From a virus (Duplodnaviria > Caudoviricetes): a DNA stretch of 61,273 nucleotides. This document shows, one piece after another, positions 1 through 61,273 of this stretch. Numbering within the stretch: position 1 is the first letter of the stretch; each line of letters opens with the position of its first letter. The DNA lies in IMG/VR virus record IMGVR_UViG_3300033145_000471, positions 1-61,273 of that record. One strand, given 5' to 3'. A program made the translations under genes and the position numbers. The notes under the pieces were generated by a model, which saw only the letters and a list, made by a program, of their open reading frames with translations, made no database searches and was not told the origin of the DNA.

Positions 1-123
1 CTCCTTCCCGCTCATCTTACATTTCAACACCGATACCCCCTATACCAGATCTGTTAAACAGGGGCGTTTCCAGATCTGGTATAGGGGGTATCGGTGTTGA
101 AATGTAAGATGTGCGGGAAGGAG
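1..123. repeat. 53-bp inverted repeat (1-53 / 71-123) at the contig start; probable fold-back artefact
   Basis: 1-53 is the reverse complement of 71-123 with one mismatch; 17-nt spacer. Confidence 0.9.
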
Positions 124-894
124 TTTCAGGGAAAGACCCGGGGCCGTCCGCCCCTATATTGCTCAAAGCATTGCCGTAACGGATACCGTGCCGCAAAGTA
201 CCGGAGAATGCACATCAGAAGTTGTAAATGGTGCAACAGTGAGTTTCATGCAAGCCCCAGACAGAGATTTTGTTCCCCCGCATGTGCCGGCAGATCGCGG
301 GCGCAAAAAAAGAAAGAGGAATCAAGGGCTGAAATTGAGGGCGGTTATAAAAAATGCCGCAGATGCAATATTCAAAAACCACTGAGCGAATTTTATCGCA
401 ACCAAACAAACAGTGCCGGCTATGACAGTTATTGTAAATCGTGCAAAAGAGAAATGTGGGCAAAAAAATATGGCGGGGGGCGGATAAAGCGCAACAATGA
501 GCGCCGGAATATATTAGAGAAAAGAAGAACAGCCGCCGACCCGCGCTACAAATTAAATAAAAACATAGGTCGCGCCATATGCGATTCACTGAGAGATAAC
601 CACGGTATTAGCAATAAGCGTGGGCGGAAATGGGAATCGCTTGTCGGCTTCACGCTGGATGAATTAAGGGCACACCTTGAAAAACAATTTGCCGACGGTA
701 TGTCATGGGATAATTACGGCGAATGGCACATTGACCACATTATCCCTATTGCGGCTCACAATTTCAGGTTACCCGAACACAGGGACTTTAAGCGTTGTTG
801 GTCTTTGTCAAATCTGCAACCGCTATGGGCCAAAGAAAATCACAGAAAACACGCCAAGATAAACGAACCATTCCAACCGAGCCTGATAATATAA
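94..894 (+). CDS. HNH endonuclease with N-terminal Cys-rich zinc motifs
   Basis: Multiple CxxC motifs; WHIDHIIP...NLQPLWAKENHRK HNH motif. Confidence 0.85.
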   Translation: MLKCKMCGKEFQGKTRGRPPLYCSKHCRNGYRAAKYRRMHIRSCKWCNSEFHASPRQRFCSPACAGRSRAQKKKEESRAEIEGGYKKCRRCNIQKPLSEFYRNQTNSAGYDSYCKSCKREMWAKKYGGGRIKRNNERRNILEKRRTAADPRYKLNKNIGRAICDSLRDNHGISNKRGRKWESLVGFTLDELRAHLEKQFADGMSWDNYGEWHIDHIIPIAAHNFRLPEHRDFKRCWSLSNLQPLWAKENHRKHAKINEPFQPSLII

Positions 895-1355
895 TGCGCG
901 GACGCAAACCAAAGCCGACAAAGTTAAAAAAACTGGAAGGCGATATACACAAGGAGCGGTTCAACCCAAACGAGCCGGAACCCGATGTGTGTATTCCCGA
1001 CATACCCGATTGGATGAGCGCCGAGGCGAAACGAGAGTTCATGCGCATCGCACCGGAGCTAAAGGCACTCGGCATTCTCAGTAAAATCGACCGGGCGGCG
1101 CTTGTCGGTTATTGCCAGGCATGGGCGCGCTTCAAGGATGCCGAAGTGTTAATTCAGAAGAGCGGCTACATTATCACCACGGAAAAGGGCAACGAGATTC
1201 AGCATCCGGCGGTCGGCATCGCAAACAAGGCAATGGATGAAATGCGCAAGTTCCTTGTCGAGTTTGGCATGTCGCCGGCGAGCCGGCCAAAGGTATCGGC
1301 AAAGCCCAAAGAGAAAAAAGTAAACCCCATGGAAAAACTTTTGAAACTCGGCTGA
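894..1355 (+). CDS. terS: Terminase small subunit, P27 family
   Basis: MRGRKPKPT.LKKLEG start, HPAV and EFGMSPASR motifs; directly upstream of terL. Confidence 0.92.
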   Translation: MRGRKPKPTKLKKLEGDIHKERFNPNEPEPDVCIPDIPDWMSAEAKREFMRIAPELKALGILSKIDRAALVGYCQAWARFKDAEVLIQKSGYIITTEKGNEIQHPAVGIANKAMDEMRKFLVEFGMSPASRPKVSAKPKEKKVNPMEKLLKLG

Positions 1356-1356
1356 T

Positions 1357-2973
1357 ATGATTAATGCGAAAGAATACAAAATCGAATGCGAGTCGAAAGG
1401 ACTTGTTTACAGCGAGGAGCGGGCGCAGCGCGTTGTTGATTTTATTAGCAATTTAACGCACACAAAAGGTAAATGGGCTGGCAGGCGGTTCCACCTGTTT
1501 GATTGGCAAGAAGAACTAATCAGAAAGCTGTTCGGGACATTAAAGCCGAACGGGAAGCGCACATATACAAAATGCTATGTCGAGATACCAAAGAAAAACG
1601 GGAAATCCGAACTGGCGGCGGCTATTGCATTGTATCTGCTGTTCGCCGACGACGAAATAGGAGCGGAAGTATACAGTGCGGCGGCAGATCGAGAGCAGGC
1701 GGCGATTGTATTCAATGTAGCCGCCCAAATGGTGCGAAACAACGAAACGCTGAACGGCATATGTAAAATTCTTGATTCGGTAAAAAGGATTGTATTCCAC
1801 CATACAGGCTCGTTTTATCACGTGCTTTCCGCCGACGTTAATACCAAGCACGGGTTCAATATACACGGCTGTATTTTTGATGAACTGCACGCGCAGCCAA
1901 AACGCGACTTATGGGACGTGCTGACGGAAGGAGCGGGTGACGCGAGAGAACAACCGCTGACGTTTGCGATCACTACGGCCGGTTACGACAGAAACTCAAT
2001 ATGTTGGGAAGTTCACGAATATGCCAAAAAGGTCAAAGAGGGAACGATAGAAGACAATAACTTTCTGCCCATAATCTATTCGCTCGACGAAAAAGAGGAT
2101 TGGGAGAAAGAGGAGAACTGGTACAGGGTTAATCCAAGCCTCGACAAAACGGTTGATGTCGAAAAAGTGAGAATCGCCCACAAAGAGGCAAGGGAAATAC
2201 CGGCAAAGCAAAACACGTTTCGCAGACTGAGGCTTAATCAATGGACACAACAGGAAAACCGGTATGTTGACATTGGAAAATGGAACGAACAGGCGGGCAA
2301 GGTCAATGAATTTGATTTGCGGGGAAGATCGTGTTGCGGCGGCCTTGACCTTTCGTCGGTAAGCGATATAACGGCGTGGGTGATGGTGTTCCCGTATAGC
2401 GACGATCCCGAAGAAGTTGACATACTGTGCCGGTTCTGGTGTCCCGAGTCGCGGCTTTATGACAAGCGTAACAAGTATGCGGATCAATACCAGGCGTGGG
2501 AAAAACAAGGGCACATGATGGCAACGCCCGGCGATGCGGTTGATTATCAATTTGTGAAAAAACAAGTAATGGACGATTGCGACAAATTCAATGTGCTTGG
2601 TCTAAACATCGATCGTTTGTTTCAGGGCTATCAAATAGCAATGGAAATCGAGAATGAAATTTTGGCAACACGATCAAGCAATGCGGAAGTCGCCGGTTTT
2701 GCAATGGGTCATAAATCATTTTCAATACCGATGAAGGAATTTGAGCGCCGATTTAAAGAGGGAAAGTTACATCATGGCGGCAACCCCGTATTACGGTGGA
2801 TGATTGATAATGTGGCAGTGAAACCAGATGTAAATGATAACCTGATGCCGGACAAGGCGCAATCGCAGGGGAAAATAGACGGTTTTGTGGCACTGGTTTT
2901 GGCTCTCGACATGGCATTGAGACACAAGGACACCGTGAGCATTTATGAGACCGAAGATATTGCGTTTATTTAG
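1357..2973 (+). CDS. terL: Terminase large subunit
   Basis: Walker A IPKKNGKS, Walker B IFDELH, ITTAG, nuclease GLDLS and KIDG motifs. Confidence 0.97.
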   Translation: MINAKEYKIECESKGLVYSEERAQRVVDFISNLTHTKGKWAGRRFHLFDWQEELIRKLFGTLKPNGKRTYTKCYVEIPKKNGKSELAAAIALYLLFADDEIGAEVYSAAADREQAAIVFNVAAQMVRNNETLNGICKILDSVKRIVFHHTGSFYHVLSADVNTKHGFNIHGCIFDELHAQPKRDLWDVLTEGAGDAREQPLTFAITTAGYDRNSICWEVHEYAKKVKEGTIEDNNFLPIIYSLDEKEDWEKEENWYRVNPSLDKTVDVEKVRIAHKEAREIPAKQNTFRRLRLNQWTQQENRYVDIGKWNEQAGKVNEFDLRGRSCCGGLDLSSVSDITAWVMVFPYSDDPEEVDILCRFWCPESRLYDKRNKYADQYQAWEKQGHMMATPGDAVDYQFVKKQVMDDCDKFNVLGLNIDRLFQGYQIAMEIENEILATRSSNAEVAGFAMGHKSFSIPMKEFERRFKEGKLHHGGNPVLRWMIDNVAVKPDVNDNLMPDKAQSQGKIDGFVALVLALDMALRHKDTVSIYETEDIAFI

Positions 2974-3121
2974 GAAAATATTTGAGCCGAGTGTCGGTAA
3001 AGAGCTTGTTGTCATATTCGGCCTGCTCCTGATATTCGTCGGCCTGTCGCTGGAAGCGCTATGGATCGGCATATCGGTAACCGGGTTTTTGATAATATTG
3101 CTTGTAAGAACTTCCACATAG
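2945..3121 (+). CDS. Small two-TM membrane protein between terL and portal (58 aa, not in the ORF track)
   Basis: MRPKILRLF...LVVIFGLLLIFVGLSL..LWIGISVTGFLIILLV; position typical of HK97-like phages. Confidence 0.6.
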   Translation: MRPKILRLFRKIFEPSVGKELVVIFGLLLIFVGLSLEALWIGISVTGFLIILLVRTST

Positions 3122-3134
3122 ATCGAGGCAAACA

Positions 3135-5141
3135 ATGGGGCTTTTTGTTCCAAGTATAGAAAAGCGGGCATGGAGCGAACTTGACGACCGTTGGTATTAC
3201 CCGCTCTGGTCTCATCTCAAAACGGATTCCGGTGTTAAAATCAGCGAACACAGCGCGCTGGCGATAAGTGCGGTATTCGCCTGCATAAACGCCATCTCGC
3301 AGGACGTCGGGAAATTGCCGCTCCATTTCTACAAACGGAAGGCCAGCGACAACCGCGAAAAGGCAACTGAGCATTCGCTCTATAAAGTCCTGATGTACCG
3401 CCCGAATCCCGAGATGTCGGCAATTGAGTTCAAGCAGGTATTGACCGGCCACGTTCTCGGATGGGGCACAGCCTACGCGGAAATCGAATTTAATGGTGCG
3501 GGACAGGTGATCGGGCTTTGGCCGCTGCCGCCCGACAGGACCAAACCGAAGCGCACAGAAGGCGGCACGCTGTACTATGCCTATCGCTCCCCGTCCGGCG
3601 AGGAAATACCCATCAGTGCCGAAAGGATATTCAGGCTGCACGGGCTTGGCTTTAACGGCATATCGGGCTATTCTGTCATCGGCCTCGCGCGCGAAGGAAT
3701 CGGGCTTGCGAAGGCAACAGAGACGTTCGCCGCAAAATACTTCGGCAACGGCGCGATATCACCTTTACTTTTGACGCACCCGGGTAAATTAGGCGAAGAT
3801 GCCGTCGAGCGCATGAGAAGCAGTTGGGAGAAGGCGCACGGCGGACTCAACAACGCGCACCGGGTGGCGATACTGCAGGAAGGCGTCACGGTTGAGAAAA
3901 TCGGCATACCGCCGAATGATTCGCAGTTTCTTGAATCCCGCGAATTCAGCGTACCGGAGATCGCCCGGTTTTTCCGTATGCCGCTTCACAAGATTCAACA
4001 CCTGAAGGAAGCGACGTTCAATAACATCGAGCACCTGGCGCAAGAATATCTGTCCGATACGCTTGAATTTTGGCTGAAGAGCTGGGAGCAACAGGTATAC
4101 AACTCGCTCTTGACCGAAAAAGAACAGAAAAAGTATTATGCGGAGTTTTTAACCGACAGTATCCTTCGCGGCGACACCGAAACGCGGTACGAGGCGTATG
4201 CGAAGGCAATACAGAACGGATTTATGTCACCTGACGACGTGAGGCGCAAGGAAAACATGAATCCGCTGCCTGACGGCTCGGGCAAGCAATATTTCATCCC
4301 GATGAACCTCATTCCCGTAGACCAGGTGGATGCGTTCGCGGAAAGCGTGAAAAACAAGGCGAAAACGGCGAATAATGAGGATAAAACGGTAAAAACGCCG
4401 GGAATCATCGAAAAAAGGGCAAAAGGCATCATCATTGTTCGCAACCGTCTCAGAAACCGCTATTATGACCTGTTCCGCGACATTGCCGACCAGATAGTGA
4501 CCCGTGAGCATAACCAGATAACGAGATACGCCCAAAAATACCTCGGCGGGAACGATGTATCGTCGTTCGACGCATGGATTAATGATTACTACCAAAACAC
4601 TTTCCCGGATTTCATCAGCCGCAAGATGAAACCGATTATACGGACATACACCTCGGCCGTCGGGGATGTTGCGGCGCAGGAAATCGACCTTGACGTGGAC
4701 GACCTCGCCGACATGGACGAGTTCGTAAGTGGCTATGTCGATGTTTACGCTACTCGGCACATCGAATCATCCGTCGGGCAACTGCGGTCGCTGATTAAAG
4801 AGGATGTCGAGGACAAGCTGGATGAGATTTCGACCCGTGCCGATGAATGGCTTGAAAGGCGCCCCGACAAGATTGCGCTGAACGAGACGGTGCGGGCCGA
4901 GAGTGCGGCGGCAGCGACGATATTTCTTGCGAGCGGCTATAGGCTCCGGTGGCAGATTCAGGGCGCGACGACCTGCCCATACTGCAAGAGCCTGAACGGG
5001 ATGATTGTCGGCGGCAATGAGTTTTTCGTGAACGGCGGCAATGAAGTACAGCCGGAAGGACAGGAACCGATGATGGTAAGATACAACACCCGACATGCTC
5101 CACTACACGCCTCATGCGATTGTATCATAGTGGCGGCTTAA
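3135..5141 (+). CDS. HK97-family portal protein fused to a C-terminal head-morphogenesis (Mu gpF/SPP1 gp7-like) domain
   Basis: AVFACINAISQDVGKLP, RPNPEM, SQFLESR, EIARFFRMP; C-terminal TCPYC...PLHASCDC. Confidence 0.92.
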   Translation: MGLFVPSIEKRAWSELDDRWYYPLWSHLKTDSGVKISEHSALAISAVFACINAISQDVGKLPLHFYKRKASDNREKATEHSLYKVLMYRPNPEMSAIEFKQVLTGHVLGWGTAYAEIEFNGAGQVIGLWPLPPDRTKPKRTEGGTLYYAYRSPSGEEIPISAERIFRLHGLGFNGISGYSVIGLAREGIGLAKATETFAAKYFGNGAISPLLLTHPGKLGEDAVERMRSSWEKAHGGLNNAHRVAILQEGVTVEKIGIPPNDSQFLESREFSVPEIARFFRMPLHKIQHLKEATFNNIEHLAQEYLSDTLEFWLKSWEQQVYNSLLTEKEQKKYYAEFLTDSILRGDTETRYEAYAKAIQNGFMSPDDVRRKENMNPLPDGSGKQYFIPMNLIPVDQVDAFAESVKNKAKTANNEDKTVKTPGIIEKRAKGIIIVRNRLRNRYYDLFRDIADQIVTREHNQITRYAQKYLGGNDVSSFDAWINDYYQNTFPDFISRKMKPIIRTYTSAVGDVAAQEIDLDVDDLADMDEFVSGYVDVYATRHIESSVGQLRSLIKEDVEDKLDEISTRADEWLERRPDKIALNETVRAESAAAATIFLASGYRLRWQIQGATTCPYCKSLNGMIVGGNEFFVNGGNEVQPEGQEPMMVRYNTRHAPLHASCDCIIVAA

Positions 5142-5150
5142 AGGATAGCA

Positions 5151-5267
5151 ATGCCAGAAATCCGCTGTAAAAAATGTAACCGGTTACTAATGAAGGGCTG
5201 GATCGTGAAGGTCGAGATCAAGTGCCCGAAATGCCACAACATCATGATGTTCGAGGAAGAAAAATAA
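5151..5267 (+). CDS. com: Mu Com-like zinc-finger RNA-binding regulator (38 aa, not in the ORF track)
   Basis: MPEIRCKKCNRLLMKGWIVKVEIKCPKCHNIMMFEEEK matches the IRC..CN.LL...IKCP.C Com signature; AAGGA RBS. Confidence 0.85.
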   Translation: MPEIRCKKCNRLLMKGWIVKVEIKCPKCHNIMMFEEEK

Positions 5268-5278
5268 CACTGTAAGCT

Positions 5279-5321
5279 GAGCGGCGCGACCGCCCACGAC
5301 ATAGAGAGCTTTTCGAGAGCC
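5279..5321 (+). promoter_or_regulatory. Tandem 16-nt RNA hairpin motif (putative Com boxes), pair 1
   Basis: GA-GCGG-CGCGA-CCGC-C (5279-5294) and GA-GCTT-TTCGA-GAGC-C (5306-5321). Confidence 0.75.
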
Positions 5322-5358
5322 GAGCGAGATAGGTTAATCCCTGTCCGCTCGGCTTTTC
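5318..5358 (+). terminator. Intrinsic terminator overlapping the second hairpin
   Basis: AGCCGAGCG...CGCTCGGCT stem followed by T-run. Confidence 0.7.
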
Positions 5359-5377
5359 GCATTTAAGGAGCGAGAAA

Positions 5378-6184
5378 ATGTCAGAAGAAATCGTGAAGGA
5401 TATACCCGTTGAAAATCTGGAACGCCGGTTTGTGCCGCTTGCTGAAATCGAACTCCGCGCCGGGGAAGGTGATACGCCGGTCATCGAAGGCTATGCGGCC
5501 GTGTTCAACAAATGGGGATCGGAAGCCTATGGTTTCCGCGAGAAGATCGCCCCCGGCGCTTTCAAGAAAACAATCAAGGGCGGCGATGTTCGGGCGCTTT
5601 TTAATCATGACCCTAATCACGTCCTCGGCCGCCAGAGCAACGGCACGCTCACGCTGAAGGAGGATGACAGGGGACTGTCGATGCATACGGATATCAACGC
5701 CGATGACCCCGACGCCATGAGCGTATACGCCAAAGTGAGGCGCGGCGACGTCAACGGGCAGTCGTTCGGATTCGTGGTGAGAGAAGAAGAATGGAAGTAT
5801 TTCGACGACGACACAAAACTGCCCGAACGCATCATCCGTGAAGTTGATCTGTTTGATGTCGGGCCGGTAACGTTCCCGTTCTATGAGCAGACCGACGTTA
5901 CGGTTGCCCTGCGGTCGCTCGAAAGAAACAGGCCGCAGAATGACGACGACGACAAAACGGATACCCGCGAATTACTGAACGCAATAGGATCATTGCCGGC
6001 AGAAAACCTCGCAGAGCTTCGAGACGCAATTAATACAAGACTCGAATCAATAAATCCCGGGACCGTGCCCACGCCGGCCCAGGACGATAACCCCGACGAC
6101 GAACCCACGCCCACGCTGGACGCCAGACGGATAGCGCAATTACGGCGCATATGGAACCGCAAACGCAAAACCGAAAAAGCATAA
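5378..6184 (+). CDS. HK97-family prohead protease
   Basis: IEGYAAVFN, FREKIAPGAF, LFNHD, SFGF, VTFPFY. Confidence 0.95.
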   Translation: MSEEIVKDIPVENLERRFVPLAEIELRAGEGDTPVIEGYAAVFNKWGSEAYGFREKIAPGAFKKTIKGGDVRALFNHDPNHVLGRQSNGTLTLKEDDRGLSMHTDINADDPDAMSVYAKVRRGDVNGQSFGFVVREEEWKYFDDDTKLPERIIREVDLFDVGPVTFPFYEQTDVTVALRSLERNRPQNDDDDKTDTRELLNAIGSLPAENLAELRDAINTRLESINPGTVPTPAQDDNPDDEPTPTLDARRIAQLRRIWNRKRKTEKA

Positions 6185-6195
6185 GGAATTTCAAA

Positions 6196-7560
6196 ATGAC
6201 TATAAGAGAAATTCGCGCAAAACGCGCCGAAATCAGCAAGGAACTCGACGAGCTTCTGGGGGAAGATACCCTGACGGAAGATCAGGAGGCTCGTTATAAA
6301 GAGCTTGACGAGGAATATGACAAGCTCACCAAGGACATCGAGCGGCGTGAAAAGCAGGAATCCCGCAAGACAGACCTCGCCGCGTCCACAGACGACCCGA
6401 ACAAGATCGACGTCGACGACGGATTCCGCAATGTCAATGTTGGCGCGGACAGGGAAGAGCAGAAACCGTTTACCGAGCTTCGCGAACAGTTGCAGGCGAT
6501 AGTCGATTTTGCCGTTCACGGGCGCTTTGATAAACGGCTTGGCAGGCTCGCCGCGTATAATGACGACAATTTCAACCCGATTCGCAGCAACGCCGAAATC
6601 AGGGCTGCAGGCTCCGGCTCCATCGAGGCTACGGGCGCTTATGGCGGCTTTCTTCTCGAAACCGAGGTCGCGGATGGCCTCCTGGGGCGCACGTATGATA
6701 ACAACCAGGTTATCAGCCGATGTACCCGCCGGACGCTCACATCCAACGCCACATCCATTGAACTGAAGGGTGTGGATGAGTCCAGCCGCGCAACAGGCTC
6801 GCGTTTTGGCGGTGTCAGGGCTTATTGGGCTGGCGAGCTTGACCAGATGACCAGTTCGCGACCGAAATTCTACAAGGTGAAATTGACGCCGGAGAAACTT
6901 ACCGGTTTGTATTTCGCCTCTGATGAAATTCTGCAGGACTCCGGTATTCTTGCCGCCGAGGTCAATGACATGTTCGAGGAGGAGTTCGCCTTCACCATTC
7001 AGGACGCCGTTGTCGAAGGCGACGGTTCCGGTAAGCCCCTCGGGGCGGTGAACTCCGGTTGCAAGGTCGAAGTCTCCGCCGTGTCCGGGCAGGGATCCAC
7101 GACCTTCATTTACGAGAACGTGACTAACATGTGGGCACGCATGTGGGCGCCCAGCCGGAAGAACGCCGTGTGGTTCATTAACCAGGACACCGAACCCCAG
7201 TTATATACCATGAGTCTGCCGGTCGGTACCGGCGGTGCCCCGGTATATCTCCCGCCGAATGGTGCTGCTGACGCGCCTTTCGGTCGTCTGTTCGGCCGTC
7301 CGGTTATTCCCATCGAGCAGTGCTCCACGCTCGGTACGGCTGGCGACATACTGCTCGCCGATTTCTCGCAGTATTACATCGTGGACAAGGGCGGCATCAA
7401 CGGCGCGTCCTCGATCCACCTGAAGTTCGATTTCAACCAGACGACAATTCGCTGGATTTATCGCGTTGACGGCCGTCCGAAATGGAAAGATGCGCTCACG
7501 CCATTCAAGGGATCGAACACTCTTTCCCCGATCGTGACGCTCAGCTCGACGCGTACCTGA
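6196..7560 (+). CDS. Major capsid protein (HK97 fold, N-terminal delta domain)
   Basis: Coiled-coil N-terminus, GGFL, GDGSGKPLG, LFGRPV, ADFSQY, RVDGRP. Confidence 0.95.
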   Translation: MTIREIRAKRAEISKELDELLGEDTLTEDQEARYKELDEEYDKLTKDIERREKQESRKTDLAASTDDPNKIDVDDGFRNVNVGADREEQKPFTELREQLQAIVDFAVHGRFDKRLGRLAAYNDDNFNPIRSNAEIRAAGSGSIEATGAYGGFLLETEVADGLLGRTYDNNQVISRCTRRTLTSNATSIELKGVDESSRATGSRFGGVRAYWAGELDQMTSSRPKFYKVKLTPEKLTGLYFASDEILQDSGILAAEVNDMFEEEFAFTIQDAVVEGDGSGKPLGAVNSGCKVEVSAVSGQGSTTFIYENVTNMWARMWAPSRKNAVWFINQDTEPQLYTMSLPVGTGGAPVYLPPNGAADAPFGRLFGRPVIPIEQCSTLGTAGDILLADFSQYYIVDKGGINGASSIHLKFDFNQTTIRWIYRVDGRPKWKDALTPFKGSNTLSPIVTLSSTRT

Positions 7561-7593
7561 TGAAGTTTAACGGAAAATTCGGAGGTATAGAAA

Positions 7594-8076
7594 ATGGGTA
7601 AGGTCTGTATTCCTGAACAGTATAAACTTGTTCACGCGATAGCTCCGCAGTCTACAACGGTTGCGATTACGGGCGACTATATCAGCCTCAAAGACGCCGA
7701 GAGAGTAACCATTATCGCGGATTTCAACAACACCGGCACCGGCAAGGCGACGTATGTCACGGTCTACGAGGCGACGTCCACGACCGGGGCAGGCGCGGCG
7801 GCTACGACCGGTAACACCTATAAGGGCTGGCGTAATGCCGGGACAACCAGCACGGACACGCTCAGTGCCCAGACGGATGCGTATCGGTTCGCCACCACCA
7901 CCGACGCGACGTATCAGCAGATTGTCATTCAGGTCGATCCGAGTGACTTGACGGTCGGCTATGACTGTCTGAATGTCAGGACGACCACGGGCGAAACCAG
8001 TAATAGCGTGTCGATCGATTACGTCGTGCACACGAAGTACCCGGCCGCGACGCCCCCGGCTGTAATCAGCAGCTAA
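7594..8076 (+). CDS. Putative head decoration protein, Thr-rich beta-sandwich
   Basis: Immediately after the MCP, strong GGAGG RBS, Thr-rich. Confidence 0.6.
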   Translation: MGKVCIPEQYKLVHAIAPQSTTVAITGDYISLKDAERVTIIADFNNTGTGKATYVTVYEATSTTGAGAAATTGNTYKGWRNAGTTSTDTLSAQTDAYRFATTTDATYQQIVIQVDPSDLTVGYDCLNVRTTTGETSNSVSIDYVVHTKYPAATPPAVISS

Positions 8077-8084
8077 GGAGTGAC

Positions 8085-8336
8085 ATGAACGTACAATTGA
8101 CAAAACCGCGTCTCGGGTACAGCAAAGGCGCCGAACTCGATCTTCACCCCGTATGGGCGCGGCGCATGTATCGTGCGAAAGAATGTAAGCCTGTCAATGA
8201 GCGGGATTTACCGTTTTTGACCGGCGAAACAGACCGCATCGAAACAGCGTCCGTCGAACCACGCGAGGAAAAGGCCGTCAAGGCGCAGAACACACCGCGA
8301 AAACCGAGAAGGCGGCGTAGAAAAACAACGAAGTAA
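8085..8336 (+). CDS. Hypothetical protein with basic C-terminus
   Basis: AAGGAG RBS; head-module position. Confidence 0.6.
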   Translation: MNVQLTKPRLGYSKGAELDLHPVWARRMYRAKECKPVNERDLPFLTGETDRIETASVEPREEKAVKAQNTPRKPRRRRRKTTK

Positions 8337-8440
8337 TTCCTGCGGGGCGGGACAGCCTGTAATATGGCGGTGCCGCCCCTGAAAAAAGCGTAACGGGACG
8401 CTTCAGCGCATGAAGCGCATCCGGTGAAAGGATAAACAAT

Positions 8441-9115
8441 ATGCCTGCTACTAAGATTAAATCCACATGGAGTTCCGGCAACCTGATTTTCAAGGAAAGC
8501 GTTGCCGCGAATGGCGGACAGATCATTTTCGGCACCACCGGCAGCGGCGGTCTTGACATGAAGCTGTACGGAACGACCGGCAGCGTGTATGCGCTGTGGG
8601 ACGAGTCGGCCAATACGCTGATATTCGAAGGCGCCGATATCCGCCTGAATGACAGCGATTTTCTGAAACTCGGCGATTCCACTGACGCGTCATTGGCGTG
8701 GGACGGCTCGAAAATCGCCCTCACCGCAGCCGCCGCATCGACGTTCCAGATCGGCAGCACCGGAACGAATATCAATCCCAGCATCAAGGGCACGTTGGCT
8801 GTGCTTAAAGCCGTGACCGCATCAAGCAACGTCAGTATCAGCGGTGACGTAAGCGTGGCGAACGGCAAGGCGATACAGGGGTCGTCCACGGCAAGCGAGT
8901 CATTTTCGCTGAAAGCCTATACCACGGGCCAGACGGATATTCTCGAAGTTCAGAACTCGACCGGCAACGGCAACTATAAACTCGGTTTCTTCGCCGCCAC
9001 GCCTACGTCGAAGGCCGGCTCGATCGCCGATGCCACAACCCTGACCAATGTGATAACGGCGTGTAATTCGATCAAAAGCGCATTGGTTTCACTCGGTTTC
9101 ATCGCGTCAACGTAA
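8441..9115 (+). CDS. Putative head fibre/virion protein, Ser/Thr/Gly-rich
   Basis: Beta-rich composition; C-terminal LGFFAATP...ALVSLGFI segment. Confidence 0.55.
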   Translation: MPATKIKSTWSSGNLIFKESVAANGGQIIFGTTGSGGLDMKLYGTTGSVYALWDESANTLIFEGADIRLNDSDFLKLGDSTDASLAWDGSKIALTAAAASTFQIGSTGTNINPSIKGTLAVLKAVTASSNVSISGDVSVANGKAIQGSSTASESFSLKAYTTGQTDILEVQNSTGNGNYKLGFFAATPTSKAGSIADATTLTNVITACNSIKSALVSLGFIAST

Positions 9116-9167
9116 CGCAATAAAGGCGGGGCGTTAACAGCGTCCCGCCACAAAAACACGAGGTAGT

Positions 9168-10214
9168 ATGTTGAAAAAAAAGCGCGTTATTCTTATCGGT
9201 AAATCGGATTCATGGGAGAATGCGCCGAAATGCGGAAACTTCGACGTATGGGGCGTAAACGACCTGGTGACACATCGGGACGTGGACATGATTTTCGATA
9301 TGCATCAAATCGAAAAGCGATGGGACGCCACTATCGAAAATGATTTCATGAATAAACTTGTTGCGGTTCAGGGCGATGCAAAAGCGACAGAAATACTTCA
9401 TATCAAAATGGCGCTGCTGAAAACGGTAAGACGCGCGGAAGAACTTGGCATACAGCTTGTATCATTACAGGAACACCCGGATATCAGCAAAAACATCGTT
9501 GCGTATCCGTATAAGGAAATCGTTGACACATTCAGGACGGACTACTTCAGCAACACAATAGACTACATGCTCGCGTATGCGATTTGGGAAGGCTACACGC
9601 ATATCGACCTGTACGGCATTAACATGGCAATCGGCTCCGAAATGGAGTGGGAGAAGCCGGGGTGTGATTTCTGGACGGGCATGGCGCTCGGCCGCGGAAT
9701 CCGGGTGAACATCAAAAGTCACGTCAGTACCCTGATGAAGCCCGGACGCGGCGTGATATATGGATATGAAACAAAACCGTCTTTCGCGGAGGAAAGCAAC
9801 GTGGATGTCCAAGCGTTGAAGTTCAGTGTTATGGAGAGAGTTGTACTTACCAATATTATCCCGCCGCAGAAGGGCGATTACGAGAAAGTCAAATCAGTCA
9901 AAAAGCTGCGGGAAGAACTGGTATTTACGACCGAAGAGCGCGAAAAGCTCAATCTGCGACAGGGCGAAAGAGGAATGGTGTTGTGGGATGACGGCACGGA
10001 GTTTGAGAAGGAGATAGAGGTTAACGATTTCTCGCTTGGTGCCATCATCGAATCGCTCAAATGGGCATCCGACAAGGGCAATTTCGGCGAAGACCACATA
10101 CCCATCTACGAGCGGTTCGTCCATGACATCGGAGGAAGGCTCAAATACAACATCATCATATCCGAAAAAGACATACGGGCTTTCGACAAAAAGGAACGAA
10201 AATTTTTGAAATAG
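9168..10214 (+). CDS. Putative nonulosonate (sialyl/pseudaminyl) transferase, GT42/Maf-like N-terminal domain
   Basis: KRVILIGKSDS...FDVWGVND and YMLAYAIWEGYTHIDLYGIN resemble CstII/Maf motifs (VIIAGNGPS, A..LGY.EIYL.G.D). Confidence 0.55.
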   Translation: MLKKKRVILIGKSDSWENAPKCGNFDVWGVNDLVTHRDVDMIFDMHQIEKRWDATIENDFMNKLVAVQGDAKATEILHIKMALLKTVRRAEELGIQLVSLQEHPDISKNIVAYPYKEIVDTFRTDYFSNTIDYMLAYAIWEGYTHIDLYGINMAIGSEMEWEKPGCDFWTGMALGRGIRVNIKSHVSTLMKPGRGVIYGYETKPSFAEESNVDVQALKFSVMERVVLTNIIPPQKGDYEKVKSVKKLREELVFTTEEREKLNLRQGERGMVLWDDGTEFEKEIEVNDFSLGAIIESLKWASDKGNFGEDHIPIYERFVHDIGGRLKYNIIISEKDIRAFDKKERKFLK

Positions 10215-10232
10215 AGAACAGCGAGGTGAAAC

Positions 10233-10610
10233 ATGGCTGGAACGGTTGTACAGACACACCAGAAGTTTTCAACGGTGAAAAAGCTGACGTTTGATTGGGC
10301 ATCAAGCACAAGCGGCGCGGCAACTGCCAATACCACGGGTCTCATCACCGGCCTGATTAACAGGTATTTGTTTATACCTGATAGCGGCGGCACAGCGCCG
10401 ACGAGCAATTACGATGTTGTCGTGAATGATTCCGATAGCCAGGACGTTCTACAGGGCAAGGGTGCGAATCTATCAGCTTTGACCGCATCGGATATTGTCT
10501 GCGGAACGACAGGCAACCCCGCGCCAATTGCTGTGAGCGGGATATTGAGCCTGTCCGTCACGAACGCCGGAAACGCCAAGGGCGGCAAGGTCATACTCTA
10601 TTACAGGTAG
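10233..10610 (+). CDS. Putative virion structural protein, Ser/Thr-rich
   Basis: GAGG RBS; position before the connector; beta-rich. Confidence 0.55.
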   Translation: MAGTVVQTHQKFSTVKKLTFDWASSTSGAATANTTGLITGLINRYLFIPDSGGTAPTSNYDVVVNDSDSQDVLQGKGANLSALTASDIVCGTTGNPAPIAVSGILSLSVTNAGNAKGGKVILYYR

Positions 10611-11576
10611 ATGCCGATGAAAATAAAACAGAATACAGCCGCGACAATCGAGCCGGTAACGCTTGCCGAAGTCAAGACGCACCTGCGGCTCGACTCGACG
10701 AGTTTTGCGGATAATATTACAACATATCAGTCGATTGTGCCCGGCGATCATGCGATTGCGGCATCCTACAGCCTGACGGGGTCATCTGTCGATGTGTCGG
10801 GCAACAAGGCAGTCGTGATATTCGACGCCGGAGCGTGCGGCTCCAGCGGCACCGTCGATGTCAAGATACAAGAGTCCGAAGACGACAGCACATGGTCTGA
10901 CTGGGCGGGCGGTGCGTTTACCCAGGTGACGGAATCGAATGACAACGCCGTGCAGGAAAAGGAATACACCGGTACCTATCAGTATATTCGCGTCGTCGCC
11001 ACAGTCGCCACTGCAACATGCGACTTCGGGGTAAGCGTCAACCGTTACGAGTTTACCGCCATCGAGGACACGTACCTGAACAGCCTGATCCCGGCGGTGA
11101 CGAAGCACATCGAACTGAACGTCCTTGGCGGCGTGTCCCTGCTACAGCAGACATGGGAACTGTATCTGGACAAATGGCCCGACGAGGATTATATCGAACT
11201 TCCGCGACCGCCGCTGCAGAGCGTGACGAGCATCACATATACAGAGAGCGGGGACAGCTCGACATACGGCAACACGTTCAGCTCCAGCTACTATACAGTG
11301 GATACGGTATCATGGCCGGGACGCATCGTCCTGAACGACGGCGATTCATGGCCGACGGGAACGCTGGAAACGAATAACCCCATTAAGGTCATATTCCCCG
11401 CGGGATACGGTGACGCTCGTGCGGATGTGCCAGGCCCCATCAAGCAATGCCACCTGATGTACTGCGATGATTATTACAATAATCGCGGCGTCCACGAGGA
11501 AGTGAAGTTCGGCGACATAAAACGGCTTCCCGCCGCCGATCACCTGGTCGCGTCATATTGCATGTTTGGATTTTAA
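10611..11576 (+). CDS. Head-tail connector (gp6-like) with an inserted beta-sandwich domain
   Basis: EPVTLAEVKTHLRLD...LPRPPLQSVTSITY...VPGPIKQ...YNNR. Confidence 0.85.
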   Translation: MPMKIKQNTAATIEPVTLAEVKTHLRLDSTSFADNITTYQSIVPGDHAIAASYSLTGSSVDVSGNKAVVIFDAGACGSSGTVDVKIQESEDDSTWSDWAGGAFTQVTESNDNAVQEKEYTGTYQYIRVVATVATATCDFGVSVNRYEFTAIEDTYLNSLIPAVTKHIELNVLGGVSLLQQTWELYLDKWPDEDYIELPRPPLQSVTSITYTESGDSSTYGNTFSSSYYTVDTVSWPGRIVLNDGDSWPTGTLETNNPIKVIFPAGYGDARADVPGPIKQCHLMYCDDYYNNRGVHEEVKFGDIKRLPAADHLVASYCMFGF

Positions 11577-11579
11577 CGG

Positions 11580-11906
11580 ATGAGAACGGGCAGACTCAAT
11601 AAGCAGGTAACGATACAATACAAAACCGTCACGCGGGCGGCCCCCGGTGACGAAAGCATCACGTGGAATGACGAGGATACCGTTTGGGGCAACTACCGGC
11701 CTCTGCGCGGGAAGGAATATTTCGCGGCGATGCAGACGCAGTCGGAAGTGACGGGTACTTGGACAATCCGCTACCGGCGCGGATTGACAGCGGCCAAGCA
11801 ACTGAAATACGACAACCGCATTTTCGAGATCGTCGCGGTCATTGACATTGACGAACAGCACCGGTTTCTGGAAATCGTCACGAAAGAGAAGTCATCCGAT
11901 GAATGA
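11580..11906 (+). CDS. Head closure / head-tail adaptor
   Basis: MRTGRLNKQVTIQ...PLRGKEYF...IRYR. Confidence 0.88.
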   Translation: MRTGRLNKQVTIQYKTVTRAAPGDESITWNDEDTVWGNYRPLRGKEYFAAMQTQSEVTGTWTIRYRRGLTAAKQLKYDNRIFEIVAVIDIDEQHRFLEIVTKEKSSDE

Positions 11907-12288
11907 AGTGCATGGGCTTGACGAACTGAACAGGAAATTTGAAATGCTTGCCAAAGTCGGTGAGGACAAGGGCGTCAGGGAGGGCGTACAGGGAATTGCC
12001 GAGGAAATGCGCGACGACATGCGGTCGAGAGTGCGGGTAAAGACCGGTCACCTGCGCGACGGTATTGTAGCGAAACCATTTCGCAAAACCGGCGAAAGCC
12101 TTTCGTTTGTTGCTATTCATTACGGCGTTGCACCGCACGCCCATCTTGTCGAATACGGCCACGGCGGCAATCATCCCGCGCCGCCACACCCGTTTTTTCG
12201 ACCGGTTGTAGACCAATTTCAGGGAATTTATCCAGAGCGAATGAATGTATTGCTGAACAGGCAAATACAAAGATGGTGGAATAAATAA
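11899..12288 (+). CDS. HK97 gp10-family tail component
   Basis: GLDEL, VKTGHLR, AHLVEYG, PPHPFFRP. Confidence 0.88.
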   Translation: MNEVHGLDELNRKFEMLAKVGEDKGVREGVQGIAEEMRDDMRSRVRVKTGHLRDGIVAKPFRKTGESLSFVAIHYGVAPHAHLVEYGHGGNHPAPPHPFFRPVVDQFQGIYPERMNVLLNRQIQRWWNK

Positions 12289-12677
12289 TGGCTAATATTG
12301 ACGACGCGATCTACTCACTGTTGACGGACAATGCCAGCTTGGCGGCACACGTACAGGAGCGCATTTATCCGAACATCATACCCGACAAGAGGCGGATGCC
12401 CGCCGTAGCGATTTACATGATAAGCCAGCCGAAGATCAGAACGATGGGCGCGTGTTCCGGCAATCCTCAGCACCCAAGATTTCAGATTTCGTGCTGGGGG
12501 AAGACGAAAAACGACGTGTTGGCCGTGGCCGGGGACGTGATTGCCGCGCTTGAAGACTATTCGGGCACTGTCGCGTCGGTGGCGGTCAAGCGCATCTATT
12601 ACGACGACGCAACGGACGATTACGATCACGAAACCAAAAGATTTGTGAGGCACTTGGACTTCATAGTCTGGTATTAA
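12288..12677 (+). CDS. Tail completion/terminator protein (DUF3168-like)
   Basis: RIYP...PAV...RFQISCW; position. Confidence 0.8.
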   Translation: MANIDDAIYSLLTDNASLAAHVQERIYPNIIPDKRRMPAVAIYMISQPKIRTMGACSGNPQHPRFQISCWGKTKNDVLAVAGDVIAALEDYSGTVASVAVKRIYYDDATDDYDHETKRFVRHLDFIVWY

Positions 12678-12691
12678 CCGCAACAGCCTTT

Positions 12692-12732
12692 GAGCGGTTC
12701 GACCGCCATATAGATAGAGCTATTCAATAGCC
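12692..12732 (+). promoter_or_regulatory. Tandem 16-nt RNA hairpin motif (putative Com boxes), pair 2
   Basis: GA-GCGG-TTCGA-CCGC-C (12692-12707) and GA-GCTA-TTCAA-TAGC-C (12717-12732). Confidence 0.75.
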
Positions 12733-12765
12733 GACTTTACCGCATTACGCGGGGGTCGGCTTTTT
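12729..12765 (+). terminator. Intrinsic terminator overlapping the second hairpin
   Basis: AGCCGACTT...GGGTCGGCT stem followed by TTTT. Confidence 0.75.
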
Positions 12766-12782
12766 GCTTACGGGGTGACGAC

Positions 12783-13514
12783 ATGGCAAAAGAAGTTTTA
12801 ACCAGTGTAAAGATTCTATACCAGCAATACGACCTGACAGGCGATCTGAACCAGGCGACGCTTCGGCTGCTGAAAGACGCGAAGGACTCCACGGTATTCA
12901 ACAGTTCGTCGATAGCCCGGCTTTCGGGTATGCGGGCGGTGGAGGCCACATTCGCGGGCTTTGCCGAGCATGACACCGGAAAGGTGAGCAAGGTCATTTA
13001 CGATGATCTCGGCACGGCGGACAGAATATTCACGTTTTGCCCGACCGGTTACGCGACAGGGGACTACGTGTACAGCACCAAAGCGGCGCATTTCCGCTAC
13101 GAGGAGGGCATGGAGGTCGGCGAGATGTATACGTTCGGCGGCGCGATGCTTTCCGGCGGTACGGCCATCGTTCGCGGGCGTGTAGCCGCAACCGGCGCGA
13201 AAACAGCATCGGGCGACGGCACAGCTTATGAACTCGGCGCCCTGACCTCAGGCAAAACGCTTTACGCCGCGGTGCACTGCACGGCGGTAAGCGGTTCAGG
13301 CCCGCCGACCTGCGACATCAAAATCCAGTCCGACGACGCCAGCGGTTTCGCAACGCCGACAGACCGCATCACGTTTTCAACTATTACGAATTCGGCGACC
13401 GCCGAATGGAGCACGTACACCACAACAACGGCAGAAACCTGGTGGCGCGCGACGTGGACGATTGCGGGCACCGTCCCAAGCTACACAATCTATGTCATCA
13501 TGGCAATACAATGA
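12783..13514 (+). CDS. Tail tube-like protein with an extra C-terminal beta-sandwich domain
   Basis: N-terminal half is paralogous to the next ORF (MAK.VL...DL...ARLSG). Confidence 0.6.
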   Translation: MAKEVLTSVKILYQQYDLTGDLNQATLRLLKDAKDSTVFNSSSIARLSGMRAVEATFAGFAEHDTGKVSKVIYDDLGTADRIFTFCPTGYATGDYVYSTKAAHFRYEEGMEVGEMYTFGGAMLSGGTAIVRGRVAATGAKTASGDGTAYELGALTSGKTLYAAVHCTAVSGSGPPTCDIKIQSDDASGFATPTDRITFSTITNSATAEWSTYTTTTAETWWRATWTIAGTVPSYTIYVIMAIQ

Positions 13515-13548
13515 TGGCCGAAAAAACGAATAAACGGAGGTAATGATA

Positions 13549-13965
13549 ATGGCTAAAGACGTTCTTGACAACTGTTACGTTTCGGTCGATTCGGTCGATT
13601 TGAGCGATCATGTGCGGAGCATAACGCTCCCGCTCACCCGCGCCGAAATAGACAAGACCTGTATGACGGATGATTCCGTTGCCCGTCTCTCGGGCCTGAA
13701 GGACGCATCCGTCACGATCACGTGGACGCAGGATTTTGCAGCAAGCAAGGTCGATGCGACGATGTGGGACGTGTACGACACCGACGGCGGCGCAACCACC
13801 ATCGTTGTCCGCCCTACAACGGCGGCTGTCGGCTCGACAAACCCGTCTTATACACTCACAGCCGTACTCACGGAATACACGGCATTAAACGGTAGCGCCG
13901 GTGATTTGTCAGAAGCCACTACGACGTTTTTGGGCAACGGCGACATCGCACGCGCTACAACATAA
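13549..13965 (+). CDS. Major tail tube protein
   Basis: VDLSDHVRSITL...ARLSGLKDASVT...NPSYT; precedes the chaperones. Confidence 0.75.
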   Translation: MAKDVLDNCYVSVDSVDLSDHVRSITLPLTRAEIDKTCMTDDSVARLSGLKDASVTITWTQDFAASKVDATMWDVYDTDGGATTIVVRPTTAAVGSTNPSYTLTAVLTEYTALNGSAGDLSEATTTFLGNGDIARATT

Positions 13966-13991
13966 CAAAAACCCCTGACACGAGGTAACGC

Positions 13992-14348
13992 ATGGGCGAT
14001 CTCAGAGAACAAATTCTTTCCGCGAAAGACATCGACGAAAAGACCATCCGGATACCGCAATGGAAGGCGAAGGTGCTCGTTAAGGGCATGAGCGCAAAAC
14101 AGCGGTACAGGCTGTTTCAGGTGTGCACCAAGTCGGACGACGACGAAGTGGACGTGGAGAAGATGGCGATCTACACGGTCATCTACTGTGCCCACGATCC
14201 CGCCAGCGGCAAGCCGATCTTCATTGAGGACGACTACGACGCACTTTCCGCCAAGTCCGGCGGTGCGATCGACACCATTACGGCACTTGCCAACGAATTG
14301 AGCGGTGTCACCGAAGCGGCGGTCAAGGCAGCGGAAAAAAACTCCTAA
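13992..14348 (+). CDS. Tail assembly chaperone (gpG-like)
   Basis: LREQIL...IPQW..KVLVKGMSA; ends in slippery A AAA AAC. Confidence 0.85.
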   Translation: MGDLREQILSAKDIDEKTIRIPQWKAKVLVKGMSAKQRYRLFQVCTKSDDDEVDVEKMAIYTVIYCAHDPASGKPIFIEDDYDALSAKSGGAIDTITALANELSGVTEAAVKAAEKNS

Positions 14349-14542
14349 AGGGGCACCCCGAGCTGTACTTCGTTATGAATCTTGCGGAGCACTTCCACGA
14401 GGTGTCCATTGATTCGATGCTCGATAAATTGTCGAGCAGGGATTTGACCTACTGGCGGGCGTATTTCAAGGTCAAGGAAGTTTTGCGGAAGCAGGAAACA
14501 GAGCCACAAAAGATGTTGAACGACATGAAAGGCAGTAGATGA
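14336..14542 (+). CDS. -1 frameshift extension of the tail chaperone (gpGT-like)
   Basis: Slippery AAAAAAC at 14336-14342; -1 frame open (LLKGHPELYF...LTYWRAYF) to a TGA overlapping the TMP ATG. Confidence 0.8.
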   Translation, partial: KKLLKGHPELYFVMNLAEHFHEVSIDSMLDKLSSRDLTYWRAYFKVKEVLRKQETEPQKMLNDMKGSR

Positions 14543-16695
14543 AACCGCTACTTGTAAGGCTTGGGCTTGACAATATGCAGTATATGCGCAAGCTCAAACG
14601 AACGCAACGAGAAACAAACCGGGCGTTACGAAATGTCCAGCGTAGGGCCGACGCGATCAATTTCAAAAAAGCGGCGATCACCTTGGCGGCTTTCGGTACT
14701 GCTGTGACCTATACGTCCCTGAAGCTGGTAAAAATTGCGTCCGATGCCGAAGAGACGAACTCCAAGTTTAACACGGTTTTTCGCGACCTTTCTAAAACAG
14801 CCAATACTTGGGCCACCGACTTCGGTGATAGCGTGGGTCGTGCGCACCAAGATGTCAAAAAGTGGATGGCGGGGCTTCAGGACACGTTCGTACCCCTCGG
14901 CTTTGCGCGTGATAGATCGTTAGAACTGGCCCAATCATTGACTAAACTGGCGGTGGACGTGGCGTCATTCAATAACGCCGCCGACGCCGATGTCATACGT
15001 GATTTTACGAGTGCGCTTGTCGGCAATCATGAGACGGTGCGAAAGTACGGTATTATAATCTCTGAAAACACCATTAAACAGGAGGCGTTACAGCAGGGGA
15101 TACGAAAGAGCTATCAAAACCTGACAGACCTTGAAAAAGTCCAGATGCGCTACAACATCATACTGAATGGCACAAGTGACGCCCAGGGCGACGCCTTACG
15201 CACGGCGGACTCTTACGCGAATCAGGTTAAACGCATGAAGGCCAACATGACAAACCTTGCCAAATCTATCGGCAACGAATTGCTCCCGACATTTACGGAC
15301 ATAGTTAAACAGACAAACGAGTGGATAAAAGCCAACAAAGACCTTGTTCAAACCAAGTCGGCGGAGTGGATAGAAACGGTGCGGGCGTCCCTCGTTTCGC
15401 TTATCAATTTCACCAAAGAGAACCAGTCTTCCATTATTGAGACGATGAAATGGGTGGCTGGGATATATGTTGCCGCCAAAGTGATTTCCTTTACCGTGAA
15501 AATCGCTGCTCTTGTCAAGGCGTTGGCCGCGCTTGTGGCGGTAGCCGCAAGTCCGATCGGGCTTGGTATATTTACTGCCTTGGCGGTTGGCGGCGGTGTT
15601 GTCGCCGGTGTTGCAAAACTACGAGAACACCTTGAACGAATTGAAAGCCTGAAATTTGACAATGTCAGGGAATTAAAAGAAAATACCGAACTTAACATAC
15701 AACAGAAAAATCTCAACGACTTTCGGGATAGACTTGTTGAGCTTCAGGGCGAAGGCAAAACTCTTGCCGAAGTAGTTGCAAATCTCAATGAGAATTTCGG
15801 CGACGCAACCGCAATAAAGAATTACGGCGTATCGCTTGCCGAGCTAAACAGAATAGCCCACAGAATATACCGGAACATTGAGTTGAAAACCCCGCTGGAG
15901 CCAGCAACAAAAGCCGCTATTCAACAGGAAAGAAGTTCATATACAACCGGCCTGACACTCGGCGGTCGCATGTCAGATGCGCAGAAAATGCTCCACGGCC
16001 CGGCATATGACCCCCGCGCGCCGCTCGAAATGAAAACATCTATTTTTGCCGCAAAGTCATCGGAGCTATTGTCCGAATCACGCAAAAACTTGCAAAGCGC
16101 GAAAGACTATTTGGAGAAGGCGGTTGATAATAGCTTTGACCATATGACCCGCCGCGCCCAAGAGTTTGGCGCTTTCTGGGGGTCATGGCTATTCAATATC
16201 GCGTCCGACGCCGATGTGTCCTTTGACTCCATCCTCAATTCGTTCTACCGCATGATGGCGAACATGGCTACCCAGGCGGCGGCCACATCCCTGTTCAGCA
16301 TGATTATTCCGGGCGGGCAGACTATCGGCTTCTTCGATGCGCTCAAATCCATTCTGCCCGGCTTTGCGGAAGGTGGCATGGTCAACAGGCCGACTCTCGC
16401 GATGGTGGGTGAAAAGGGGCCGGAGCGCATTTTGAGTCCCGAAGAGACGAAGCGGTACAACCTCATCCCGGCCTTTGCTAGTCCCTTATCGCTCGCCAAA
16501 CCGTCACTTGCGATGGTGGGCGAAACACGGCAGTATAACAGCACAAGCAATGACGATCATTCATCCATCTCCGTCACTTTCGGCGGCGACACGGGCAGGG
16601 GTCTGTTCAGCAACCGGTATGCGTTTGCAAAGGCACTGAAAGAGATGATCCGCACAGACCAATATGGCATCAAAACCGCATTAAAGAGCGCGTAA
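14539..16695 (+). CDS. Tape measure protein
   Basis: Long helical Ala/Lys-rich protein after the chaperones; FAEGG..AMVGEKGPE C-terminal motif. Confidence 0.9.
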   Translation: MKPLLVRLGLDNMQYMRKLKRTQRETNRALRNVQRRADAINFKKAAITLAAFGTAVTYTSLKLVKIASDAEETNSKFNTVFRDLSKTANTWATDFGDSVGRAHQDVKKWMAGLQDTFVPLGFARDRSLELAQSLTKLAVDVASFNNAADADVIRDFTSALVGNHETVRKYGIIISENTIKQEALQQGIRKSYQNLTDLEKVQMRYNIILNGTSDAQGDALRTADSYANQVKRMKANMTNLAKSIGNELLPTFTDIVKQTNEWIKANKDLVQTKSAEWIETVRASLVSLINFTKENQSSIIETMKWVAGIYVAAKVISFTVKIAALVKALAALVAVAASPIGLGIFTALAVGGGVVAGVAKLREHLERIESLKFDNVRELKENTELNIQQKNLNDFRDRLVELQGEGKTLAEVVANLNENFGDATAIKNYGVSLAELNRIAHRIYRNIELKTPLEPATKAAIQQERSSYTTGLTLGGRMSDAQKMLHGPAYDPRAPLEMKTSIFAAKSSELLSESRKNLQSAKDYLEKAVDNSFDHMTRRAQEFGAFWGSWLFNIASDADVSFDSILNSFYRMMANMATQAAATSLFSMIIPGGQTIGFFDALKSILPGFAEGGMVNRPTLAMVGEKGPERILSPEETKRYNLIPAFASPLSLAKPSLAMVGETRQYNSTSNDDHSSISVTFGGDTGRGLFSNRYAFAKALKEMIRTDQYGIKTALKSA

Positions 16696-16696
16696 A

Positions 16697-17110
16697 ATGG
16701 CCGAATACTTTTACTATCCGAACACGACGGGCGCGACGAAAACGCTGACTTTTGAATCGGGCGCCGGTACGAACGGTCATCTACAGACCGACGGTGAGAC
16801 GATCATCAAAAACCAGATACAGGACGTGACTATCGGCGGCGTGCGTATGGCAAAGAACCTCGGCGACGACTTGCACCAATGGGAGTACACGGTCATCGTA
16901 CCGGCGTCAAGCACTTCGTATACCGATCAGGCCGACATCGAGAGCTTCATCGGGTCGTCGTATGCAAACGGAGCCGTGAGCGCGTTTCACTGGGTGGATT
17001 CCGGGGGCACGACGCGAACGGTGAGCATGATAAATAATTCGTTCAGCTTTCAGAGAATCAGCGGCGATAAAGTCAAAGTGACATTTCTCCTTGAACAAGA
17101 AAATACCTGA
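16697..17110 (+). CDS. Distal tail protein (Dit-like)
   Basis: Position right after the TMP; size. Confidence 0.6.
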   Translation: MAEYFYYPNTTGATKTLTFESGAGTNGHLQTDGETIIKNQIQDVTIGGVRMAKNLGDDLHQWEYTVIVPASSTSYTDQADIESFIGSSYANGAVSAFHWVDSGGTTRTVSMINNSFSFQRISGDKVKVTFLLEQENT

Positions 17111-20025
17111 TGTCCAAGACCCTAACGACAAACGCATCATCGTACTACCTCAAAACCGGCGTGGCCGTGCGCCTGTTCGTGCACATCCCGACCGCCAATC
17201 TGTTTCTCGGCACGCAGGCGGTGACAATCGGCAGTACGACCTACGCGGACAGCCTGAAAAACAACGGCACGATCACGCGGTCGATCAAACCGTTCGGCGG
17301 CATGGCGGAGGTCTCTGGCGTCGATATATCGAATCTGGAACTTGGCGAGGATATATCATTCTGCACCGAGGCAACGGGCGACAACGGCATAAACCCTACC
17401 GGCACAAAGATACATCCGGCAGGGGCAGGGCGCTTAATGTCAGGGGGTGAATCGGGCGACGACACCTATGCAACTGTAAGAGGTGAGGAGACAGCGGAAT
17501 TTTCGGAACACGCCATAACCGTCGGACAACGGTATTATGCGCATCCGTCGTTAGGGGACATCTATTACACCTACCGCGGTTGTATCCAGTACAAAATCCC
17601 GGATACCCTGACATCGTGCGAGGATGCGGCGTTATCGCTCTACGGTCTGAATGACAATTCCACGACGGACAGCGAGCTATACGTGATCGAAGGCAATTGG
17701 AGCAGTTGGGATGATGATAGTAAGTTCTCGGATTTCGACGGGCACGAAAGCGGCGCGACAGCCTATGACAGCGCCGAAGCGACCGGTTCGCCGGCAATGA
17801 ATGAGACCTGGCGGACAAATTCTTTCTCCACAAGCACGACGACGCCGAATTACATCCGGTTCAATCAGTACGGGCGCGAGCGAATCGTAGCGAACGCAGG
17901 CTCGACAATTAAACTGCTCATACTGTCGAAGCGCGATTTCGACGGCACGGAGCCGAGCGGCGATGAGTTTGTCAAATTCAGTGCCGACGCCCCGACGCTC
18001 GACCTCAGGTACAACACGTACACTCTGTATAATCAGGAAGCTATTATCTACCTTGCGTTCGCGGCGGCGGGGAATGATCTGTCGGGGCTGACGGCGGTAA
18101 CAGACATGCAGCGGCTCTGGACGGGGGTGATCGACGATTACAGCATTACCACGCGGACTCTGAATCTGAAATTGAAGCAAAATGATTTCAAGGAAAACCT
18201 TACTATCCCTCAAACAATATTTGATGATGGAGACTACCCGTATATACATGACAGCAGCATAGGGAAGCCTATACCCATAATTTACGGCGATTTCATGGGG
18301 ACGTTGCGCCACAAATCCGGCATCGGATATGCCTGTAAAGAGGGGACGAGCAATTATTTCGGTCTCGGGGATTACGTTAAGGTGTATGTGACCCGGAACA
18401 GCATTACGAGCGGCAGCGGCGACAAAATATCAGGTGTTATTGCCAATCATCTATTAAAAGAAATGGATCACGCCGGGTATCTGTGGGAATCGGCCATAAA
18501 CAGCTTTGTCGTTTTGACCGCTGATCTTACGGATGACTCCAGCGCAACGATAGCGGCGGCATATTTATCAAAGGGCAGTGATACATCGAAGTTTCCGTAT
18601 AGCATGACGGTTATCGACGGCCTCGCGTCGATTAATCCAGTTATATGTAAAATACCCGGCGATGTCACAAATGCCTATATGACCAATCCGCTCTATGTAA
18701 TTGATAGCAACGCGAGCAATGAAACGACATTACAGAAAACCGGTTCATGGCTCAGCCAGGGCGATTTCTATTTCGGCCAAGATTGGGGCGTTTCTAGTTT
18801 AATCACCGGATATTGGGTCGTTTGTCAATGCCGAGCGGATAGCTATGATGCGAGTGCCAGCGGCTTTTCAACAACAGTGGACGCCGAAGTAAAAACATAT
18901 TTCACCATTGATGGGCAAGTGTATTATGAGGGCGCGGCCGCAATTGATGTAAAAGAAATTTTAGTTTATTTTGCATCGACAAACACCGACACAGTCTACA
19001 TCAAAAACCTCGGCTTGTGGCGCGGCTATAAGCGCGAAATTGCCGATGCTTACTATATTCGATGCAAAGGTCGCCCTGACGACGCATCGGGCACTATCAC
19101 CGGTTCCGCGTCATCCCTCATTGAGAATCCTTCCCATGTCATTGAATCCATCGCCCGCGATGAAATGAGCATGACGGATTCGGAGATCGACACGGCGGCA
19201 TTCGACACGCTGGCAACCGATCTGTCGGGCTGGAAATATGCGTTCCAGCTTTTGGAGCGCAAGGGAACGCGGGAAATTATCGGCGGTCTGGCGGAACAGG
19301 GCAGGACAAAAGCCTATTGGGACGAATCGAATCTGTTGACCGCGCAGGCGTTCGACAAGAACGACGCTTTCCCTAATGCCGCATCGGCTACCCCTGACGT
19401 ACCCGGCAACCTCGACATATTCGACGAGGACGCCTCACCCACCAGCGGCGCATTCACGACGCATCCGATCCTGTCGCCGGAATTCTCGGACGGTGGTGTC
19501 GAAGATTTTGAGATGCACAAAATGGGGATGGACGAGGTCAAGAATGATTTCGTACTCCACTACAAGAAAAACTATGCGACCGGCGAATTTGAGGAAACGC
19601 TGTATATCACCAACGGCAGCGGTGCGGAAGCCAGTGTCGAGACGAACATCAACGCCTCGTATCTTGAAAACAACCAGGACTTGACCAAAACGGGTAACCT
19701 GAAACAACTGTGTGCCGACAGCTATAACGAGATCGGTACGACGAATACGTGGGAGTACGACGCATGGGCGATCCGCGACGAAGCCACGGCGACGAAGCTC
19801 TTACAGCATTACGTCGAACGGCTGACAAAGAATCGCTGGATATGCCGGTTTACATCCGGCCTGAACGCTCTTGCCGTCGAACTCGGCGATTTCGTCAACG
19901 TCCGCCATGACCGCATACAGGACATATTCGGCACGCCGACGATGAACGTCAAGGCCTGGGAAGTGATACGAGTTGAACATGACCTGAATTCGCACAACAT
20001 AACCTTTGAAGTCATAGAGGTATAA
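17110..20025 (+). CDS. Tail tip / baseplate hub protein
   Basis: GKPIPIIYG, ENPSHVI, VELGDFVNV hub motifs; 971 aa. Confidence 0.75.
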   Translation: MSKTLTTNASSYYLKTGVAVRLFVHIPTANLFLGTQAVTIGSTTYADSLKNNGTITRSIKPFGGMAEVSGVDISNLELGEDISFCTEATGDNGINPTGTKIHPAGAGRLMSGGESGDDTYATVRGEETAEFSEHAITVGQRYYAHPSLGDIYYTYRGCIQYKIPDTLTSCEDAALSLYGLNDNSTTDSELYVIEGNWSSWDDDSKFSDFDGHESGATAYDSAEATGSPAMNETWRTNSFSTSTTTPNYIRFNQYGRERIVANAGSTIKLLILSKRDFDGTEPSGDEFVKFSADAPTLDLRYNTYTLYNQEAIIYLAFAAAGNDLSGLTAVTDMQRLWTGVIDDYSITTRTLNLKLKQNDFKENLTIPQTIFDDGDYPYIHDSSIGKPIPIIYGDFMGTLRHKSGIGYACKEGTSNYFGLGDYVKVYVTRNSITSGSGDKISGVIANHLLKEMDHAGYLWESAINSFVVLTADLTDDSSATIAAAYLSKGSDTSKFPYSMTVIDGLASINPVICKIPGDVTNAYMTNPLYVIDSNASNETTLQKTGSWLSQGDFYFGQDWGVSSLITGYWVVCQCRADSYDASASGFSTTVDAEVKTYFTIDGQVYYEGAAAIDVKEILVYFASTNTDTVYIKNLGLWRGYKREIADAYYIRCKGRPDDASGTITGSASSLIENPSHVIESIARDEMSMTDSEIDTAAFDTLATDLSGWKYAFQLLERKGTREIIGGLAEQGRTKAYWDESNLLTAQAFDKNDAFPNAASATPDVPGNLDIFDEDASPTSGAFTTHPILSPEFSDGGVEDFEMHKMGMDEVKNDFVLHYKKNYATGEFEETLYITNGSGAEASVETNINASYLENNQDLTKTGNLKQLCADSYNEIGTTNTWEYDAWAIRDEATATKLLQHYVERLTKNRWICRFTSGLNALAVELGDFVNVRHDRIQDIFGTPTMNVKAWEVIRVEHDLNSHNITFEVIEV

Positions 20026-20028
20026 CTT

Positions 20029-21882
20029 ATGCCACCGATCACCCGCGAAGACACGTCTTTCGGCCCTGGTGGTTACGGAGCCGGCTTGGCGGCAGTGCCA
20101 GGTGTGCCGACGCATTCGACAAGCGAGCAATTTAACATAGTTACCGGCACGAACGACGTGTTGAAACTCTCGTATGACGGCGGCGCGGTTACCGACGTGA
20201 CTCTTTCGCAGAATGTCTATACCTACACCGCCCTGGCGACGGAAATACAGACGCAGTGCGATTCGGCCTTGGGTTGCACCAGTACGGTAACCCATTCGAG
20301 CACGACCGGACTAAATGACGCGAAGTTCACGATTGACGTTGGTTCCGGGCATACCGTAGCACTGACATACACCGGCAGCACGGCGGCGGTAACGCTCGGT
20401 TTCGAGGGTGACAAGTCGGCGGCACAGTCGATAACGAGCGACCGCTACGTCCACGGTGCGGGCACAATTACCTTCACCATCGCGGCGAACGGCAATGACG
20501 ACACGACCGAGATGGCGATCTACTGTATCACGAACAGCAAATACGTGAGCGCTGATGGTGACGCCGATGAAGCGAGCGAGATATGGCAGGACTTTGCCGA
20601 CTGGGACAACGGCGGCGCGAACGGAACGGTGACGATAATCAGCGCGAGCGGCAGCGCGCTTGTGGACTTCACCGGCTACACTTTCAAGGTCAAGGCTCGG
20701 AACGCGGATAATACCGAGACGGCTTTCTCGGCGGACTCCGCGAGCATGACCACCATGCCGTACATTGATTACGGCTCTATTTCGGCGCCACTGGATCGCG
20801 AGGTCACAACCGGCAACACAAAGGTCATGAGCGGCACTGACCTGCCGGCCGTCGCTGATTCCACCGACTCCTACGGTGCGGTGAAAATCACGCTGAAGCT
20901 GCAGAACAATACGAGCACCACAAGCCGCGTGGCATTGGAATTTTCCGAGGACGGCGGAACAAGTTACAGTTCGGCGACGGACATGTTCACGATTACCAGC
21001 GCGAACGACGTATTGAACTTTGAGAGCGACCAGGGCGGCCCGGTTGACATAGATGTGGTGGATGGGACGTATGATGACGGTGACGCAATGGCGACCGCCC
21101 TCCAAACAGCCTTGAATGCCAACACTACCTTGACGGGATCAGGTACAATCACGTTCGCGGTCACCTGGAGTTCATCGACAACGAAATACACTATCGACGC
21201 TGGTGCGGGCCATTGGGTCAATTACAATCACTTCGCGACGAATGTTGACGGCGGCTACACGTTCGGTTTCACGGCGTCGCATACCGGTAACGACCGCACG
21301 ATCACGACAGACGAGGCCCGCGGCGACTCCCCGAGGGTGCTGTCTACAAGCGCGGCGGGAACGTCACACGACGTGTACTGGAACTCCTATATCGACGCCG
21401 GTGAATCGGAATTAAAAGAAAGTCTTGCCCGGGTCCAATTCACGCCATACGACGCCAGCCCATCAGGCGGCGATGCGGGCACGGCGGTTGCGACGGCGGT
21501 ATTCACGCTCGATAACCGCCCGCAGCAGATAACACTGTCGGCGACGGACAACTATTCGTGGGACAAGGACGACACGCCGACGATAGAGGGCGTCATGAGG
21601 TCGTTGCGCGGCGGCAGCCGGGGATTTTTCCGTATCAAATTCTACGATTCCACCGACGATTCGCTGGTGCTGTTGCGGCTGAGTGCCACGGTTCAGGCCG
21701 GATGGGAGTATGAGCAGACGAGCGGCGGCGGGTATACGGCTGTACCGGCGGGCGGCGTCGATCCGCAGTATATCGGCAACAGCCAAAAGGTTCGATACAC
21801 CGTACAGGCAAGCGACGCCCTGACGCAGGGCAAAACTTACAACATCTATATCGAGCAGGGCGAGTACCGGGATAGGGAATAA
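20029..21882 (+). CDS. Tail protein with two internal repeats and an FN3-like segment
   Basis: Repeated F.I...NDVL...G.Y...A..Q module; YTFKVKARN. Confidence 0.65.
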   Translation: MPPITREDTSFGPGGYGAGLAAVPGVPTHSTSEQFNIVTGTNDVLKLSYDGGAVTDVTLSQNVYTYTALATEIQTQCDSALGCTSTVTHSSTTGLNDAKFTIDVGSGHTVALTYTGSTAAVTLGFEGDKSAAQSITSDRYVHGAGTITFTIAANGNDDTTEMAIYCITNSKYVSADGDADEASEIWQDFADWDNGGANGTVTIISASGSALVDFTGYTFKVKARNADNTETAFSADSASMTTMPYIDYGSISAPLDREVTTGNTKVMSGTDLPAVADSTDSYGAVKITLKLQNNTSTTSRVALEFSEDGGTSYSSATDMFTITSANDVLNFESDQGGPVDIDVVDGTYDDGDAMATALQTALNANTTLTGSGTITFAVTWSSSTTKYTIDAGAGHWVNYNHFATNVDGGYTFGFTASHTGNDRTITTDEARGDSPRVLSTSAAGTSHDVYWNSYIDAGESELKESLARVQFTPYDASPSGGDAGTAVATAVFTLDNRPQQITLSATDNYSWDKDDTPTIEGVMRSLRGGSRGFFRIKFYDSTDDSLVLLRLSATVQAGWEYEQTSGGGYTAVPAGGVDPQYIGNSQKVRYTVQASDALTQGKTYNIYIEQGEYRDRE

Positions 21883-21901
21883 TAGTATTTTGACAACATA
21901 A

Positions 21902-21981
21902 CCGTACGGGCTGATCACTCGGACGGATTACAGCGGACGGCTGGTAGGGGCCTACCCCCTTACTATGTCGTCCGCTTTTTG
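21902..21981 (+). terminator. Hairpin plus long intrinsic terminator (possible attenuator)
   Basis: CCGT-CGGG-CTGATCA-CTCG-ACGG hairpin, then AGCGGACGGC...GTCGTCCGCT-TTTT. Confidence 0.65.
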
Positions 21982-21995
21982 TTTGGAGGCTCACG

Positions 21996-22115
21996 ATGGG
22001 GAATTGGGTTTGTCGGCATTGGAAACAGATAATCGCTTTTGAAATCGCCCTCATGGTCATCGCCGTCATTTACGGCATCGTGACGGGCGGATTCGCGGAA
22101 ACGGGGTATTACTGA
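21996..22115 (+). CDS. Small single-TM protein (39 aa, not in the ORF track)
   Basis: GGAGG RBS; MGNWVCRHWKQIIAFEIALMVIAVIYGIVTGGFAETGYY. Confidence 0.55.
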   Translation: MGNWVCRHWKQIIAFEIALMVIAVIYGIVTGGFAETGYY

Positions 22116-22116
22116 G

Positions 22117-25100
22117 ATGGCTGAAAACTGGAAAAAACTGCTGGCGGCGGGCGGGATCGTTGCGATAGTAGGGTCAATGACGCTGATTGATACCGAGAAG
22201 GATATGCCGACATTAAACCAGCCTGTCAAGACTGTGTATCTGTCGAAGAAGGCAAGAGAGCAGCTCATTAAAGAGCAAGCGAAAATCGTCGCTGTCGGGC
22301 AGGAGTTGACAGCAGGGCGGACGGCGGATACGAAGGTGCGGAAAGGTGCGAATGGGCAATTTATTGCCGAAGTTTATGCTGGGCGGGTTCACTGGTTCGA
22401 CAAGGAAGATTCTATTTATCGTGACTTTGATTTGTCAGAACATGAAGTATTGACATTGGCGAAGCTGAACCCGTTTCGCGAGTTCGACAAATATGTCGAG
22501 ATTGGCGATGCCGCAATGACGTGGAAAGAGGGTAAACGTCACGATTACAGTTTCCGCACGTCTGATGACCATTACGTAACGTGGAAGGCACTATTCGACC
22601 CGGCGAAAGCGAATGTGACAATCAAAACGCGGGCGCGGAAAAGCGGCGTCAAGCAGGATGTGATACTTGCTGACTCGACATCTGCGACAGAATTCCGCTG
22701 GCTGGTAGAATCCGATTGTGATATGAATTTCGATGGCGGTGAATTGATTTTCCGCGCTGATGGGAAGTTTATTGCACGGTCTCCGCCGATGACCGCATGG
22801 GATGCTAACAGGGCTGATGTGCCGGTTAAGATGACTATGCAGGGCGATACGCTGACTACGAAATTGACGATACCAGATCGAGCATTATGGCCAGTAACGC
22901 TTGATCCAAGCACTACTATTGACGCTGGTCTTCAGGGTGCTGTCAGAGAAAATGATGCTACATATGCTAACGCAAGAACAGCGACATCTGGTGACGGTAC
23001 AATACATACATATCCGAGAGTTGAACATGTATTAGATGAGAATTACTATATTTATCGCGGTTTTCTAACTTTTGATTTAAGCGGAATAGACAATAACGCA
23101 ATAGCAATTGCATGTAGTCTTATAATGGATGGCAACATTGATTTAACAACATCTGATTATAATATATTTATCCTTCAAGCAACACATTCGGTTATTGATG
23201 TTAATACGTTTAATGATTTTACGGGATGGGATGCTGGCGGTAATTTTTCTAATGTAATAAAATATAATGATGGATGGAATACGGTTAATTATTCAAACAA
23301 TAATAATTATCTTCCATTTAACAGCACTGGTATTGCCAATTTGGAATCAGAGTTTGGTTCAAGTGATTTTGATATTGCGTTGCTGAGTGAAAATGATATT
23401 GACGGGAATGTTCCATCTGGCGCACATGAAAACGCAACTCAATTTAGTAGTAGCCCTGCTCCCTATTTAACTGTTTGGTATACTGTTCCTGATGTCAATG
23501 ACCCCTCTCTAATGGTAATGCGAGCACCATCTGATCCCGATTCGACCGGTTACCTTTACGGCTCATGGGAAAACAATCATTCTGCAGGCATAGATTCATT
23601 AACCATATGGGATACAGCAGATAATTGGGTCAAGAAACTTGGCGCGGTAACGGATACTACGACTATATTAACAGGATTAGGATTGAATGAGCGCATCGGA
23701 TATTATGTCAGAGCGGATTCAGCAGCCTACAGTGGTCAATCCGGTCCAGATTCAGTATATACTCTTGCTGCATCTCCTGCTGCATTCGCTTTTGCAGCTA
23801 CTGATACAAACAAAGTTAGTATCAGCTTCAGCGCGAATGGTAATCCCGATTCAGTCCTCTACGCAATTCGTGACAGCACTCGACAGGCATGGGTGACTAT
23901 CGACGGTGACACAACGACAGTTGCCGCTGACTGGCGTACAAGAGCGGCATGGCTTCCTGTAGAGATAACAGACCTCTCTCCTGAAACCGAGTATGAGTTT
24001 GGCGTGGTTGGCAAAAATGATGATGGAGTACAAACCGACTACTTGTGGGGGGTGATCACAACTGATTTTGCAATTCGTGATTTCAATTTAACAGTGGTAT
24101 CCGCCACGTCCATCAACGCAACGTGGGATTTCGACGCCACGCCGGATAGCATCATCATTCGGCAATATGTCGATGATGTGCCGGTCGGGTCGTATATCAG
24201 TCCTGCTACATCTGAGTCCACGACTGTCAACGATCTCACGCCAAACACTCTCTACTCATGGTACCTTTATGGCAAGGCTGGTGATGCTGAAGGTACATCT
24301 GATGCGGATTCGACGTATACTCTTGCCATTGTACCTATAGCTGATAGTATTGCTATACCATCATCCGGCGATACGTCATTCGATTTTCATTTCAACACAG
24401 GTGATAATTCTGCATCGACTGACCTTGCAATAGCCGTTTACAAACAGGATGTGGACAGCTTGTATTACTGGGACGGGGCAGCGCTCAAGACCACGGAGAC
24501 CTGGCAGGATTCGGCGACCTGGGGCAACCCGATCACCATCGACGATCAAATCGCGGTTGACAAGACCTATGCGGTCGGCATCAAGGCGCGGAACGGTGAC
24601 AATGTTGAAACGGCTTTCGACTGGGCGTGGGTGAGGACGTTCGAGTTGACAATAACGAATGTGCTCGGCGCAAGAAATGTAAAGAGCTTTAATGGGAGGC
24701 CAAATACTAATATACGAACATCATATTCACTTATGCGCGACGAAACAAATCCAGATAGCATTCGTATTGATTCTGATAATTCAATTGGGCAGACATATAA
24801 TGCTGGCGGGCCGACGTATGAGGTATGGCGCTTATACCATGAGTTTATAATACCGTCTACACCTAATAATGATACTGCCGTTCTTAATCTATACGGTAAT
24901 AACGATCAATCAGATGCATATGATTTTAATATACAGATATTTGAATCAACTTGGACACCTGCAAATAATGCAAAGGATAAATATTGGCGGTTTGATGGAC
25001 GACAAGCTGCCGCCGCGCACAATGGTACGAGTCTGGGCGAGGTATTCAATACATCAGGTTTCAATGCTGCTGGTGATAATCTTATTCCATTTAATTCTGA

Positions 25101-25845
25101 CGGATTGACAACCGTGAATGCAGCCATAGGAGATACATTAAGGCTTATTGCAATTAGCTCTAAGGATTCTACTAATACGGCCCCGGATTCCGATGGCGGG
25201 GATGAAGATGAATATGTAGACATTGATGATGCAAAAGTGAATTTGACCCTCACTTACGAAGAGTCGGAGGCCTTGCCATCATCATTCGCCATGATGGCCT
25301 TATCCTCGACGGAAATAGCAATCACGTGGGACGACTCCCTCGAATCCAACTGGGGATACCGTGCCGTCGATGCGTCCAGCGGAACGATTGTCGCCGGGTC
25401 GGACACACTGACGGCGAATGCGGAAGCGGATACAATCACCGGACTTGCCGTGAACACGAAATACGACTGGAAAATCGAGGTTCTCGGGGGTACTCTTGAC
25501 GGCCAATATTCAGCCGCCGATTCGGCCTATACTCTCGCTGCCGCACCGTCCACAGTGCCGGTACTGGTGTTCTCAGCCCTGGGTGATACAGCGAAAATTG
25601 CGGCCGCGGCAGGCAGCCTGGGAACCGGCAACCCATCCTATACGGAGATAGCCCTGCAGGACAGCATCACGGGCTATTACGTCGATTTCTCCGCCGATCC
25701 AGATACCCTGTTTGCAGTTGCCGATTCGCTCGCGGCATGGGGTTGGCGTGACCTTGCGGAATTAGCAGACACGATAAGAGTTTACATATACAATCAAATG
25801 GGCAGACAATTTGCCTTGCGGTTCAAGGCGAGAAGCGGAGAATAA
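22117..25845 (+). CDS. Large adhesin / receptor-binding-like protein with FN3 repeats and two DNRLRE-like modules
   Basis: LSPETEYEF, LTPNTLY, LAVNTKY FN3 motifs; YRGFLTFDLS module; N-terminal hydrophobic segment. Confidence 0.7.
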   Translation: MAENWKKLLAAGGIVAIVGSMTLIDTEKDMPTLNQPVKTVYLSKKAREQLIKEQAKIVAVGQELTAGRTADTKVRKGANGQFIAEVYAGRVHWFDKEDSIYRDFDLSEHEVLTLAKLNPFREFDKYVEIGDAAMTWKEGKRHDYSFRTSDDHYVTWKALFDPAKANVTIKTRARKSGVKQDVILADSTSATEFRWLVESDCDMNFDGGELIFRADGKFIARSPPMTAWDANRADVPVKMTMQGDTLTTKLTIPDRALWPVTLDPSTTIDAGLQGAVRENDATYANARTATSGDGTIHTYPRVEHVLDENYYIYRGFLTFDLSGIDNNAIAIACSLIMDGNIDLTTSDYNIFILQATHSVIDVNTFNDFTGWDAGGNFSNVIKYNDGWNTVNYSNNNNYLPFNSTGIANLESEFGSSDFDIALLSENDIDGNVPSGAHENATQFSSSPAPYLTVWYTVPDVNDPSLMVMRAPSDPDSTGYLYGSWENNHSAGIDSLTIWDTADNWVKKLGAVTDTTTILTGLGLNERIGYYVRADSAAYSGQSGPDSVYTLAASPAAFAFAATDTNKVSISFSANGNPDSVLYAIRDSTRQAWVTIDGDTTTVAADWRTRAAWLPVEITDLSPETEYEFGVVGKNDDGVQTDYLWGVITTDFAIRDFNLTVVSATSINATWDFDATPDSIIIRQYVDDVPVGSYISPATSESTTVNDLTPNTLYSWYLYGKAGDAEGTSDADSTYTLAIVPIADSIAIPSSGDTSFDFHFNTGDNSASTDLAIAVYKQDVDSLYYWDGAALKTTETWQDSATWGNPITIDDQIAVDKTYAVGIKARNGDNVETAFDWAWVRTFELTITNVLGARNVKSFNGRPNTNIRTSYSLMRDETNPDSIRIDSDNSIGQTYNAGGPTYEVWRLYHEFIIPSTPNNDTAVLNLYGNNDQSDAYDFNIQIFESTWTPANNAKDKYWRFDGRQAAAAHNGTSLGEVFNTSGFNAAGDNLIPFNSDGLTTVNAAIGDTLRLIAISSKDSTNTAPDSDGGDEDEYVDIDDAKVNLTLTYEESEALPSSFAMMALSSTEIAITWDDSLESNWGYRAVDASSGTIVAGSDTLTANAEADTITGLAVNTKYDWKIEVLGGTLDGQYSAADSAYTLAAAPSTVPVLVFSALGDTAKIAAAAGSLGTGNPSYTEIALQDSITGYYVDFSADPDTLFAVADSLAAWGWRDLAELADTIRVYIYNQMGRQFALRFKARSGE

Positions 25846-25888
25846 ACATAATGAAAAAACATACATATGACGCTGGCGGGGGTATAAC

Positions 25889-26101
25889 GTGAGCGGTGAC
25901 AATTACACCAAACGGGAACTTGACATGTGCTTCGAGAAAATCTATGAAAAGCTCGACGCAATCCATGAGCAGACCGTCACGACGAACGGGCGCGTGACGT
26001 CGCTGGAGAAATGGCGCTGGATCACCACCGGCGGGCTGTCTGTACTTTCGATGATAGTGCTGCCGATTGCGCTTTGGGTGATTACTCATTGGCCGTACTA
26101 A
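25889..26101 (+). CDS. Small membrane protein, holin/XhlA-like
   Basis: KLDAI...NGRVTSLEKW followed by one TM; precedes the amidase. Confidence 0.6.
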   Translation: MSGDNYTKRELDMCFEKIYEKLDAIHEQTVTTNGRVTSLEKWRWITTGGLSVLSMIVLPIALWVITHWPY

Positions 26102-26119
26102 AGGGCTGAACGGATCGTC

Positions 26120-26773
26120 ATGAGACAACCGGTTGATATGTGGAATATTCTGCCGATGCGCACTGACCGGCAGCCGAATACACGGCGGCTGGCGGCTGTT
26201 CGGACAATCGTGGTGCATGCCATCAATGCCGAGGGATGGTCTCCGGAGCGGTTGAACGAACTCTGCACCGGCATCGGCGATGAGCTGGCGGAGAAACGTA
26301 GCGAGCCGACCTGCTCCTACCATGACTACATCCGGGGTGACGGCGCATGGTATCACATGGTGGATTATCATATCGCCGCATGGCATGCCGGGGCATGGAA
26401 CCGGCAGTCGATAGGCGTGGCGCTCGAATACCGGCCGTCGAGCGGAGCACCTCCCGCGCCTGCGATGATGGACAGCCTGCTCGATTACCTGGCGGTGGCC
26501 TGCCTGACGCTCGCCATATCGCCGCGAAACATCAGGGGGCACCGTGAGCTTAACGGAACCGGCTGGTATGTCACCCAGGCGGGTAAGCGTGTGCAACGTA
26601 AAACATGCCCCGGCATGCTGATCGACCTTGAACGGCTCCGCCATGATGTCATGGGGAGAATAGGGGAGCGGGCGGATGAAATACTTGCTCATAATAGCGG
26701 GCCTTTCCTTCGGGCTGATGCGCGGTCTGCGCGAGGGCATGGTGATGATACAGATGGGCGACCCGTTGTTTGA
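26120..26773 (+). CDS. N-acetylmuramoyl-L-alanine amidase (endolysin)
   Basis: IVVH, SYH, AWHAG..N..SIG, GHRE, KTCPG Amidase_2 motifs. Confidence 0.88.
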   Translation: MRQPVDMWNILPMRTDRQPNTRRLAAVRTIVVHAINAEGWSPERLNELCTGIGDELAEKRSEPTCSYHDYIRGDGAWYHMVDYHIAAWHAGAWNRQSIGVALEYRPSSGAPPAPAMMDSLLDYLAVACLTLAISPRNIRGHRELNGTGWYVTQAGKRVQRKTCPGMLIDLERLRHDVMGRIGERADEILAHNSGPFLRADARSARGHGDDTDGRPVV

Positions 26774-27116
26774 CGGGTTTGATCACCTGAAGGATGTGGG
26801 CGTCCGGTGTCACATGTGGTTCCGCTGGTATCACGCGCTTGACGTGGCGGTGTTCACCGCGTTTGCGGGGGCTGTGTGGCTACTGGCGACAGCATGGCCG
26901 GGCTGGCTGTGGTTTCTCGGTTGCTGCATCGCGGCATGGGAGACGACGGAGATCGGGTACACGGTCGGCAGGTACGGCCGGCCGGTGGACGACCATGAAC
27001 GAATCATAATGATTGACCTGTACGTCATCAATATCGACGGCGGCTGGATATGGGCGCTGCATGGATTCCGTGTCTTGCTCGCCACACTCTTACTCTATTA
27101 TGGAGGCGCAACATGA
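26676..27116 (+). CDS. Multi-pass membrane protein of the lysis region
   Basis: Several TM segments; GGGGAG RBS; stop overlaps the next start. Confidence 0.55.
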   Translation: MKYLLIIAGLSFGLMRGLREGMVMIQMGDPLFDGFDHLKDVGVRCHMWFRWYHALDVAVFTAFAGAVWLLATAWPGWLWFLGCCIAAWETTEIGYTVGRYGRPVDDHERIIMIDLYVINIDGGWIWALHGFRVLLATLLLYYGGAT

Positions 27117-27436
27117 AACGCAACTGGATTTTCGCTGTAGTCTTTCTGTCACTCCTGATCGTGACTGTCCCGGCCTACGCGGGTGTATTGGAAGCCGTCA
27201 AGGGCTGGTTCGGCTGGCAGGCGGCGGCGTACATTCTCACCGGCATCGTCGCCATCGGCGCTATCGGGAAATACACTGACGTCGGCTCGGTGGTATGTCT
27301 GAACATCGGCACTTTCTTCACGAACGTCGGCCTTGCTCTTGCGGACAGGAAAGTCACGAAGGAGGAACTTCTGCGGGCAAAGGCGGACTTCACGGCGATA
27401 ATCGCCACGGTCAAGGCGGCAAAGAAAAATGGCTGA
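27113..27436 (+). CDS. Membrane protein, possible holin
   Basis: Signal/TM segments, basic C-terminus, GGAGG RBS. Confidence 0.55.
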   Translation: MKRNWIFAVVFLSLLIVTVPAYAGVLEAVKGWFGWQAAAYILTGIVAIGAIGKYTDVGSVVCLNIGTFFTNVGLALADRKVTKEELLRAKADFTAIIATVKAAKKNG

Positions 27437-27671
27437 CGACGAGGAGAAAGAACAGGATACCCGCTCTTGGTGGCGCAAGAAAACAAACTGGGGTTTCGCG
27501 GCTCTGGCGGTCGCCGGTACTCTCGCCGCCATACCCGGTGCGCCTGTAATTGTCACTGTCGGCGCGGTATCGGTGACAACCGCTGTGGTCTCGACGGCAT
27601 TACAGTACATCGGCACGGCGCTCATGGGGTATGGGCTTGCCGACCGTGTAAAGAAAAGGACGGGACAATGA
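27429..27671 (+). CDS. Small membrane protein, possible holin
   Basis: WWRKKTNWG...GYGLADRV with two hydrophobic segments. Confidence 0.5.
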   Translation: MADDEEKEQDTRSWWRKKTNWGFAALAVAGTLAAIPGAPVIVTVGAVSVTTAVVSTALQYIGTALMGYGLADRVKKRTGQ

Positions 27672-28024
27672 GCGACGAGAACGATATGGGTGTAGTATTC
27701 GAGCCTGATCCGGAATTCACCAAACGGGCGATGTCGGAAGACAGCCACATGACACCCCCGGATGTTATCGCCTTTGAGAAAGTGCTGTCCGAGAAAATGG
27801 CGGTGTTCCTCGAACGTCGTGAGCAGTACGGGTCGCATCTTGAAAATGCAGAGCGGTTTCCATTGGAGGACTTTTGCGGCCTGTATCTCAAATGTACCCG
27901 CTTTATACGCATGTTTGAAAAAGCTACAAGCGGCGGCGGACTGAAAAATATCGATCCCGACACCGTGATTGATTGCAGCAACTACGCTGACATGATATAC
28001 CCGCGATTGGAGGGTGATGGATGA
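27668..28024 (+). CDS. DUF1599/Nmad-like all-alpha nucleotide pyrophosphatase-related protein
   Basis: ERREQYG...K..R...DT.ID..NYA pattern. Confidence 0.55.
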   Translation: MSDENDMGVVFEPDPEFTKRAMSEDSHMTPPDVIAFEKVLSEKMAVFLERREQYGSHLENAERFPLEDFCGLYLKCTRFIRMFEKATSGGGLKNIDPDTVIDCSNYADMIYPRLEGDG

Positions 28025-28335
28025 AGGTCGTATACATAGCAGGCCCCTATCGAAGCAAGGACGGCCCCAATGGAATCTATGAGAACATCCAGCGCGCCCG
28101 CACCGAAGCAATCAAGTGGTGGCGGCAGGGTTACGCCGTAATCTGCCCTCACATGAACACGGCGCTAATGGACGGGGCGTGTGCCGACGAGGTTTGGCTT
28201 GACGGCGATCTTGAACTGATCCGCCGTTGCGATATTGTGGTCATGCTGCCGAGATGGAAAGAATCCGAGGGTGCGACCGCGGAACATAACGAAGCGAGGC
28301 TACATGCCAAAGAAATCATCTACGCAACGCATTAA
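28021..28335 (+). CDS. DUF1937/DUF4406 nucleoside 2-deoxyribosyltransferase-like protein
   Basis: VYIAGPY, CPHMNT, CD....LP.W..S.GA..E. Confidence 0.8.
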   Translation: MKVVYIAGPYRSKDGPNGIYENIQRARTEAIKWWRQGYAVICPHMNTALMDGACADEVWLDGDLELIRRCDIVVMLPRWKESEGATAEHNEARLHAKEIIYATH

Positions 28336-29179
28336 CCAAGTTGTCGTAATATCCGACCTCCATGCAGGCTGTCAATTCGGCCTCTGTCCGCCAGACGGCA
28401 TAACGCTTGACGGCGGCGGGCATTATGAGCCGTCAGACCTGCAGAAAAAAGTCTGGCAATGGTGGCTCCTTTTCTGGAACGAATGGGTTCCGAATATGAC
28501 GCGGGGCGAACCGTTCGGGCTGGAGATTAACGGCGATATGATTGACGGCCGTCATCACAACGCCACAACGCAGGTATCGCAGAACATCGCCGATCAAAAG
28601 AACATCGCCCAGGAAATACTCGAGCCGATAGTTGACCGTGTCGCTGATAATGGGGGCGGCAAGGCGCTCTTTGTCGTTCGAGGCACGGAAGCGCACGTCG
28701 GGCAGGCAGGCGAGAACGAGGAAATGCTTGCCGAATCACTCGGAGCGCAACCGGATGCTACAGGCAATTACTCACGGCATGATATGTTTCTCCGGCTCAA
28801 ATCTGATGACGGTTGTCTGATACATTTTAACCATCATATCGGTACGACCGGGCGGACGCATTACGAGACATCGGCGCTCATGGCGGAACTTGGTGAAGCT
28901 CTTGCGGAAGCCGGGCGCTGGGGCGAGCAAGCACCGGATGTGATTGTCCGCTCACACCGTCACCGGCATATCAAGATTGAGGCTCCGGCACAACGGGGGA
29001 TGTGTATCGGAGAGGTCACGCCCGGCTGGCAGTTGAAAACGCCGCTTGTCTATCGCATTCCCGGCGGACGTAATTCCACGCCGCAGTTCGGCGGTATACT
29101 TATACGGCATGGAGACAGGGAATTCTATACCGTGCATTTCGTACGAAACGTACGGCGCACGGCGGAGGTGGCTATCTGA
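28304..29179 (+). CDS. Calcineurin-like metallophosphoesterase
   Basis: ISDLHAG, NGDMIDG, GTEAH, SHRH. Confidence 0.8.
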   Translation: MPKKSSTQRINQVVVISDLHAGCQFGLCPPDGITLDGGGHYEPSDLQKKVWQWWLLFWNEWVPNMTRGEPFGLEINGDMIDGRHHNATTQVSQNIADQKNIAQEILEPIVDRVADNGGGKALFVVRGTEAHVGQAGENEEMLAESLGAQPDATGNYSRHDMFLRLKSDDGCLIHFNHHIGTTGRTHYETSALMAELGEALAEAGRWGEQAPDVIVRSHRHRHIKIEAPAQRGMCIGEVTPGWQLKTPLVYRIPGGRNSTPQFGGILIRHGDREFYTVHFVRNVRRTAEVAI

Positions 29180-29424
29180 TGGACGATCCAGTTATCACCG
29201 AATCGGAACTGTTCGCTGAAATCGATAAAATCTACAACAAGAACACTACACCGAAACCGTTGTTGACGGACAGGCAGTTTGCCGCGATTGAGTACGCCCG
29301 TTCAAAAAAGCCGCCGATGTCGTGGAGCCAAATTAAGAAAATGATGGAAGAACTTGGGCTTGGCGATCTCCCGGAAACAACGCTTATCGGGAAGTATAAA
29401 CGGGAAAAGGAACGACGGGCATGA
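29179..29424 (+). CDS. Hypothetical small DNA-binding protein
   Basis: GGAGG RBS; HTH-like C-terminal half. Confidence 0.5.
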   Translation: MDDPVITESELFAEIDKIYNKNTTPKPLLTDRQFAAIEYARSKKPPMSWSQIKKMMEELGLGDLPETTLIGKYKREKERRA

Positions 29425-29426
29425 AT

Positions 29427-29601
29427 GGGGGCGACATGGTTTCGACTGCGGCAATGCCCCGGTAAGCGCCTCTGGCTGACTTCGCCGTATCGACTGGTGC
29501 GGAACATGCGGTCGCGCGATAGTGGCCGTGCCGGTCATGCGTAATTCTTACCGGTTCCGCGTTACCGCAGGACGCGCGTTCGAGCCAAACGCCCTCTACA
29601 A
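29427..29601 (+). ncRNA. Miniature/degenerate tmRNA-like RNA (~175 nt)
   Basis: 5' GGGGGCGACATGGTTTCGAC; long helix 2 (29446-57/29559-70, 29459-66/29547-54); 3' GACGCGCGTTCGAG...CGCCCTC. Confidence 0.65.
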
Positions 29602-29852
29602 TAAAATGAGGTGTCTACCCAGTGTAGGCGCTCTATCGAGGGTTTGGTGGTTGTCCCGGCTTGGCAAAACAACCGCCGCTATTAACTTTCAGATGTCAAG
29701 CAATCCTTGACAGCTCAGGTGTTGCAGAAATTGCACCAACTGAAAAGCCAGACATTTTTAATTGCCATTAATTTGTAACTTCATACCACAACACAACTAC
29801 TGTGTGACATTTTCAGAGACATTCTCAGGGACATTAACGGTTCGTAAGAGAG

Positions 29853-30038
29853 GTGATGCGATTGCCGATAAGCTTCATTGGTGCGGACGGGAAAACTCAC
29901 ATACTCGAAGACGAAGAACGACAGCAATGCGAAATATTTGATCGCGTGATGGGATACTTCAGGCCGGTATCCGATTGGAACATCGGGAAACGACAGGAGC
30001 ATCGAGATAGAAAGAGGTTCAACAGCAGACAGTTTTAG
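29853..30038 (+). CDS. Stand-alone NrdD C-terminal glycyl-radical domain
   Basis: CEIFDRVMGYFRPVSDWNIGKRQEHRDRKRF. Confidence 0.85.
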   Translation: MMRLPISFIGADGKTHILEDEERQQCEIFDRVMGYFRPVSDWNIGKRQEHRDRKRFNSRQF

Positions 30039-30145
30039 CGGGTTTGAGCTCAAAACCAATAGCGCCCCTGACAGTAAGCGTTGCCGACAATCCGGGTAAC
30101 GACGAACTCAGGGGCTATTTTTTTGATAAAAAGTGAAAAAAAGAC

Positions 30146-30174
30146 TTGACAAAGCACGTGCGTATGCATATATT
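30146..30174 (+). promoter_or_regulatory. Sigma70-type promoter
   Basis: TTGACA-N17-TATATT; palindromes GCACGTGC and TATGCATA in the spacer. Confidence 0.75.
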
Positions 30175-30216
30175 GACTTTCAGCAAGGAGAGAAAACCAA
30201 AAACAAGGAGAAGAAA

Positions 30217-30486
30217 ATGAGGTCGATCAACTTAACCGAATATCGGGAAACTGCGCCAGACGGCGAATGGTATATCGGCACAGCACGTGGAGTGTTTCTT
30301 GTCGCTTGGGTTGATGCCCAATACTGGGTTGGTACGAAAGAAGGAAACGGTGGATTCGGCCAGTCGTTTTGTTGCCACGGAAATGACACGCTGTATTCGA
30401 CTCGCAACGCGGCGCAACAAGCCCACGATGATTACACAAAAAAACTGAACGATTATATGAAATCTTTTGAAACGGCACAATCCTGA
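30217..30486 (+). CDS. Hypothetical protein
   Basis: AAGGAG RBS downstream of the promoter. Confidence 0.6.
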   Translation: MRSINLTEYRETAPDGEWYIGTARGVFLVAWVDAQYWVGTKEGNGGFGQSFCCHGNDTLYSTRNAAQQAHDDYTKKLNDYMKSFETAQS

Positions 30487-30644
30487 GGGGCGGGGCGAAA
30501 GCCCTGTTAAAGGACACGGCGAGTCCCAAGTCTCGCCAATCTTTGAAAATCAAATAACGCGCCCCGTGCAAACGAAATCGAAAGTGACGGGACAACAGGA
30601 CGCGCACCCCGGCGGATGTTGTAGAAGTACAGCAAGGAGAAAGA

Positions 30645-30860
30645 ATGAAAATATTAAAAGAATTTACTACCATTTATCGCAAAACGGGGAAACACAGAAA
30701 AAAGTGTTCGGTCTGCGGGAGGTTAATAAACGACGGAGACCGGATAGTGGCGCGGTTAATCCAACAAGAAAAGTATTACCCGGTTAAAGGTATTATGAAA
30801 TTCAGCACTTGGAAGTTTATGCATGAGAACGAAGAAGAACCGAAAGGGGAGGGGCAATGA
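30645..30860 (+). CDS. Hypothetical protein with CxxC
   Basis: AAGGAG RBS. Confidence 0.55.
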   Translation: MKILKEFTTIYRKTGKHRKKCSVCGRLINDGDRIVARLIQQEKYYPVKGIMKFSTWKFMHENEEEPKGEGQ

Positions 30861-31048
30861 AACAACGTGACTGGCCGACGTACATACGGGGCCTGATTGA
30901 AAAGGCGGGTCTCACCCAAGCGCAGTTCGCCCGTGAGATCGGCGTCGATCAGGCAACGGTCACGCGCTGGCTGAACGGATCGACGAAGCCGCGGGCGGGG
31001 CTGACGCAGAGGGCCGTGGTAAATTTTGCCAAAAAGATTGGGGGGTGA
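30857..31048 (+). CDS. XRE-family HTH regulator
   Basis: GLTQAQFAREIGVDQATVTRWLNGSTKP. Confidence 0.9.
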   Translation: MKQRDWPTYIRGLIEKAGLTQAQFAREIGVDQATVTRWLNGSTKPRAGLTQRAVVNFAKKIGG

Positions 31049-31049
31049 C

Positions 31050-31349
31050 ATGAAAAAAGAGAATATCCACATTGTTCATGTTCGGGTAATTAACGGCGAC
31101 GTATATGTATCCTCATTATCCGAGCACCCCAGCCTCAAAGAAGCAAAAGTGGGGAAAATTATCGACCACACCCTTGACTGGCAGGTATGGAGCAAGGTCA
31201 CGGTGCTTGACCTTGCGAAGGTGAAAGACGCCGATGTATACCCGCCGGAGCAGACGGGCTACCTTGTCCCATCGTTCAATCTTTTCCCATCCATCGGCGA
31301 TGGAAAATGTCGATTATCTCCAATGCTCATGGGAATGGTGAATGTTTAA
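31050..31349 (+). CDS. Hypothetical protein
   Basis: ORF directly after the HTH gene. Confidence 0.5.
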   Translation: MKKENIHIVHVRVINGDVYVSSLSEHPSLKEAKVGKIIDHTLDWQVWSKVTVLDLAKVKDADVYPPEQTGYLVPSFNLFPSIGDGKCRLSPMLMGMVNV

Positions 31350-31605
31350 AACGTGACTAAAAACGTGACTAATCCGCTTTGTTCACTAAGTATGTTCAGA
31401 TGAAAACCAGCGCAAAACGTGACTACGGGCACAAAAGAGGGGCCGCTGATTGGCCCCTTGCTGCTTGTAAGTCCTTGTTTTTTAATGGTACCGGGAACGG
31501 GAATCGAACCCGTACAGGCTTTCACCCCCGAGATTTTAAGTCTCATAGAAAGAGTAACAATAACAACGTGATACAGACAGCACGGTCACGCTGTTAGTCA
31601 CGAAT
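31348..31605. mobile_element. attP with integrase arm-type sites
   Basis: AAAACGTGACTA at 31348, 31360, 31414; inverted copies at 31584 and 31594, flanking a tRNA fragment next to the int stop. Confidence 0.85.
31486..31544 (-). other. attP core: 3' half of tRNA-Leu(UAA)
   Basis: Minus strand GAGA-CTTAAAA-TCTC, long variable arm, GGGTTCGATTCCC, ends ACCA; 5' half absent. Confidence 0.88.
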
Positions 31606-32643
31606 TGCCCTTTTCCGTGGTAATTTGTGTACCTTTTCTGGGTGGTAATACCCTTCTGTGACGCGAAATGTCGAATGGTCAAGGTAGTTCATCACCTCAA
31701 TAGGGTCGGCGCCTTCGTTCAGGCTGTCGGTCGCGAACGCATGGCGAAGCGTTTTCATCGGCAGGCTGTCGGGCAGACCCGCTTTTCGTCTCCAGCGGAG
31801 AAACGTTTTCGACAGCGTGTCGCGGCGGCAGATGTTGAACGGCTGGTTGCCGCGTTTCGTTTCAATGAAGTAACGAAATTCCTCCTTCACCTCTTCCGGT
31901 ATCTCCTTCCAGCGTTTTCTCTGATCGCTCATTTTTACATTCATTGGGCGAAATAACCCTTTCTCCAAATCCACATCCTTGCGCTCCAGTTCGAGTATTT
32001 CCCGTGCCCGCCGGCCGGTGTATGCCAGAATCTTGAATATCCGGACGGCATCCTGGCTGCGGGCCTCTTTCATCGTCTGCCAGAGGATATCCGCCTGTTC
32101 CCGCGTGATGTTCTCGGTCAGGTAATCCGTTTCCCGCACCCGCTTGAACCGCACGAACGGATTGCGCCCGATGATTTCCTCGTCCACAAGGCGGGAAAAG
32201 ATTGCCTGGAGCATCCGCAACCGGCTGTTGATCGTCGCCGGGCGGACGTTACGGGAAGTGAGATAGGTCTTGTACCCCGGGATGTGGGGGCGCGCTGAAA
32301 TATCGGCAAGGGGGAAGTCGGGGCCGAGATAGCCCGTCAGGTCTTTCAGCGCCTCACAGTACTTCTCGATTGTGGTGCCGTGGAGATGGTCGCGTTCAAG
32401 CCGCAAAGGAATCCACTCGGTAAGCCACGTGAGCGTTTCTCGACCTGGGGCGGGTGTCGGGTCAGGTGCAAGGTTTAAGTGGCTTAAAACGGCTCTTTCG
32501 GCTTCTTCTTTCGTGTAATCCGCGACAGTCAGGCCGATGTATTTACCGGAGCGGCGTATTCGTCCATCCTTGGCATACCATGAGAACCACCAGTAGGGGC
32601 TGTCCTTGCGGCGGTAGACTGTGGGCTTTTTGTTCATAGCCAA
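31594..32643 (-). CDS. int: Tyrosine integrase
   Basis: YTGRR..E, K.LRH, LDHST...T..Y catalytic residues. Confidence 0.93.
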   Translation of the reverse strand: MAMNKKPTVYRRKDSPYWWFSWYAKDGRIRRSGKYIGLTVADYTKEEAERAVLSHLNLAPDPTPAPGRETLTWLTEWIPLRLERDHLHGTTIEKYCEALKDLTGYLGPDFPLADISARPHIPGYKTYLTSRNVRPATINSRLRMLQAIFSRLVDEEIIGRNPFVRFKRVRETDYLTENITREQADILWQTMKEARSQDAVRIFKILAYTGRRAREILELERKDVDLEKGLFRPMNVKMSDQRKRWKEIPEEVKEEFRYFIETKRGNQPFNICRRDTLSKTFLRWRRKAGLPDSLPMKTLRHAFATDSLNEGADPIEVMNYLDHSTFRVTEGYYHPEKVHKLPRKRAIRD

Positions 32644-32671
32644 TCAAGCTCGTGCCAATTCCCCGGCTGTG

Positions 32672-32747
32672 TGGTGCCCCCGACCGGATTCGAACCGATA
32701 GTACAGGCTTAGCGGGCCCATGTTCTATCCAGTTGAACTACGAGGGC
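32672..32747 (-). tRNA. tRNA with GCU anticodon on a tRNA-Arg-like body (C33; possibly pseudo)
   Basis: 76-nt cloverleaf GCCCTCG-TA-GTTC-AACTGGATA-GAAC-A-TGGGC-CCGCTAA-GCCTG-TACT-ATCGG-TTCGAAT-CCGGT-CGGGGGC-ACCA. Confidence 0.8.
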
Positions 32748-32751
32748 ACCG

Positions 32752-32791
32752 AAATAAAAATAGGGGCATGGTTATAAGAACCACACCCCTA
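32752..32791 (-). terminator. Intrinsic terminator in the leader of the tRNA-int unit
   Basis: Minus TAGGGGTGTGGTT-CTTAT-AACCATGCCCCTA-TTTTT. Confidence 0.7.
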
Positions 32792-32848
32792 CGTCTTATA
32801 ATACTGATAAGTCCGAACCCAACAACTGGACTCAGGCCCGCTTTTGAT

Positions 32849-32877
32849 AATATCGGCATAATAATATAAAATGTCAA
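32849..32877 (-). promoter_or_regulatory. Putative promoter for the tRNA-int unit
   Basis: Minus TTGACA-N17-GATATT. Confidence 0.5.
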
Positions 32878-32994
32878 GTAATTATTTGACACCATTCTTT
32901 CTTTCAAGCCAAAGAGAGTATGCCGCAATGCGACGGTTGACTGTCGGTGGGGTGGGGACACGGGCTTATTTCCCTGTCGGCGTGACCGATATAA

Positions 32995-33303
32995 TCATCT
33001 CAATTTATTATGGCAGTGTGGGCAAATAATAGCTTCTCGCCGGATATATTCGGCGCAATAGGGGCACTTGACCATACCACGGCGAAACATGCGGTGCTCG
33101 TATCCTGTTTCATCTCGATCAAGAAGGAGTGAATGCGGCAAAGCGATAATGAACAATAGTGCGCCGTATAACCACCATGTAAGAAAATCGTGCCCCTTGT
33201 TATAGGCGATGCGCGCAGGCAGTAAACCGATAATCACAGCGGAAAACAGTGTGATAAATATATAAACGACAACAACCCATTGAGCAATATTTTGTGCAGC
33301 CAT
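32995..33303 (-). CDS. Membrane protein with C-terminal double zinc ribbon
   Basis: Two TMs, IA..KG.....W..YG, CPYCAE...CPHC. Confidence 0.8.
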   Translation of the reverse strand: MAAQNIAQWVVVVYIFITLFSAVIIGLLPARIAYNKGHDFLTWWLYGALLFIIALPHSLLLDRDETGYEHRMFRRGMVKCPYCAEYIRREAIICPHCHNKLR

Positions 33304-33879
33304 TTATTCATCCATTATGATGCGAGCCGTGAAATTGCACTCGACGGTGATTTTTTTACCTTCATCAAAATCAATCCCGTGGAACTCACCCTTTATTGAT
33401 CCGCTTAATGTTTCATCCGTTATTTCATCAATACGGGCTACACCAGAATATATTGTAAACCAAGCCGAGTTTTCGTCACGTTCCGTCGCCTCGCGTGTTG
33501 TTGACGGCCCCCAACTTAATTTAATGTGCGCATCCTCATGACGATTCGTTCTATATTTTGTTTCGTATTGATATTCACCCGGTTCGGTTATTGGCAAATA
33601 TACTATCTGCAAGTATGCGTAGTGTTTGGGGTCGTCGTCAATGATATGAAAGAAATAGTAATCCGGCTTCTTGTCCAGGCGCGCTAATTTTGTCAGCGAT
33701 TCTTTTATGCCCCAATTCCCTATCACGTCCCCGCGCACCTCTATTGTCCCATATGTCGGCGGCGTCGGTGAATCACCAATTAATATTGTGGCGTCGTTTT
33801 TCGAGTTGGTGATTGTTGGCAAATTACAAGACAATGCAGCAAGTACCGCAATTATCAGAAACAGAGATGTTAGCCGCAT
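33304..33879 (-). CDS. Lipoprotein, candidate superinfection exclusion
   Basis: Lipobox LAALSC after a hydrophobic leader; downstream of the repressor. Confidence 0.65.
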   Translation of the reverse strand: MRLTSLFLIIAVLAALSCNLPTITNSKNDATILIGDSPTPPTYGTIEVRGDVIGNWGIKESLTKLARLDKKPDYYFFHIIDDDPKHYAYLQIVYLPITEPGEYQYETKYRTNRHEDAHIKLSWGPSTTREATERDENSAWFTIYSGVARIDEITDETLSGSIKGEFHGIDFDEGKKITVECNFTARIIMDE

Positions 33880-33984
33880 GGTATTCTAAGCCCCTATGAT
33901 GAATAGTTCATTCGTGCTTGCGAGATTCTTTTCTCCAGTTTACACTAATTCATATGTTATTCAAAATATAATATATTGTTTTTG

Positions 33985-34437
33985 TCACCCAGTTCGTATA
34001 TTTTTTTTCGCGTCCCCCGATTCCTCTGCGCAGACGCGGACCAACTCCCGTATAGCTCGCAACTTCTCGCCCCGCACATTTATTAATAGCCCCGCTATTT
34101 CATGCCGTATTTTCTCATCGGAGCGAGCATGTTCCCCGGGCGTACCTGCCGAGATAGTGCCCTGTAACGGTAGATCGCGCGTAGGGTCAAGCTCGTGATC
34201 GCGGACGGATTCAGGTTCAGAAGGAGGCCCCTTATAGAAATCAGATACCGACACGCCCAGCGCACGGGCTATCCTCTTGACCGTCAAGTTCCCCGCATTT
34301 CTATTCCCGGTCATGATTTTAGACATGTATGAAGGGGATATGCCTGCATCACGAGCAAGATCAACTTGTTTATAAGACTTTCCCATATGAGAAGTTTTAT
34401 AGCCAAGCCATTTACTTATTAGTCCTATAATATCCAT
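33985..34437 (-). CDS. cI: CI-like repressor (XRE HTH)
   Basis: QVDLARDAGISPSYMSKIMTG...IARALGVSVSDF; divergent from the cro-like gene. Confidence 0.8.
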   Translation of the reverse strand: MDIIGLISKWLGYKTSHMGKSYKQVDLARDAGISPSYMSKIMTGNRNAGNLTVKRIARALGVSVSDFYKGPPSEPESVRDHELDPTRDLPLQGTISAGTPGEHARSDEKIRHEIAGLLINVRGEKLRAIRELVRVCAEESGDAKKNIRTG

Positions 34438-34515
34438 AGCTTATCTCTCTTATGAGAAATATTTTGTATAAATATCAAAATAATTGTTGACAAGATAGCG
34501 CATATGAGATATCTT
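34381..34515 (+). promoter_or_regulatory. Rightward early promoter with three operator-like sites
   Basis: TTGACA(34487)-N17-TATCTT(34510); TCTCATATGAGA-like palindromes at 34381, 34446, 34498. Confidence 0.75.
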
Positions 34516-34534
34516 ATACCCCAGATGAACAACA

Positions 34535-34547
34535 GCTCTTTGAAAAC
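34535..34547 (+). promoter_or_regulatory. boxA-like antitermination element
   Basis: GCTCTTTGAAAAC just downstream of the rightward promoter. Confidence 0.6.
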
Positions 34548-34924
34548 TGAAAAGGCGGGTTTTCCTTCCCGGTGGCGGTCGTGCCGCTCTTCCCTCCGCA
34601 ACATGCTGGCATGGAGGACCAACACCAACACGCAACAGACCGGAGAGATCACACCCGCCTTTTCAATAACGACGAAGAAAGGGGCGGGTTTTTCCTGCCG
34701 ATGGCGCTCGAAGCGCTCGTTCGCCCTCGTGTGCAAGCACGGGCGACCAATGCCGACACACTACTGATCGACAGGGTCACACCCGCCCCGCTCAACGCGG
34801 TTTTATAAGAGGCGGTGATCACCGTCAACGGCGCTCGAAGCGCTCTAGCCCCCGCAATGTGCCAGTATGGGGGGGCCACTACCGACACGCTGCAGGTCGG
34901 CGGCGAAACAACCGCCTCTTATAA
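34548..34924 (-). ncRNA. Array of three ~128-nt cloverleaf RNA units, each carrying the 16-nt hairpin motif
   Basis: Closing stems 34548-60/34653-65, 34681-89/34781-89, 34803-16/34911-24; motif at 34574, 34703, 34830; conserved CCA...CC.ACAC.C..C.G linker. Confidence 0.75.
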
Positions 34925-34926
34925 TC

Positions 34927-34955
34927 AATATAACCGCACAACACACATCAGTCAA
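34927..34955 (-). promoter_or_regulatory. Leftward promoter initiating at the edge of the RNA array
   Basis: Minus TTGACT-N17-TATATT; predicted start ~34920. Confidence 0.7.
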
Positions 34956-34978
34956 TATAATTGACAAAGGTTGTAAAA

Positions 34979-35209
34979 ATGGAAACACATACCAACAGAG
35001 TACTCAAGGGCAGAATCGTTACCATGTTTGGCTCTCAGGATGCGTTCGCCCTTGCTGTCGGCGTCAACAATTCTTTCGTCTCTCGCGTGGTCAACGGGTA
35101 TCGAACGCTGACGGACGAGAAGAAGAAGGAATGGGCTGCGAAGCTCGACTGTGAAGTGGGGGAGATATTCCCTGATTCTCTGGTGGCGGACGTGTCACAG
35201 GCACGGTAG
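34979..35209 (+). CDS. cro: Cro-like HTH regulator
   Basis: LKGRI..FGSQDAFALAVGVNNSFVSRVVNG. Confidence 0.75.
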   Translation: METHTNRVLKGRIVTMFGSQDAFALAVGVNNSFVSRVVNGYRTLTDEKKKEWAAKLDCEVGEIFPDSLVADVSQAR

Positions 35210-35314
35210 TACCCCCTTTTCATTTACATAGATCGTGCGGGGGCCGGGTTTTCTCTTTCGCGGAACCACCCGAATCTCCTTTCCCCGGCCTCCTGCACAA
35301 TTAATCTGGGTGAT

Positions 35315-35581
35315 GTGATGAAAATACGGCGGCAGTATTACTCGACAAGTGAAGTCGCAACGATTCTTGGTTGTTCTGCGCAGACCGTCCGCATCTGGTG
35401 TCAGGACGGCACTATCCCCGACGCGATCAAGCCGGGTAAACGCTGGCGCATCCCGGTCACTTCCGAAATATTCGATTCCTCTCCGAAGCATCATGATATC
35501 CCCGATAGTCCGTTCACCCCCGACATGACCGTCGCTGAGTTTAATGCGGCGTATGATCGGTTGAAAGGAGTGACCGCATGA
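35315..35581 (+). CDS. Excisionase-like HTH protein
   Basis: YSTSEVATILGCSAQTVRIWCQDGTIP...GKRWRIP. Confidence 0.8.
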   Translation: MMKIRRQYYSTSEVATILGCSAQTVRIWCQDGTIPDAIKPGKRWRIPVTSEIFDSSPKHHDIPDSPFTPDMTVAEFNAAYDRLKGVTA

Positions 35582-35850
35582 CCATGCAAAAACAGCATCA
35601 TCACCGGCACAATCCGAACCACGGGCGCACGTACATCGTCAGATACGCGCCTGCCCTCGGTGTTATCTGTACGTTCACTATGACATACAACGGGCACAAG
35701 TTCAACACTCCTTATTCCCATGCATTCCATGAAGCCTCCTTGCGGTGTCGCAAAATCGGTATTGAGAAGCCCGTCGCGCTGCTGGCGTATCGGGCGGACA
35801 AGGCGTTTATCCCCATCGCACAAGTAAACATGCACAGATCGGCGAACTGA
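35578..35850 (+). CDS. Hypothetical protein
   Basis: AAGGAG RBS; overlapping stop/start. Confidence 0.5.
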   Translation: MTMQKQHHHRHNPNHGRTYIVRYAPALGVICTFTMTYNGHKFNTPYSHAFHEASLRCRKIGIEKPVALLAYRADKAFIPIAQVNMHRSAN

Positions 35851-35881
35851 CACAATCTAATAAAACAAGGGGGTTTGCACA

Positions 35882-36346
35882 GTGTCGCACTCGACGTGGG
35901 AAGACAGTGATTGCCGGGTGATGCTCTACGGCCTGTTTCATCTGGCTGAGGACGGCCCAACGGTCAGGGACACCGCCCGCGCACTTGGAATGTCCGAAAG
36001 CCTGCTTTACAAAATCCTCACCGGCGAGAGACCGCCTGCCCCTGAACTGTTCCCCGCGCTTTTCAACATTACCGGCAAACTCGACATCATCAACTGGTTC
36101 GTAGCGCGGTGCAAAGGTCTCGCGCTGATAGACACCGCCGCTGCCGAGACGAACGGCGATATACGCGATGAAATCGAGGCGCTTGTCGTCGAAGTCGGCA
36201 GGGTAGCCGAACGCCGCAAGGCCGCATATGCAGATGGGCGCATCACCGGCTTGGAGCGCAAGGGTATGCTCGACGCCGCACAAGAGCTGTTCACGACGGC
36301 GAAGCAGCTCATTGAGGAAATCAAGGAGATCGGCTGTGAAGACTGA
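35882..36346 (+). CDS. cII: Phage regulatory CII-family protein (186/P2-like)
   Basis: HTH (ARALGMSESLLYKIL) plus E.G.......ADGRIT..E C-terminal motif. Confidence 0.7.
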   Translation: MSHSTWEDSDCRVMLYGLFHLAEDGPTVRDTARALGMSESLLYKILTGERPPAPELFPALFNITGKLDIINWFVARCKGLALIDTAAAETNGDIRDEIEALVVEVGRVAERRKAAYADGRITGLERKGMLDAAQELFTTAKQLIEEIKEIGCED

Positions 36347-36674
36347 CTGGAAAGCAGATGCGGACAGGGGCGTTGTAACCGGCGTTGACAATGGCGGCTG
36401 CCGTGTCCGCGTGGCGATGGTGTGGGGTAACAGCGAAGACGAGCTCATAGACCATATCGCCCTCATCGCCGACGCACCAAAAACAGCAGCAGAGCGGGAT
36501 CGGTTACGGGAAGTTAACGCGAAACTGGTGGCGGCCCTGGAAGAAGCCAAATCTGTCCTTGAACACTGCAGCAAACGACTGAACAAAAACGACAGGGAGA
36601 GCGCAACGGTGACGCTGATTATACAGAAACATACTATCATCTGTGCCGCCCTCGAAGCCGCGAAGGGGGAGTGA
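36336..36674 (+). CDS. Hypothetical protein
   Basis: AAGGAG RBS; LIADAP...LVAALE motif common in phage early genes. Confidence 0.55.
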   Translation: MKTDWKADADRGVVTGVDNGGCRVRVAMVWGNSEDELIDHIALIADAPKTAAERDRLREVNAKLVAALEEAKSVLEHCSKRLNKNDRESATVTLIIQKHTIICAALEAAKGE

Positions 36675-36675
36675 T

Positions 36676-37143
36676 ATGGCCGGGTTCTACAGCCCCGAGA
36701 TATGTAAATCATGCGGCGGCTCATGTTGCAAAGCAATGCCGGGTATTGTCTACCCAAGTGATCTCGAAACATGTGATGTCGAAACAATCGCCGCCATGCT
36801 CTTAACGGGCCAATATGCCCTTGATTGTTGGGAAGGCGACCCGCGATCCGGTAAAGATGAGCTTTATCAATGCCATTATCTGCGCCCAGCTACGATATGC
36901 GGTGATGGCATATATGATTATTCATGGGGCGGTGCCTGCGTATTCTTGGGCGATGGCGGCTGTAGGTTATCACCCGAACAACGTCCGCGCGGATGCCGTA
37001 TGCTTGAGCCGGTACAAGGTGATTCTCAGTGCAATCTTCATGGTCATACCAAACAACATGGTGCGCTCGCATGGTTGCCGTATCAGGATATACTCGAAAG
37101 AGCCGCAGAACTTGCACGTGTGAAAGGAGACAACACCGAATGA
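36676..37143 (+). CDS. YkgJ-family cysteine-cluster protein
   Basis: CKSCGGSCC...CVFL...C......RP..CR. Confidence 0.8.
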   Translation: MAGFYSPEICKSCGGSCCKAMPGIVYPSDLETCDVETIAAMLLTGQYALDCWEGDPRSGKDELYQCHYLRPATICGDGIYDYSWGGACVFLGDGGCRLSPEQRPRGCRMLEPVQGDSQCNLHGHTKQHGALAWLPYQDILERAAELARVKGDNTE

Positions 37144-37337
37144 CAGCCGATAATCAGTTCGTGCGCGACAGAGTTACCGTACACACAGACGCCATCATGA
37201 AACTGCTCGACAACACGCTGGAAGAGCTTGAAGAAGAAAAAATGGAGTGCGCTTGCCTGCGCGGTGAGATCAACAAGCTCTTGCGGGAGGCCGCACGGTT
37301 ACGCCGTGCACTTAACCGAGAGGCGGTAGAGGCATGA
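37140..37337 (+). CDS. Hypothetical coiled-coil protein
   Basis: AAGGAG RBS; overlapping stop/start. Confidence 0.5.
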   Translation: MTADNQFVRDRVTVHTDAIMKLLDNTLEELEEEKMECACLRGEINKLLREAARLRRALNREAVEA

Positions 37338-37509
37338 AAAGGCTTATTGAACCAATCAGGATGTGGTTCGCCCGGCGTATGCTCCAACGCGGCACGAGGG
37401 TTATTGAAAGCCTTGACGACACAATGGTCGCTGCCGGGTACAATCGCACACAGCGACGGCAGTTCTGGCGGGATTTCATCAAGAAGCAGACGACGCGGAG
37501 GCCCCCAAC

Positions 37510-37917
37510 ATGACAGACACCAAATCAAAGCCGACCATCAAACAGCCGAATCACATTATCATCGGGCACTTTCTCTGGAGTGACCTCGTCTGCCCCTGCT
37601 GTGACATGCTGAAAATCGTGCCGGCGCTGTACCGTCACATGGTCTTGCTCGAACAGCTACAGGCCGACGTTGGCTTTCCGCTGCGCATCATGTTGGGCCA
37701 CTGCTGTGCGCGCTACAACAAGCGGATTGGCGGCCCGGCGAAGTCCTGGCATCTGCTCTTTGCAACCGACGTATGCCCGGACGCAAACATCATCACCGCA
37801 GAGATGATGAGGGAAATTTACATGGCCGCGCTGGAATCAGAGTTCGGCGGCATCGGGCGGTATGACAATCATATCCACCTTGACCTCAGGCCTGAACGGT
37901 TGATCTGGAGAGGGTAA
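37510..37917 (+). CDS. Peptidase M15A-family protein
   Basis: CPCC, N..IGG..S.H...A.D, GGIGRY...IHLD.R. Confidence 0.8.
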   Translation: MTDTKSKPTIKQPNHIIIGHFLWSDLVCPCCDMLKIVPALYRHMVLLEQLQADVGFPLRIMLGHCCARYNKRIGGPAKSWHLLFATDVCPDANIITAEMMREIYMAALESEFGGIGRYDNHIHLDLRPERLIWRG

Positions 37918-37931
37918 AAAGGAGAACCACA

Positions 37932-38714
37932 GTGGAGCCGACAAGAGAGCAGATAATCGAAGCAGCAGAGAAGTATATCAAATACATCAAGGGCTTGCCG
38001 GACGAGAAGGAGCCGGAAGTGTTTGAGGCGGAGCTTGTCGGGTGGCCAGATGGAGCGTATACAAAATACGGCAAGTACAAGTTTATTAAAGGGAGAATTG
38101 AGATTGATCCGGATTGTACGCTCAATCGCCCATACGTTGACTTCGCCACCGATTTTGACCGCGACCGCTTCGAGCAGGTGAAGCTGGCGATGAGCAGGAA
38201 GGGGCAACGGTTTGAGGGACGCAGATCATCAATACACAGTAACTCAGCACCAGAAGATGCTGTTTTTGAATACACCGGAGAGTTTAGGCCATGCCCAACT
38301 GTCGAATGGCATAAGTATTGTGGTGAAGCCTATTGTTGCTGCTGTTCTTCTCCCGTCCATATCCTCCGCCTTGTCGAACCGAAGCTGGAGCTAAAGAAGG
38401 ACTGGCTGTATTGGGATAAAAAGCTCGACAGGCCGTTTCGCTATATCGGCGAGGAAGGCCCGAAGCTCTATGCAGAAAAGCATCCTGACGAACGCCTCCG
38501 CCCTGCCACACTGGACGATCTTGCCGTGGAACTGGAGGGGTGTGGTGATGTGTGGGCATGGGTAGACTCGGGTGGCGATATACGGTTGGGCGCACGGGGA
38601 AATTGTTGGTACACTGTAAATCGCATCGAGAATGATGTTGCCAAAGCGGTCGCCTCTGCTCTCAACATTCCGCTCATCTGCAAAGAGCAGGCGGATGCAC
38701 TTGGGTTGAACTGA
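37932..38714 (+). CDS. Hypothetical protein
   Basis: 260-aa ORF with GGAG RBS. Confidence 0.55.
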   Translation: MEPTREQIIEAAEKYIKYIKGLPDEKEPEVFEAELVGWPDGAYTKYGKYKFIKGRIEIDPDCTLNRPYVDFATDFDRDRFEQVKLAMSRKGQRFEGRRSSIHSNSAPEDAVFEYTGEFRPCPTVEWHKYCGEAYCCCCSSPVHILRLVEPKLELKKDWLYWDKKLDRPFRYIGEEGPKLYAEKHPDERLRPATLDDLAVELEGCGDVWAWVDSGGDIRLGARGNCWYTVNRIENDVAKAVASALNIPLICKEQADALGLN

Positions 38715-38720
38715 TAAATG

Positions 38721-38879
38721 GCGCGGGATGGCGCAATGGTAGACGCACGCCAGATAGGCGATTAGATAGGCGACGACATGCCATAGCCATCTATAGGGAA
38801 GAAACAGGCTGGCATTCCACAACTGCTGATGGGCTAAAAAGGTCGAAAATGCAGGGTTCGAATCCCTGTCCCGCGCCGA
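38721..38879 (+). ncRNA. tRNA-like RNA with a ~100-nt insert replacing the anticodon arm
   Basis: Acceptor CGCGGGA/TCCCGCG, D arm GCG-CAATGGTAGA-CGC, perfect T arm CAGGG-TTCGAAT-CCCTG. Confidence 0.65.
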
Positions 38880-39196
38880 ATGAAAGGAGTGAACCATGAA
38901 CAAGCGAGCAAGAGCGCTAAAGCGCAAGGGGTTCAGAAGATACACGGGGGGCGGAGCTCCTGCAGAGACAATCTCAATCGGCACCGACACTGACCCTTCC
39001 ATACACATGCTTGTTTCATACCGTATCCATGCAGCAAAAGAGAAGTACCACATGGTAAAGGTGGGAAGGCGAATAAATTGATTAGTATGGCGCGGGCATC
39101 GTGAGGCAGCGTAAGTTCTGCGGCGCGAATGTGCGTAGGCAGACACAGCGCCCGGCGCTGAAACCGACAACACCGCGAGCCGACAGGGGGGACAAT

Positions 39197-39481
39197 ATGA
39201 GACTATTCATCGAAGCGGATGACGGAACGCTGACACCGACCGACAGGACAATCGAATCCGTCGAAGCACTCGACCGCGACATGGACGCGCACCCGGAGAA
39301 TTATGGTAACAAAAGATGGCGGCCAGTCACCAGCAAGATCAAGACCCGCCAAATCATTCAGACCACCATGTTCAAGCGCAAAATCCTCACGGATGTAAAA
39401 TACAAAAACGCTGATACCACAACTGTAGTGGACACTGACAAATCCAGCGCGGTAAAACCCGACAGCAAGTCCGGGAAATAG
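39197..39481 (+). CDS. Hypothetical protein
   Basis: AGGGGG RBS. Confidence 0.5.
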   Translation: MRLFIEADDGTLTPTDRTIESVEALDRDMDAHPENYGNKRWRPVTSKIKTRQIIQTTMFKRKILTDVKYKNADTTTVVDTDKSSAVKPDSKSGK

Positions 39482-39507
39482 CGCGACGGCTGAGAAGGTA
39501 AAACAGG

Positions 39508-40341
39508 GTGATAACTGAACTCACGCAGTCAAGCATCGGCATGTTTTTCAGGTGCGCGGCGCAATTCGAGAAACGTTACGTCAATGGGATAATCATACCG
39601 CCCGGTGTAGCGGCAAGAACCGGCAGCGGTGTACACGCGGGCGCGGAACACAACTACCGATCCGTTGTCGATAATGGCGAACCTGCGCCGCTTGACGAAG
39701 TCCAGGACGTGACACATGACAGATTCGTCAAACTCGTTGTCGATGAAGGTTGCTGGTTCAGTGGTGACGAGGTGTCAGAGAAAAAGCGCATACTCGGCGA
39801 AGGTCTCGACAGCGCAATCGCTATGTCAACTTTCTATCATCAGCAATTCGCCCCGCTGGACAGGGAAATCGCACTGGTGGAAGAACGGCTGTACGCCGAT
39901 CTTGGCTTCGGTATCCCGGTGAGCGGCAAGCCGGACTTGATTGCGGACGGTGTGCTGCGCGACATCAAGACGAGCGGCAAGCGATGGGCTGCCGGGCGTG
40001 AAGATGAAGAGATACAGCCGACGCTCTACAGGATGCTTCTCCGCGATAATGGTTTCGGCAACCTGCCCGCCGAGTACCGGATAATCACCAAATCGAAGAA
40101 AGCCCCGAAAGACAATGCGGCGATATGGGACGAGAAAACGGGCGTGTGCGGAGAGATACGCCGGGCGGAACGGACACCGGAGCATGAAAAGGCATTGAAA
40201 GCGCGGGTCAAAACGATGGTGGACATGCTCAGTGCCGGTACGTTCCCGCCGTCATCACCCGGAACGTGGTGGTGCTCGCCGAAGTGGTGCGGGTATCACA
40301 GTATTTGCCCGTATGTCAAAGGCAAGATAATAGATGTGTAA
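39508..40341 (+). CDS. PD-(D/E)XK exonuclease (RecB/Cas4-like)
   Basis: GSGVH, E..L, GKPDL...DIKT, Q..LY, C-terminal WWC..WC.Y..CP. Confidence 0.85.
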   Translation: MITELTQSSIGMFFRCAAQFEKRYVNGIIIPPGVAARTGSGVHAGAEHNYRSVVDNGEPAPLDEVQDVTHDRFVKLVVDEGCWFSGDEVSEKKRILGEGLDSAIAMSTFYHQQFAPLDREIALVEERLYADLGFGIPVSGKPDLIADGVLRDIKTSGKRWAAGREDEEIQPTLYRMLLRDNGFGNLPAEYRIITKSKKAPKDNAAIWDEKTGVCGEIRRAERTPEHEKALKARVKTMVDMLSAGTFPPSSPGTWWCSPKWCGYHSICPYVKGKIIDV

Positions 40342-40355
40342 AAAAGGAAAGCGAA

Positions 40356-40820
40356 ATGAGCAATTATACGGTTGAATTCGACGAAACCCACGGCAGGTAT
40401 CGCATAGTAGGGGCAGTAATGCCACTAGGCCATCGCTGCGGATACATCGGCGTTGACGAGAAACACCCGCTTTTCGGGAAGGACTATGGCGTTGAACTCC
40501 CGGCCGATAAGTTCGGGCACCTGTTGGACAGAAACGTCGAGGATGAGCGCGCTCCGTGGGCTGAAATGCTTGTTGCATCGGGCGCCGAAGGTCATTACAG
40601 GCTTTCTATCCTTATTGATGTTCATGGGGGGCTTACGTTTTCAAGCGGCAAAAAACAATCAACATATCCGGTCAAAAAGAGAAACAAAAGGTGGTGGTTC
40701 GGATTCGACTGCAATCATCTGCATGACAGTGAGAATCCAAAATCGCAAGAGTATGTCTACGCCGAATGCCAGAAGATGATTGAACAGTTCAAGATGTTTG
40801 AGAACGTGGATAAGGAGTGA
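40356..40820 (+). CDS. Conserved hypothetical phage protein
   Basis: HRCGYIGV...HP, VHGGLTF, WWFGFDC.H. Confidence 0.7.
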   Translation: MSNYTVEFDETHGRYRIVGAVMPLGHRCGYIGVDEKHPLFGKDYGVELPADKFGHLLDRNVEDERAPWAEMLVASGAEGHYRLSILIDVHGGLTFSSGKKQSTYPVKKRNKRWWFGFDCNHLHDSENPKSQEYVYAECQKMIEQFKMFENVDKE

Positions 40821-40826
40821 GAAATC

Positions 40827-41996
40827 ATGAATGATTTCGATGACGCAAAAGTGGTAACGCCTGAAGCGGTGCAAATGGACTATGGGGACGGCGTGGACGA
40901 CAGAAACCAAATAATAGAGGCTTCGGCGATCAATTCCATCACACGAGCGGAAATCGACGTACAGATCGCAACAGCCCACAAGTTCCGCCGTTCCGTCGCG
41001 GCATTCAAAGAACAGGCCCTTGCAATGGCAACGCTCGACGAAGAAACGGCGGCCTCGTGTTTCTATAAAATTCCCCGTGGCGGCAAAGTGATCGAAGGCC
41101 CCAGCGTTCGGCTTGCCGAGATCATCGGTTCATGCTGGGGGAACATGCGCTACGGCTCCAGAATCGTTGATGAAGAACGGGATTACGTGACCGCGCAGGG
41201 CGTGGCGCACGATCTCGAAAAGAACGTGTCCGTAACAATTGAAGTCAGGCGGCGGATTACAGATAAAAGGGGCAAAAGATATAATGCCGACATGATACAG
41301 GTGACGGCAAACGCCGCATGTTCTATCTCGCTCAGGAATGCAATTTTCAAAGTGATCCCGAAAGCATTCGCAAACAGTATTTACGACGCGGCGAAACTCG
41401 TTGCTATTGGCGACGCCACGACCCTTGTCGAGCGGCGAACGAAAGCGATTGATTATTTCACAAAAATGGGAGTGATGCCAGAACGTGTGTTCGCCGTGCT
41501 TGGCAAGGACGGTATCGAGGACGTGAATCTGGAAGACCTCGAACTGCTTACCGGCCTGAAAACGGCAATCAAGGACGGGGACACAACCGTCGATCAAGCA
41601 TTCCCGCCGCTCGAAGTGAAAAAGAATTACAAGGGCAGTGACAAGGCAGTGGAGCCGAAGGCCGCTCCCGTCAACACCGACACCGGCGAAGTCAAGGAGT
41701 CGGAGCCGAAGCCCGCCAAGAAAGCCAAGTCCAAGCCGGAGCCGAAAACGCCGGGACAGTTCATTGGGGCGATTCAGGATCGCGCCGTAGTCTACGGCTG
41801 GAGTGACGGGTTGCTCCTGAACATTGCGCGGCATATCACAAAACAGACGGACATTGAAGGTCTGGACGAGCTTGCCAGACCCGAACTGGAGATGTTGTAC
41901 GACACGCTGTCTGACGAGGATGCGACGCTCAAAGCAATCGAGGACTACGAGGCGTCGCTGGAAAAGGGCGATGACTTGTTCAAGGACAAGCAATGA
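40827..41996 (+). CDS. Putative ssDNA-annealing/recombination protein
   Basis: Near the exonuclease; Y..PRGGK.IEGPSVRLAE...WGN core with an acidic/Pro-Lys tail. Confidence 0.55.
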   Translation: MNDFDDAKVVTPEAVQMDYGDGVDDRNQIIEASAINSITRAEIDVQIATAHKFRRSVAAFKEQALAMATLDEETAASCFYKIPRGGKVIEGPSVRLAEIIGSCWGNMRYGSRIVDEERDYVTAQGVAHDLEKNVSVTIEVRRRITDKRGKRYNADMIQVTANAACSISLRNAIFKVIPKAFANSIYDAAKLVAIGDATTLVERRTKAIDYFTKMGVMPERVFAVLGKDGIEDVNLEDLELLTGLKTAIKDGDTTVDQAFPPLEVKKNYKGSDKAVEPKAAPVNTDTGEVKESEPKPAKKAKSKPEPKTPGQFIGAIQDRAVVYGWSDGLLLNIARHITKQTDIEGLDELARPELEMLYDTLSDEDATLKAIEDYEASLEKGDDLFKDKQ

Positions 41997-42304
41997 GCCA
42001 TGAATACGAAAATACGCGGCGCATACGGTATAGCGGCGGAGCAACGTTCGTGCCTGTCTGCGAGAAGTGCGGATAGTATCAAGAGACAGACAGGAAATAC
42101 AGGATTTGATCACGGACATACTCGACGATGTGTCAATGGATATTGAAATACCATCAAGCAGAGACGTCGAACGCCGCTTGGATTCACTATTCAGATAGCC
42201 GGAGACACCGGCAGGGGCGGGCAGAGTTCTCGATTTGCTCACCCGCCCGATAGATTGCAGGCGCGGGTGGCGGAATGGGAGACGCTATGAGGGGAGAAGG
42301 TTAC

Positions 42305-42937
42305 ATGGAAGAATATCATAAGATTCAAACTGTATTCAAACGCGATCCTGATACAAAGTACAAAACACTGTTGTTGGGCGTTTATTCCACACCTGAAATT
42401 GAATATTTATCGGGGTGTGACTGGGTATTTACAGAAAAGGTGGATGGTACAAATATTCGTATCATGTATCGGAATGGCAAAATAACATTCGGTGGTAAAA
42501 CCGAACAAGCACAAATTTCCGCACAACTCATCTCTGTTCTGGAGGAAAAGTTTTTTCCAAGAAAAGAGCAGTTTATAAACCAGTTCCCCGATGGTGTATG
42601 CTTCTACGGAGAAGGATATGGTGCGAAAATAAAAAAAGGCGGGGGAAACTACAGATCGGATCAATCGTTTGTGCTGTTTGATGTAAAGATCGGCGGCTGG
42701 TGGTTGCGGCGTCAAGCAGTCGAGAGCATCGCAGAGGATTATGACTGTGATGTTGTACCGATTATCGGGAGCGGTACAATAGATGACATGGTGTTAAAAG
42801 TGCAGGACGGTTTTGATTCGAGATGGGGTAATTTTACTGCCGAAGGAATTGTTGCTCGTCCGAGAGTTGAATTGTTTGGGCGGGATGGGAGTAGGATTAT
42901 AACAAAACTCAAATATAAGGATTTTGCGCATGTGTGA
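42305..42937 (+). CDS. RNA ligase (Rnl2-like nucleotidyltransferase)
   Basis: EKVDGTN, YGEGYG, FVLFDV, EGIV, KLK. Confidence 0.85.
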   Translation: MEEYHKIQTVFKRDPDTKYKTLLLGVYSTPEIEYLSGCDWVFTEKVDGTNIRIMYRNGKITFGGKTEQAQISAQLISVLEEKFFPRKEQFINQFPDGVCFYGEGYGAKIKKGGGNYRSDQSFVLFDVKIGGWWLRRQAVESIAEDYDCDVVPIIGSGTIDDMVLKVQDGFDSRWGNFTAEGIVARPRVELFGRDGSRIITKLKYKDFAHV

Positions 42938-43262
42938 CATATGCGACATAAAAAGGGACGCCCCGTTCGGCTTCCACGGGGAGAAGCGCAAGGTTCTTAA
43001 TCTTTGCTCCCTCCACGAGGTGTTACTGCTGGACTTCCTGCTCCGGCGCATACCGGTGAAGTTGACGGAGGAAGCATTTAAACACATGACAGCAATGAAG
43101 GAGAAATGACATGGGACTTCCTCAGATTTTAGTAGCTATGTATCTGTTTGTGCTTGGCCTGCTCTTTGCAGCTATTGGAGCTTTTATTAGTACGAAGACT
43201 TCGGAACTCATAACATCCATACTTTTCGTTTTCGTACTAATTAATACCCTTGTTTTGCTTCT

Positions 43263-43670
43263 TTGGTGGGGAGGGTTTTGGGGATGATGATACGCGAAAA
43301 TGATATAGCTGTGACTCGGGATATGACCATTAAAAGCCTGAATCAGTTGCTTAGTGAGAAGAGAAAAGAAGTTATCGGCCTCCATGAACAGCTTTCCAGC
43401 AAGTCAGCATTGCTGATGAAAGTAGAGGCGGAAATCGCCCGTCTCAAGGCTCTGCTGAAGCCATTCCGGTGGACGAGTGAGAAACCGACGGAGCCGGGGC
43501 TGTACAGCGTGCGCGTCAAGGGTAAATACAAAAGAACTGTAGTTGAAGTTTTTGAAGATGAATACGGGGCACTTGTTGTGTATATTTTAGGCGTGGATGA
43601 GGCTATCCCAATGGCTGACATGGATTGCCAATGGTCTGACAGGCCGATACAGATGCCAGAAGAGGAATAA
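43263..43670 (+). CDS. Hypothetical protein
   Basis: WTSEKPTEPG.Y motif common in phage ORFs; start uncertain. Confidence 0.45.
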   Translation: MVGRVLGMMIRENDIAVTRDMTIKSLNQLLSEKRKEVIGLHEQLSSKSALLMKVEAEIARLKALLKPFRWTSEKPTEPGLYSVRVKGKYKRTVVEVFEDEYGALVVYILGVDEAIPMADMDCQWSDRPIQMPEEE

Positions 43671-44273
43671 GATGAGTGGATACGATGATATTAACCATCC
43701 CGGTAATAGCAAGAAATATCATACCGGGAAAGAGTGTATTACAGAGGGCTGTCATAACCCTGCTGGTACAGCATGGGGGCCGTATTGGTGTTTTGAATGT
43801 AATGTGAAAAGGATAAACAAAATAGATAAACAGTTTGAAAAACTTCTTAAATAGGACTTGCCATGAGAATCTACACCGCAACGCCATCCGAAGTAGAGCA
43901 TTTTCGCAATGCCGAGACAGCAATAATAGTTGTGCCGACAATGCGGCCTTCATGATGAAGTTCCGCGTCATAGGTAACGATGTCAAGCGGGTGCAGGAAA
44001 CTATGCCCGAAGACTTTCCCTTTTGGACGCGCTGGCGGCATTCGCATCATTCCGTGGGCGGTAACGCAGTTGGAGGCTGGCGGCGAAATGGAGGCACCGG
44101 ATGGAGATAAGAGATAGTATTGAAGTTGGCGTTGATATAGATGAAGAGAACGCAAAGAAATGCGGGGGTTCATGCGAATTCGTGGATTCCGATGGCTATT
44201 GCTGGCTTTATGGAGAATGGACAGAGGGGCATACTCGTATTGAAAGATGCACAAGAGATTTTGAGGCTGAATA

Positions 44274-44537
44274 ATGGAGATCAGGATTAGCAAAACTGCG
44301 GCACAGGACATGGGTGACGCGTATTTCGCAAAGGGTGCCCACGATGAAGTTGTCGTATCAGCATATGGCAACGCGACTATAATGCTCAAATGGAGTGAAG
44401 AAAAAATGCCGCCGTTCGCAACGGTGCATCTTGACCGTGCTACCGTATGGGAGATTGTGACAGGGATGATTCGGCGCAACTGCGGCAAGGTGCTGAGGGC
44501 GGCCATGAAAGAATTTATGGGCAAGGAGGACGATTGA
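44274..44537 (+). CDS. Hypothetical protein
   Basis: GAGG RBS; stop overlaps the next start. Confidence 0.45.
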   Translation: MEIRISKTAAQDMGDAYFAKGAHDEVVVSAYGNATIMLKWSEEKMPPFATVHLDRATVWEIVTGMIRRNCGKVLRAAMKEFMGKEDD

Positions 44538-45406
44538 TGCCGACTGATATACCATACACCGATGAAACATGGAACCCGTGGCAGGGCTGCCACAAGGTCA
44601 GCCCGGGCTGCGACAACTGCTACATGCACCGGGACAAGAAACGCTTCGGACAGGACCCGACGAAGGTCATCCGCTCTGCCGACCGCACGTTCTACGCTCC
44701 GATGAAATGGGCAGATGGCAAGTTCATCATGGTCCCGTCATGGAGCGATTTTTTCATCGAGGAGGCTGATCCCTGGCACATTGATGCAATGGAAATCATG
44801 GCTGAATGCCCACAACACACATTTCTGGTGTTTACAAAACGCCCCGAACGAGCCATCGAGTGTATCTATGGGAAGACTGGCGGATGGTATCTCGGTGGTG
44901 GCGATTATCTGCCGAATGTCTGGTGGATTGTTACGTGTGAGAATCAAGAGATGGCCGATAAGCGTATTCCAGAATTGTTCAAACTCCGAGAAAAGTCTTC
45001 GGGCTGGCCCGTACTCGGTGTGAGCTACGAACCGGCGCTGGGGCCTGTGGATTTCGCGTATGTGTCGGCAACAGAAATGATGCTGAAAGGCATACAAGAG
45101 CCACGGGGTATTGACTGGCTCATCATGGGCGGCGAGAGTGGCCCGAACGCAAGGCCGATGAATCCGAACTGGGCGCGGGCGGTGCGTGACCAGTGCATCG
45201 CAGCGGGTGTGCCTTACTGGTTCAAGCAGTGGGGGGAGTGGGCGCCAATTCACGAAATGCGGGCTAATGAGCCAGGCATCAAGGGAAAATTATGGCACAA
45301 TTTCGACCCAGACACTACTGTCTGTAGAATCGGGAAAAAAGCCGCAGGTAATCTCCTTGACGGCCAGCGATGGGAGCAGAGGCCAGAGGTGACCGATGCG
45401 GAATAA
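44537..45406 (+). CDS. DUF5131 / phage Gp37-Gp68 family protein
   Basis: WNPWQGCHKVSPGCDNCY, TKRPER, IDWLIMGGESG, FKQWG. Confidence 0.9.
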   Translation: MPTDIPYTDETWNPWQGCHKVSPGCDNCYMHRDKKRFGQDPTKVIRSADRTFYAPMKWADGKFIMVPSWSDFFIEEADPWHIDAMEIMAECPQHTFLVFTKRPERAIECIYGKTGGWYLGGGDYLPNVWWIVTCENQEMADKRIPELFKLREKSSGWPVLGVSYEPALGPVDFAYVSATEMMLKGIQEPRGIDWLIMGGESGPNARPMNPNWARAVRDQCIAAGVPYWFKQWGEWAPIHEMRANEPGIKGKLWHNFDPDTTVCRIGKKAAGNLLDGQRWEQRPEVTDAE

Positions 45407-45770
45407 ACCTGAATGCAAACCAAGCGAGCATGAATTTGAAGAGCATGGTGACGAGGATACTAAAGTCTGTGTCGTTTGTGGCTTGTTAATGGAGCGACGC
45501 TGTGAATATAAATGGGTCAAGGCAGGATTTGTTGAATTGGAGGATGACTGATGCAGAATAGACTATACGCCCGCGCTATAAGCCCCCTCCATTTGTTTGG
45601 TTTTGATAAATGTATTCGGCAAATGGGATATGATGAAGCAGTAGAGCGTCTACGACGAATGCTCCCAAACGGGCACGAAGCAGACGAGCCTATTATGACA
45701 ACCGAACAGGCAAAACGTATGATAGAAACAAGGGAATATCCCGCTGAACTTTATAACAAAGAGGTATTCA

Positions 45771-46262
45771 ATGCAGACAGAAATGATGTTACGATTGCTG
45801 GCGAAAGACAGCAAGAGTCCGAGTGGATATAAGGTCGTTGGATATATGAAAACATACCTGCCAAGCGGCCAAAATGGTATGGTTATAAAAGTATCAGTAA
45901 AACCTACCGACGAAGATGTGGAATGGTGGGAAGTTGCTCCTTATATGGCGGATGATTACCAAGATTGGATCAGGCACAATGCCTCCGAGCTTGGCATCAA
46001 AGTCGGCGACGAGTGGTTTTTCGAGGGTGATTTATTCCGGGACAGCTTTACTGGTATAGTCTGGGAGCTTGTTTACAAGGGCGATAGCGGCTGGTGGATG
46101 CATGAGTACAGCGACGAGCGAATCTTCGAGCCGGAGCCGTTTTATGACACCTTTATTGATAGAGACGGTTCACTTAATGATAATCTTGACCTCATAGGCA
46201 ATATCCACGAACAGCCATCTATTCGGAAATCCCAGGATATTCAGAATGGAGACGAGACATGA
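45771..46262 (+). CDS. YopX-like protein
   Basis: FEGD...IGNIHE. Confidence 0.6.
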   Translation: MQTEMMLRLLAKDSKSPSGYKVVGYMKTYLPSGQNGMVIKVSVKPTDEDVEWWEVAPYMADDYQDWIRHNASELGIKVGDEWFFEGDLFRDSFTGIVWELVYKGDSGWWMHEYSDERIFEPEPFYDTFIDRDGSLNDNLDLIGNIHEQPSIRKSQDIQNGDET

Positions 46263-46509
46263 GTGAAAAATTAAAAGAAATCACGCTGGAAACCGACCGG
46301 CTTACTGTCACATTCACGCCCCAATGTCATATAAGTTACAGAACGATGAGGATAGTAGAAGACGCATTTTCCTCTTTAGCCCATATTATATTAATGATTG
46401 AGGAAATCGCTTCTATGCGCAACCATATCAGGGAATTGGAAACGAAATTATTTGATTACATGGAAGAAATATCGGAGCTAAATCGGCGGCTTGAAGAAAA
46501 GCGGGAAAA

Positions 46510-46770
46510 GTGAAATACTACATAATTCGTAAACTCGACAAGCACGACCACGATCTTCTATTTATTGAAGATACTGAACGTGACCGCTGTATCGGCTTTA
46601 TCGGCAAGAAAGAGCGCAATGGCAAGCGTACGATTGGCCTTGAACGTTGCCCGGTATGTGGACACGAAAATTGGGCGATGGCTGTAACAAGTGGTATATG
46701 TGCATGGTGTAACTGGGAAATCGACAGAAATGCAGTGTTGAAACTGGAGGAAAGCGATGCGAAAGGTTAA
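46510..46770 (+). CDS. Small zinc-ribbon protein
   Basis: RCPVCG.ENWAMAV.SG.CAWC. Confidence 0.55.
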   Translation: MKYYIIRKLDKHDHDLLFIEDTERDRCIGFIGKKERNGKRTIGLERCPVCGHENWAMAVTSGICAWCNWEIDRNAVLKLEESDAKG

Positions 46771-47420
46771 GTGTGGAAACTGCCCGTTAAAGAATAATAA
46801 TAGCCCGTACGCTGATAAAAAATAATTATACTGCACCGGGATGGACATCAAATGAACTATCACGCATGATGCGATACTACTCTCGGCTAAACTGGCTAGA
46901 ACACATACCATATGATGAATATAACTTTAACGAATTGCCATTATTTGAGGTGGATAATGGCCGTCGGTAAACCTGTCGAAAACATCTATAAGGAAAGGGA
47001 ATTAAAAAATGGATAGACTTACATCTCGTTTTTATTGCCCGCGATGCGAACAGGTGCAGGAATTTGATGTTTGGGGGAACAGTGAATTTGAATGTACTAA
47101 ATGTGGGCAAACCGGATATATAGTATTTGATGAGATGGATGATGAAGAAGAACCGAGAGATGACTAATTTGGAAAAGGGAGAATAATGTTATGGATAAGA
47201 TAATCTCTTATCCTGGCGAAGGTGTCAGCGAAGAAGAGTGGGCGCGTATCTTCCCGGCGGCGGAACCGGAGTTCTTCTGCGAGAACTGCGGGTGGCAGGG
47301 CAATAAGGCGCTTACAGAGAGAGCGGGCTTACTGCCCTGGCATGAGTGCCCGAAGTGCAGATGGAGCGTGAAACAGAAGATAACAGTGGGGGAACAGCGT
47401 GAACCGGGGGGAAACACAAC

Positions 47421-48023
47421 GTGAAACAGCTAATACTGCTTCTATTACTGATATTCGCAGCGGGGTGCGACGAACAGCAAGACCTAACACCATTCCGCTC
47501 ATTTATGCGATTCACGCTCCCCGAAACGTCAACAATAGAAAGTGCAAAACTCATCATCACCACCCGCCCTGACATGGTGGAAATGATACCTACGGGGATC
47601 GAGCGGGAAATCTATGGGGCGACAGAAGGGCGGTGGGTGCCGGTCGGTGATGATAGCATGGCAAAGCACTACCGGTGGGATGTTTATTTATTCAGCTATG
47701 CTTTCGCGCTCTACGGCATATCGTCACAGGACGTAACAGAAACTATGACTATTAACGCCTATGCCATGCCGATTTATCGCAACTATCCGAATGACGCCTT
47801 AGTGCTCAATAGGGGTGTCACCGGTTATGAACACCACGGTGACAAAATAAGAGCTGATATAAAGCTGGACCTGGTATTAAAGCTTGTGGAGCAGTCCATC
47901 GCCGATTCCGTTTTTAGGCGGCTAGACGATGCTATAAAAGCCCAAACATACATCACCGTGGAATATAATGACAACGGCGAACTTATGGCATTGATACCCG
48001 GAGCACACAATGACCCGCGATAG
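47421..48023 (+). CDS. Putative lipoprotein
   Basis: MKQLILLLLLIFAAGC lipobox. Confidence 0.6.
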   Translation: MKQLILLLLLIFAAGCDEQQDLTPFRSFMRFTLPETSTIESAKLIITTRPDMVEMIPTGIEREIYGATEGRWVPVGDDSMAKHYRWDVYLFSYAFALYGISSQDVTETMTINAYAMPIYRNYPNDALVLNRGVTGYEHHGDKIRADIKLDLVLKLVEQSIADSVFRRLDDAIKAQTYITVEYNDNGELMALIPGAHNDPR

Positions 48024-48354
48024 AACCTGCAGTGCCGGTGAGTACAACGGCTATCGTCCGCCGGTGGAGCAATTCAGCATCGATTTCGACATGCCGCTTG
48101 ACCTGGCACGCTGTCTCATCGGGCGCACCGAAGCGGAGACGGAGCGGAATATCGAAGCGATGAAGGAATATCTTGGGATGGTGGTCAATGAAAGCCAAAA
48201 AAGAAGGGTATAACATGGAATCCAATATCACCCTGCCGCAGGTACTTTGGGCGCTGGTGAGCGACCCGATATTCGTACTGTGTGCGGCCGGTGTATCTGT
48301 CGCCGTAGCCGCCCTGATAGTTGCGGCAATATTCATTCGATGGGAGTGGTGACG

Positions 48355-49632
48355 ATGGGGAAATCACCAGCGTTTCAGTTTTATCCAGAGGACTGGTTGA
48401 GCAACATCAAATTACAACTCTGTTCCATCACCGCACACGGCCTTTTGATTAACCTAATGTGCTATATGCACCAGTCAGAACGATACGGTTTTTTACTCAT
48501 AAACGGGTCAAGACCCGATCATAAAACGATCATGAACCTGTTAAGGATGCATCATAAAACGTTTATGCACTCTCTATCTGAACTCCTTTCTTGCGGCGTA
48601 TTGAAAGAGGATGAAAACGGGGTGCTGTATTGCAAGCGAATGGTTGAAGATAATGAAAAACGCGAACAAAGGTGCATATCTGGAGCAAAAGGAGGAAGTC
48701 CCAAGCTCGGCGTTAATTATAATAAACCCGGTTTTGTTTATATGATTAAAGATAGAAATGGGCTTATTAAAGTTGGTATAAGTGTTAATCCGGAAAAAAG
48801 GTTATACCGTATTAAGAAACAACTGAATGTGAAATTAGAGCTTATTGATAAGCAATGGGTGGAAGATATGGGGGAGATAGAGTCATATCTACACACTAAA
48901 TTATCAGATTACCAGAATTATGGAGAGTGGTATGAACTTCCCGATGAATTATGCACCTTAAGCGTTCTCCTTAAGGGGAAGACAAAGGTGACCCCAACCC
49001 CTTCTTCTTCATCTTCTTCTTCTACTTCAAGTAAAGAAAAGAATACTCTATCGAGTATTCCAAAAGAAAGCGCGCGCCCGAAGTCGAAACCTGAACCGAA
49101 AAAGCATTACGGCGAATACGTACTTATGACGCCGGCACAGCATCAAAAGTTGATTGACGATTACGGCGAATCAACAGTGCAGGAATACATCGACAGGATG
49201 AATGAGCATGTCGGCAGCAAGGGAACGAGATATAAGTCCCACTATCACACGGCGAAAGTGTGGATGCGCAAGGACGGCATCACGCCACGTGAGAAAAAAC
49301 CACAGCCGCAACCGCCGAAAGAGAATCCTTCCCTGAAAGCCTACGAATCCCTGAAAGCGAAGTGCTCCACCAAGACCCTTGAATGGTTCCGAACGAAAAT
49401 CATTGACCCGTGTGCAGATATAAAGCCGTCGAGCAGATTCTATATCGAGCCGCTAATTCCGGTCAAATCGACGGGAACAGAAAAACTACTTGTCCTTGCC
49501 GCGCCCGACGGAGAACACGCGTCCTGGGTGCGGGAGTATTATCAGGACATCATTGAGGAAGCGCTGAAAGAAGTAAATACGAAAGGCTACCGTGTGGAAA
49601 TCAAGGATGCTGAAAAGGTGAAGGCGCAATGA
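48355..49632 (+). CDS. Replication initiator (DUF1376/YdaU-like N-terminus) with an internal GIY-YIG-like domain
   Basis: PAFQFYP.DW, GGSP; insert GFVYMI...IKVGIS.NPEKR...GEWY; YKSHY C-terminal domain. Confidence 0.75.
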   Translation: MGKSPAFQFYPEDWLSNIKLQLCSITAHGLLINLMCYMHQSERYGFLLINGSRPDHKTIMNLLRMHHKTFMHSLSELLSCGVLKEDENGVLYCKRMVEDNEKREQRCISGAKGGSPKLGVNYNKPGFVYMIKDRNGLIKVGISVNPEKRLYRIKKQLNVKLELIDKQWVEDMGEIESYLHTKLSDYQNYGEWYELPDELCTLSVLLKGKTKVTPTPSSSSSSSTSSKEKNTLSSIPKESARPKSKPEPKKHYGEYVLMTPAQHQKLIDDYGESTVQEYIDRMNEHVGSKGTRYKSHYHTAKVWMRKDGITPREKKPQPQPPKENPSLKAYESLKAKCSTKTLEWFRTKIIDPCADIKPSSRFYIEPLIPVKSTGTEKLLVLAAPDGEHASWVREYYQDIIEEALKEVNTKGYRVEIKDAEKVKAQ

Positions 49633-50672
49633 CCCTCGGCAGCCTGTTCTCAGGGATCGGCGGATTCGAGCTCGGCTTGCTCCAATCTGGTCTCATAACC
49701 GAAGTGAAATGGCAGGTGGAAATTGACGGATATTGTAGAAAAGTCCTTGAATGGCACTTCCCGGAAACCAAACGATACGTTGACATCCGGGACTGTGGGG
49801 AACATAACCTCGAACCAGTTGACGTTATTTGCGGCGGATTCCCATGCCAGCCTTTTTCCGTCGCCGGGAAGCGAAAAGGCAAGGGGGATGACCGTCACCT
49901 CTGGCCGGAAATGTTACGAATATGCCGATCCCTCCAACCCGCTCTCATCCTTGTTGAGAATGTTCCTGGTCTCCTCAGTATGGCGGAGTCCCGAAGCGAT
50001 GTTAGAGTGGAAGGTAGTACCGTATTACGAACGCCGGAGGCTGACTATTACGACGGTGTACACTCATTTCAGGAGCGAATGCTATTCGGAGCGATCCTCG
50101 ACGATCTCGAAGAAGCAGGATATTGGACGCTGCCGCTTGTTATACCGGCTTGCGCCGTCGGTGCGAACCACAGGCGGGACAGGGTGTTCGTTATTGCCTA
50201 CAATCCGAAGTCACGAAGTCGGGGATTATCAGTACAGCCGGGGCGACCACGACAGGCCAGTGATGACGTTGACGGGAACGGTAAAGGCACTCATGCCGAC
50301 TCCAACAACCCCGAGACCGCACGACAGCGAAAATACAGTGGGGAAATATTACCCATCACAGAAGCAGAAAGATTTGATTTACGCATTGGCACTTCTGCCG
50401 ACGCCTCATGCGAACTGCTCGACGGGAGCGGGAGAGAAAGGCGAGGGTGGGCCGAATTTACAGACAGCGGTTACTATGTTGAATGCACCGACGGGAAACT
50501 CCGCCGGCTGCCCTCTGGATTTTATTGGTCTGGTCGAATGGATGATGGGCGTGGAGATAGAATACACAAACTCCGTGCCCTCGGCAACGCCGTCCACGTC
50601 GGTGTCGCCTATGAAATCGGCACGATAATCAAGGAGTGGATGGAAGAAAAAGGAAAGGTAGAAATGATATGA
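49629..50672 (+). CDS. DNA cytosine-5 methyltransferase, alpha-type chain
   Basis: SLFSGIGG, GGFPCQ.FS, ENVPG, HRRDRVF, LRALGNAV. Confidence 0.92.
   Translation: MTLGSLFSGIGGFELGLLQSGLITEVKWQVEIDGYCRKVLEWHFPETKRYVDIRDCGEHNLEPVDVICGGFPCQPFSVAGKRKGKGDDRHLWPEMLRICRSLQPALILVENVPGLLSMAESRSDVRVEGSTVLRTPEADYYDGVHSFQERMLFGAILDDLEEAGYWTLPLVIPACAVGANHRRDRVFVIAYNPKSRSRGLSVQPGRPRQASDDVDGNGKGTHADSNNPETARQRKYSGEILPITEAERFDLRIGTSADASCELLDGSGRERRGWAEFTDSGYYVECTDGKLRRLPSGFYWSGRMDDGRGDRIHKLRALGNAVHVGVAYEIGTIIKEWMEEKGKVEMI
49888..50628 (+). CDS. Nested alternative-frame ORF, putative MTase beta chain (TRD plus motif IX)
   Basis: LPT/MPTP/LPTP repeats and VEWMMG; ATG preceded by AAGGGGG; frame open from 49723. 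Confidence 0.65.
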   Translation: MTVTSGRKCYEYADPSNPLSSLLRMFLVSSVWRSPEAMLEWKVVPYYERRRLTITTVYTHFRSECYSERSSTISKKQDIGRCRLLYRLAPSVRTTGGTGCSLLPTIRSHEVGDYQYSRGDHDRPVMTLTGTVKALMPTPTTPRPHDSENTVGKYYPSQKQKDLIYALALLPTPHANCSTGAGEKGEGGPNLQTAVTMLNAPTGNSAGCPLDFIGLVEWMMGVEIEYTNSVPSATPSTSVSPMKSAR

Positions 50673-50724
50673 CCATACTTGCGATTGTACTTGCGATAGT
50701 GATAGCGGGCTGCGGGGCATCGCT

Positions 50725-51099
50725 ATGAGTAAAGGACTGTCCCCTGTCCAGCGCACTATGCGGGCGCTCCGTGATCAGGGTGTCATCTGTGGAATCGTGG
50801 AACGCTGGAATCAGCACGTCGGCCCCTTTGGTATTAGGCAAGACCTGTTCGGCATTGTCGACATCCTTGCCCTGGACCCCGAACGCGGCTTCATCGGGAT
50901 ACAGGCATGTGGGCAGGATTTCGCGGCTCACGTTAGGAAACTTACAGAGGAACGCGCCCAAGAGTGTATCGACTGGCTGGAGACGCCTGGCGGGGTGCTC
51001 GAACTATGGGGTTGGCGAAAAATATTAAAAAACAGAGGAGGAAAACAAAAATTATGGACGCCAAGAATAAAGGAGATAACCCTTGAAGATTTTAGATAA
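50725..51099 (+). CDS. PD-(D/E)XK nuclease, resolvase-like
   Basis: VERWN...RQDLFG.VDILAL....IGIQ. Confidence 0.7.
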   Translation: MSKGLSPVQRTMRALRDQGVICGIVERWNQHVGPFGIRQDLFGIVDILALDPERGFIGIQACGQDFAAHVRKLTEERAQECIDWLETPGGVLELWGWRKILKNRGGKQKLWTPRIKEITLEDFR

Positions 51100-51697
51100 A
51101 AATGTTCCATATGGTTATTGTCATTGTGGTTGTGGGGGAAAAACAAAAATAATCAAATGGTCTGATAAAACAAAAGGTCTTATTAGGGGCGAACCTCATA
51201 GATATATAATGGGGCATTCAAGCAGATGTTTAAATTGGGGAAGAAAGATTATTAATAAAGACGGCCGCTTAATGATTTACAACCCTAAACACCATAGAGC
51301 AACAAGTAATGGCTATGTATTTAATCACATACTTGTGGTTGAAAAAGCAACGGGAATTAAAATTACTAAAATATATCACATACACCATATAAACCAAGAT
51401 AAAACAGACGATAAACCCTCTAATTTGGTTCTTTGCCCTTCTGCTAAATATCATCATTTGCTACACCAGAGACAACGAGCAAAAAATAAATGTGGAAATC
51501 CAAACTGGAGAAAATGCCAATATTGCCAGCAATATGATAAACCAGCAAACCTATTTATTGCAAAAAAATCTATTTATCACAATCAATGTAAAGCAAAACA
51601 CAAAAGAGAAACAAGGCAAAGCAAGGCCATGAGGTGGAAGCCGAGGGTTAGAGAATTTACACTTGCGGATTTTGGATGTAGCGGTGAAGGAGAATGA
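51083..51697 (+). CDS. HNH homing endonuclease
   Basis: CHCGCG, H..V.E, IHHIN.DK.DD...NL; AT-rich. Confidence 0.8.
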   Translation: MKILDKNVPYGYCHCGCGGKTKIIKWSDKTKGLIRGEPHRYIMGHSSRCLNWGRKIINKDGRLMIYNPKHHRATSNGYVFNHILVVEKATGIKITKIYHIHHINQDKTDDKPSNLVLCPSAKYHHLLHQRQRAKNKCGNPNWRKCQYCQQYDKPANLFIAKKSIYHNQCKAKHKRETRQSKAMRWKPRVREFTLADFGCSGEGE

Positions 51698-52340
51698 GTG
51701 ATGTATAAAAATATTGATGTAAAAGATTGTGATCATTCCACAACAGAGACCGAAGAACCCATTATTAAAATTCTAATGAGGATCGAGAACAATCTTGGGG
51801 GCATTCTCGGAGCCTGCCTTTTCGCCGCGTTTTTGCTTGCAGTAATACTCATAAAATTGTCTTTAGCATTGTAGGGAGATCAGGCGATGGAGAAAAATGA
51901 ATTGCTTTTTGCCCTCACGCAACTTGAAAGAAGCGCGGCGGCATTGAGAACAAAGGTTGCTAAAATGAACGAAATAGACCCCAAGAGGTTTATGCCCCAG
52001 GAGAGATTAATTATATGGACTGGAATTATGATTGAGCCTTTTGATGACGCGACAGGGCTATTGGACGTGGAAAAGATGATGAAAATAAACGCAAAAGAAT
52101 GGGAGTTATGAAAATGAAAATCCGGGAACGAATATTTAAAAAAAGCGCCCCTCCTTTCAATGTGAACCCGCTGCCACCGAACGTCAAGCCGCCGAAACCG
52201 CCGCCGGCACCGCCAGAACCAAACAGGGGAAGTATAGTTTTTCGGATAACCAAACAGTCGCCGGGCACGGTAATAGTAAATGGCGAGGACGTGATAATAA
52301 TTCGCGGGATTTCTTTAAAAAGCTTGGAGGCAAACACTAA

Positions 52341-53297
52341 ATGAACTGGCGCGACAAGACAATCCTTATCACCGGCGGCACGGGATCGTTCGGCAGGAAA
52401 TTCACCGAGGTCATGCTGAACGATTACCACCCCCGCAAGCTCATCATCCTGAGCCGCGACGAAGAAAAACAGCGAGCCATGAAAGACACGTACGATCATC
52501 CGACGCTGCGGTTTTTCATCGGCGACATTCGTGAGCGGCGGCGTATGTTCCGCGCTTTTGAAGGTGTTGACATCGTCGTACATGCCGCCGCTCTCAAACA
52601 AGTGCCGTCATGCGAGTACAACCCACTCGAAGCCGTCCGCACGAACATCGACGGCGCGGCAAACATCATTGAGGCCGCACTTGACCAGAAGGTAGAGCGT
52701 CTTATCGCCATCAGCACCGACAAGGCCGTGAACCCGGTCAATCTCTATGGCGGGACCAAGCTGGTCATGGAAAAGCTATTCGTTCAGGCCAACTCATACA
52801 AGGGCAGACGCGACATTGCATTCTCATGCACCCGCTACGGTAACGTTATCGGCAGCAGGGGCAGTATCGTCCCGGTCTTTCAGAAACAACGCGAGACAGG
52901 GCGGCTCACAATCACCGACAAGCGCATGACGCGGTTCTGGCTGACGCTCGATGAGGGCGTGCGGTTCGTTATTCACTGTCTCGAAATCATGCGCGGCGGC
53001 GAAATATTCGTGCCGAAAATTCCGAGTATGCGGATTATCGACCTTGCCGATTCAATCGCGCCGGAATGCGAGCAAATAGTTACCGGCATACGGCCGGGCG
53101 AGAAATTGCACGAGGTGCTTATTTCACGCGATGAGGCACGGCACACGCTCGAATTTGATGATATGTTTGTTGTCAAGCCGCTGTTTCGCTGGTGGGGTGG
53201 GAACGACAGTCAGGCCGGCGAGCCGGTGCCGGAAGGATTCGAGTATCGGAGCGACACAAATCCTCAAAAGGTGATGGGAGAAATGTTAAATGTCTGA
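52341..53297 (+). CDS. pseB: UDP-N-acetylglucosamine 4,6-dehydratase (inverting)
   Basis: ITGGTGSFG, HAAALKQVP..EYNP, STDKA.NP.NLYG.TK, RYGNV.GSRGS, MTRFW, GIRPGEKLHE. Confidence 0.92.
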   Translation: MNWRDKTILITGGTGSFGRKFTEVMLNDYHPRKLIILSRDEEKQRAMKDTYDHPTLRFFIGDIRERRRMFRAFEGVDIVVHAAALKQVPSCEYNPLEAVRTNIDGAANIIEAALDQKVERLIAISTDKAVNPVNLYGGTKLVMEKLFVQANSYKGRRDIAFSCTRYGNVIGSRGSIVPVFQKQRETGRLTITDKRMTRFWLTLDEGVRFVIHCLEIMRGGEIFVPKIPSMRIIDLADSIAPECEQIVTGIRPGEKLHEVLISRDEARHTLEFDDMFVVKPLFRWWGGNDSQAGEPVPEGFEYRSDTNPQKVMGEMLNV

Positions 53298-54369
53298 AAA
53301 GCTCGCAATAAACGGTGGTAAACCAGTCCGCAGTGAATTCTTACCATACGCCCGTCAGCAGATTGACAATGCGGATGTTGTGTATATGAATCAGGCGGTG
53401 CGGTCTGACAGGATTACTACCGGCGAATGGGTGGAGAAGTATGAAAACGCTTTTGCCGAATACCACGGTGCGAAATATGGTATAGCGGTGAGTTCGGGGA
53501 CGGCGGCGCTGATGATAGTATACAAGCTGTTATTTTGGGGCCATTTCAGGCATTTAATCATATCACCCTTGACTTTCACGGCATCAGTGAACGTGGCATG
53601 GGGTTTATGCAGTATAGAATTCAGGGACATCAACAGGAATACGCTGTTTATAGAAAACGATTCATGTCCGAACGAACACGCTGTAACCGTTTTGATTGAT
53701 TACGCCGGTCACAAAGATGAGCGCTTTTGTACCGTTCGCGACGCCTGCCACTCAATAGGGATGCCGTTTGGTAATTCCACAATCTCCTGCTACAGCACCC
53801 ATGCCGTCAAAAACATCACTACCGGCGAGGGCGGAATGATATTAACAAACGATGAAATCATCGCCGGGCAATGCCGCCGCTTCCGCGACCACGGGCGTGA
53901 TGCTACAGGCGACATGGTGGAATTCGGCTATAACTTCCGCCTGCCGGACATCAATTGCGCTCTCGGCTGGTCACAACTACAGAAACTTGGCGGCTGGATT
54001 CAGAGGCGCCGCGAGATCGCACAGACGTACAAGGACGCTTTCGCCGATGTGGACGGGATAACGCTTCCGGCGATACCACTCGACGAATCGTCCTGGCACC
54101 TGTTCCCGATACTGGTAGAGAACCGCGACAGGGTCAGGGTGGCATTAGAGGCGGAGAACATCGGCACGCAGATACATTACAGGCCGGTGTATTACCACAC
54201 GTACTATCAAAATCTTGGGTATAAGCGGGGGCTGTGCCCGAACGCGGAGTGGATATACGAACGGATTCTGTCGATACCGCTGTTCCCGGCGATGGCTGAC
54301 GATGACGTGCAGGACGTGATAACGGCGGTGAAGAAGGTTGTTCAATTTTACAGGGAGACAATCAGGTGA
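53290..54369 (+). CDS. pseC: PLP-dependent sugar aminotransferase (DegT/DnrJ family)
   Basis: VSSGTAAL, DACHS.G, S.H.VKNITTGEGG, GYNFR, Q.HY.PV; follows pseB. Confidence 0.85.
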   Translation: MSEKLAINGGKPVRSEFLPYARQQIDNADVVYMNQAVRSDRITTGEWVEKYENAFAEYHGAKYGIAVSSGTAALMIVYKLLFWGHFRHLIISPLTFTASVNVAWGLCSIEFRDINRNTLFIENDSCPNEHAVTVLIDYAGHKDERFCTVRDACHSIGMPFGNSTISCYSTHAVKNITTGEGGMILTNDEIIAGQCRRFRDHGRDATGDMVEFGYNFRLPDINCALGWSQLQKLGGWIQRRREIAQTYKDAFADVDGITLPAIPLDESSWHLFPILVENRDRVRVALEAENIGTQIHYRPVYYHTYYQNLGYKRGLCPNAEWIYERILSIPLFPAMADDDVQDVITAVKKVVQFYRETIR

Positions 54370-54576
54370 AAGTTACAGTAGAGGTTAAGGTTTATGCTGC
54401 GAATAAAAATATTTTAAGACCAGTGGCCAAACCCATGATACTTGAATCATGGGGTAACACAAATCTTACAAGAGTTGTTAGAATTAGCCTGCCAGACGGT
54501 ATAAGTTTGTGTGCGGACATTGATGAATTGTATAACGCACTTTATGCAATAGATAAGGCGGTCAATGAAGGGGGAA

Positions 54577-54804
54577 ATGATGATGCAAGGCTGGCTCCGG
54601 CCCAAGAATGCGGCTGAGTACTGCAACGTGTCAACCCGCACGATACACGAGTGGATGAAACTCGGACTTCGACATTCAAAAATGCGGGGCGCCGTGCTTA
54701 TCAAGGTCGAATGGATTGATGAATTTCTGGAACAGCGCGAACAGAAATCAGATGCCGACACGATTGTCGATGAAGTCGTGAAGGATATCAGAAAGCGAGG
54801 GTAG
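54577..54804 (+). CDS. Excisionase-like HTH protein
   Basis: WLRPKNAAEYCNVSTRTIHEWMKLGL. Confidence 0.75.
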   Translation: MMMQGWLRPKNAAEYCNVSTRTIHEWMKLGLRHSKMRGAVLIKVEWIDEFLEQREQKSDADTIVDEVVKDIRKRG

Positions 54805-54807
54805 TCT

Positions 54808-55342
54808 ATGACGGAAATTCCTGAAAACAAATATCTCGGCAAGCTATGTAAGCGCGGGCACGACTGGAACGGGACGGGGAAGAGTTTACGGTATAAAAGT
54901 GGGGCGTGTGTTAAATGCACGGCAGAAACGTACAGGAAATGGCGCAAAAACAATCCAGAGAAAGTGAAAGAAAACGATAGGAGGTGGTACAGAAACAATC
55001 CAGAGAAAGTGAAAGAAAGGAGCAAAAGGTGGAAAAGAAACAATCCAGAGAAAGTGAAAGAAAGTGAAAGAAAACGATAGGAGGTGGTACAGAAACAATC
55101 CAGAGAAAGTGAGGGAAAAAGCAATAAAATGGCGCAAAAACAATCCAGAGAAAATGAAAGAAAACAATAGGAGGCGGTGCAAGGGAAACCGAGAAAGACT
55201 AAAAGATTGTTATATTAAGCGGCTTCTGTGTGGCGGCGAACACTCATTACGCGCCAAAGACATCCCGCCAGAACTCATTGAAATAAAGCGCGCCCAACTC
55301 AAACTACACCGTTACTTAAGGGAGGATTCAAATGTCTCATAA
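54808..55342 (+). pseudogene. Repeat-containing (NNPEKVKE) gene split by a 10-nt duplication
   Basis: Two consecutive ORFs share a 15-aa repeat; AAAGTGAAAG duplicated at 55051-55070. Confidence 0.7.
54949..55160 (+). repeat. Five copies of a 45-nt coding tandem repeat
   Basis: CAATCCAGAGAAA at 54951, 54996, 55041, 55096, 55141. Confidence 0.9.
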
Positions 55343-55565
55343 GCTCATTACACCCGAAGGCAAGGAAATCACCTGCATTGAAAACATCAATGATTTAAGG
55401 ATATCGCTCTGTGAAACCTACGACCAAGTGCGCGCCGGTGTCATTGAAAGGGCGCAAGCGGAAGCCCTGTCAAATGTGGCGGGCAAAATCATATCGACCC
55501 TCAAGGTTGAACTGGTGAACGCCAAACTCAAAAACGAAACACCCCAAATCGGATTTATTGAATAA
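55332..55565 (+). CDS. Hypothetical protein
   Basis: GGAGG RBS; stop overlaps the next start. Confidence 0.6.
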   Translation: MSHKLITPEGKEITCIENINDLRISLCETYDQVRAGVIERAQAEALSNVAGKIISTLKVELVNAKLKNETPQIGFIE

Positions 55566-56323
55566 TGACCGGTGCAATCATACAGGCATCCATGCTGTCA
55601 AAGCGGCTGCCCGGCAAGTCGCTCATGGACATCGGCGGCAAGTCCATGCTTACCCGCATTGTAGAGCGAGTCAGGCGGGCGAAAAGCGTGGGCAAGATCG
55701 TTGTGGCAACGACGAAACACAAGAAAGACGATGCGATAGCCGAAGAATGCGGACGGCTGAACATTGGATTTATCAGAGGTGTTCGCAAACAGGTGTTGCA
55801 TGACTACTATGCGGCGGCTCACGTGTTCAGCATCGACCCGGCCATCCGCATCACCGGCGACTGTCCGCTTATCGACCCGTATGTGATCGACGCCATTGTC
55901 AAGGTGTTCATGTCCGACGAGTACGACTACGTGTCGAATATCCCGAACCTGTTTGGCCGCACCCTGCCGCGCGGTCTTGACGTGGAGGTCATATCGTTCA
56001 CGACGCTGAAATGGCTGCATGAGAACATCACGCCCGAAAAGCTCGGTGACGAGTTCCACAAGGATTACGTCGAGCACGTCACGTTTTATATCCGCGAGAA
56101 TCCCGACAAATTCAAGGCGGCAATGGTCAAGAACAGCTTTGCGATGTACCGGTGGACGGTCGACCGACAGAATGAACTCGACTTTGTGAGGAAGATATAT
56201 GACGAGATGGGCGACAGTGAATTCACGTGGATTGATGTGATAAGATTTCTGAACGATCACCCGGAGTTGATTATAACCGAAACCGCCGAAAGCCAGGCGA
56301 CCGTGAAAGGAGGCGTGTGGTGA
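55565..56323 (+). CDS. SpsF/PseF-like acylneuraminate cytidylyltransferase
   Basis: IIQA.M.S.RLPGK, RITGDCPLIDP, P.GLDVEV, EHVT.YI, RWTVD. Confidence 0.88.
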   Translation: MTGAIIQASMLSKRLPGKSLMDIGGKSMLTRIVERVRRAKSVGKIVVATTKHKKDDAIAEECGRLNIGFIRGVRKQVLHDYYAAAHVFSIDPAIRITGDCPLIDPYVIDAIVKVFMSDEYDYVSNIPNLFGRTLPRGLDVEVISFTTLKWLHENITPEKLGDEFHKDYVEHVTFYIRENPDKFKAAMVKNSFAMYRWTVDRQNELDFVRKIYDEMGDSEFTWIDVIRFLNDHPELIITETAESQATVKGGVW

Positions 56324-56991
56324 AAATAGCAGTTTTCATGTCTCTCGACACCGAAAGCAAAGCATACGCTATCAAAATATCCCGGTATTTATGCGATTGC
56401 CCGGGCATAGAAATCATAGGGCAACATACTTACGCACCCTACACTGCCGAACTGCAATCATACCATTACGACATCGGCGTCTCGGTCGGTTATAACCACA
56501 TTTTCAAGCCCGAGCACATTGCCCTGTTCCCGCACGGCATTATCAACCTGCACCCGTCACTTTTGCCGTATAACCGGGGTGCAATGCCGAACGTATGGAG
56601 CATCGTAGATGGCACACCGGCGGGCGCGACGCTGCATTACATTGACGAGGGAATCGATACTGGCGACATCATCGCACAACGGCACGTGCCTGTCGAGAGT
56701 ACCGATACAGGCGAAACGCTCTATCACAAATGCATGGCGGCGGGCGTGGAGTTGTTCAAGGAAACATGGCCGAAAATCATGGCGGGGAAGAACAGGAGGG
56801 TGAAGCAACCTGTTAGCCAACCCGCGCACAGAGCCAAAGACATCAATGATCTTGATGAAATTTCAAAGGGGCTGTTAATGAATATTCTCCGCGCCCGCAC
56901 ATTCCCGCCGCATGAATCGGCCTATTTTATCGACGACAACGGGCAAAAGGTGTTTGTCGAAGTCAAGCTGAGGAACGCCGATGAAAGATAA
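56317..56991 (+). CDS. Sugar N-formyltransferase (Fmt-like) 1
   Basis: INLHPSLLP.NRG, HYIDEGIDTGDII. Confidence 0.88.
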   Translation: MVKIAVFMSLDTESKAYAIKISRYLCDCPGIEIIGQHTYAPYTAELQSYHYDIGVSVGYNHIFKPEHIALFPHGIINLHPSLLPYNRGAMPNVWSIVDGTPAGATLHYIDEGIDTGDIIAQRHVPVESTDTGETLYHKCMAAGVELFKETWPKIMAGKNRRVKQPVSQPAHRAKDINDLDEISKGLLMNILRARTFPPHESAYFIDDNGQKVFVEVKLRNADER

Positions 56992-57661
56992 CACGTACAT
57001 CGTCTGCGGGTGTAAGCCGTGGTGCAGGAAAGTATTCCGGGATATGATAAGCGGCTTTTCAGGTAAGTGGTGGTATTGCGCCGATAAAACGAGCCTGGAA
57101 ATAGTATTAACCGACACGAAACCCCGCTATATCTTCTTCCTGCACTGGAACTGGAAAGTACCGCCCGAGATCACCGACAACTACGAATGCATCAATTTCC
57201 ACATGACCAGCCTACCATACGGTCGCGGCGGGTCACCGTTGCAGAACCTGATAGTGGGGATGGTGTATGCAACAGAGGTCACAGCCCATCGCATGACGCA
57301 GGAGATTGACGGCGGGCACATACTGTCTCAGCGCCCAATGCTCTTGCATGGAACCGCCGAGGAAATGTATCTCCAAGCCAACTATTTGATGGCGGCCATG
57401 ATTGACGAAATTATTCACGGGAAGTTCATCGAAAGGCCGCAAGCCGGTAAACCGGTCTATTTCAATCGCCGCACGCCCGAACAGTCTGAACTGCCCGAAA
57501 ATATGACGCTCCCCAGGGCATACGATTACATCCGCATGTTGGATGCCGAGACGTACCCGAAAGCGTTCATCCAGCTTGGCAACCTGCGGCTGGAGTTCAG
57601 CCACGCCTGCCGGTACACGGACAGGGTCGAGGCGCATGTGACAATTACGGAGAAACCATGA
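56981..57661 (+). CDS. Sugar N-formyltransferase (Fmt-like) 2
   Basis: FHMT.LPYGRGGSPLQNLI, D.G.I, IRMLDAE.YP.AF. Confidence 0.85.
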   Translation: MKDNTYIVCGCKPWCRKVFRDMISGFSGKWWYCADKTSLEIVLTDTKPRYIFFLHWNWKVPPEITDNYECINFHMTSLPYGRGGSPLQNLIVGMVYATEVTAHRMTQEIDGGHILSQRPMLLHGTAEEMYLQANYLMAAMIDEIIHGKFIERPQAGKPVYFNRRTPEQSELPENMTLPRAYDYIRMLDAETYPKAFIQLGNLRLEFSHACRYTDRVEAHVTITEKP

Positions 57662-58248
57662 CACGCCAAGAGAAAATCAACAGGATGCTCATGCTGAAAT
57701 TCGAGCACTCATACCGCGTCGCGCAGAACTGCAGGGCCATTGCGGAGAGCATCGGTCTGTCGCAAGAGGATATTATGCGGCTGATGTGTGCCGGGTACTT
57801 TCACGACATCGGGTATTATGACCTGATAAGACACGGCAATTACAGGAACCCAAGACACGCAGAACACGGGGCATGGATAATATACTCAGGGGGAATAGGG
57901 GGCGTAATAAACAGAGGCGAATATGGGACATTACACGCTGTCAGATACCACAATGTCAGTAAGCAGAAATTCGAGAGGTGCCGCACAGAATACCTCGCCA
58001 TTCTCCGCGACGCCGACAAACTCGACGTATTCCGTATCACAAAGCAGCTTATCGACGACGGGCGGATAGAGGAACACTGCCGGGAAATGTTTGACACGAC
58101 CCCGGAAGACTACTGCCGCGATCTGCTGTCATGGCTCGATGATATAAACTACGATTACACGAGGCGGGAAATCGAAGAAATGAATGTCATATCGAAACTG
58201 GAGGGGGTAGCGAATGAAGGTCTTGGTAGTAGCGGCACACCCCGATGA
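57658..58248 (+). CDS. HD-domain phosphohydrolase
   Basis: HS.RV, FHDIG, HAEHG, YHN, RDADKLD. Confidence 0.85.
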   Translation: MTRQEKINRMLMLKFEHSYRVAQNCRAIAESIGLSQEDIMRLMCAGYFHDIGYYDLIRHGNYRNPRHAEHGAWIIYSGGIGGVINRGEYGTLHAVRYHNVSKQKFERCRTEYLAILRDADKLDVFRITKQLIDDGRIEEHCREMFDTTPEDYCRDLLSWLDDINYDYTRREIEEMNVISKLEGVANEGLGSSGTPR

Positions 58249-58891
58249 CGAAGTTCTCGGCTGCGGCGGCACAATGGCAAAACACGCCGCCCAGGGCGAT
58301 GAAGTCTACGTGGTGCTCATGAGCGAAGCCCTTACCGCCCGGAACGTGCCGGACAATCCCGAATATCTGCACAATCTTCGCCGCAACATGCAACGGGCGC
58401 GGGATGGTGCGCACAAAGCGCTTGGCGTCACTTCGACGAAACAGCACGTATTCCGCGGCAACAGATTTGACGGCGAGAACCTGCTGGACATCGTGAAAAC
58501 AATTGAATCGGATATTGAAAATATACAGCCGGAGGTTGTCTACATGCATCATCGCGACGACCTGAATATCGACCACAGAATAACGTTTCAGGCGGTGCTG
58601 ACGGCTACCCGGCCGATGCAGGGAACATCGGTAAAACGGTTGCTGTCTTTCTATGTGCCGTCATCGACCGAATGGGCATTCAACGGGACGTTCAAGCCGA
58701 ACGTATTTGAGGACATCACATCGGTATGGAACAGTTATTGGGGCAGCCTGCAATACTATGCCGCGGAAATGAGGCAGTCGCCACATCCACGATCTTACAA
58801 AGGGGTATCGGCGCTGAAAACACTGTGGGGCGAAACGATAGGTTGCGAGAAAGCCGAAGCGTTTGAGCTGGTATGGGAACGACGGCTCTGA
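58214..58891 (+). CDS. PIG-L/LmbE-family N-deacetylase
   Basis: AAHPDDEVLGCGG, D...DH, PHPRS, AEAF. Confidence 0.9.
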   Translation: MKVLVVAAHPDDEVLGCGGTMAKHAAQGDEVYVVLMSEALTARNVPDNPEYLHNLRRNMQRARDGAHKALGVTSTKQHVFRGNRFDGENLLDIVKTIESDIENIQPEVVYMHHRDDLNIDHRITFQAVLTATRPMQGTSVKRLLSFYVPSSTEWAFNGTFKPNVFEDITSVWNSYWGSLQYYAAEMRQSPHPRSYKGVSALKTLWGETIGCEKAEAFELVWERRL

Positions 58892-58926
58892 ATCAAAACG
58901 AAAAACTCACTTACGGAGACATAACA

Positions 58927-59934
58927 ATGCTTAAAGAAATCACCATAGATGGCCGCAAGATCGGCGACGGACACCCGATATACGTCATAGCCGAAATGTC
59001 GGCGAATCACAACCGGGAATTCAACACCGCCGCCCAGATAATAAAAGAGGCGAAAAAAGCCGGTGCGGATGCGGTCAAGCTCCAGACCTACACGCCGGAT
59101 ACCATGACCCTGAACTGCAACCGCGACGAATACCGTATCAAGAGCGGATTGTGGGCTGGACAGACATTGTACGAGCTGTACAAGAGCGCCTACATGCACT
59201 GGGAATGGCAGCCGGAACTGAAACGGATCGCCGACGATGAAGGTATCACCCTGTTCTCCACGCCATTTGACGTGACCGCCGTGGACTTCCTCGAAGAAAT
59301 GGACGTGCCCGCATACAAGGTGGCGTCATTCGAAGCCGCCGACATGGTGCTGATAAAGCGCATTATCGAGACGGGCAAGCCCGTGATTATATCGACTGGC
59401 ATGGTGAGTTTTGAAGAGCTGAGCGGCATCATATTGCCGGAATTTCCATATGATTATCCCGTGGCACTGCTCCACTGCGTCAGCGAATATCCGGCGAAAG
59501 ACGACTTTTTCTATTTGCCGATGGTGCTGAAAAAACTATATGGCCTGCCGACGGGCGTTTCGGATCACACGATAGCCGGGTGCAATATGTACGGCCTCTG
59601 CGAAATGGACATGCATATTTGGGAGCGCCACGTTTGTCTGGAAAAGGACAAGGCACATGTGCCGGACGGGGCATTCTCGTCTGATATGGGACAGCTTAAA
59701 AAGCGTATTCAAGAACTTCGAGGCCACGAAACACCCCGATCCTCAATCCAATTTGCCCGCTCGATCATCGCCACTGCCGACATCAAAAAGGGCGAACCGT
59801 TCACGACAGAGAACGTGAGGGCGCTTCGTCCCGGCTACGGACTGGAGCCATATAGAATGCCCGGTGTGCTGAGAAGCGTGGCGGCGACAGACATTGAACG
59901 GGGAACGCCGATAACATGGGGGGTGCTGGAATGA
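58927..59934 (+). CDS. pseI: Pseudaminic acid synthase (NeuB family with SAF domain)
   Basis: IAEMSANHN, GADAVKLQTY.PDTMT, FSTPFD, YKVASFE, SDHT, RPGYGL. Confidence 0.88.
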   Translation: MLKEITIDGRKIGDGHPIYVIAEMSANHNREFNTAAQIIKEAKKAGADAVKLQTYTPDTMTLNCNRDEYRIKSGLWAGQTLYELYKSAYMHWEWQPELKRIADDEGITLFSTPFDVTAVDFLEEMDVPAYKVASFEAADMVLIKRIIETGKPVIISTGMVSFEELSGIILPEFPYDYPVALLHCVSEYPAKDDFFYLPMVLKKLYGLPTGVSDHTIAGCNMYGLCEMDMHIWERHVCLEKDKAHVPDGAFSSDMGQLKKRIQELRGHETPRSSIQFARSIIATADIKKGEPFTTENVRALRPGYGLEPYRMPGVLRSVAATDIERGTPITWGVLE

Positions 59935-60021
59935 ATATACTCTGTCTTTTTGGATTCCATGATTGGGAGACAACCGAAGCAAAAACATTAGTCGATCTAA
60001 TATTAGAAAAGGTGGCCAATA

Positions 60022-60321
60022 ATGCCAAAGGGAACTACGGCCGCATTTGAGTTCGACTTCGGCAAAGCCGCTGATATGCTGATCTATTTGCGCCTCAAAA
60101 AGGTGGTGTCGGACGCCCTTGTTTCCTGCGGCATCGATCCCGACAGCTACGATCTGAACAAACTGCTTTCCTTCACCCAGGCCCGGAACATCGCTATTCG
60201 GGAAGAATACAACCGCTCCCGCCAGAAAGGCATTAAAGCCGAACGCCTCCATGTTGACCTTGCCGTGAAATATGACCTTGATTACACCTACATAAAGCGC
60301 ATTATTTACGAAAATCTGTAA
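60022..60321 (+). CDS. Mor/C-family-like late transcription activator
   Basis: RN..IREEY...LA.KY.L....I.RII; last early gene before the late operon. Confidence 0.6.
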   Translation: MPKGTTAAFEFDFGKAADMLIYLRLKKVVSDALVSCGIDPDSYDLNKLLSFTQARNIAIREEYNRSRQKGIKAERLHVDLAVKYDLDYTYIKRIIYENL

Positions 60322-60620
60322 ATTCACACAATATTGGGTAAGTAAAAACAGCTATCCCCCATGTTATATTATAGTGAAGTGGGGATAGTTTGTTATGTTT
60401 ATCAATACAACCGAAATAGATAACGAACCCGCAGAGGGAGAAGCATTTGAACAGCCTAAGCCAAGTGGAACAGCCATCACCGAAAGATACTACTCCACAT
60501 ATTCACGTGGCGGCGATTGGACATCGCTTGGCAACGGGAACTACATGCGGGCCTGTCATAGAACGGACTGAATAAGGGGCGGTCACTGCGGCACCATCGC
60601 ACACCGCTTAAACTGTATAT

Positions 60621-60968
60621 ATGCCCACACTGCCAAAGCACATGTGTAAGACACCCGGCTGCCCCAAGCTCGTAGAGGCCGGGAAGTCATGTTGTGAGGA
60701 GCACACAAGGCAGCAAACACGGCAGTACGACAGGCAGCGCGGCACGGCGAACCAGCGGGGCTACAACGCGAATTGGCGCAAGGTGCGGAAGATGAAGCTG
60801 GCAAGCGATCCGCTCTGCGAACGATGCAAGGCGGACGGCAGGCTTATACCAGCGACGCTCGTACACCACAAGGACAGGGATCCACGGAACAATAGCGACG
60901 AGAACCTGATGAGCCTGTGTAATGAGTGCCACGAGACAATCCACAGAGACGAAGGAGAGCGGTGGTGA
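60621..60968 (+). CDS. cos-associated HNH endonuclease (HK97 gp74-like)
   Basis: C..PGCP, RGY...W, PLCE.C, VHH, NL.SLC..CH. Confidence 0.88.
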   Translation: MPTLPKHMCKTPGCPKLVEAGKSCCEEHTRQQTRQYDRQRGTANQRGYNANWRKVRKMKLASDPLCERCKADGRLIPATLVHHKDRDPRNNSDENLMSLCNECHETIHRDEGERW

Positions 60969-61273
60969 AGCCCCATATAGTATATACTAGTAATACAGGT
61001 AGTATAAAAAGAATAGTTATAACTACGGAGTATGTACTATCTGCAAAGGGGAGCATTGTGAAACGCTATGTCACCGCAATACTGCTTACCGTGACATTGC
61101 TGTCCTTCCTAGTTGTGACATTTCCGGTCTATGCGGACTGTGTCGGCTGGCAGGCGCCGCCGCACATCCTCGATATCGTCATTGCTATTGGTGCCATGCG
61201 TGTCTTATTTGCTATACTCTTACCTTGCAAAGGGGAAGGGGATCAAAATCCCTAGAAGCCTTTGTTTGTAAAC

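Follow-up and report, generated by a model that had tools for sequence, protein, structure and literature searches.

Candidate Com-responsive RNA hairpins at late-operon terminators and in the immunity region of a Caudoviricetes phage

What does a Com-like protein control in a phage in which one and the same hairpin motif recurs in the late operon and in the immunity region? Com has long been regarded as a curiosity of the mom gene of phage Mu, where a single protein acts on a single hairpin and a single translational target. The question is raised by a viral sequence of 61,273 nucleotides (Duplodnaviria; Caudoviricetes; IMG/VR record IMGVR_UViG_3300033145_000471), which was analysed over its whole length and is referred to as the window. 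As described in the original prediction, a 16-nt motif occurs seven times in this sequence, at positions 5279, 5306, 12692 and 12717 on the plus strand and at 34574, 34703 and 34830 on the minus strand. The motif, GAGC-NN-YNCRA-NN-GCC (strict pattern GAGCNNYNCRANNGCC), has the form of a hairpin, in which GA precedes a 4-bp stem, the loop of 5 nt ends in C-R-A, and a C follows. Its seven matches compare to 0.11 ± 0.31 expected from 100 dinucleotide-preserving shuffles, none of which contained more than one, and to a single match of the same motif read backwards; without constraints on the loop, 18 matches are found against 6.9 ± 2.4 expected. The proposed compensatory changes in the stem are also observed, both unconstrained positions being paired in all seven copies (GG/CC in three, GC/GC in two, TA/TA in one and TT/GA, with one G-U pair, in one). 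The plus-strand copies are intergenic, located between portal/com and the prohead protease and between the tail-completion protein gp17 and the major tail protein, and the minus-strand copies are spaced by 127 and 129 nt between cI-like and cro-like HTH genes of the immunity region, in both cases as anticipated. At gathering scores, a search of the entire window against Rfam 15 retrieved only a tRNA and Twister-P5, leaving the motif and the surrounding structures described below unmatched.

The first pair of hairpins begins 11 nt past the stop codon of a com-like gene (5151..5267, plus strand), which directly follows the portal gene (3135-5141) and encodes a zinc ribbon of 38 residues. This protein, the sole com match in the whole record, is recognized by the Pfam profile PF10122 (Zn_ribbon_Com; E=7.7e-8, 32.1 bits, cut-off 22.9) and shares 39% of its residues with Mu Com (alignment A3). 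It contains the expected CxxC...CxxC arrangement with a conserved N-terminal knuckle, and C6, C9, C25, C28 and L13 are invariant in alignment A3, the cysteines across 20 sequences including Mu Com. Among ten com-like reading frames of related modules, five reach the profile cut-off, two fall below it and three are unmatched. A search of the PDB by sequence retrieved no Com relative. Modelled as a homodimer, the window protein obtains a score of 0.67 compared to 0.01 for the best control, a mark attained by 20 of 30 proteins whose solved structures contain a pair of one chain, and by one of 23 whose structures contain a single chain. The model runs agree in 100% of their contacts, with a partner pLDDT of at least 89. 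Against the model, the predicted interface encompasses residues 13-23, the region that is most variable in length among relatives. From this model, two copies of Com on their operators would probably act as a dimer.

To relate the motif to the protein, we have searched viral contigs in both directions. A pattern specifying only the two hairpins retrieved 37 viral stretches, 31 of which were kept as real modules, and in 29 of these a com-like CxxC...CxxC reading frame ends -1 to 18 nt upstream. The remaining two (L078 and L086) are, like the second module of the window, not adjacent to com and were taken as second sites; a full record is available behind L078 (G006), which contains one com gene with its own variant module elsewhere. 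Conversely, a pattern encoding only the peptide IRCKKCNRLL retrieved 13 loci, with the module being found at 12 of them. Eleven of the 13 loci are full matches to the covariance model R1, comprising five that were already known and six of the eight new ones at E<=4e-12, while at one locus two operators are separated by about 130 nt and at another (L266) a lone Mu-like hairpin is found without terminator. The proposed co-occurrence of motif and com in related phages thus holds both ways (29/31; 12/13). The upstream neighbour varies, being a portal gene in the window, L070, L085 and L092 and the large terminase in L072, and the combination of com, operators and terminator is shared by phages with the unrelated portal families PF04860, PF16510 and PF12236. 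In three further loci (L253-L255), a single hairpin is located within the 3' part of com next to a second hairpin in which the start codon of a DNA methyltransferase is hidden, and Burkholderia phage AP3 carries a variant hairpin in a com-methyltransferase arrangement; these loci represent the classical organization. Rfam 15 left the module unmatched in eight related loci, and in E-value mode returned nothing beyond chance-level matches for module 1 and the immunity-region copies.

The motif also agrees with what has been described for Com itself. The available text of a SELEX study with a Com zinc finger reports the motif NGAGNNCC(N)2-3GAGNNCCNN and the protection of the loop GA by Com (PMC6483171). 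Read as GAG-CN-NY-NC-RAN-NG-CC, the 16-mer aligns in register with the motif given there, from which it departs at several positions (N6/Y7, N12). The Mu site indeed has the form given in the original prediction, GA-AUGC-CUGCGA-GCAU-CC, and both the sequence of the hairpin and its placement at the end of com fit a Com-family operator, which makes it a candidate site at the level of sequence. In light of the co-occurrence in both directions, the register with the selected motif and the resemblance to the Mu site, it is very likely that the Com-like protein has its RNA operator in this hairpin.

The four late-operon copies form two modules of the same build: a spacer of about 10 nt, whose last base is A, separates operator 1 from operator 2, which leads into an intrinsic terminator. 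In module 1, operator 1 (5279..5294, plus strand) contains a GC-rich 4-bp stem with the loop CGCGA and is present in the MFE fold. Operator 2 (5306..5321, plus strand), the candidate anti-terminator hairpin, contains a weak stem with a U-A and a U-G pair and the loop TTCGA, and is absent from the same fold because the terminator occupies its 3' strand. This terminator (5319..5357, plus strand; -28.6 kcal/mol, z = -5.6) starts its 5' arm at G14 of operator 2 and ends with the 3' arm CGCTCGGC followed by TTTT, beyond which are found a ribosome binding site (RBS) and the start of the prohead protease at 5378. The heptamer GAGCGAG appears in the 5' arm of this terminator and again at the RBS of the protease. 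Module 2 is organized similarly, with operator 1 at 12692..12707, operator 2 with the loop TTCAA at 12717..12732, and an overlapping terminator at 12729..12765 (-20.1 kcal/mol, z = -4.6) that is followed by TTTTT, all on the plus strand, and it precedes the major tail protein gene (12783-13514; phrog_9522, E=2.8e-33). The modules match R1 with 52.8 and 58.3 bits, respectively. Both terminators have loops too long for a simple terminator scanner, which flagged neither. There is no downstream hairpin hiding the start codon of a modification gene as in Mu; instead, the hairpins are followed by U-runs, with the RBS located beyond and structural genes coming next.

The same geometry is found across the related modules. 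Within 23 distinct modules, all 184 cells at free stem positions are paired, compared to 29-54% in slid controls, and 28 double-sided changes were counted, a result reached by none of 500 shuffles. The loops conform to the 5-nt consensus YNCRA, and G-U pairs (at 5306 and in L077, L070, L261 and L263) are confined to one strand. Operator 1 is generally a strong GC-rich stem and operator 2 a weak AU-rich one, which by itself amounts to only -1.6 to -4.3 kcal/mol, whereas the terminator form reaches -15.4 to -32.3 kcal/mol in the 21 modules folded whole and -23.2 and -25.6 kcal/mol in L072 and L076, which were folded separately. The overlap with the terminator that had been proposed is real, since in all 23 modules the MFE terminator stem, which borders the U-run, incorporates G14-C16 of operator 2. 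With these nucleotides shared between operator 2 and the terminator base, either of the two can form but never both.

Because the overlap is universal, antitermination is the most economical interpretation of this organization. The best reading is that Com would be an ANTAR-like antiterminator, where we infer that this Com binds, in which direction it acts and that it does so as a dimer. In the proposed mechanism, the far more stable terminator forms would prevail without Com and transcription would halt after terminase, portal and com. Once Com accumulates, both operators of the nascent transcript would be held by two copies of the protein, probably as a dimer; with operator 2 held, the 3 to 7 bp beside the U-run would be lost and RNA polymerase would continue into the genes for protease and capsid. 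An identical switch would operate at module 2, in front of the major tail gene. Unless timing is important, it is counter-intuitive that a terminator should precede the genes of the most abundantly needed proteins, those of capsid and tail tube.

In the immunity region, each of the three copies is a lone operator carried by one of three tandem RNAs of about 125 nt, which are predicted to fold as three-way junctions in the sense of the repressor. The unit transcribed first, U3 (34800..34928, minus strand; operator 34830-34845), consists of a closing stem, a second stem, a long G-U-rich hairpin and the operator hairpin; its single operator matches R1 with 21.5 bits (E=2.9e-5). It is followed by U2 (34672..34796, minus strand; operator 34703-34718; 19.5 bits) and by U1 (34545..34668, minus strand; operator 34574-34589; 18.0 bits), the last before the repressor gene, whose closing stem is succeeded by UUUU. 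The units fold with -62 to -65 kcal/mol on the minus strand versus -48 to -59 kcal/mol, and double-sided changes are found at 14 of 48 consensus pairs among the three, with many G-U pairs. In the MFE and consensus folds of each unit, the operator hairpin, which is of the operator-1 type, is present without competing structure. Reading frames over the units are out of register, given the spacings of 129 and 127 nt. A sigma-70-like site (TTGACT-17-TATATT; 34927..34955, minus strand), a consensus match in 10 of 12 positions, predicts a start at the 5' end of U3, whereas a second such site of equal match (TTGACA-17-TATCTT; 34487..34515, plus strand) faces the array and would transcribe it antisense toward the cro-like gene. 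The array is flanked by the cI-like HTH gene downstream on the same strand (33985..34437, minus strand; Pfam HTH_3, E=2.1e-8), with a weaker promoter-like site beside it (34493-34465), and on its other side by the cro-like gene (34961..35209, plus strand; HTH_3 22.5 bits, just below the cut-off of 23). The array RNAs would start at the minus-strand site and run toward the repressor gene with their operators unobstructed, and would thus display multiple accessible copies on a predicted non-coding transcript, as expected for a protein sponge. We tentatively consider that the array is a Com-binding RNA that keeps the late terminators closed while its promoter is active. The overall proposal, antitermination by Com at the late modules with the array as likely Com-binding RNA, appears reasonably probable to us.

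Several other explanations have to be weighed against this proposal. Com might bind both hairpins and act post-transcriptionally, by protecting the 3' end of the terminase-portal-com transcript and so regulating the stability of its own message, or by activating translation of the next gene as in Mu, with the terminator serving as ordinary operon boundary. The available text of PMC6483171 presents translational activation as the sole function shown for Com, the operators fall into the would-be 3' UTR of com, and the 3' arm of the terminator could pair with either copy of GAGCGAG. Such a role is nevertheless unlikely in view of the RBS being located beyond the U-run, the existence of second-site modules without upstream com, and the overlap of operator 2 with the terminator base in 23 of 23 modules, as a plain mark of the 3' end requires neither this conserved exact overlap nor a weak operator-2 stem. 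The joint travel of com, operators and terminator among unrelated portal families would equally be expected of a mobile com-plus-terminator cassette, or the hairpins might be read by another factor such as a host protein or nuclease, with Com acting elsewhere. We judge this very improbable, considering the resemblance of the 16-mer to the Mu site and its register with the in vitro selected motif, as far as the latter is described in the available text (PMC6483171), the single copies at the known site of Com action in com-methyltransferase loci, and the modules without adjacent com that occur in records with one com elsewhere. That the motif works as double-stranded, palindromic protein-binding site has hardly any probability: its stem is a partial palindrome and the array is located where operators would be expected, but the stem positions covary instead of staying conserved, G-U pairs appear on one strand only, the loop is asymmetric, every copy is oriented with the local transcript and the array units fold better on one strand by 6-14 kcal/mol.

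A different function of the array itself, in which the units are Com-responsive terminators in the repressor leader or, in a switch with convergent promoters, RNAs that act by base-pairing or as antisense with the operator hairpin being secondary, is possible although we doubt it. In the leader version, late Com would change repressor expression via the unit terminators, and each unit ends in a closing stem, with UUUU following that of U1 just before the repressor gene; yet a good U-run is found at U1 only, and the operator hairpin competes with no helix of the unit, leaving no obvious switch by Com. The promoter-like sites facing each other across the array would generate two transcripts that can pair along some 400 nt, the long hairpins have C-rich apical loops resembling anti-Shine-Dalgarno seeds, and the 3' arm of U1 shares 13 nt of complementarity with an HTH gene at 30898-30910, but such complementary matches are few and predicted from sequence. 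The units are structured repressor-sense RNAs that display the operator, but the proposed decoy array is not supported by comparison: no second array was found in 9 fuller viral records or in four collection scans. A search for relatives of the repressor-like protein also returned none. A type III toxin-antitoxin ToxI array was considered and ruled out, as the units measure about 127 nt and the downstream gene encodes an HTH protein and no endoribonuclease toxin.

Since Com and its hairpin operator were already known, the term 'new regulatory system' used in the original prediction is too strong, whereas the coupling of Com to terminators of structural operons and the array look new; we found no published report of Com used at such terminators. 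The data suggest that the Com-RNA pair has been rewired onto intrinsic terminators within structural operons, and this in many uncultured phages whose portals belong to unrelated families. In its most far-reaching form, which we consider rather unlikely, Com zinc ribbons would constitute a widespread, unrecognised class of antiterminators, whose dimer clamps two hairpins and whose level times virion assembly, and the array sponge would confer repressor-independent RNA immunity via three high-affinity operators. If true, this would add a third kind of late-gene antitermination in phages, beside N- and Q-type factors and put RNAs, and the dual-hairpin principle of ANTAR proteins would have been reinvented independently by a protein of 38 residues. 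If the array were a sponge, it would offer temperate phages a new route to secure lysogeny and provide a natural precedent, beyond the eut system, for RNA decoys against antiterminators. Because the system is small and self-contained, its components being a terminator, an RNA of 45 nt and a protein of peptide size, it is directly testable in vitro, and the module could serve as an orthogonal transcription switch.

Among known systems, the closest parallel is found in Mu. The window protein shares with Mu Com the PF10122 family, the four cysteines and the N-terminal IRCxxCxxLL, and its operator, located at or just past the end of com, resembles those of Mu com/mom and of Mu- and P2-like com-methyltransferase operons in the GA, the 4-bp stem, the CGA-ending loop and the following C(C). 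In both cases expression is blocked when a second hairpin forms that is in contact with the operator, and the opening of the hairpin beside its operator by Mu Com is paralleled by the proposed switch. In contrast to Mu, where the second hairpin hides a start codon, it is here an intrinsic terminator with U-run, preceded by two operators instead of one with loops of 5 instead of 6 nt. The genes under control encode capsid and tail proteins and not a DNA-modification enzyme, and the phage of the window carries an integrase and no transposase.

With respect to mechanism, the module resembles the targets of ANTAR proteins such as EutV, AmiR and NasR, which in the available text of the cited sources are tandem dual hairpins, the second being exclusive with a terminator, recognized by a protein thought to be dimeric (PMC3369931; bioRxiv 10.1101/2020.09.27.315978), and both share conserved loop residues in two small hairpins and a proposed dimer. 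Unlike ANTAR, which is a coiled-coil domain on a response regulator binding hexaloops, the protein described here is a 38-residue zinc ribbon and the loops are YNCRA pentaloops. The Com module thus works like the ANTAR family but is no member of it. As Com is encoded by the phage and contains no signal-sensing domain, its amount would itself be the signal. In phage lambda, the N protein acting on boxB, and in HK022 the put RNAs, similarly let polymerase pass terminators in a timed cascade via a phage factor or RNA on nascent hairpins. While N and put modify polymerase to pass distant terminators, the hairpin described here physically overlaps each terminator, and there is no boxA-like element, no arginine-rich peptide and no GNRA-like loop as in the N/boxB system. 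Finally, the RNAs EutX/Rli55 and CsrB/RsmZ titrate the ANTAR protein EutV and CsrA, respectively, and the array would share with them several operators of a regulator on a dedicated non-coding RNA, with sequestration as its presumed consequence. Its scaffold differs from EutX and CsrB in being built of three three-way junctions, each of about 125 nt and arranged in tandem within the immunity region of a phage, and for the titration of an antiterminator EutX/Rli55 provides the direct precedent.

The phage is of the integrase-type temperate kind and not a Mu-like transposable one. In its linear record of 61,273 bases, with an estimated completeness of 77%, Pfam and PHROGs place on the plus strand the large terminase (1357-2973), the portal (3135-5141), com, encoding a 38-residue zinc ribbon of the Com family (5151-5267; match to PF10122 at 32.1 bits, cut-off 22.9), the prohead protease (5378-6184), the capsid (6151-7560), tail-completion gp17 (12288-12677) and the major tail protein (12783-13514). 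The integrase is found on the minus strand (31594-32643), and in the immunity region a cI-like HTH gene (33985-34437, minus strand) and a cro-like HTH gene (34961-35209, plus strand) point away from each other. A tRNA-Ser(GCT) on the minus strand, directly adjoining the integrase gene (the two together at 31594-32747), may belong to the attachment-site region or be a phage-borne tRNA. Positions 1-25000 find no match among cultured phages by megablast. As further features, we note a type-P5 twister ribozyme match at 30482-30535 on the plus strand (50.3 bits, gathering score 37.6), between an ORF at 30133-30486 and one for a 71-residue zinc-ribbon-like protein at 30645-30860, and an A-rich tandem repeat at 54948-55178 with periods of 45, 55 and 100 nt in about two to five copies.

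The original prediction had placed seven copies of a hairpin motif in this genome, and a scan of the whole window with the strict form GAGCNNYNCRANNGCC recovers all seven at exactly those places. Chance would provide 0.11 ± 0.31 copies (100 dinucleotide-preserving shuffles of the window), the motif read backwards matches once, and in every copy the two free positions of the stem are able to pair, in one via G-U; the observation is thus confirmed and statistically strong. The four late copies resolve into two copies of one module, the first following com and the second preceding the major tail gene. Each begins with operator 1, whose 4-bp stem is GC-rich. Some 10 nt of spacer, ending in A, lead to operator 2, whose stem is weak, and immediately thereafter comes an intrinsic terminator, its 5' arm starting at G14 of operator 2. 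A simple terminator scanner flagged neither terminator because their loops exceed 8 nt, and we therefore relied on RNA folding, in which operator 1 and the terminator form in both modules and operator 2 never does.

To find the module in other phages, we searched a viral collection with a pattern describing only the two hairpins at a distance of 6-16 nt, which matched 37 stretches. Six were excluded before counting, as they lie in repetitive coding sequence (L084, L095, L102), contain stems without pairing (L080, L096) or, in case of L094, pair but lack both a terminator and com and were left as ambiguous. The 31 stretches kept comprise 21 distinct sequences, all of them full modules with terminator. 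In 29, an ORF with a CxxC...CxxC pattern and the Com N-terminus (IRCxxCxxLL) is located upstream of operator 1, ending at a distance of -1 to 18 nt. The exceptions without adjacent com, L078 and L086, look like second sites, as module 2 of the window is. For L078 this was checked in its fuller viral record (G006), where the only com lies in another place and precedes a module variant whose loop has 6 nt. A comparable arrangement of one com with two modules, 4.8 kb apart, is found in the MAG contig L187. When ten com-like ORFs were scanned with PF10122, five reached the cut-off, two fell below and three gave no match; all align with Mu Com and retain its four cysteines. A scan of genome contigs gave at least 135 matches, and among the matches listed 15 pair fully and only L153, L164 and L187 (two copies) contain real modules. 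Rfam holds no family for module or array, and a blastn search with one module returned as sole match 27 nt in a ligase gene. Two module-bearing stretches carry other RNAs, a group I intron in L097 (9804-10095, 72.3 bits) and an int-alpA RNA in L090 (394-458, 37.7 bits).

In the opposite direction, a DNA pattern encoding only the peptide IRCKKCNRLL identified 13 loci, five already known and eight new. Six of the latter contain a full match to R1, the covariance model of the module, with 42-54 bits. In a seventh (L264; module at 1616-1800, plus strand), about 130 nt of additional sequence separate operator 1 from operator 2 and the terminator, and the eighth (L266) has one Mu-like hairpin with the terminator absent. 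The insert of L264 is GC-rich and looks structured, and R1 matches operator 1 only. Some variants among these modules, such as a 6-nt loop and GAGU stems containing U-G pairs, were out of reach of the RNA pattern, and the association of com and module is therefore not an artefact of the search. The predicted co-occurrence of motif and com in relatives is hence borne out, and sequence evidence from both directions argues strongly for a link between hairpin and Com.

Protein-level searches were less productive. A tblastn search with the window Com yielded nothing at E<=1e-3, and the longer Com of L264 retrieved 59 weak records, of which three were inspected: two (AP3, MF417929) proved to be com-methyltransferase loci, and the third, BCPST, lacks the module. 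Relatives of the prohead protease define 60 loci, all of at most 60% identity. The motif with its proper loop is absent from every one of them, and a com-like ORF is present in L010 alone, at another position of that locus; such distant loci are not informative. Twelve of these loci (L046, L050-L052, L056, L057, L060, L062-L065, L067) carry Ogr/Delta-like zinc-finger ORFs of 51-69 residues just 3' of the protease gene, which is another small zinc-finger gene in a similar place of the head operon.

Among 23 distinct modules the terminator switch geometry is universal: G14-C16 of operator 2 are located inside the minimum-energy terminator stem, and the 3' arm of the terminator abuts a U-run, in 23 of 23. 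On its own, operator 2 folds with -1.6 to -4.3 kcal/mol, and the terminator form with -15.4 to -32.3 kcal/mol in the 21 modules folded whole and with -23.2 and -25.6 kcal/mol in the two that were truncated in the whole-module fold. Both helices pair in 184 of 184 cells; as the search pattern fixed the rest, only four inner pairs were free to vary, and these contain 28 double-sided changes. None of 500 shuffles reached the observed pairing or covariation score, and sliding the partner by 1-3 columns reduces pairing to 29-54%. The inner pairs are mostly G-C in operator 1 and mostly U-A in operator 2. A hairpin that is conserved and covarying, and yet outcompeted when left alone, is as expected for a protein-dependent anti-terminator. 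The stop codon of com (5265-5267 in the window) overlaps operator 1 or resides up to 18 nt upstream in the com-bearing loci, so that a terminating ribosome would cover operator 1. This hints that folding of the operator is coupled to the translation of com, or that the action is in cis.

The operator has a counterpart in known Com biology. In the Mu record, the sequence GA-AUGC-CUGCGA-GCAU-CC directly precedes the hairpin hiding the mom start codon, confirming the form of the site that had been given in the prediction. For the Com zinc finger of a Haemophilus Mu-like phage, a SELEX study reports a core GAG(N)2CC, a bipartite motif NGAGNNCC(N)2-3GAGNNCCNN, a preference for the hairpin form and protection of the loop GA upon binding (PMC6483171). 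The selected 16-mer can be aligned in register with GAG-CN-NY-NC-RAN-NG-CC, and some natural operators, for example in L078 and G006, fit the motif letter for letter. In L253-L255, one copy of the same hairpin inside the 3' part of com adjoins a second hairpin that spans the ATG of a DPPY methyltransferase gene. A variant is arranged likewise in Burkholderia phage AP3, where the annotation names com a translational regulator and a methyltransferase gene follows; operons of this type are described in PMC3299994. The hairpin shared by modules, Mu and methyltransferase loci thus points to an operator common to the whole Com family, with a differing output structure.

Modelled as a homodimer with a 20-row alignment, the window Com scored 0.67 versus 0.01 for the best control, a mark reached by 20 of 30 proteins whose solved structures are pairs of one chain and by 1 of 23 solved as single chains. 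Model runs agree in 100% of contacts with a partner pLDDT of at least 89. The modelled interface (residues 13-23) falls in the part whose length varies most among family members, and a PDB sequence search found no Com relative, its best match being a ribosomal zinc ribbon (E=0.013). We regard a Com dimer as a supported guess.

The most likely reading of the sequence data, which we consider probable, is that Com acts as an antiterminator. By holding both operators of the nascent RNA, it would deprive the terminator of its basal pairs. The placement of the modules suggests a timer. Com is found directly 3' of the portal in four loci (window, L070, L085, L092), and the next gene that can be named is the protease in the window, L075 and L081, the capsid in L103 and in addition the major tail protein; L072 deviates, with the large terminase upstream, and most module neighbours match no family.

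The remaining motif copies belong to an array of three units of about 125 nt (U3, U2 and U1) between the cI-like and cro-like genes, spaced by 129 and 127 nt. The units fold on the minus strand with -62.2, -63.3 and -64.7 kcal/mol (z-scores of -4.4 to -5.5) and more weakly on the plus strand (-48.2, -54.4 and -58.6 kcal/mol). Their consensus structure, based on three sequences only, has 48 pairs, many of them G-U and 14 kept via double-sided changes, and combines the operator hairpin with a closing stem, a second stem and a long hairpin whose apical loop is C-rich. These apical loops (34545-34928, minus strand; UCCUCC, UCGCCC and CCCCCCC) resemble the anti-Shine-Dalgarno seeds of base-pairing sRNAs. 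The 5' arm of the U1 closing stem (34654-34668) is identical over 15 nt to part of an HTH ORF (30857-31048) on its coding strand, at 30896-30910 on the plus strand, by which the 3' arm of U1 and its U-run become complementary to the HTH mRNA over 13 nt; roughly estimated, chance would seldom produce a match of this kind in 61 kb. Several other interpretations were abandoned: a tRNA-like fold does not fit on the 3' side, a repeat-encoded peptide would be out of frame at the observed spacings, and a type III antitoxin and DNA operators were considered and dropped.

Structurally the array is real, and its function rests on analogy. That it might serve as a sponge titrating Com, as had been proposed, is plausible for this single instance, though we would not bet on it. 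RNAs that sequester a regulator in this manner are EutX/Rli55, which titrates the antiterminator EutV, and CsrB, which titrates CsrA. R1 aligns all three array operators to operator 1 (18-21.5 bits) and, unlike operator 2, they compete with no other helix in the unit. Slightly less probable, and in our view doubtful, are Com-responsive leader terminators, or antisense or base-pairing RNAs of a convergent-promoter switch. A putative promoter on the minus strand (34955-34927, matching the consensus at 10 of 12 positions) ends just before U3 and is faced by an equally good match on the plus strand (34487-34515), with a weaker one beside the repressor gene; other candidate base-pairing targets of the array amount to scattered 10-11-mers.

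The original prediction had expected both motif and array to accompany com in relatives, which holds for the motif in other phages but not for the array, as judged from nine fuller viral records, which contain module operators only, and four collection scans. A search of viral contigs for two operators spaced by 100-130 nt gave 23 stretches, all coding or GC-rich chance matches that mostly do not pair, and a scan for closing stem plus operator gave eight stretches without array, three of them com-methyltransferase loci. In metagenome contigs, operator-1-type pairs gave at least 132 matches, with 35 pairing among the matches listed; six of these 35 were inspected and none was array-like. L304 and L390 contain a different hairpin array, with at least eight operator-shaped hairpins GAGCGGTCCGACCGC[CT] every ~42 nt (L304, ~4770-5200, minus strand; L390, ~640-1000, plus strand), upstream of a cysK-like gene in a setting that looks bacterial rather than phage. 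For the repressor-like protein, neither viral nor metagenome contigs yielded a relative. One DNA sequencing run covers a small share of the region in four short contig pieces, none extending past 34592, and no RNA run is listed.

Full-text searches, which did not extend to subscription journals and supplementary files, returned no paper that links Com to termination, and the terms 'zinc', 'phage' and 'bacteriophage' are absent from a 2025 review of RNA-binding antiterminators. The proposed mechanism is like that of ANTAR proteins, antiterminators acting on RNA according to a dual-hairpin principle (PMC3369931). Com-RNA regulation itself is known, and we class the modules as a variant, in which this regulation would be used in an ANTAR-like way.

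Follow-up and report, generated by a model that had tools for sequence, protein, structure and literature searches.

A tandem array of predicted RNA modules with Com-type hairpins between the cI-like and cro-like genes of a Caudoviricetes phage

The cI-cro region of a 61,273-nt Caudoviricetes record (the window, by which we mean the whole stretch of DNA analyzed) contains, at positions 34548-34924, three tandem direct-repeat units that have a common inner layout and differing stem sequences. Collectively, the evidence presented below indicates that the array probably specifies a structured minus-strand RNA with genuine Com-type hairpins. The reading we favor for such an RNA, which we hold tentatively, is that a leftward structured transcript displays three putative Com-binding hairpins, serving either as a decoy or as a Com-responsive leader.

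Architecture of the array

A search for direct repeats recovered the three units as one family, with a 16-nt box recurring at spacings of 129 and 127 nt, as an initial annotation of this DNA had described. Each unit is ~128 nt in length and the three are ~70% alike. Read as minus-strand RNA, unit 3 (34803-34924, minus strand) comes first, unit 2 (34681-34789, minus strand) second and unit 1 (34548-34665, minus strand) last. In every unit a closing stem, P1, stacks on an inner stem, P2, and the two open into a three-way junction bearing a long G.U-rich hairpin, P3, and a Com-type hairpin, P4, which abuts P2 and has no nucleotides in common with it.

Perfect closing stems of 9-14 bp had been proposed, and we measured P1 at 13 bp in unit 1 (a perfect inverted repeat, 34548-34560/34653-34665), 9 bp in unit 2 (GGGGCGGGT/ACCCGCCCC, 34681-34689/34781-34789) and 14 bp in unit 3 (a perfect inverted repeat, 34803-34816/34911-34924). 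All 36 bp of P1 over the three units are perfect, with zero G.U pairs, while its outer part varies from unit to unit and unit 3 has lost both one G and its partner C. The P1 of unit 2 is extended by flanking G.U pairs in the minus-strand fold. The interior of P1 is a 92-nt folded domain, and the minus-strand 3' flanks read UUUUCAGUUUUC after unit 1 and UUUCUUCGU after unit 2.

All three sequences quoted in the initial annotation for a conserved linker are present, and the 16-nt box occurs in three minus-strand copies (GAGCGGCACGACCGCC, GAGCGCTTCGAGCGCC and GAGCGCTTCGAGCGCC). Exact matching of the degenerate box returned five occurrences in 61 kb, against ~0.002 expected as calculated for a uniform sequence. 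A match to TGAAAAGGCGGGT at 30898 falls inside a coding frame and was set aside as chance. Four ORFs cross the array, and none of them has a Pfam match.

Fold, strand preference and covariation

When we compared predicted folding energies with those of shuffled sequences, each unit was more stable than all 200 of 200 shuffles on both strands, the minus-strand z-scores being -4.6, -4.6 and -6.2 and the plus-strand z-scores -3.3, -3.7 and -4.4. The whole array reached a z-score of -8.43 on the minus strand and -4.93 on the plus strand. Unit energies were 12.5, 6.2 and 6.1 kcal/mol lower on the minus strand, which holds 18 G.U pairs within the units compared with 7 on the plus strand, and P3 forms on the minus strand only. 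Folding is thus much better on the minus strand, the sense strand of cI, than on the plus strand, in keeping with the earlier proposal that the minus strand is the one read as RNA. For P2, the minus strand has 5 G.U pairs alongside 3 C.A mismatches in the MAFFT register and the plus strand 5 mismatches alongside 3 G.U pairs, so that this helix is asymmetric between strands only mildly. P1, being free of G.U pairs, would also fit a function on two strands or at the level of DNA.

Alignment of the three units yielded 47 predicted pairs in common, and 87.9% of the cells hold a standard pair. Covariation had been named as a check on the array, and the stems do covary: both sides have changed in 14 of the 47 pairs, where shuffles averaged 7.0, none of the 500 attaining 14, and slid controls gave 3-4, figures to be read with the alifold structure having been derived from the same three sequences that it was tested on, all of them paralogous copies from one record. 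Taken by itself, P3 is convincing in unit 1 only (z -4.0, with 0 of 500 shuffles as stable); it scores -1.5 in unit 3 (40 of 500 as stable) and -0.7 in unit 2 (103 of 500). An alternative 5-bp helix (CCUCC/GGAGG, CGCCC/GGGCG and CCCCC/GGGGG) also covaries, is strand-neutral and competes with P3. Loose matches to the 5'-strand motif of P3 occur 10 times in the window outside the array (expected, counting all matches, 2.6), and one of them, at 22008, lies in a small ORF.

P4 has the form of a Com target hairpin

The box and its UUCGA or CACGA had been assigned to the T-arm of a tRNA. We find instead that the box folds as a Com-type hairpin (GAG-stem-UUCGA-stem-CC), whose stem of 4-5 bp carries a loop of 5 nt where a T-loop would have 7 nt. 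Published work on Mu describes Com as binding a short hairpin in which the loop GA is protected, gives the native 19-mer target as GA, a 4-bp stem, a loop ending CGA, the stem and CC, and reports a SELEX motif of the same form as the array hairpins (PMC6483171). Judged by its sequence, P4, with 5'-GAG, a stem of 3-4 bp, a loop that ends in CGA and a final CC, has the RNA form that Com, a small zinc-ribbon regulator, binds.

To score the hairpins we used a model, R2, that was built from 34 com-adjacent hairpins of other phages and contains no sequence from the window. The top match in the window was P4 of unit 3 (34830-34845, minus strand; GAGCGCUUCGAGCGCC; 27.4 bits, E 1.7e-6), and P4 of unit 2 (34703-34718, minus strand; likewise GAGCGCUUCGAGCGCC) scored 25.0 bits (E 1.1e-5). 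The variant in unit 1 (34574-34589, minus strand), which reads GAGCGGCACGACCGCC and has the loop CACGA, reached 12.0 bits (E 0.23). Five matches in the window had E<0.001: three belong to the late modules described below, and the other two, which are the best of all, lie inside the array on its minus strand. Read on the minus strand, each of the three array hairpins conforms to GAGCGSNNCGASCGCC. The P4 stem is GCGG/CCGC in unit 1 and GCGC/GCGC in units 2 and 3, a compensated change that retains the hairpin and so fits a protein site more than an antisense site.

Com-type hairpins adjoin terminators in late modules of this and other phages

A com-like gene at 5151-5267 (plus strand) encodes a 38-aa zinc ribbon that is the single Zn_ribbon_Com match in the record (Pfam PF10122, E 7.7e-8, 32.1 bits against a cut-off of 22.9). 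Late module A (5279-5357, plus strand) begins 12 nt 3' of this gene on its sense strand and comprises hairpin 1 (5279-5294), hairpin 2 (5306-5321; R2 23.6 bits) and a terminator-like stem with a U run (5319-5357), ahead of the prohead protease gene at 5378; hairpin 2 and the terminator-like stem have GCC in common. The box of hairpin 1 reads GAGCGGCGCGACCGCC, one letter off the minus-strand box of unit 1, so that 15 of 16 letters are identical between it and the P4 of that unit; this late hairpin is absent among R2 matches at E up to 10. Late module B (12692-12765, plus strand) has the same parts, with hairpins at 12692-12707 and 12717-12732 (R2 24.9 and 19.2 bits) and a terminator-like stem with a U run at 12730-12765, and it precedes a gene at 12783.

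This arrangement recurs in IMG/VR. At least one Com-type hairpin lies within 250 nt downstream in 26 of 61 distinct Com-like loci, and the same 61 loci have 0 upstream and 0 antisense. The box followed by AGAGCTWTTC was found at four loci (three distinct), all directly 3' of a Com-like ORF. Across 50 whole com-bearing records the hairpin pattern matched 43 times, versus 7 for a reversed control pattern, and all 43 matches, as read from the table, are on the com-sense strand. Pattern matches at com loci are fully self-complementary in 34 of 36 distinct cases, and the stem of the com-adjacent hairpin covaries, with the caveat that the 34 rows were picked for pairing. In 21 of 25 distinct late modules, module B of the window included, the 3' half of a hairpin is common to a terminator stem trailed by a U run.

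The array P4 hairpins, by comparison, have no overlap with a terminator and lie 29 kb from the com gene on the opposite strand. In the 50 other com-bearing records we found no extra paired hairpins away from com, which leaves the array without precedent among them. The exceptions in these records were non-pairing matches, one imperfect match and one inside a coding frame. The last of these, at 55101 of record G004, lies within a long ORF, presumed to be a tail gene, and was rejected as chance.

Genes and promoter-like sites around the array

The array is flanked by a gene for a 150-aa cI-like HTH repressor (33985-34437, minus strand; Pfam HTH_3, E 2.1e-8) and one for a 76-aa cro-like HTH protein (34979-35209, plus strand; HTH_3, E 9.9e-5, with 22.7 bits falling just below the cut-off of 23). 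Pfam places a gene at 35882 in the CII CP76 family. The promoter TTGACT-N17-TATATT of the initial annotation was recovered at 34955-34927 (minus strand; 10/12 matches, a consensus match only), and its predicted start at ~34920 coincides with the edge of the array, at the base of unit 3 P1. A second promoter-like site, TTGACA-17-TATCTT (34487-34515, plus strand), also a consensus match only with 10/12, would read the plus strand of the array towards cro. Operator-like repeats are found to either side of the array, near both promoter-like sites, and the outer part of unit 3 P1 resembles them. By eye, a possible cI-proximal promoter, TTGTCA-17-TATACA, can be placed at 34493-34465; it was not flagged in the promoter scan. 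A terminator scan restricted to loops of 3-8 nt, which would miss long-loop terminators, found none in the array.

Based on this layout, a leftward transcript would begin at ~34920 and either end at the U run past unit 1 or continue into cI. Such a transcript would offer three predicted Com sites and could thereby tie the immunity region to late-gene control. In the late operon, we propose that Com binding may favor the hairpin over the overlapping intrinsic terminator and so allow read-through, whereas the array hairpins would stand free on stable scaffolds with no terminator to overlap. Between the two forms of our favored reading, we would prefer a decoy that soaks up Com to Com acting on the cI leader. 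The specific version in which a ~385-nt leftward RNA of the lysogen presents three scaffolded hairpins as a decoy is itself doubtful. Several observations weigh against the favored reading as a whole. It has no known precedent among the 50 com-bearing records, the unit 1 hairpin is a poor match to R2, and the plus-strand promoter-like site facing the array is equally good. Furthermore, a decoy made from its own immunity region would hamper the phage's own late genes unless it were shut off on induction.

Searches for relatives of the array

Whole-unit homologues were absent among the matches listed in every collection searched (IMG/VR, metagenomes and genomes), and the record holds no further copy of an array unit. 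A blastn search of 34440-34990 against phages gave no relative, nor did the cI and cro proteins as queries against IMG/VR or a cI tblastn search of GenBank phages. The large terminase had no relative at 60% identity or above, the best listed being ~50%. A model of the whole unit, R1, matched none of four com-bearing records.

Pattern searches returned similar results. The exact 16-nt box has at least 119 single matches in IMG/VR, nearly all of those listed being in coding sequence, and the P3 motif combined with the box gave two IMG/VR matches, both in coding sequence and both judged to be chance. A three-part unit pattern had 0 occurrences in metagenomes among the matches listed; a looser one gave at least 120 rows, for which nhmmer found nothing past the pattern itself among the matches listed. 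Two boxes placed 98-126 nt apart gave at least 120 rows in genome contigs, from high-GC genomes, again with nothing past the pattern among the matches listed, and two canonical hairpins 95-125 nt apart gave 0 in IMG/VR. Among sequencing runs, no RNA run was listed as containing the region. A DNA sequencing run (X1) contained a small share, 0.15, of the sampled words, with five contig pieces on the window, the longest covering 165 nt. One X1 piece matches 34551-34592 apart from a single difference, beyond which the two sequences diverge.

Alternative explanations for the array

We considered five other accounts of the array and take them here from the best surviving to the weakest. The first, which we regard as unlikely, is that the array is the element of a face-to-face promoter switch. 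Its modules, whose P1 and P2 could form on either transcript, would pause transcription, terminate it partially in both directions or act as insulators, and would thereby set the reach of each transcript and their mutual interference. The Com-type hairpins would then be secondary, or Com would modulate the cI leader late in infection. Two convergent promoter-like sites of 10/12 each, operator-like repeats on both flanks and a CII CP76 family gene of the 186 type are consistent with such a switch, as is the finding that both strands beat shuffles in folding. P1 is Watson-Crick throughout and would form equally on either strand, and that of unit 1 has an A run ahead of it and a U run behind it, as a bidirectional terminator would; a stem around a 92-nt structured interior would, however, be a non-canonical terminator, and the scan found none, although its loops of 3-8 nt would miss such a stem. 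A promoter switch also gives no account of why the two best Com-type hairpin matches in the window are located here and leaves the extra minus-strand helix P3 unexplained, and the possible promoter at 34493-34465 would make the arrangement divergent rather than face-to-face.

Antisense action had been suggested in the initial annotation, on the grounds that the plus strand of unit 1 is complementary to the late box at 5279 over 16 nt with one G.U pair. This link is real, but its antisense interpretation is unsupported, since the late and array boxes are one and the same hairpin, in the same sense on the array minus strand. In its full form, a plus-strand RNA from the site at 34487 would serve as an immunity factor in the manner of C4 or P4 CI, with loop-loop pairing of UCGAA and UUCGA blocking the late hairpins so that the late terminators form. 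The plus-strand promoter-like site and a conserved CA-rich stretch that is unpaired on the plus strand would suit such an RNA. Against it, the plus strand folds worse than the minus strand and has a poor U run past unit 3, and units 2 and 3 mismatch both late hairpin-1 sequences at two compensated stem positions, so that complementarity is broken exactly where the hairpin is retained. Kinship with C4 or c4-2 was not borne out either: no C4 match passed the gathering threshold anywhere in the window, and relaxing the limit to E up to 10 for 34350-35350 gave none. The Rfam comparison that had been recommended found no described family matching the array; a permissive scan of 34350-35350 (E up to 10) returned four chance-level matches, all far below gathering scores. 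We judge antisense action to be quite improbable.

Very improbable, in our assessment, is an element that works as DNA, such as protein-binding or cruciform DNA (looping repressor sites, or a replication or packaging signal) for which the RNA fold would be incidental. The perfection of P1 over 36 bp without G.U pairs and the likeness of the unit 3 P1 outer part to the operator-like repeats near both promoters would fit; G.U-dependent P2 and P3 helices and a strand-specific Com-type hairpin would have no meaning in duplex DNA. Operators are not usually known to consist of inverted repeats separated by 92-94 bp, which counts further against this account.

More improbable again is a selfish or decaying repeat, either a MITE-like insertion or tandem duplicates of the late Com module that are functionless now. 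Terminal inverted repeats, a size typical of MITEs and the lack of a homologue elsewhere in our searches can be cited in its favor, and the near-identity of the unit 1 hairpin and the box at 5279 fits copying from the late module. The units, on the other hand, have neither the second hairpin nor the terminator of that module. MITE ends keep their sequence between copies, and the array ends covary instead; there is no second copy in the record, and none among the matches listed in the collections searched. A MITE or REP-type repeat was not supported, the many dispersed copies typical of this class being absent from the record and from the IMG/VR, metagenome and genome matches listed. An antitoxin RNA of the ToxI type was rejected: type III toxin-antitoxin ToxI RNAs consist of ~36-nt near-identical tandem repeats before a toxin gene, and here the units are ~128 nt, only ~70% alike and neighbored by genes for HTH regulators.

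Finally, tRNA-like cloverleafs processed by RNase P, as first proposed for the UUCGA loop and the long terminal stem that closes each unit, have almost no probability, given that each unit folds into two stacked stems enclosing a three-way junction, not into a cloverleaf, and that ARAGORN and the Rfam tRNA model find only a tRNA-Ser at 32672-32747.

Implications and comparison with known systems

In Mu-like phages, Com is familiar as an activator of translation that acts on a single gene, mom. Our data suggest a wider setting, in which the Com-like proteins of many uncultured phages appear beside a conserved hairpin pair that competes with a terminator, pointing to protein-dependent antitermination within late operons. 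This combination of hairpin pair and terminator is described neither in Rfam nor in the literature searched. The data further suggest that, in the phage studied here, three copies of the Com hairpin have been placed within a large folded RNA encoded between repressor and cro. Should Com bind to the array, the latter would represent a viral protein-sponge or protein-responsive RNA at the lysis-lysogeny switch, and would connect immunity to late-gene control directly through RNA. Were the decoy version correct, it would add an extra RNA layer to immunity, preventing late-gene expression from the prophage and from superinfecting phages that depend on Com, and late expression would be timed after induction, once leftward transcription stops.

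The closest known system is that of Mu, which shares with this phage a small CCCC zinc-ribbon protein (PF10122) encoded just upstream of a short hairpin, a hairpin in which a 3-4 bp stem and a loop ending (C)GA are bounded by a 5' GA and a 3' CC, and an adjoining inhibitory structure with which that hairpin competes (PMC6483171). The systems differ in what the neighboring structure does. In Mu it hides the mom start codon, so that Com controls translation (PMC6483171), whereas its counterpart in this phage and the IMG/VR relatives is an intrinsic terminator (21/25 cases). The array hairpins depart further from Mu in being far from com, on the opposite strand and three in tandem, each on a ~110-122-nt scaffold.

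For the late modules, a parallel is provided by the BglG/SacY/LicT proteins with their RAT sites, in which protein-dependent antitermination relies on a hairpin overlapping a terminator. The late-module hairpin, predicted to be protein-bound, likewise has a 3' half common to the terminator stem, although it involves another protein family and another RNA motif, and the array hairpins lack terminator overlap. Phage lambda N is another small phage protein affecting termination, and acts through the nut-site hairpin boxB, in which a pentaloop caps a stem of 5 bp. Array P4 has a similar stem-pentaloop form and differs in loop sequence, protein and position; no N-like protein was identified in this phage record.

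Within immunity regions, the P1/P7 C4 and P4 CI RNAs are processed by RNase P and act by antisense pairing. The array resembles them as a non-coding RNA in the immunity region that, as proposed here, would act on phage transcripts, and it differs in that its link to the late region is same-sense identity rather than complementarity and in having no Rfam C4 match. In coliphage 186 the face-to-face pR/pL switch has an unstructured overlap of ~62 bp. Promoter-like sites also converge between repressor and lytic genes in the present phage, together with a 186-type CII gene, yet the overlap here would be ~430 bp and is filled with three folded modules.

The decoy logic has its nearest counterpart among host protein-sponge RNAs that carry many short hairpins, namely CsrB and RsmZ, which bind CsrA, and CrcZ, which binds Hfq/Crc. 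Unlike these, the array is an element of a phage immunity region built from three large modules with one predicted site each; like them, it would place several copies of a regulator's putative hairpin site on one stable non-coding RNA.

Tandem RNA units between the cI-like and cro-like genes

Between the cI-like and cro-like genes, three units lie in tandem (unit 1, 34548-34665; unit 2, 34681-34789; unit 3, 34803-34924), and every feature that the initial annotation had described for this array was found in the sequence: box spacings of 129 and 127 nt, perfect closing inverted repeats of 13, 9 and 14 bp in units 1, 2 and 3, and a common inner layout of second stem, 16-nt box, variable hairpin and conserved 20-nt stretch. 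Each unit folds better than 200 of 200 shuffles on both strands. The three-unit alignment contains 47 pairs with standard pairing in 87.9% of cells, and 14 pairs change on both sides (shuffle mean, 7.0; 14 reached in 0 of 500 shuffles; slid controls, 3-4), figures that lean towards the structure, since these three sequences were also used to derive it. The clearest covariation, which needs no alignment, is in the closing stem P1, perfect across all three units (36 bp) with an outer part that differs between units (unit 1, UGAAAA/UUUUCA; unit 2, GG/CC; unit 3, UUAUAAGA/UCUUAUAA); in unit 3, one G has been lost along with its partner C.

P1 has no G.U pair and thus would form equally well on both strands. 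The minus strand is the better RNA, with unit energies 12.5, 6.2 and 6.1 kcal/mol below those of the plus strand, 18 G.U pairs versus 7, and a z-score over the whole 389-nt stretch of -8.43 versus -4.93. In the minus-strand fold the three modules are contiguous with no free linker, and what had been called a conserved linker instead forms the 5' side, rich in G and U, of a long hairpin (P3). Its 18 pairs include 8 that are invariant, 5 variable on one side and 3 changed on both. Taken alone, P3 is weak evidence: equally good folds arose in 0 (unit 1), 103 (unit 2) and 40 (unit 3) of 500 shuffles each, and covariation is seen too in a competing 5-bp helix that is strand-neutral.

The box is a Com-type hairpin shared with late operons

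Exact matches to the degenerate pattern GAGCGSNNCGASCGCC occur at five places in the window: three in the array (minus strand) and two at 5279 and 12692 (plus strand), both in late-operon gaps. A 38-aa ORF that ends 12 nt before the 5279 site matches Pfam Zn_ribbon_Com (E 7.7e-8; 32.1 bits, cut-off 22.9) and is unique in the record. At both late sites the box hairpin is followed by another of its type (GAGCUUUUCGAGAGCC, GAGCUAUUCAAUAGCC), then by a terminator-like hairpin and its U run, and then by the next gene. PMC6483171 describes a Mu-like Com that binds a short hairpin with a protected loop GA, and a native 19-mer consisting of GA, a 4-bp stem, a loop ending in CGA, the returning stem and CC; as given there, this native form is the form of the box here. 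The previously noted link between the array box and the late box at 5279 is real, and is better explained by a common Com-type hairpin. Within the array this hairpin, P4, abuts the second stem P2 on a stable scaffold and shares nothing with a terminator.

An IMG/VR pattern scan for the box plus AGAGCTWTTC gave four loci (three distinct), each immediately 3' of a Com-like ORF, and an alignment of those four proteins recovered 72 loci. Counting hairpins with GAG ahead of a 3-bp stem, a loop of 5-6 nt that ends in GA, and CC after the stem, we observed at least one within 250 nt past the stop in 26 of 61 distinct Com-like loci, compared to 0/61 in the 250 nt 5' of the gene and 0/61 on the opposite strand. 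Across 50 whole records, GAGNNNTWCGANNNCC had 43 matches versus 7 for the reversed control pattern; as read from the match table, all 43 were on the com-sense strand, mostly in pairs beside com, and these com-bearing records had no convincing extra hairpins away from com. Among the loci analyzed, all three inner positions were paired in 34 of 36 distinct matches. These 34 were the ones picked for a model, R2, so that their 100% pairing is partly selection; the stem variety at two inner pairs (GC, CG, UA, AU) is not a selection product.

R2 contains zero window sequence. When the whole window was searched with filters off, it returned five matches at E < 0.001. Two were minus-strand matches in the array, in unit 3 (27.4 bits) and unit 2 (25.0 bits); three were late hairpins, at 12688, 5302 and 12713. 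The match ranked sixth, at 12.4 bits, was noise; the hairpin of unit 1 scored 12.0 bits, and the late hairpin at 5279 was absent from the match list for the window. These last two hairpins (34574-34589, minus; 5279-5294, plus) are identical at 15 of 16 letters and have unusual loops, CACGA and CGCGA respectively. They may represent a second sub-class of site, or may have arisen by copying from one place to the other.

A unit of Com-like zinc-ribbon gene, two Com-type hairpins and intrinsic terminator, with a terminator stem that takes in the 3' half of the second hairpin, is conserved in many uncultured phages (loci L377-L448 and L250-L253, together with window positions 5151-5357 and 12692-12765). 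A variant layout (L056 and L392, from one IMG/VR contig; L384; L396) places the first hairpin about 170 nt past com, with a further small ORF in between and a TATATAAG-like stretch ahead of the hairpin. Rfam had no family for the late module, and no description of it was found in the literature searched.

Gene setting and known RNA families

The record is linear and about 77% complete (61,273 bases, IMG/VR). Late and structural genes, for the large terminase, portal, prohead protease, capsid and a tail completion protein, lie on the plus strand in its left part. The integrase gene (31594-32643, minus) is directly beside a complete tRNA-Ser (GCT; 32672-32747, minus) within the phage record, which could be a phage-borne tRNA or an attachment-site marker. 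A cI-like HTH gene (33985-34437, minus) precedes the array, and a cro-like HTH gene (34979-35209, plus) follows it, with an HTH_17 gene and then a 186-type (CP76) CII gene downstream, also on the plus strand. No close cultured relative was found among GenBank phages, where the cI query gave no match and the terminase no relative at ≥60% identity. A type-P5 twister ribozyme match (30482-30535, plus; 50.3 bits, gathering score 37.6; E 1.6e-7) lies in a non-coding stretch ahead of small ORFs, near the integrase end.

At the gathering threshold, Rfam yielded no family for the array in the window, and at E up to 10 only four chance-level matches (animal microRNA and snoRNA families and one Burkholderia sRNA), leaving a C4-like reading unsupported; nor is a tRNA-like cloverleaf supported, as ARAGORN called no tRNA-like gene in the array. 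Pfam did not match the four ORFs crossing the array, no further copies were found within the record, and R1, a model of the whole array unit, matched none of four com-bearing records. Searches for a homologous array in IMG/VR, metagenomes and genomes gave chance matches or none among the matches listed. Among the public sequencing runs listed, no RNA run contained the region. In one public DNA run, X1, a short contig aligns to 34551-34592, in unit 1, over 42 nt with a single difference, ahead of which its sequence is unrelated, and a second matches 34369-34533 and then diverges; these pieces, too small to use, may come from a relative with a different junction. The array is a new arrangement of hairpins of a known protein-binding kind, still without a family of its own, and the function proposed for it is inferred.

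Proposed roles of the late modules and the array

Minimum-energy folding of the stretch between the last Com-type hairpin and the U run, both included, placed the 3' half of that hairpin inside the terminator stem in 21 of 25 distinct cases, among them window site B (12692-12765); three of the four exceptions had been folded with the first hairpin of a pair. Hairpin and terminator are thus alternatives. A protein holding the late hairpin would act as an antiterminator, and the predicted folds point to Com-dependent antitermination in late operons.

As suggested by the initial annotation, a promoter-like site, TTGACT-17-TATATT (34955..34927, minus), would place the start of a minus-strand RNA at the base of unit 3; unit 1 has UUUUCAGUUUUC at its end. 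Three putative Com-binding hairpins would then be displayed on a leftward RNA (about 385 nt) or on the cI mRNA leader. We favor the array as a Com decoy, the RNA of which would withhold Com from the late terminators during transcription of the immunity region, with a cI leader responsive to Com as a close second. Promoter arrangement allows two further readings. On the plus strand, a promoter-like site of equal quality points into the array; the two may act face to face, as a switch of the 186 kind. If, instead, a weak TTGTCA-17-TATACA read at 34493..34465 is real, the promoters would form an ordinary divergent pair, and the array would serve as cro leader in plus-strand transcripts and as antisense RNA in minus-strand ones. 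A disfavored reading takes the 16-nt complementarity to the late box as antisense pairing: between unit 1 (GCGG/CCGC) and units 2 and 3 (GCGC/GCGC) the stem differs in a way that preserves the hairpin and breaks complementarity to both late first-hairpin sequences, arguing against antisense action and fitting a putative protein site.

Operator-like repeats (CTCTTATGAGAAATAT, CGCATATGAGATATCT and CTCTTATAATCAATAT at 34447-34462, 34499-34514 and 34916-34931) flank the array on both sides, overlapping the promoter-like sites; the closing stem of unit 3 includes the right-hand copy. The repressor, bound to them, might loop the DNA across the array.

Mu offers a known parallel to the role proposed for the late modules. 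According to PMC6483171, the Com hairpin adjoins a structure that blocks mom translation. The logic is alike, Com in Mu opening an adjacent inhibitory structure. The target differs, being a start-codon trap in Mu and a terminator in the late modules here.
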